20,000 nucleotides of DNA from an uncultured virus (IMG/VR IMGVR_UViG_3300021197_001482). Lineage: Duplodnaviria > Heunggongvirae > Uroviricota > Caudoviricetes. The notes beneath the pieces are model-generated. The model was not told the origin of the DNA. It searched no databases and saw only the letters and a list, made by a program, of their open reading frames with translations. Positions 1-20,000 of the stretch are shown here, in pieces (position 1 is the first letter of the stretch; each line of letters opens with the position of its first letter). The position numbers and the translations under genes were made by a program. The stretch lies in the IMG/VR virus record IMGVR_UViG_3300021197_001482. One strand, written 5' to 3'.

Positions 1-3000
1 TTGGGTTACTGATACCATCGTATGATGATTTACTGATACCACTACTTACAGCATAAGAACCATCATCGTCAGCATCCGACCAAATAGGACCATCAAAGCC
101 GTAGTCTCGTGGATAGTCCCATGTAGATGAGACATAAGCGTAACCATCAAGGCGGCTTACCAATGGCCCACCACGACTACCACTCGGCCAAAAGTGATTG
201 AGCATACTCTTGGTGGCTGTATCACTGCTGTCCGACTGTCCACCTTGCATAAGCCCTGTACCGATAGTGGTATCAATTGTTTGAGCAGTTTGAGGTGTCC
301 CATCAGCACCAGTGTATATGATAGAACCTACAGCGATTTGAGGTGGTAGTGTATCAAATACTACAATGGTAGTATCTCCTTCTGTAACAGTACCATTAAC
401 TTGATACATACGCCCATCAACAAAAATGTAACTTTCATCCGATATAATCTCTCCACCGTTTGTAGTAATCGTATTACCAGTGTGTGATACAACTTGACGA
501 GTGTGTGAACCATCAGCGGCGAGGTCAGCGGTCTTGTAGTATCGCAGTGAATGATTCCCACTCGCCATAGTTGTCAACGGTGTACCCTTGACATTGACAC
601 ACCCTGTTAATGTTGTACCACCAGCACCACCACCGGTATAAGTGAATATTTCTTCTTCACTACCACTGTTGACATACACTGTATTTGTACCACTTGTAGG
701 CCATCCGGCCATTATAGCACCTGTGGCAGTTACAGTTGTACTACTCACACTCGCTGATGTAGCAGTGTAGTATGTTGATTGCGCTTCGGTAGGCGGCATG
801 GCTGTCTTCATTCGCAAAGCAAACGGCCCCATGCTGGCATAGTAAGTAGCGTCATGGTAGTGGACAGTTTCAAAATGTTCCGGCATACTGTTGAGTGGTT
901 TTTGATTGATGGCTCGGTCAGTCAGTGGGTTCAACCATGTTCGACTCGCATCGCTGTAGAAAGTGTGAGGGCGACCAAGGTTTGGATGCCATAGACAAAG
1001 GAAAGCATCAGCCATATGTAGGCTGTTGGTATCACGACTACCCGCTAAGGTTTGAGGTAGAGTTTGAGTGATAATGCTTGTTTCACTGTCACTTAAAATC
1101 GCATTTGCTGGTCGGAAATCATACGCACGAGATAAGCGTAATTTTGTTCCTACTGTTAAATTACTTGTGAAAGTAGAGTTGGCTACTATAGTAAATTGCT
1201 TAGGCTTATTCATCAATGATGAATCATAACCACTGCGTTCAGTGTAAGTATGTGTTCTTCGTGTGCCTGTAGCATCGGTGTATTCAAGCACCATACCATA
1301 GTAAGGTTGCTTAGGGAATCCTCGTGCATCATCTACTGTAATAACTGTGGATGCTATACTCACTACAGTACATACAGGTGTGAGACTGATGTTCTCAAGT
1401 ATCTCGGAGTATAAGTCGGGATAGAAACTTGGATAGCCAGCAAGCGTGATTTGAGAAGCAATCGAGCCGCTACTTGCTCTCAAGAACTCATAGTAGTTGT
1501 CAAGACGATGCCAAGACAAATGATTGAAACGGTCAGCATCAGCGTTATCCGGGCCAACCTTGTGAACAATAGACCACCACGGTATATTGGTTGTGAAGCC
1601 GGGCGTAGCATCTACGAACATACTTGGGTAATACGGTAGAGAGCGACGAACAAAGGCCGGTGATTCTGTGCTTTGTACACCAAGTGGGTTGTATAGCATC
1701 AACGGTGGAATATTAGTGAATTGACTACCGTAATCGGGGTCATGGTCTATCATCAATTCATTAACAAATATTTCACAGCCTCTTACATCAGCCATAGTAG
1801 CATTAGCCAGTACAAGTGCATAAGCACCATACCTGCTGTCGGGTTCACGAATACCTACAACCAGTGCGACTTGTTGGCTTGTTAATTCACTTACACCACC
1901 ATTAGGAATATCATTAGCAGGGCCATTTGCATGATAACCAATAAACTGCGAACTATGCATATTTGGTTGTATGATGATTTGATACGCACCAACCTCGGCA
2001 GGGTCGGGGAAATGTTCTTTCAGTGTGTAAGTACCTGCGGCTTCAAGAACGATTGTGTGTCCACCCTTTGAGTTTGTAACACCTGCATCACCTTCGGAAG
2101 CAAGTACACCGTAACCATCGTTACGCAACTTGGTTTCAAACATCAATGAGAAACCGCCACCGTGTATGTCACTTGGGCCGCTTGGTGTAGCGGTTAATGA
2201 ACCAAAGACCAACAACGGGTCATAGGTAGGGAATGTAGTAGGTGCGCTTGTAATTAAATCATCCATATCAAAACGCTCATCAAGAATAGTAAACTCATCC
2301 GATTGTAAAGTGGCCGCACGACAGGCTCGGTGTTTGTCGTATAATCCTTGATAAGCAGGATGCGCCCAATGTCCGGGTAGCATAGCCATTGTTGCGTTGA
2401 CAAAATGATGACCCATACGAGGTATAGGTGCAGGAGTTAATTGCGGCTTTTTGTATATTGAATAACCAGTCATGGCTTCTTCGGCTGTCACGGAGTAATT
2501 GACATAGTGAGTATGTGCCATGTCGGGGCTGTTACCACTTACTTCTGCATGGTCCCGAATACGGCGTGAACCATAGAATCGGGTGCTACCGGCAGGAATG
2601 TAATACGATGGGACTACTTTCAGTGCTGTAATACTACTAAGAACGAGTTTGTTGAATACTTCATCGCCTACGCAACCTGTAAATGTAGAACCGCTGATAC
2701 CAGTAAAGGATGCTACACCACCTTCATCGGTGGTAGGATTATACAAGCGAAGGAATCTGCGCTCTCCGACTCGCTCTTTGTTACCGAATGTAGAATCATA
2801 AACAGCGGAGTTTACACTTGTATTCACTGTTAAAGTAGTACCGACAAAAGACACACCTGTAAGTTCGTGATTAACAACACCACCGCTGTGTGAATAAATG
2901 ACAGGGTGCTTGTGTGTGTTGGTGTTACCCATTTTTGTTACATGGAAAAACAAGGTACGGTCGTGTAATTCGTATGCCGTTTCAAGGGGTGCATTTCCAG

Positions 3001-6000
3001 TGGAACTTTGCCAGCCCGACATTGTACTTTCGGGGTTATCAGTGCCTTGTTTGAGATGTTCCCAATTATGGTCGCTGTAAGTAGGGCCGAGGTTTGGACT
3101 CACTAAACTGTTATCGAACATATGTTCTACAGTGGATTTAGTCATCATACCACCTGTACCCATTGTTTCAGTTTGATAGGCTTGGAGTCTATCGAAGCCG
3201 GAACGAATAAGTAAGTTACCGGGTATAGAATCGGGGTTTGGTAAGCGTATTTTCATGTTCGGCTCAACACCGCTACCGGAAATTGCAGGGGCTAATCCTT
3301 GCGCTGAACGGTTGGATAGTTGAGTAAACGCTCTTATGATTGTTCCAAACGGAGAGCCACCTTCTACTGTATGCTCTTGCCCTGTGTCATCTACTACTGT
3401 AATACTTTCAAACTGAATCTCTTCATTTGGTATTTCAAGAATGTTACGCAACAAATCGGGGTGGCGAGATGCCATCTGTGGGTGTGATAACTCTTGGGCT
3501 TGGATGATAGGGAACATTGCACTGTTGGTAGATTCAAAGGTAAAGCGGTTATTACCGTACAGTTTTTCACCAGTGGTGTAAGCGTTACCACCTGCTACAC
3601 GAGTAACAAACGGTACAGCACCCAATCCTCGTGCGTTTGGTGCAGGGAGGCTAAGGTTGCCACCATCCATTCGCTTCCACACTACATGCTCAACACTAAA
3701 GTTTTGAGCAGGGGTACGCTGTGATAACTTGTAACCGTTGGTGTCACCAAGCCAGTAATCATCATTAGTGTAATCGTAATTATCAATTTCAGCATCAGTG
3801 CTTGATAACTCAAGTTCTTTTGTAATATTACGAGTCACATTGGTGACATCCTCAAGTAACATTGTACCGGGGCTAATATCAGTGTCAAAGAACAAATCAC
3901 CTGTAACAGCAAAACAAGGTTCTGCGTTGTAGAGATTCGTGTCTTGGTCGCCAGTTAATGCTGTGTGTAAGACATAAGCGGCGTTTGGTACATCAGCAGT
4001 AGGTGTTGCTGTTCCTGTAGCAATCAAGGCTTCTACATTTGGACCAGCGTTGGCGGGGGCTATGTATCGTTCAGCATCATGGAATCGTTCATCCCATCGT
4101 GTTGTACCAGCGAAGGTGATAGCAGTAGCGGCGGCTACACCGGCACGAGTTTTTGATACTACAGAAAGCCAATCACCGGTTGCTGTTATACCATCACGGT
4201 CAGTCTTGGCTACAAGTGCCAACTCACTTTCGTTACTGATAACAAGCATTGCTCGACTGAATACACCCTGTTGATGGTGAAGTTTTTTATCAAGAGTATA
4301 TGATGTATTGGAATCTGTTGCTTCTAATATATGAGGCGGTTTAGCACTCATTATGTCCTTTGTACTTTCAACATCAGTGAAATCATAATTATCATACCAA
4401 GTGTCACCACCGACTAATCCGATGTTCCAAGTGTACGGTGTGGTAAGCGCAACATCATATGACACATTAGATGCTTCTTGTCCGTTGACTCTTGGGCTTG
4501 CTTCGGGGCTGTTATACATTGGATATGAACTTGGTAGGTGTCCTAATGTATTCATACACGAGGCTGATGAACCATATGGGGTGAAGCCCATTTTAGGATG
4601 CCAAGCACCTTTTCCAGCACCATATCCTTCTGTACCTACCTTGAGAGAGTTAAGGTATGAATAACGCTCTCCCGCCCATCCTACAGCCCCTACAGGGCGT
4701 GTACGGTCAATAGCATCTACCAAACCACCAAAGTGAACTTGAGTCATGTGGTTACGAGATGTTTCATTTTTGTTATTGAAACGGTGTACGCCCGCCTTCG
4801 ACCATACATAGATTTTACTTGGAGAAGGGTGAACTAAACCACCACCGCCGGGGTCATATCCCGGTGTCGGGAAAGTCATAGTTGCACTTTGACATTTGTT
4901 ATGCCAAGTGGTTATGTCTTCTAAAAGAGGTAATCCACTTATTCTATTCGGTGCGAGGTAAAACTTGATTTTGTATGTACCGCTATCATTCCATATTTCT
5001 CGACTGTGATAACATCCAAAAGAGGATTTTATGTATCTATCTGCTTCTGCAACATCTGTTTCGGTGTAATCTCTTCCACCGGTATCGGTTCTTATCCAAC
5101 CACACGCTGGTATTTGTTCTAATTCTGCTTGCGTAGCACCTGTAATAGTTGCTACAATATGAACTTCGGAATTATCAACATCTCCGGTTGTATCACCGAA
5201 TGCTTCACCACTGAATACTTTACCGAGTAAATCATCAGCGAGATTGTTATATGAAACAAAGTTGGTTTCAATCCAACCGTATCGGTCTTGACGCATTGCG
5301 TTACCCATAGACGGTAGGAATGTGCCACCCATTGCTTTAAGCGCACCTTTACCGGGATTTTCATTGATGGCTTGACCGATGATAGTCGCCAGTTCCTCAC
5401 CGTTTTGACATCGTGTGCCATCTACAATGATATAATCACTGTCAAAGTTAAGTGCAGTTTCGCTGTTCGCACCTTCAAGAATAGTTTTAGCCATAACACC
5501 CGAAACACGGAATGCTGTAGCATTAACTTGGTTCCATGATTCTAAGGCGTAACGATAGTTACCGTTGGGGTTTGGTGCGTTAAAGGATATTTGATTATCG
5601 AGCCATGAACCACCCGGATGATACCCACCATCCATGTGAAATGTCATGTCTGCACTCATAGCAATACCGTAATATGCGACAGCACTATGTTTGTAAGGAT
5701 GGGCTTTGTAATAATCAGCGGCGTTATCACTTGTTAATTTACCAGCGGTTGGGTTGGTAAATACTTCACCGTAATGAGAACCGTGTTCCGGTCGCTGTTG
5801 TAAATAACCTACATTCGGAATACCTTGCGGTGGCGACCAGTTTAGCGTAGTACGCCAATGGTAACGCTGTCGTGCGGTTTGATATGCTGTATCGGGCGGG
5901 CCATACAAATTATCACTGTTTGTAATTTCATTTGGTAAGAACTTACTATGAGGTACTTTACTCCAAGTGTTACCAGCAGTGACGACATATCCGGGGTGTG

Positions 6001-9000
6001 GTTCGACAGCCGCATTGGAGTTGTCGTCTTCGGTGAATGGGAACGCTTGACCCGGCCCATAGACAAGGTAAGTAGTTTTATTTTCAATGTAATTAAATGT
6101 TAAAGTTCCGTTTGACACCGAGCCACCAGTAGTAGCAACCGATAACTCAAATGTGGTAGCATTGGTAATGGATGATACTGTAGCCCCATCGGGAATACCT
6201 GTACCTGTGACCGTCATTCCTACAACAAGTTGTGTTGTAGAATCCATTGTAATCGTTGGGTCATTGTTGTAATCACATGTAGCATCAACAATAGGCTGAC
6301 TGTCGTGATAGCGAGCAGTAGGATGAGCGAAGCGAAGCACCAACGGTACAGGCTGTTGGCGAACAATACCTGCGGCGTATCTCGCTCGTACATCACCTGC
6401 CGCCGCCGCATTGAGTAAAGCAAAGTCGGCATCCAAGTTGCCGCCCCGTAGGTCGGGTGATAGAATACTGTCTTTGTTCGACACTGGGCTGTTGATTGAC
6501 CCTCGGTGCTGATTGAGTAGGGCTGTGCCGGGGAAGAAAGCGAGTAGTGCGTTACAATCCACCATAGCGAATGACCCGCTAATTTCATTGGCGTTTTGAA
6601 TACCCGCTGTTCCTGTTGGCCCGCCCGAATACGGGTGAGTGTAGAATGGTGAGTAATCATTCTGTGTTCCATCGTTAATATCGAGAGTAACACCAGTGAA
6701 CCCGCCGCCAAAGTAAAGCGGTACACTGTGGTCTACGCTGTCTCTTGCACCACGGAACAACACGATAGGTTCGCTATCAACACTACCATAAGAACGATAA
6801 CCGCATATTGCATCACGCTCAAAACCGGGTAAGTTTGATTGAGCAAAACGAATAAGAACAAAGTCATCACCTACATCGCCATTAAACGCTGTTCGCCATA
6901 ATCCATTACCATGTCCATCAGTATATGTTAAAGAAGTATGCGATACACTACTCTTAATTGATTTAACTTCACCTCTTGCTATACCATCAGCAGTAGCATA
7001 TGAAAAAATAATCTCTTCACCAAATGAGCCTTCTTTAGCAAGACTGTTAATTGAATCTGCTTCTTGTCCGGCGGGAATTATAGCATGTGCTATTTTATTG
7101 GTTTTTGAAACAAACTCATTTTCTATATTACCGCCAGTTGAGTCATAGTTATTAAACAATAATATTGGATTGTTTAACGATGGTAGAATATGGTCGCCAC
7201 TAATGGATGTGTAATTCTCACCTTTGAGATTTCTTCGCCAAGAATTAACCGATACAGGAGTATTGGATGAATCTACCAGTACTGGGGTGGCTGTGTTTGC
7301 ATTAAAACCTCGACCTTTACTGCGTATTTGTAAGACAGTGTATGGTAAATAACCTACATCCATTCGACGGTGTGCATCGAGTTCAGCATCGCTATACGGT
7401 TTGTTAATAGGGTCAGTAGCAACAAGAGTCCAACCTGCTGTTGTTTCATGTAAAGTTGTATATTCACCATATTCAAGGTGGGCGGCTTGAATACCCCAGT
7501 CTTTATGCAATGTAGCCTCAAACATTTGAGAAAGCGGTAATGTGTTTCTTGATGGAGTATGCGCTCGTATTTTGATAGCGTCGGGGGCTACACCCCATTG
7601 CCCGTATGTTCTACCATCGGCGGCATACATTCCTCGGCAATCAAAGTTGAGTAAACGGTTTGGGTCTTCATGGTTAATCGCCGCCGCAGTAACAGCCGCC
7701 ATCAATTCATCAGTAACAAGTGTAGTCCAGTTAATTCGGGGTGAAAGTAATACACGCAATTGTACACTGTCAGTTGGATTTGCTTTATGAGTATCGGTTA
7801 CTGTCCCACTGTTTACAAAGTGAGAAGAAATGAATGTATCACCAGCCACTCCATAGAAAATATGCGTTCCGTCGTTATCGTTTTGTGTACGGTGTGTGTA
7901 AGAAACGCTATGCCCGACAATACCTTTCCTTGTAGTGCCAGTAAAAGTATCATTGATTTGAAGAAGACCGTTTGTTTTCGGAAATCCGAGATAACCGAGG
8001 ACATCGGGGTGATTACCCATTACCCCATCACCAACAGTGCCGGTATCAAATGGCTCATGTAACACTACTGTTAATGTCGTTCCCGACCAAGTAACACTTG
8101 CGTCTATACCAACAGAAGGTGCGGGTACACCATTCCAGCGATTACCACGGTATGACGCTTCTGTAAGGTCGCCTGTTGTATCAATGCGACCGGTAACATC
8201 ACCAAAACCAAGCATGTGATTACCAATGGTAAATCCTCCTTGCCCTACATCTCGGTCATCAAAATATACACATATTTCATTGTCAAGAGTAGGTGGTAAT
8301 ATAGTATTATCATTACTAAAATTAGTTCCCATATCTCGATAAATGTAGCGTACACCGTAATTATTACCACGGTGGTCTTCAAACTGGAATCCGTATAGTT
8401 GTCCATCACCTATATTTTCAACTTGGGAATCTGTAACATGGTCCGAATAGTCTGTTATTGATGTAGATGCTGTATTACCCGTAGTAATAGCATTGGAGTA
8501 TCGAGTATCAAAATCAGTATTACCCCTTTCACCAAGACCCCATACACCCGCATCGGGGGCAAAACCGGGAATACCAGCGGCTACCATACCACCAAAGTTG
8601 ATTCTACCTACGGCTTGACTACCAGTTCGTAGCCCCTCAACAAGTGTTTTTGATGGACTTTGCGACTCAAAAGACTCATCATTGATTGTATTAGCATTCA
8701 TTCCGCTACCATTAAACGCTGAAATACTTCTTTTTGTATTTCTGCCTTGTGTGGTACTGGACAAATCATTTTGCCTTACATCAAAGTCACCGTTACTTAC
8801 AAAATTATCATCAGTGTCTTCTTGCGTAACATACTCCCGAAGCGTAGTAATCGGTGCAAATGGTCTACCATGTTTGTTGATAGGCATAGGGGCGGGGTGC
8901 ATATTCTCACCACTGGTTTCGTCGGGTTGACACCAAAAGTTTCGGAATCGCCCACCGTGACCGATGAGGAATTGTGGTTTGTATTGAGATTGACCCTTAC

Positions 9001-12000
9001 TGTTATCCAACCATGTACAGAAGTTACGACCACTTGCGCCCGGTATGGTAGAGTGTATAACGATAGAATGACCTGTGTTACCGTCAAGGTCTTCTACAAC
9101 TCGACCCAAATGCGCTCGCATGTAACCCATGTGGCTACCACGGTCTTGAGAATCAAAGGCTTCATCAGCAAACCACCAAGGTGCAGGGTCGTGTATAGAG
9201 CCAGTATCAGCGTTCATAGCACCGGTAGTAAGAGCGTTCTTTGCACCACCTTGATTGATTAAACGAACAATCTCTCGTGCGGCGGCTTCAATATCTGTAA
9301 CACCTTCTTTGATACCTACTTCACCAAAGTCAATAGTAAGACGGCGTACAAAGTCCATTTTACTCCAATGGTCGAGGTGTTGCAAACGACTTTCTTCATG
9401 ATTAGAAAGCAATAGACTTTGAGAGCGAATACCCTTCAAGCACAAGAATGCGGAGATGGCTCGTGTGCCATCCGGTGTGTCCATCATAGTACTGGCATCA
9501 CGAAGAGTAAATGTATCGGGGTTGTTTACAAGGCGAGACTTTTTCAAAGCACCGGCAAGTGTCTGTGTAGCACCAAGAGATTTTCTTGACAATGCATGTA
9601 AGCGGTCAGCCCAGTAGGGTGATGCAACGGCTGGTTGAACACGAGGTAAGGTACTGTCTGCAATGGTGAAAGAACTACTTGTTCCTTCATTCATAAAACC
9701 GGTATGAACATAATGACCGTGACCCTTACCCATAAAGTACGAATTATTTGTTGTAATGAATGTTAATGTTTGATTTGAATTAGTTGCTGTGGTGTCTTTA
9801 TCGAGATACAACAAACCTGCATTGCTATCTATTTCAATGATTTTAGAACCACTTGCTATGCCCGTTCCGCTTACAGTCATACCCACTGAAAACTTACTCA
9901 TTCTTGTACCAATTGTACCATTTAATCGTATAATCCTTACATTACCACCAAACACATGAGTATCAGTTCCAGTAGCGGCATGGTCGGTATCACATGCTTC
10001 GGTAAACGAGTTTCCTATCAGTGCTAATTTTGTTTTCCCTTGACCGGGTATAGCATAAGAGTCATGATTTAAGAAATTACTAATTGGGTTTTCACCACCA
10101 GCATTTGTACCCATCACATCCTCGGAAGTGTTACCGGATATGTTATGCACATACGCACTTTCAATAAACTTAGATTGCTGTGTTCTACGCATGTATGGAT
10201 TTTCACTGGGGAATCCATTTGCTACATCTATTTGAGTGGTAAAGTAATGTGGTGCGCCACCATTTTGTTGCACCAAGTACCGGTCAATATCTACAATACC
10301 ATCAGCAGTTACAACATGCCGACCAAAACCAATGTGAGGTGTAGCGGCACTTGATTGAACTTGCATATGCAAATCATGGAATGCAATAAACTCACGGTCG
10401 TGTGCTACATCGAACATCAAAACTCGTGCGTGGCCTTTGGTAGCGAGATAAGGGTCGAGATAAGCAACAGTCGGTGCTTGAGATGATGATAGTCCCATTG
10501 ATTCGTAATTTAATTCAATGGTTTTGTTTACATGTTGAACAAAATTGTTGGCGGTTTCAAGACATGAATCTCCAATTAAGAAGTTTTCAAGTGGTATAGA
10601 ATCACGAGGTCGAGTCGCTAAAGCACCTTTTCCGCCATTAAAACCTGTCCAAACTTGACCTTCGCTTAACACACCACGAGATTTAGCAAACAACCCTTCA
10701 ACAGCATGAGGGTTATTCATTGTCATGTTCATCCATATGGTATCACCGTTTCGTAGCCCGCCTTGAGCATAAGGGTATAACCATGTACGGTTAAGGATAG
10801 CATCGGGGTCGTTTTCAGTAACAGTTCCAAAACTTACTCGCAACGGGTCGCCGGATGCAATAGTAGTTGCATTAGTACCATCAAGTGTGATTACTGTGTT
10901 TGTAGCGTGTCCACTACCAGCATACGGTGATTCAATAAATGCAACTTTTCCTACATACTTAACAAAATTATTATCGCTCACATCCTCTATAAAGAGTTCA
11001 TCACCCGGTCGAAGGTTGATACCTACAGTATTGGCCTGTGGTATAAGAGTAGCAGTTGCAGGTGCTATCGAAAGAGTAGTTGCACCTACCGCACCTGCCG
11101 CTGTAAATGTCCACTGCTCACCACCTACCGATGGTTTGAAAGTTGTCGCACTAAACTCATTGATGTAAGCATTAGCAGGGTCAGTAAGTGAATACAAAGC
11201 ACGACAGGCTTTCTTCAATCGTATTGTTTTACCTTTAAAATTAGTTGTAGAAAAACTTGAAGGTGCGGCGCAAACAAATTGATTTGCCGTTTCACTTGTA
11301 CTTGTAATGTTTCCGAGAAACATCATTTCGATAGGCGTGTCAGTGAGAACTTCGGCAACAAATATCATATCACCATTCCCGAATGCAGGATTATTGGAAT
11401 CAGTCTCATAACCGCCGATTTTACTAAACGGTACATCGGGGAATGTAGAAGCGTCTTCTACAGTAAAAGTGTAAACTGACTGATTATTGTCTAAACCCGC
11501 AGTTACTTTGTTTACTTCTAAAATAGTAGATGAAGCATTCTTTGATTGAATACGAGGGGCGTGAGGATTGGTAAGCGGGCCTTCTTTGAACTCTACTGCA
11601 CTTACATATTGCCGCAATCCATAATCGAGATTACCACCTTGGGTTTGCATGTTGGCAGGGTCGTGATAGTAAGGTGAGCGATTTTCTAAATCGGATGATG
11701 GTGTACTTTCATCCGAAGCGATTGGAATAAGCGTTTCGTTTCGATAACCACCCGCTACATATACCAAAGCACCTACAGTAGCATCTGCAAAGAAATCCTC
11801 CGAAAAACCACCAGTAAAACCACCCGATACATTTTTCGGGATGCGAATATAACCATCGGTAGCAGGGTCGTTTTGATAGACACCCCATTGATTATTTGAA
11901 AGGAAAACACGACGATAGCGTGTCACATCCTTCATATTTCGATGCTCATTAGCCGCTGATTCAGCAGTTGGGAATATTTTTGGGTGTGAAACATATATGT

Positions 12001-15000
12001 CGGTGTGATTAGTACTTACTACGATTTGAGTAATAGTGGTTGATGATACATGCTCGTTACTATTTGCGTTAAACCCGTATGCCGAGTGTGCGTTACGGTC
12101 GCTTACAGCGATGTCGTTTGCCCGACGACCAACAGGAGTAGGATTCCATGAGTGTGCGGTATAGGTAGCATCAAGGTGTATTTTCATACTGTTATCCGGT
12201 CCGGGGAAAATACCAGTAGGTGCGTGGTCGAAAAACTGCTTAGGGAAAAGAGGAACTTCAACCATTGCACGAGTGCTGGCGTATTGCGTACCCAATTGAT
12301 AATCATGATTCACTGTGTCCATACTTTGGAACATTCTATCGTTTACTGTACTACCGTCTTCACAAAGGTTGTCATCACCAAAGTGAGGGTCGTTGAATAG
12401 TTTTACACTTATTTCATATTCATTTTCTGTGGCATTTGCAATGATACCAACACCGTTTAACCATTCATGGAATGATGCATAGGCTGTACCGTTTGCATCT
12501 AAAAACGACCTTTGCTCTTGTATAGTTGGCCCGCCGCTTGTATCAACGGTGAATACAAAACCACTACCAGTTTTTTCGCTGTAAGCGGCACTTGCCCCGT
12601 CTTCAAGGTAAATACGACCTACCTTTGGAAAACAGTATGTACCCCATGAGGCCATGTCTGTAGAGAGGTTGTTAAGCGGTTGCACAGACATGTATATCCT
12701 ATCGGTATCAGTATTGACACTCACAGCCTGTACAGCGCAACTACGGCGGGTTGAGCCGGGTAATCGCATTAGCGGGCTTGGGTCATAGGTAGGTTTGGTG
12801 TTAATCGCACCTTGTCCCGGCCCGCCAAGTGTCACAGTGACTACAGGGGCGTTTGGCTCAATCTCTTTGACGATGTGTGAATCCGGTGAGCCGCTACCGG
12901 TGATGTTGACATTTTGATTAGCGAGTCCTTCTGCGATACCCGTCGCCAATACAGTGACAGTTTTTTCATTTGTACCGGGGTCTTCGTCTTCTTTTATTGA
13001 GCGAATACGAGTGCGGCTCATGAGGTACAGTAACGATGCGATACTTGGTGAGTTACCTTCTGTATGATTTGTACGCATTTTCGATAACTGATTTGTTCGG
13101 GTTCTGTCGGATGGTTGAACGAATATAATACCGGAATACTCGTGTGTATTGTAAACGACATTATCTATGATGTCAAACATTTCAAAGTTATTACTCGCAT
13201 CAGTAGTTGAACCTTCATCGAATACACCATCACCAGTATTGGTTACAGCCGCCGGTTTAATAGACTGTAAACCTATTTCAGTCATATTTTTAACAGAATT
13301 ATCAGCATTTGGTTCTATACATAATTTATGATATGCTGAATCATGTACACCGTTATTATGTGATGCTGTGAGGTATTGAGGTGTTGTATTACCGTCTGTC
13401 GTAGCATTACTCGGTGGTGTATAATTGACAGGACAGCGGCTAAAATCTACTTCACTGTCAAGTTCATACCCTCCGGTATTATCACCGATTAACGAATGTT
13501 CTGTCTCTAAATGATGTGTAGTGGTCGTTTGACTGTTACCTGTCATAATGAGGCCACCGGGTGCAAACAATGTGGTGTCTTTTGTAGCATCGGCTAAGTC
13601 TGCTTCGATGACATCAAGCACTGTAGTAGAGCCGGTAAGAACATAATTACCACTTGGTACAGTCTTTTCAATCATTAAGCAAGGTGTTGTTTTACCCATA
13701 CTCGCCCCTGTTAAATCAATTGAATTGTAGTGTATCTCAACATATGGTGCAAGGCTATGTGTGGTTTGAAGAGTAGGAACTTTGAGTAAAGCAATACGAC
13801 TCACACTTTCCGGTCGCAAATGATACAACCGTGTATCATCATTGATGTCACCTTCAAACTCCGGTACTGGACCTTTTAGCATAAATGGGCGGTAATCAAA
13901 GTTTGTACCACCAATGGCAATGGCTTGCTCTTTACTTTCTGCTAAACCATTTGACACTACAAAAGTTGCAGGTGTCGAATTGATAAAATTAGCCACTGTC
14001 ACCTGTGTACTTTCTTCATAGAAGTCGGATAGAGCGTTCATTGCAAACAAATCAGCAATACCCTTTGTATTACTGTCATATCCCATTTCAACAACATCTG
14101 CCGTTCCACCCATGATTTGGTCTATTGAGAGGTATGCGGGTTGAGGATAGCGGCGCATATACTCATGACCTGTGATATGAGAATATCTATGTCGCCCACT
14201 GTGTCCTACTTGATACAAAACATCCAATGTAGAAGGCCAAGAAACAGCAAACGGGTTGCTTGGTGAATTATCAGTAGTAGCCATTTGAGTAGAGTACACT
14301 AATGCGTGTTGCGAAAAGTTACTCTCATCAATCACCATTTGACCCGTTTTATCAAATATTTGGCTACCGTAGTGTGGAGGTTGATACGGCTTACCTGTNN
14401 NNNNNNNNNNNNNNNNNNNNNNNNNNNNNNNNNNNNNNNNNNNNNNNNNNNNNNNNNNNNNNNNNNNNNNNNNNNNNNNNNNNNNNNNNNNNNNNNNNAT
14501 AGCCTCGATAGCCCCTCTAAACTCTCCACCTTTACCGCCGATGTACACATGTGCTGTTGAGTCTGCTATTCTACTTTCAATGTCAATTTCTTGCGTTGCT
14601 ACAACATGTCCGTTGACATACAAAAAAACAGAACCCGCTGTAACCCCTGCTACTACATGATACAATCCACGGTGTTTGAAATTGAGATTTGTAGCATCGT
14701 TGTAAGCGGTATTGTCTTTCAAGTATCTATTGTAGGTATCATGTATTCCACCTACTTCTTGCGGTGGGTAAACCACTCCATCCCATCGTGTTGATGTAGC
14801 CTTGGCTGTGCTTAAGGAAACAGGATGCATACCACTTTGTGTTTTTAATTGCACAGTAAACTTAGCAGGGCCGGGTGTATCTACTGTGCCAAACTCAAGA
14901 GTGAATTGTTCATCACGGTGTGCGACTATACCACCACAGTCCGGTACTACCCACGCTTCGATAACAAAACTATCATCCATGATAGAGTTGATATGTGTAA

Positions 15001-15139
15001 ACTCGTCACCGCCTCTACTTGTTTTCCCAAGTATATCTCGTGCTGGTCCTACGCTGGTAAAGTTACCTTGAGGGATAAGTATTGAATCAGTAACACCATC
15101 AAAAAAGAAAGCGTTGCTTGTTCTACCTATTCCTACCAT
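1..15139 (-). CDS. Giant virion protein (about 5,000 aa in window, 3'-truncated by the window edge): putative tail tip/central fibre/adhesin with N-terminal LamG-like domain
   Basis: I translated it by hand. ATG at 15139 is preceded by GAGGTG. MVGIGRTSNAFFFDGVTDSILIPQG... is open for 213 codons up to the N gap. The frame is then free of stops from 14398 down to 2 (4,799 codons, ending ...SSYDGISNP). Its absence from the ORF track is probably because no stop lies inside the window. It sits directly after the TMP and Dit-like genes, the usual tail tip position. Continuity across the gap is inferred. Confidence 0.9.
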   Translation of the reverse strand, partial: MVGIGRTSNAFFFDGVTDSILIPQGNFTSVGPARDILGKTSRGGDEFTHINSIMDDSFVIEAWVVPDCGGIVAHRDEQFTLEFGTVDTPGPAKFTVQLKTQSGMHPVSLSTAKATSTRWDGVVYPPQEVGGIHDTYNRYLKDNTAYNDATNLNFKHRGLYHVVAGVTAGSVFLYVNGHVVATQEIDIESRIADSTAHVYIGGKGGEFRGAIEAXXXXXXXXXXXXXXXXXXXXXXXXXXXXXXXXXXTGKPYQPPHYGSQIFDKTGQMVIDESNFSQHALVYSTQMATTDNSPSNPFAVSWPSTLDVLYQVGHSGRHRYSHITGHEYMRRYPQPAYLSIDQIMGGTADVVEMGYDSNTKGIADLFAMNALSDFYEESTQVTVANFINSTPATFVVSNGLAESKEQAIAIGGTNFDYRPFMLKGPVPEFEGDINDDTRLYHLRPESVSRIALLKVPTLQTTHSLAPYVEIHYNSIDLTGASMGKTTPCLMIEKTVPSGNYVLTGSTTVLDVIEADLADATKDTTLFAPGGLIMTGNSQTTTTHHLETEHSLIGDNTGGYELDSEVDFSRCPVNYTPPSNATTDGNTTPQYLTASHNNGVHDSAYHKLCIEPNADNSVKNMTEIGLQSIKPAAVTNTGDGVFDEGSTTDASNNFEMFDIIDNVVYNTHEYSGIIFVQPSDRTRTNQLSKMRTNHTEGNSPSIASLLYLMSRTRIRSIKEDEDPGTNEKTVTVLATGIAEGLANQNVNITGSGSPDSHIVKEIEPNAPVVTVTLGGPGQGAINTKPTYDPSPLMRLPGSTRRSCAVQAVSVNTDTDRIYMSVQPLNNLSTDMASWGTYCFPKVGRIYLEDGASAAYSEKTGSGFVFTVDTSGGPTIQEQRSFLDANGTAYASFHEWLNGVGIIANATENEYEISVKLFNDPHFGDDNLCEDGSTVNDRMFQSMDTVNHDYQLGTQYASTRAMVEVPLFPKQFFDHAPTGIFPGPDNSMKIHLDATYTAHSWNPTPVGRRANDIAVSDRNAHSAYGFNANSNEHVSSTTITQIVVSTNHTDIYVSHPKIFPTAESAANEHRNMKDVTRYRRVFLSNNQWGVYQNDPATDGYIRIPKNVSGGFTGGFSEDFFADATVGALVYVAGGYRNETLIPIASDESTPSSDLENRSPYYHDPANMQTQGGNLDYGLRQYVSAVEFKEGPLTNPHAPRIQSKNASSTILEVNKVTAGLDNNQSVYTFTVEDASTFPDVPFSKIGGYETDSNNPAFGNGDMIFVAEVLTDTPIEMMFLGNITSTSETANQFVCAAPSSFSTTNFKGKTIRLKKACRALYSLTDPANAYINEFSATTFKPSVGGEQWTFTAAGAVGATTLSIAPATATLIPQANTVGINLRPGDELFIEDVSDNNFVKYVGKVAFIESPYAGSGHATNTVITLDGTNATTIASGDPLRVSFGTVTENDPDAILNRTWLYPYAQGGLRNGDTIWMNMTMNNPHAVEGLFAKSRGVLSEGQVWTGFNGGKGALATRPRDSIPLENFLIGDSCLETANNFVQHVNKTIELNYESMGLSSSQAPTVAYLDPYLATKGHARVLMFDVAHDREFIAFHDLHMQVQSSAATPHIGFGRHVVTADGIVDIDRYLVQQNGGAPHYFTTQIDVANGFPSENPYMRRTQQSKFIESAYVHNISGNTSEDVMGTNAGGENPISNFLNHDSYAIPGQGKTKLALIGNSFTEACDTDHAATGTDTHVFGGNVRIIRLNGTIGTRMSKFSVGMTVSGTGIASGSKIIEIDSNAGLLYLDKDTTATNSNQTLTFITTNNSYFMGKGHGHYVHTGFMNEGTSSSFTIADSTLPRVQPAVASPYWADRLHALSRKSLGATQTLAGALKKSRLVNNPDTFTLRDASTMMDTPDGTRAISAFLCLKGIRSQSLLLSNHEESRLQHLDHWSKMDFVRRLTIDFGEVGIKEGVTDIEAAAREIVRLINQGGAKNALTTGAMNADTGSIHDPAPWWFADEAFDSQDRGSHMGYMRAHLGRVVEDLDGNTGHSIVIHSTIPGASGRNFCTWLDNSKGQSQYKPQFLIGHGGRFRNFWCQPDETSGENMHPAPMPINKHGRPFAPITTLREYVTQEDTDDNFVSNGDFDVRQNDLSSTTQGRNTKRSISAFNGSGMNANTINDESFESQSPSKTLVEGLRTGSQAVGRINFGGMVAAGIPGFAPDAGVWGLGERGNTDFDTRYSNAITTGNTASTSITDYSDHVTDSQVENIGDGQLYGFQFEDHRGNNYGVRYIYRDMGTNFSNDNTILPPTLDNEICVYFDDRDVGQGGFTIGNHMLGFGDVTGRIDTTGDLTEASYRGNRWNGVPAPSVGIDASVTWSGTTLTVVLHEPFDTGTVGDGVMGNHPDVLGYLGFPKTNGLLQINDTFTGTTRKGIVGHSVSYTHRTQNDNDGTHIFYGVAGDTFISSHFVNSGTVTDTHKANPTDSVQLRVLLSPRINWTTLVTDELMAAVTAAAINHEDPNRLLNFDCRGMYAADGRTYGQWGVAPDAIKIRAHTPSRNTLPLSQMFEATLHKDWGIQAAHLEYGEYTTLHETTAGWTLVATDPINKPYSDAELDAHRRMDVGYLPYTVLQIRSKGRGFNANTATPVLVDSSNTPVSVNSWRRNLKGENYTSISGDHILPSLNNPILLFNNYDSTGGNIENEFVSKTNKIAHAIIPAGQEADSINSLAKEGSFGEEIIFSYATADGIARGEVKSIKSSVSHTSLTYTDGHGNGLWRTAFNGDVGDDFVLIRFAQSNLPGFERDAICGYRSYGSVDSEPIVLFRGARDSVDHSVPLYFGGGFTGVTLDINDGTQNDYSPFYTHPYSGGPTGTAGIQNANEISGSFAMVDCNALLAFFPGTALLNQHRGSINSPVSNKDSILSPDLRGGNLDADFALLNAAAAGDVRARYAAGIVRQQPVPLVLRFAHPTARYHDSQPIVDATCDYNNDPTITMDSTTQLVVGMTVTGTGIPDGATVSSITNATTFELSVATTGGSVSNGTLTFNYIENKTTYLVYGPGQAFPFTEDDNSNAAVEPHPGYVVTAGNTWSKVPHSKFLPNEITNSDNLYGPPDTAYQTARQRYHWRTTLNWSPPQGIPNVGYLQQRPEHGSHYGEVFTNPTAGKLTSDNAADYYKAHPYKHSAVAYYGIAMSADMTFHMDGGYHPGGSWLDNQISFNAPNPNGNYRYALESWNQVNATAFRVSGVMAKTILEGANSETALNFDSDYIIVDGTRCQNGEELATIIGQAINENPGKGALKAMGGTFLPSMGNAMRQDRYGWIETNFVSYNNLADDLLGKVFSGEAFGDTTGDVDNSEVHIVATITGATQAELEQIPACGWIRTDTGGRDYTETDVAEADRYIKSSFGCYHSREIWNDSGTYKIKFYLAPNRISGLPLLEDITTWHNKCQSATMTFPTPGYDPGGGGLVHPSPSKIYVWSKAGVHRFNNKNETSRNHMTQVHFGGLVDAIDRTRPVGAVGWAGERYSYLNSLKVGTEGYGAGKGAWHPKMGFTPYGSSASCMNTLGHLPSSYPMYNSPEASPRVNGQEASNVSYDVALTTPYTWNIGLVGGDTWYDNYDFTDVESTKDIMSAKPPHILEATDSNTSYTLDKKLHHQQGVFSRAMLVISNESELALVAKTDRDGITATGDWLSVVSKTRAGVAAATAITFAGTTRWDERFHDAERYIAPANAGPNVEALIATGTATPTADVPNAAYVLHTALTGDQDTNLYNAEPCFAVTGDLFFDTDISPGTMLLEDVTNVTRNITKELELSSTDAEIDNYDYTNDDYWLGDTNGYKLSQRTPAQNFSVEHVVWKRMDGGNLSLPAPNARGLGAVPFVTRVAGGNAYTTGEKLYGNNRFTFESTNSAMFPIIQAQELSHPQMASRHPDLLRNILEIPNEEIQFESITVVDDTGQEHTVEGGSPFGTIIRAFTQLSNRSAQGLAPAISGSGVEPNMKIRLPNPDSIPGNLLIRSGFDRLQAYQTETMGTGGMMTKSTVEHMFDNSLVSPNLGPTYSDHNWEHLKQGTDNPESTMSGWQSSTGNAPLETAYELHDRTLFFHVTKMGNTNTHKHPVIYSHSGGVVNHELTGVSFVGTTLTVNTSVNSAVYDSTFGNKERVGERRFLRLYNPTTDEGGVASFTGISGSTFTGCVGDEVFNKLVLSSITALKVVPSYYIPAGSTRFYGSRRIRDHAEVSGNSPDMAHTHYVNYSVTAEEAMTGYSIYKKPQLTPAPIPRMGHHFVNATMAMLPGHWAHPAYQGLYDKHRACRAATLQSDEFTILDERFDMDDLITSAPTTFPTYDPLLVFGSLTATPSGPSDIHGGGFSLMFETKLRNDGYGVLASEGDAGVTNSKGGHTIVLEAAGTYTLKEHFPDPAEVGAYQIIIQPNMHSSQFIGYHANGPANDIPNGGVSELTSQQVALVVGIREPDSRYGAYALVLANATMADVRGCEIFVNELMIDHDPDYGSQFTNIPPLMLYNPLGVQSTESPAFVRRSLPYYPSMFVDATPGFTTNIPWWSIVHKVGPDNADADRFNHLSWHRLDNYYEFLRASSGSIASQITLAGYPSFYPDLYSEILENISLTPVCTVVSIASTVITVDDARGFPKQPYYGMVLEYTDATGTRRTHTYTERSGYDSSLMNKPKQFTIVANSTFTSNLTVGTKLRLSRAYDFRPANAILSDSETSIITQTLPQTLAGSRDTNSLHMADAFLCLWHPNLGRPHTFYSDASRTWLNPLTDRAINQKPLNSMPEHFETVHYHDATYYASMGPFALRMKTAMPPTEAQSTYYTATSASVSSTTVTATGAIMAGWPTSGTNTVYVNSGSEEEIFTYTGGGAGGTTLTGCVNVKGTPLTTMASGNHSLRYYKTADLAADGSHTRQVVSHTGNTITTNGGEIISDESYIFVDGRMYQVNGTVTEGDTTIVVFDTLPPQIAVGSIIYTGADGTPQTAQTIDTTIGTGLMQGGQSDSSDTATKSMLNHFWPSGSRGGPLVSRLDGYAYVSSTWDYPRDYGFDGPIWSDADDDGSYAVSSGISKSSYDGISNP
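6095..6286 (-). repeat. Beta-rich module type A, copy 2, inside the giant protein
   Basis: DATCDYNNDPTITMDSTTQLVVGMTVTGTGIPDGATVSSITNATTFELSVATTGGSVSNGTLTF; shares CD...VGMTV[ST]GTGI..G.....I......L...TT....N.TLTF with copy 1. Confidence 0.8.
9758..10006 (-). repeat. Beta-rich module type A, copy 1, inside the giant protein
   Basis: FTEACD...FSVGMTVSGTGIASGSKIIEIDSNAGLLYLDKDTTATNSNQTLTF; clearly similar at protein level to 6095..6286. Confidence 0.8.
14399..14498. other. Assembly/scaffold gap (100 N), true length unknown
   Basis: Exactly 100 consecutive N, a conventional placeholder length. Confidence 0.98.
14499..15110 (-). other. LamG/concanavalin A-like (Laminin_G_3-type) lectin jelly-roll domain at the N-terminus of the giant protein
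   Basis: Characteristic motif order: AFFFDGVTDSI ... SFVIEAWVVP ... LYHVVAGVTAGSVFLYVNGHVVA ... HVYIGG..GEFRGAIEAI. The domain is cut by the gap in its last strand. Confidence 0.8.
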
Positions 15140-15144
15140 AATCA

Positions 15145-15150
15145 CACCTC
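15145..15150 (-). promoter_or_regulatory. Shine-Dalgarno site (GAGGTG) of the giant ORF, overlapping the TGA stop of the upstream gene
   Basis: Minus strand reads TGAGGTGTGATTATG. Confidence 0.75.
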
Positions 15151-16366
15151 ATATGATATGCTCTACAGGAACAAATTGAATGTTAAATTGATAGATAGGC
15201 TCGCCACCCAATTGTACAAAAGTGGCTTTAGTTACCGTACCTTTAATGAATGCTTTATCACCAGTAGCATTTGGATTTACTACTCTTGAAGAAGCATCCT
15301 TGGCTTTGTTTGGGTGCTTTGAATCTATGTCGTGAAACGGACCGGTAGGCATAAAGAAGTTTTTCGCCACATATTTATCACCTGTTGAATTATTAACAGT
15401 TGAATTAAACGGTATTTGAATACCTTTTATGTAATCACCGTATTTTTTGTTTAATTTACTACCACCTGTAAGCACTTGTTGTGCATATTGCGCCCCTGCT
15501 ACTACAGGTACAATAGAACCACCGTCATTGGAATTGTTAAGTGTAGCGTAAAGCGACATCACTTTGTCACCCGCACTCATACTTGTAAACTCCGAAGCAG
15601 TATCAACACCTCCTGTGAAAAACTCCGAAAGTGGTGGTCGGCGGTTTTTAGCCTCCCAAGAAGGTGTGTTGTTACCGTTTACTCTACCCGCTGTATCAAG
15701 AGTAATAACTACAGTGGTGTCTGCTTCATCTGTATTGGTAGAGTCAACTCTTGTAGCCGTAAATCTACTACTAAGAGCATTACTATTTGCACTGCTGTTG
15801 ATTAAATCTCTTAAATATCCAGCAATTTCAACGGCTGTACGCATAGTGCCATCAGCCTGTGCTATCGAAACATGGTATTTTTCACTGCTTAAACCCGTAC
15901 CTAAATCATATCCGTATGTAGTATTGGATTTGATAAAGAAAATTATGTAAGAAGTTCCGTCTTTTGCTTGTATAGTAAGTCGAGGTATGCGTGTATCTGT
16001 AAAAACATCAGCAGTTAATTCTGCCGCCAATGCTGTTAATGTACTACCAACAAACGGTTGATGTATACTGTTTGTTCTACCCGACACAGAATTGTAAACC
16101 CCTTCTGTACCAGTGGTGGAAAAATCAATACTTGCTTTTGCACTTCTACCAAGTTCTACACTTACTAAATCATCATCTGTGATTACACCTTCTAAAAGAA
16201 TAACCGCTTTAGCCATGTTCAAATCAAAAGCAAAACGCTCACCACCCATGTAAGGTATGGTATGCGGATTGATACTACGGTCAACATCCAGTGTAAGCGT
16301 GGTAACATTTAGCGGTATCAATCCGCCGTCTTTACGCACCAATCGAACAGGAATGTTTGTCGGCAT
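15149..16366 (-). CDS. Putative distal tail protein (Dit)/tube initiator-like protein with a large central insertion, 405 aa
   Basis: It lies immediately downstream of the TMP (TGATG overlap). The N-terminal part (LNVTTLTLDVDRSINPHTIP..GERFAFDLNMAKAVILLEGVITDD) and C-terminal part (IKGTVTKATFVQLGGEPIYQFNIQF) show the beta-strand pattern of tube-fold hub proteins. Function is inferred from synteny and pattern. Confidence 0.65.
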   Translation of the reverse strand: MPTNIPVRLVRKDGGLIPLNVTTLTLDVDRSINPHTIPYMGGERFAFDLNMAKAVILLEGVITDDDLVSVELGRSAKASIDFSTTGTEGVYNSVSGRTNSIHQPFVGSTLTALAAELTADVFTDTRIPRLTIQAKDGTSYIIFFIKSNTTYGYDLGTGLSSEKYHVSIAQADGTMRTAVEIAGYLRDLINSSANSNALSSRFTATRVDSTNTDEADTTVVITLDTAGRVNGNNTPSWEAKNRRPPLSEFFTGGVDTASEFTSMSAGDKVMSLYATLNNSNDGGSIVPVVAGAQYAQQVLTGGSKLNKKYGDYIKGIQIPFNSTVNNSTGDKYVAKNFFMPTGPFHDIDSKHPNKAKDASSRVVNPNATGDKAFIKGTVTKATFVQLGGEPIYQFNIQFVPVEHII

Positions 16367-17403
16367 CAGTACCGCCCTCGCATGGTTGAGCCGCCAATAC
16401 TGCGAGCGAGTTCTTGTTGAATCATGTTACCAATCTCTCTCGCTAATGCTCTCTTGTCTGTGCGGTCTGTAATGCCTCCGGCGTTGACGGTGATGTTGTA
16501 TGTACCGCCGCCCATGCCAGCCCCACCGGGGTTGTTGCGTTGGCTTAGGGGAACGACCGCCTCCGGCCCATCCTCACCAATCATAGCGAGTGTAGGCTTG
16601 TTGACGATACCACCCTTGGCTAATTGAGGTATTTGCCAGTCGGACAAATCAACTCCGAATGAATATTCTGTACCGGTAAAGGGGTTGGTTACAGTTTTAT
16701 TGAAGTTGATACCCGCCAATAGGTCGTTAAACAAACCAATGAGAGCGTTGATACCCGTTTTGATACCACTAATAATTGAATCACCGATACCGCTTAACGA
16801 AGCACCGATGTCTTTAGCAAGCCCTTTCCAATAATCGAGAGTTAAAAAATCCGGTATGGTGGGTATTGCATCCCATAAATTACTTAAAACGCCTGTTATA
16901 GTATCTCTAATGCTACCGAATGTAGCGATTGCACTCGACTTAAGACCTGTAATTCTACCTGTCAGTGCTTCCCATTTTGCTATAACAGGGCCAACTACTT
17001 TGTCCATAATGAAGTCTTTAATCGTAGTAAACTTTTCAACAACTGAATCCTTAAGTCCACCAAACCATTCTTTCAACCCATTCCATTTTTCTTGTACAGG
17101 GTCAACTACATTATCGCTAATGAAGTCCTTGATACCCTGCCATTTTTCTTGTATGGGTGCAACTACATTGTCGCTAATGAAATCCTTGATACCTTGCCAC
17201 TTTTCAATGACAGTTTCCTTGAATCCACCCCACCATTCTTTAATGCCGTCGAGTTGCTCTTTGAGTGGCTTGATGAACTTATCATTAACGAATGTTTTGA
17301 GGTCGCTGAACATTTTCTTTGCAATTTGGCCTATACCTTTGAATGCTGGTCCGATGCTGTTTACCATCGTTGACATGGAGGCGAGGGTGGCTAAGAGTGT
17401 CAT
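16366..17403 (-). CDS. Tape measure protein, unusually short (345 aa)
   Basis: It follows the chaperone pair. It has amphipathic helical repeats with periodic W/F (EKWQGIKDFISDNVV) and the typical TMP C-terminal motif IPQLAKGGIVNKPTLAMIGEDGPEAVVPL followed by TYNITVN. ATGA overlap with the upstream stop and GGGAGG RBS. Confidence 0.85.
   Translation of the reverse strand: MTLLATLASMSTMVNSIGPAFKGIGQIAKKMFSDLKTFVNDKFIKPLKEQLDGIKEWWGGFKETVIEKWQGIKDFISDNVVAPIQEKWQGIKDFISDNVVDPVQEKWNGLKEWFGGLKDSVVEKFTTIKDFIMDKVVGPVIAKWEALTGRITGLKSSAIATFGSIRDTITGVLSNLWDAIPTIPDFLTLDYWKGLAKDIGASLSGIGDSIISGIKTGINALIGLFNDLLAGINFNKTVTNPFTGTEYSFGVDLSDWQIPQLAKGGIVNKPTLAMIGEDGPEAVVPLSQRNNPGGAGMGGGTYNITVNAGGITDRTDKRALAREIGNMIQQELARSIGGSTMRGRY
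17083..17196. repeat. Tandem 57-bp (19-codon) duplication within the tape measure gene
   Basis: 17083-17139 vs 17140-17196: 50/57 nt identical, encoding QGIKDFISDNVV[AD]P[IV]QEKW. Degenerate copies flank it. Confidence 0.92.
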
Positions 17404-17684
17404 TCAGTACCCTCCCAATCTAAAAACGAGTAATCCAAACTTACCATCTCCCTGTCACCCGCCTTCGCCTGTTGTTTGCTATGTTCGGTTTTCTTTTTCT
17501 CTTCTTCGGTCGCAACCATCGCCCAAACGAGTGATTGCTTGAATAACCGAGGGGGCATTGAGTAAACTTCAAGCAAGGATATTGAATAATGTTTAGCGAT
17601 TGTATAAGCCCAAAGTTCTACTTGAGTTGTTAAATCACTTTCACTGTCAATTTTATCCTTACGAAGAAACTTCTCGACCCTCAC
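17400..17684 (-). CDS. Tail assembly chaperone C-terminal extension (lambda gpT-like ORF), probably expressed as a frameshift fusion of about 218 aa
   Basis: It lies between the chaperone and the TMP, in the -1 frame relative to the chaperone, and is open upstream to 17726. The GTG start has no clear RBS. AYTIAKHYSISLLEVYSMPPRLF resembles the helical pattern of G-T extensions. Confidence 0.75.
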   Translation of the reverse strand: MRVEKFLRKDKIDSESDLTTQVELWAYTIAKHYSISLLEVYSMPPRLFKQSLVWAMVATEEEKKKTEHSKQQAKAGDREMVSLDYSFLDWEGTE

Positions 17685-17707
17685 TCGGTCGGCTTCGTAA
17701 ACCCCCC
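17675..17707 (-). promoter_or_regulatory. Candidate programmed -1 ribosomal frameshift signal (GGGGGGTTT plus downstream hairpin)
   Basis: mRNA: CAA GGG GGG UUU (G6U3 at 17707-17699), 7-nt spacer, then CGACC-GAGUGAG-GGUCG stem-loop (17691-17675). It lies in the overlap of the two chaperone frames. Confidence 0.6.
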
Positions 17708-18055
17708 TTGCAAAGCCTCCGCCATCTCATTAGGTTGCGGTAGCACTTTGGAGAGTTGCTCACCGACATAACCCTTGAGAGACAGCATTTCTTCTGTAGT
17801 CAAGGATGGATTAGTTTTAGTGACCCAATGGGTGAATGCGAATTGCCAGTAGCCTTTCAAGTTCAATGCTACATCGCCGTTTGATACAAGGAACATTTCT
17901 TGTGCGGCGGCTTGGATGTCAAGGAATGATATTTCACGAACCCATACTTCAATTACGGCACTTTCGTCATCGGGGTCAACCCGAATCGTGTGCTTGGTAA
18001 CATCGTCATTCTTCAATAATAGGCTCTTGTTCATCACTACTTGTTTCTTGCTCAT
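17681..18055 (-). CDS. Tail assembly chaperone (lambda gpG-like), 124 aa
   Basis: Size and position between tail tube and TMP fit. IEVWVREISFLDIQAAAQ matches the chaperone strand-turn-helix pattern. RBS GGAAGTGA at 18068-18061. Confidence 0.75.
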   Translation of the reverse strand: MSKKQVVMNKSLLLKNDDVTKHTIRVDPDDESAVIEVWVREISFLDIQAAAQEMFLVSNGDVALNLKGYWQFAFTHWVTKTNPSLTTEEMLSLKGYVGEQLSKVLPQPNEMAEALQGGFTKPTE

Positions 18056-18518
18056 CTATTTCACTTCCATTGGGTGCGGCCACCTCTTCGGTGGGGGCAT
18101 CCGGCGTTTCTTCGGGGGCTACCTCTTCGGTAGGGCCGTCAGTCACACCCTCGTCGTCTTGGTTGAGTCGCAAAACTATCTCGGCTTTAGTGCCATAAAC
18201 AGGCAAACCTCGTTCTTTACATAGTTTTCGCAATTCAGCGACAGTAAGGGAATCGTATTGTACTTCGTCAACGACGAAGGGGGATGGTGCTTCTTCTTGC
18301 ACCAGTGGGTTAATTTCTTCTTCGACCACTTCAACGGGGTTGTTGAGGATGTCAGCGGCAAGTGCATGGATAGTATGATTATTCATTAAACCGATAATCA
18401 ATTCTTTGTCTTGAATAGTGTCAAGAAAAAATTGTAATTCAAGACCATTTGCTTGACACACCCACTTGGCATATCCAACTGGTCCGAGGCGGCGATACTT
18501 TTGTAGTGATTGCTTCAT
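18006..18518 (-). CDS. SAP (helix-extension-helix) domain protein with acidic low-complexity flanks, 170 aa
   Basis: YDSLTVAELRKLCKERGLPVYGTKAEIVLRL (18257-18165) matches the SAP consensus LTV.EL+..L..RGL...G.K..L+.RL. The E/D/P-rich tail contains PTEEVA twice. RBS GAGGTGA. Confidence 0.88.
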   Translation of the reverse strand: MKQSLQKYRRLGPVGYAKWVCQANGLELQFFLDTIQDKELIIGLMNNHTIHALAADILNNPVEVVEEEINPLVQEEAPSPFVVDEVQYDSLTVAELRKLCKERGLPVYGTKAEIVLRLNQDDEGVTDGPTEEVAPEETPDAPTEEVAAPNGSEIDEQETSSDEQEPIIEE

Positions 18519-18522
18519 ATTT

Positions 18523-18529
18523 TCACCTC
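18523..18529 (-). promoter_or_regulatory. Shine-Dalgarno site GAGGTGA of the SAP protein gene, overlapping the tail tube stop
   Basis: Minus strand reads TGAGGTGAAAATATG. Confidence 0.8.
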
Positions 18530-20000
18530 AATACTTCGGCACTGCGTCACTTGCTAAAACCTTGATTGATTTTGGCATAATCTTGAGTGTTGATTTAACC
18601 ACACCCTTGTCTTCGGGGATTTGTAACGGTGCTTCGATAATGTAGTAATCATCAATCAATAACACCATTTTTTCACCAGTAAGGTTCTTTTCAAATATGA
18701 TACGGATTTGGTTGGTAGTTGAATTACCCTCACCATTGACACTAAACTCGGTTCCTGTACGCATTTTATGATAGAAAAGTGGGTCATCAACTGCAATCTC
18801 CATAGTCATTTCATACGATGTTTGACCTTCAACCATGAGGTTTGCGTTTCTTGCACCAGCAAATGGCACTTGGTCGCCATAAGCAGAAGTTGATTGATAA
18901 TGCCCGTTGATAGTATGGAATGCTTGCATACCTGTTTGTCCGGTTAATGAAAAGTTCATGACTTGAGCAACTTGTTGTCCAGCCAATGTGATACTACCAT
19001 TGTAAAACATAAACGGTTTCTGTGTTCCCAATGCAATGCCGGAGTTAATACGACCTTGCGCTGTATTAGCGGTATCGTCAAACATACGGTGAGAAGCGTA
19101 GCGAGTAATTGGTGTTCCCTCTAAACGACCAGTATCGGTGTAGCAAAGAGCCGCATTGAAGTTGACTGAAAGGCGTAGTGCCGCATCGTTGTCGGTTGTC
19201 ATGGTAAAGTCTGTAACCTTACAGCCACGGAAAACACGAGTCAATTCTTTTGTATCTCCAACTCCACCATCAACAGTGGTTTCATCCGAATCCATATCTC
19301 TTCGGCGTTGAGATACTTCAAGAGCGAATGAAGGTTGAGTAGTGCGTGAGAAAAGTAATTTTTCAACTGGATTAGTAATGACACCCGCTGATGTTACTAT
19401 AACAGGTAAAGAACCCGTAGTATCGGGGTCACGAACTTCTATATCAGTACCGTTTGCATGAGGGTAAAGCAACGGTTCATCCAAGTATAGTCTGTTGTCA
19501 ACTGATGAAATACCAATGACTCTTCGTACTTCATGCGGTTTAGCGTTGTCAAACTCAAAGTCGGTAAGTGTACCATCCCATGTACCACCATCGGGTTCAT
19601 GGTCGCTTACAATAGGTACGAGAGGTAATTCATCACGGATTTCAATATAATCATTCACCGCAATGCCCGTTTTACTCGTTACAACGATATGTGATTGTCC
19701 AGCAAAAGACTCCGCAGAAAGAGTAGTTGCTACACTACCACCATCGGGTGATGAAATCAATTCATGTCCAAGACAGTATTTCAACCATCGAGCAGAATGC
19801 ATAGCGACTTCAAATGAGCCACCTTCATTGGTAAGTTTGCCGGGAACTTGTACACTTACATCTCGGCCAAGCCCTACAACATGAAATCGCTTCAAGTCCA
19901 CTTTAGTTTCCGGTAGAGTAAGAGCCGTAGCAATACCCAAGAACTGGTCTGTTTTGACTGATTCACCTGCTGTCGTGTGTGTCATATCTACATTCATTGG
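18528..20000 (-). CDS. Major tail tube protein (non-contractile, Phage_tube_2-like two-domain type) with an inserted beta domain; probably 5'-truncated (at least 489 aa)
   Basis: Tube motifs: EGGSFEVAMHSARWLKYCLG; PSFALEV...RVFRGCKVTDFTMT...LRLSVNF; PFMFYNGSITLAGQQVAQVMNFSLTG...EGQTSYEMTMEI. The frame is open to the window edge, so the Met at 19997 may be internal. Confidence 0.8.
   Translation of the reverse strand, partial: PMNVDMTHTTAGESVKTDQFLGIATALTLPETKVDLKRFHVVGLGRDVSVQVPGKLTNEGGSFEVAMHSARWLKYCLGHELISSPDGGSVATTLSAESFAGQSHIVVTSKTGIAVNDYIEIRDELPLVPIVSDHEPDGGTWDGTLTDFEFDNAKPHEVRRVIGISSVDNRLYLDEPLLYPHANGTDIEVRDPDTTGSLPVIVTSAGVITNPVEKLLFSRTTQPSFALEVSQRRRDMDSDETTVDGGVGDTKELTRVFRGCKVTDFTMTTDNDAALRLSVNFNAALCYTDTGRLEGTPITRYASHRMFDDTANTAQGRINSGIALGTQKPFMFYNGSITLAGQQVAQVMNFSLTGQTGMQAFHTINGHYQSTSAYGDQVPFAGARNANLMVEGQTSYEMTMEIAVDDPLFYHKMRTGTEFSVNGEGNSTTNQIRIIFEKNLTGEKMVLLIDDYYIIEAPLQIPEDKGVVKSTLKIMPKSIKVLASDAVPKY

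Follow-up and report, generated by a model that had tools for sequence, protein, structure and literature searches.

The five palindromic 4-mers GATC, AGCT, CTAG, ACGT, and CGCG were completely absent from the 20,000-nt stretch of uncultured virus DNA analyzed here (the window), with a count of 0 each in 19,900 called bases, from which a run of 100 N (positions 14399–14498) was left out. Synonymous-codon shuffling of the window (300 replicates) led to expectations of 59.4, 65.6, 31.7, 57.5, and 34.0 copies, respectively, with minima of 43, 47, 19, 41, and 23. The remaining 11 palindromic 4-mers were all present, with 16 to 92 copies each. The original prediction, made by reading the sequence, had named the missing words and seven of the persisting ones; its expectation of about 70 copies each of GATC, AGCT, CTAG, and ACGT was too high for CTAG. 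As it had also described, Asp was written GAC ahead of codons starting with C (56 out of 56 cases); elsewhere, GAT was used 268 times and GAC 107 times.

Limited to these five words, the original prediction understated the avoidance, as most of the pattern lies in 5-mers, 6-mers, and degenerate sites. With the codon-shuffle null, eleven 5-mers and 25 6-mers were also lost from the window. Zero counts were obtained for CCWGG, GCWGC, CCAGA, CCTGA, TCAGA, CTCAG, CAGAG, GGACG, GGAGC, and CTAAC, and CWGAG was missing throughout. Together, CCAGA, CCTGA, TCAGA, and CCWGG make up YCWGR (0 versus 97 expected), and a single copy of AAGAT was found versus 46 expected. RAATTY, CTGVAG, TGRYCA, GGYRCC, RTCGAY, and GDGCHC were each absent (18–36 expected each), as were AAATTT, ATTAAT, and TTATAA, which contain no C. 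Under a codon-aware and composition-aware null, purged words were far below expectation in the window and in G002, a 77,150-bp relative that is 94–96% identical to the window and was used as a stand-in for longer sequence. In G002, purged core words were observed 0 times versus 128–260 expected, and 5 4-mers, 11 5-mers, and 51 6-mers were at or below 12% of expectation.

Purging goes on in recent divergence. Among 708 synonymous differences between the window and G002, 97 were expected to create one of 13 purged words; on the window background, this holds for 12, and none occurs in the G002 slice. The tail tube protein had 80 relatives in IMG/VR, and GATC and CCWGG were absent from 80 of the 80 loci and AGCT from 77 (1.33 Mb, 41 clusters). 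A quick, midpoint-rooted tree of the tube protein (68 of 81 rows, with loci under 11 kb left out) carries no order of events. Surviving purged words shared no common context by eye. A search for sites shielded by the viral methylase detected none, and the Dam methylase family PF02086 was found in 0 of 5 relative records.

All genes called in the window lie on the minus strand. A giant ORF (2–15145; >5,048 aa), whose frame continues across the run of N, leaves the window and, based on its position, probably encodes a tail-associated protein; its counterpart in G002 is about 6,100 aa long, and two pieces of it gave no Pfam or PHROG match. A 405-aa ORF (15149–16366), also with no family match in Pfam or PHROG, separates it from a short tail tape measure protein of 345 aa with 57-nt repeats (16366–17403; PHROG 1535, E 1e-30). 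Two small ORFs of 124 and 94 aa (17400–18055), unmatched in the same two databases, are putative tail assembly chaperones according to gene order. They are followed by a 170-aa SAP-domain protein (18006–18518; PF02037, E 3e-12) and a tail tube protein (18528–20000; PF18906, E 4e-10), whose 5' end is cut by the window and which matched no named phage. No tRNA genes were found in the window. The window is the predicted tail module of a group-A-like magrovirus.

Whole-genome features, read from the relatives G001–G005, included a halovirus-related PolB encoded by an unsplit gene, a head-tail module, and replication and morphogenesis modules on opposed strands. G002 and G003 encode a thermosome, and G003, a complete genome (107,632 bp) flanked by direct terminal repeats, also encodes an SNF2 helicase. 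The best-ranked phage matches were haloviruses (22–25% identity). LAGLIDADG matches in the structural module were all below cut-off (3 of 5 records), and ligase matches were weak (2 of 5 records, none in G001–G003). The intact PolB, the thermosome, the SNF2 helicase, the opposed modules, and the 107.6-kb genome resemble the traits of magrovirus group A/Apasviridae (available part of PMC5434244; PMC12999244), sources in which, unlike here, site avoidance was not found. By the gene content of its relatives, the virus appears to be a group-A-like magrovirus, with Poseidoniales, by analogy with this virus family, as the probable host. The viral thermosome was 42–43% identical to that of Poseidoniales, the one group compared. 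The viral thermosome gave no match in GTDB, homolog lists for it and for the viral methylase yielded no usable host records, and none of 5 host genomes contained a match to a viral HMGL-like protein. The sequence is viral and of archaeal type, in support of the original prediction; the uncultured archaeal host proposed there would belong to Poseidoniales rather than to the haloarchaea or Nitrosopumilus that it drew on as precedents.

Purged words agreed with known Type II restriction sites far above chance. Among non-palindromic 6-mers in G002, 8 of the 22 sites of commercial enzymes were purged versus 22 of the remaining 1,806 (odds ratio 46, p 5e-10). For interrupted palindromes, the corresponding numbers were 14 of 26 known sites versus 8 of 496 others (odds ratio 71, p 2e-15), with similar counts in G003 (12 of 26 versus 9 of 540) and G005 (11 of 26 versus 15 of 532). 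Also in G002, the BstXI and MvaI sites were found 0 times versus 19 and 79 expected, respectively. The catalogue-like list takes in the BsaI, BsmBI, and SapI sites. BpmI, AcuI, BseRI, and BseMII, the prototypes for CTGGAG, CTGAAG, GAGGAG, and CTCAG, are Type IIG enzymes, which the host enzymes need not be.

We consider it likely that restriction systems, patchily spread over the hosts as a pan-repertoire, have selected against the missing words in a lytic, group-A-like magrovirus of Poseidoniales. A new recognition site would allow a host Type II restriction endonuclease to cut the incoming, unprotected genome; site-carrying mutants would be purged and synonymous codons picked around the forbidden words. 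Each host genome would carry few complete restriction systems, which would vary from strain to strain. Since a very large virus population would meet all of them, even rare systems could hold their site at zero, and the purged list would be the sum of the host pan-repertoire over time. The proposal that the viral genome records the restriction-modification repertoire of its host is therefore supported, with the record pooled over many host strains and not drawn from one genome.

In the host genomes, two orphan methylases were widespread, accompanied by rare, varied restriction cassettes. Methylase loci include a core enzyme of 660 aa and a Dam–DUF7004 pair. Neighbors of host methylases matched BstXI, MvaI/BcnI, EcoRII-C, BglII, and Eco47II, as well as HaeIII-like, HNH, Type ISP, MmeI-like, and McrBC proteins. 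One unannotated C5-methylase partner, present in 3 of 201 genomes, had a predicted structure (pLDDT 87) that folds like R.ThaI (Z 11.4, rmsd 3.5, 169 aligned). The Pfam ThaI profile matched 0 of the 201, which indicates that restriction enzymes escape profile searches. At the sequence level, a profile of this ThaI-fold family matched no solved structure, and the single-sequence fold of one candidate endonuclease reached a pLDDT of only 36. Matches for CCAN6TGG, CCWGG, and CGCG, by family or fold, which do not give specificity, were limited to a few host genomes. In the genomes searched, no cognate endonuclease was identified for GATC, AGCT, CTAG, or ACGT, and no enzyme was assigned to GCWGC or YCWGR. 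The gene next to the core CGCG-type methylase (255 aa) matched only unnamed archaeal clusters and gave no nuclease signal; the 418-aa methylase of G008 was rejected as a core enzyme (6 strong matches in 101 genomes). Against selection by a patchy repertoire, complete systems were rare in the genomes searched (DpnII in 0 and MvaI/BcnI in 2 of 201), and the sites of two host endonuclease families were kept in the window (GGNCC, 26 versus 36 expected; GGCC, 29 versus 39).

Host methylomes, a comparison suggested with the original prediction, showed m4C at CGCG and weak signals at GATC and AGCT, in favor of restriction as the cause; GTWAC, GTNAC, GTAC, GAAAC, and GGTAG were strongly methylated yet not avoided by the virus, which makes the viral record an incomplete one. 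A further point against the patchy repertoire is that the CGCG mark comes from a widespread orphan methylase, which should shield progeny and relax selection on this word. Also against it, in the available parts of two published methylome studies, these archaea had orphan methylases only (11 of 11 rows), and the restriction endonuclease count was 0 in every Euryarchaeota row examined.

A less probable explanation, to which we give a minor share of belief, is that GATC, AGCT, CCWGG, and perhaps CGCG are avoided because of an order-wide host system other than a canonical restriction pair. This could be a core nuclease that has escaped recognition or a nuclease of repair or replication that follows orphan methylation, or being methylated could itself be costly. 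Patchy restriction would then explain the long tail of words only. The near-constant loss of GATC, CCWGG, and AGCT across the 80 loci fits such a system, as does their depletion in both host families (observed/expected, O/E: GATC 0.50/0.64, AGCT 0.42/0.45, CCWGG 0.68/0.57). No common cutter, C5 methylase, or Dam methylase was found in hosts (C5 in 31 and Dam in 26 of 151 genomes); T7, in our benchmark, also lacked GATC and CCWGG, and the depletion of GANTC in pelagiphages points the same way. Against it, the strongly methylated host words are not avoided, Mrr_cat was found in 5 of 151 genomes, and profile searches can miss restriction enzymes, as in the ThaI-fold case. Phosphorothioate (Dnd) defence was rejected as a common cause, with dndC in only 3 of 101 host genomes.

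A mutational or repair bias shared with the host, such as 5-methylcytosine deamination or very-short-patch repair, would require no selection and would fit the partial depletion of the same core words in Poseidoniales chromosomes (O/E: GATC 0.58, AGCT 0.49, CGCG 0.63, ACGT 0.77, CTAG 0.88). It is largely refuted already and seems very improbable. Depletion in the putative host was mild, at about half for core words, versus complete absence in the virus, which argues against a shared bias and differs from the equal depletion that would have pointed to it. Moreover, words with no C and interrupted palindromes were purged in line with known cut sites, and GCWGC (O/E 1.06), YCWGR, and CWGAG were undepleted in hosts. 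Recoded or synthetic DNA, or site loss during library preparation or assembly, is hardly conceivable despite the commercial-looking list and the N gap, as natural relatives from many separate metagenomes, one of them the complete genome, showed the same pattern with clade-specific differences.

Similar avoidance has been described in the HF1-group haloviruses, tailed archaeal viruses that, in the available part of PMC7230728, lack GATC and CTAG (HRTV-7 also AGCT) and 21 6-mer palindromes, which its authors ascribed to purifying selection by diverse host defences. The same three 4-mers are missing here; the losses extend further, to ACGT, CGCG, YCWGR, and numerous asymmetric or interrupted sites, and the putative host is uncultured and apparently poor in restriction genes. 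In our benchmark, purged 4-, 5-, and 6-mers numbered 3, 7, and 23 in HRTV-7, 2, 6, and 28 in HF1, and 5, 11, and 25 in the window. According to the available part of Rusinov et al. 2018 (PMC6286503), lytic dsDNA viruses eliminate orthodox Type II sites, with elimination in 7.5% of site-genome pairs, and do not avoid Type IIG sites. Likewise, Type I-like, asymmetric bipartite words were almost untouched here (2 of 9,926 purged), whereas the asymmetric words CTGGAG, CTGAAG, GAGGAG, and CTCAG were purged. Pelagiphages, another marine case, are depleted for GANTC, which a host enzyme methylates (Seong et al. 2022; available part of PMC9516812); that depletion concerns one word, whereas dozens are avoided here, most of them unseen as methylated in hosts.

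Published annotations make the abundant, uncultured Poseidoniales look almost devoid of restriction enzymes; the purging in their viruses suggests otherwise. The virus genome would be a list of host defences mostly hidden in the hosts' annotated genomes, and would offer an example in which the pooling of defences over a host population can be measured. Its purged words offer targets for hidden endonucleases and candidate new specificities (YCWGR, CAGAG, GGACG, CTAAC, AAGAT, CAAN4GTC, GAAN4ATC, GGAN5TCC, TCGNCGA, and GACN7GTC, uncatalogued in the catalogue used here), as well as sites to omit from any future vector for Poseidoniales. Depletion of CGCG and CTAG, confined among host chromosomes to those of Poseidoniaceae, may serve as a host-prediction signal. 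Finally, it is possible, though doubtful, that a sequence-specific system for defence or DNA marking, unannotated and common to the whole order, acts in Poseidoniales on GATC, AGCT, and CCWGG, and that the virus list in addition names restriction specificities missing from that catalogue.

Counting confirmed the original prediction that the palindromes GATC, AGCT, CTAG, ACGT and CGCG are absent from the window; all remaining palindromic 4-mers were present. With synonymous codons shuffled in the seven genes, 59, 66, 32, 58 and 34 copies were expected, respectively, and in 300 shuffles none of the five words ever fell below 19 copies. Ten further 5-mers were at zero, and AAGAT occurred once versus 46 expected. 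Codon choice skirted the forbidden words: Asp preceding C was encoded by GAC in 56 out of 56 cases, as had also been claimed, CCA and CCT were never used for Pro preceding GG or GA (62 cases), and GCA and GCT were never used for Ala preceding GC (34 cases). The pattern is real and bigger than first reported. Two asymmetric bipartite words, CAAN4GTC and GAAN4ATC, were also missing from the window (0 versus 9 and 0 versus 11 expected) and almost missing from the related record G002 (1 versus 47 and 0 versus 50); they were unpurged in the relatives G003 and G005.

The window genes, all on the minus strand, encode a tail tube, a SAP protein, two small ORFs, a tape measure and two further ORFs, one of 405 aa and one giant (2-15145, minus strand; > 5,048 aa, about 6,100 aa in G002). 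Two pieces of the giant ORF had no Pfam or PHROG match, and it lies two genes behind an unusually short tape measure gene (345 aa). The nearest records, G001 and G002, were 94-96% identical to the window. Gene content was scanned using 92 ORFs (38 from G002 and 54 from G003): G002 carries a terminase, portal, prohead protease, capsid, intact PolB, thermosome, ERCC4 and DNA methylase, with a SNF2 helicase additionally found in G003 (complete, 107,632 bp). This content fits magrovirus group A of Philosof et al. (PMC5434244) and the Apasviridae profile (PMC12999244), two sources that also infer Poseidoniales as magrovirus hosts. In G001 and G002, the gene adjoining PolB specifies a beta-class amino methylase with an SPPY motif (L093:14588-15304, minus strand), which was not found in G003-G005; no Dam-family gene was found in the five viral records. 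An HMGL-like metabolic gene (L090:3186-4037), present too in G003, had no match in five host genomes when its protein was used as query. Between portal and prohead protease lies a 1,948-aa ORF (L091:3709-9555); in G004 and G005, ORFs of 1,932-1,933 aa showed a weak ligase match.

Minimal words in G002 that reached at most 12% of their expected count comprised 5 4-mers, 11 5-mers and 51 6-mers. Against the restriction sites in Biopython's copy of REBASE, 115 of the 574 with an expectation ≥ 6 were at O/E ≤ 0.1, many being nested on shorter words. With nested words removed, non-palindromic 6-mers were purged in 8 out of 22 commercial-enzyme sites versus 22 out of 1,806 others (p = 5e-10), some of these latter 22 belonging to degenerate known sites. 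The cleanest test of the match is provided by interrupted palindromes, of which 14 out of 26 known sites and 8 out of 496 others were purged in G002, a result repeated in G003 and G005; among asymmetric bipartite words, merely 2 out of 9,926 were purged. On equal 20-kb slices, purged 4/5/6-mers numbered 5/11/25 in the window. The eight comparison viruses, chosen by hand, gave 3/7/23 (HRTV-7), 2/6/28 (HF1), 1/1/20 (HCTV-5), 1/3/14 (T7), 2/7/4 (phi29), 1/6/8 (KHP30), 1/1/4 (N1) and 0/0/7 (Ma-LMM01). Four host slices gave 0/1/11, 0/0/3, 0/1/1 and 3/4/3, so the 6-mer tallies contain noise.

Purging is still under way. One slice of G002 differed from the window by 708 synonymous changes, 97 of which should by expectation have given rise to a word from a set of 13; only 12 did so when placed on the window's background, and the slice itself held none of the words, implying that neighbouring changes cancel them. 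Of all possible synonymous point changes, 13.6% would create a word. Surviving sites had no common sequence context discernible by eye. Among the best 80 of 211 related stretches retrieved from IMG/VR with the tail tube (1.33 Mb, 41 clusters), zero copies were found in 80 loci for GATC and for CCWGG, 77 for AGCT, 57 for CGCG, 50 for ACGT, 49 for CTAG and 18 for TCGA. Purged sets varied by viral clade. L049 and L018 have tube genes near the window's clade yet far smaller purged sets, for which a host switch or module exchange are candidate readings. In a distant clade (L066-L080), little was purged other than GATC, AGCT and CCWGG, consistent with a host that has neither CGCG nor CTAG systems, Thalassarchaeaceae for instance.

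Host loci were found with a published 16S primer (PMC5471323), giving 115 stretches, 80 listed with flanks; three with bacterial titles and those < 9 kb were left out. Pooled O/E was 0.58 for GATC, 0.49 for AGCT, 0.63 for CGCG, 0.72 for CCWGG, 0.77 for ACGT and 0.88 for CTAG, and about 1 for GCWGC, CCAGA, CCTGA, TCAGA and RAATTY. Since host chromosomes thus keep the five palindromes (0.49-0.88), the predicted anti-restriction origin is favoured over a shared bias. CGCG and CTAG were more depleted in 19 loci titled Poseidoniaceae/Poseidonia (0.45 and 0.57), including L144 and L152, whose placement there is our own assignment from genus name or background taxonomy, than in 8 titled Thalassarchaeaceae/Thalassarchaeum (0.89 and 0.96), which points to Poseidoniaceae as the virus host. 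GATC, AGCT and CCWGG were low in both.

In published methylomes of Euryarchaeota MAGs (Hiraoka et al., PMC8919816), m4C in CGCG is reported at 40-64%, GATC at 14-48%, AGCT at 15-42%, and GTAC, GTWAC, GTNAC and GAAAC at 67-90%; the low GATC calls recur in many other MAGs and are weak evidence. Seong et al. (PMC9516812) reported CGCG and GGTAG, with solely orphan methylases in 11 out of 11 rows. Methylation by itself is therefore not what drives avoidance: GTAC, GTWAC, GTNAC, GAAAC and GGTAG are not avoided by the virus.

Of 151 Poseidoniales genomes, 93 had N6_N4 methylases, 31 had C5 methylases, 26 had Dam-type ones (around half of these being no more than weak cross-matches) and 119 had Eco57I-type ones, for the most part a single conserved orphan. 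About 76 of the N6_N4 genomes, mostly of 1.8-2.2 Mb, were matched through an orphan N4-type methylase adjoining phosphoglycerate kinase (L221:1255-2208; also L220, L231-L258), broken by a frameshift in G007 and probably the M.ThaI-like CGCG enzyme of published tables. An orphan Alw26I/Eco31I/Esp3I-family adenine methylase (L369:5907-7898; L370-L378), about 660 aa long with an NPPW motif and a housekeeping context, accounted for most of the 119 genomes matched by PF07669 and is a candidate source of the published GTWAC, GTNAC or GAAAC marks. In a chosen subset of neighbours of non-core methylases (92 of 201 ORFs at 24 loci, 50 of 99 at 30 loci, then 39 proteins and 45), endonuclease-type matches included BstXI, MvaI/BcnI, BglII, Eco47II, EcoRII-C, HaeIII-like, HNH, Type ISP, MmeI-like and McrBC, at one or two loci each. 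Direct searches of host genomes found DpnII and ThaI in 0 of 201, MvaI/BcnI in 2 of 201, Mrr_cat in 5 of 151 and DndC in 3 of 101. One C5 methylase has a 233-aa partner, unmatched in Pfam and present in 3 of 201 genomes, that resembled ThaI-family clusters by language-model features; the predicted fold of this partner matched 3NDH (Z 11.4), a structure appearing in a paper on ThaI, a CG/CG cutter, and the top six ranks were all restriction enzymes. Because this protein escaped Pfam, the direct-search negatives are weak, and, with many methylase matches lying where contigs stop, counts from draft genomes may be too low.

Avoidance is probably due to cutting by Type II systems, varied and patchy among hosts, with a large virus population summing selection across those hosts; on population-genetic grounds, even rare restriction systems should be enough to purge sites. 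The weak point of this reading is the universal trio GATC, AGCT and CCWGG, plus CGCG. An order-wide, non-canonical host system acting on these four words would account for them, but we consider it unlikely. Mutational bias was rejected because C-free words and interrupted palindromes are purged, and an artefact because natural relatives carry the pattern. An already known mechanism explains the phenomenon in broad terms.

Viruses have long been known to avoid restriction sites as a strategy (PMC6286503), and HF1-group haloviruses (PMC7230728) show a similar breadth. Our literature searches, which did not extend to subscription papers or bioRxiv supplements, where prior mention is possible, found no report of it in magroviruses, and the word 'restriction' had no occurrence in PMC11706807, PMC10160649 or PMC7962313. 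What makes the finding valuable is the mismatch between hosts annotated as poor in restriction genes and viruses that are heavily purged, a mismatch that the word list makes testable.
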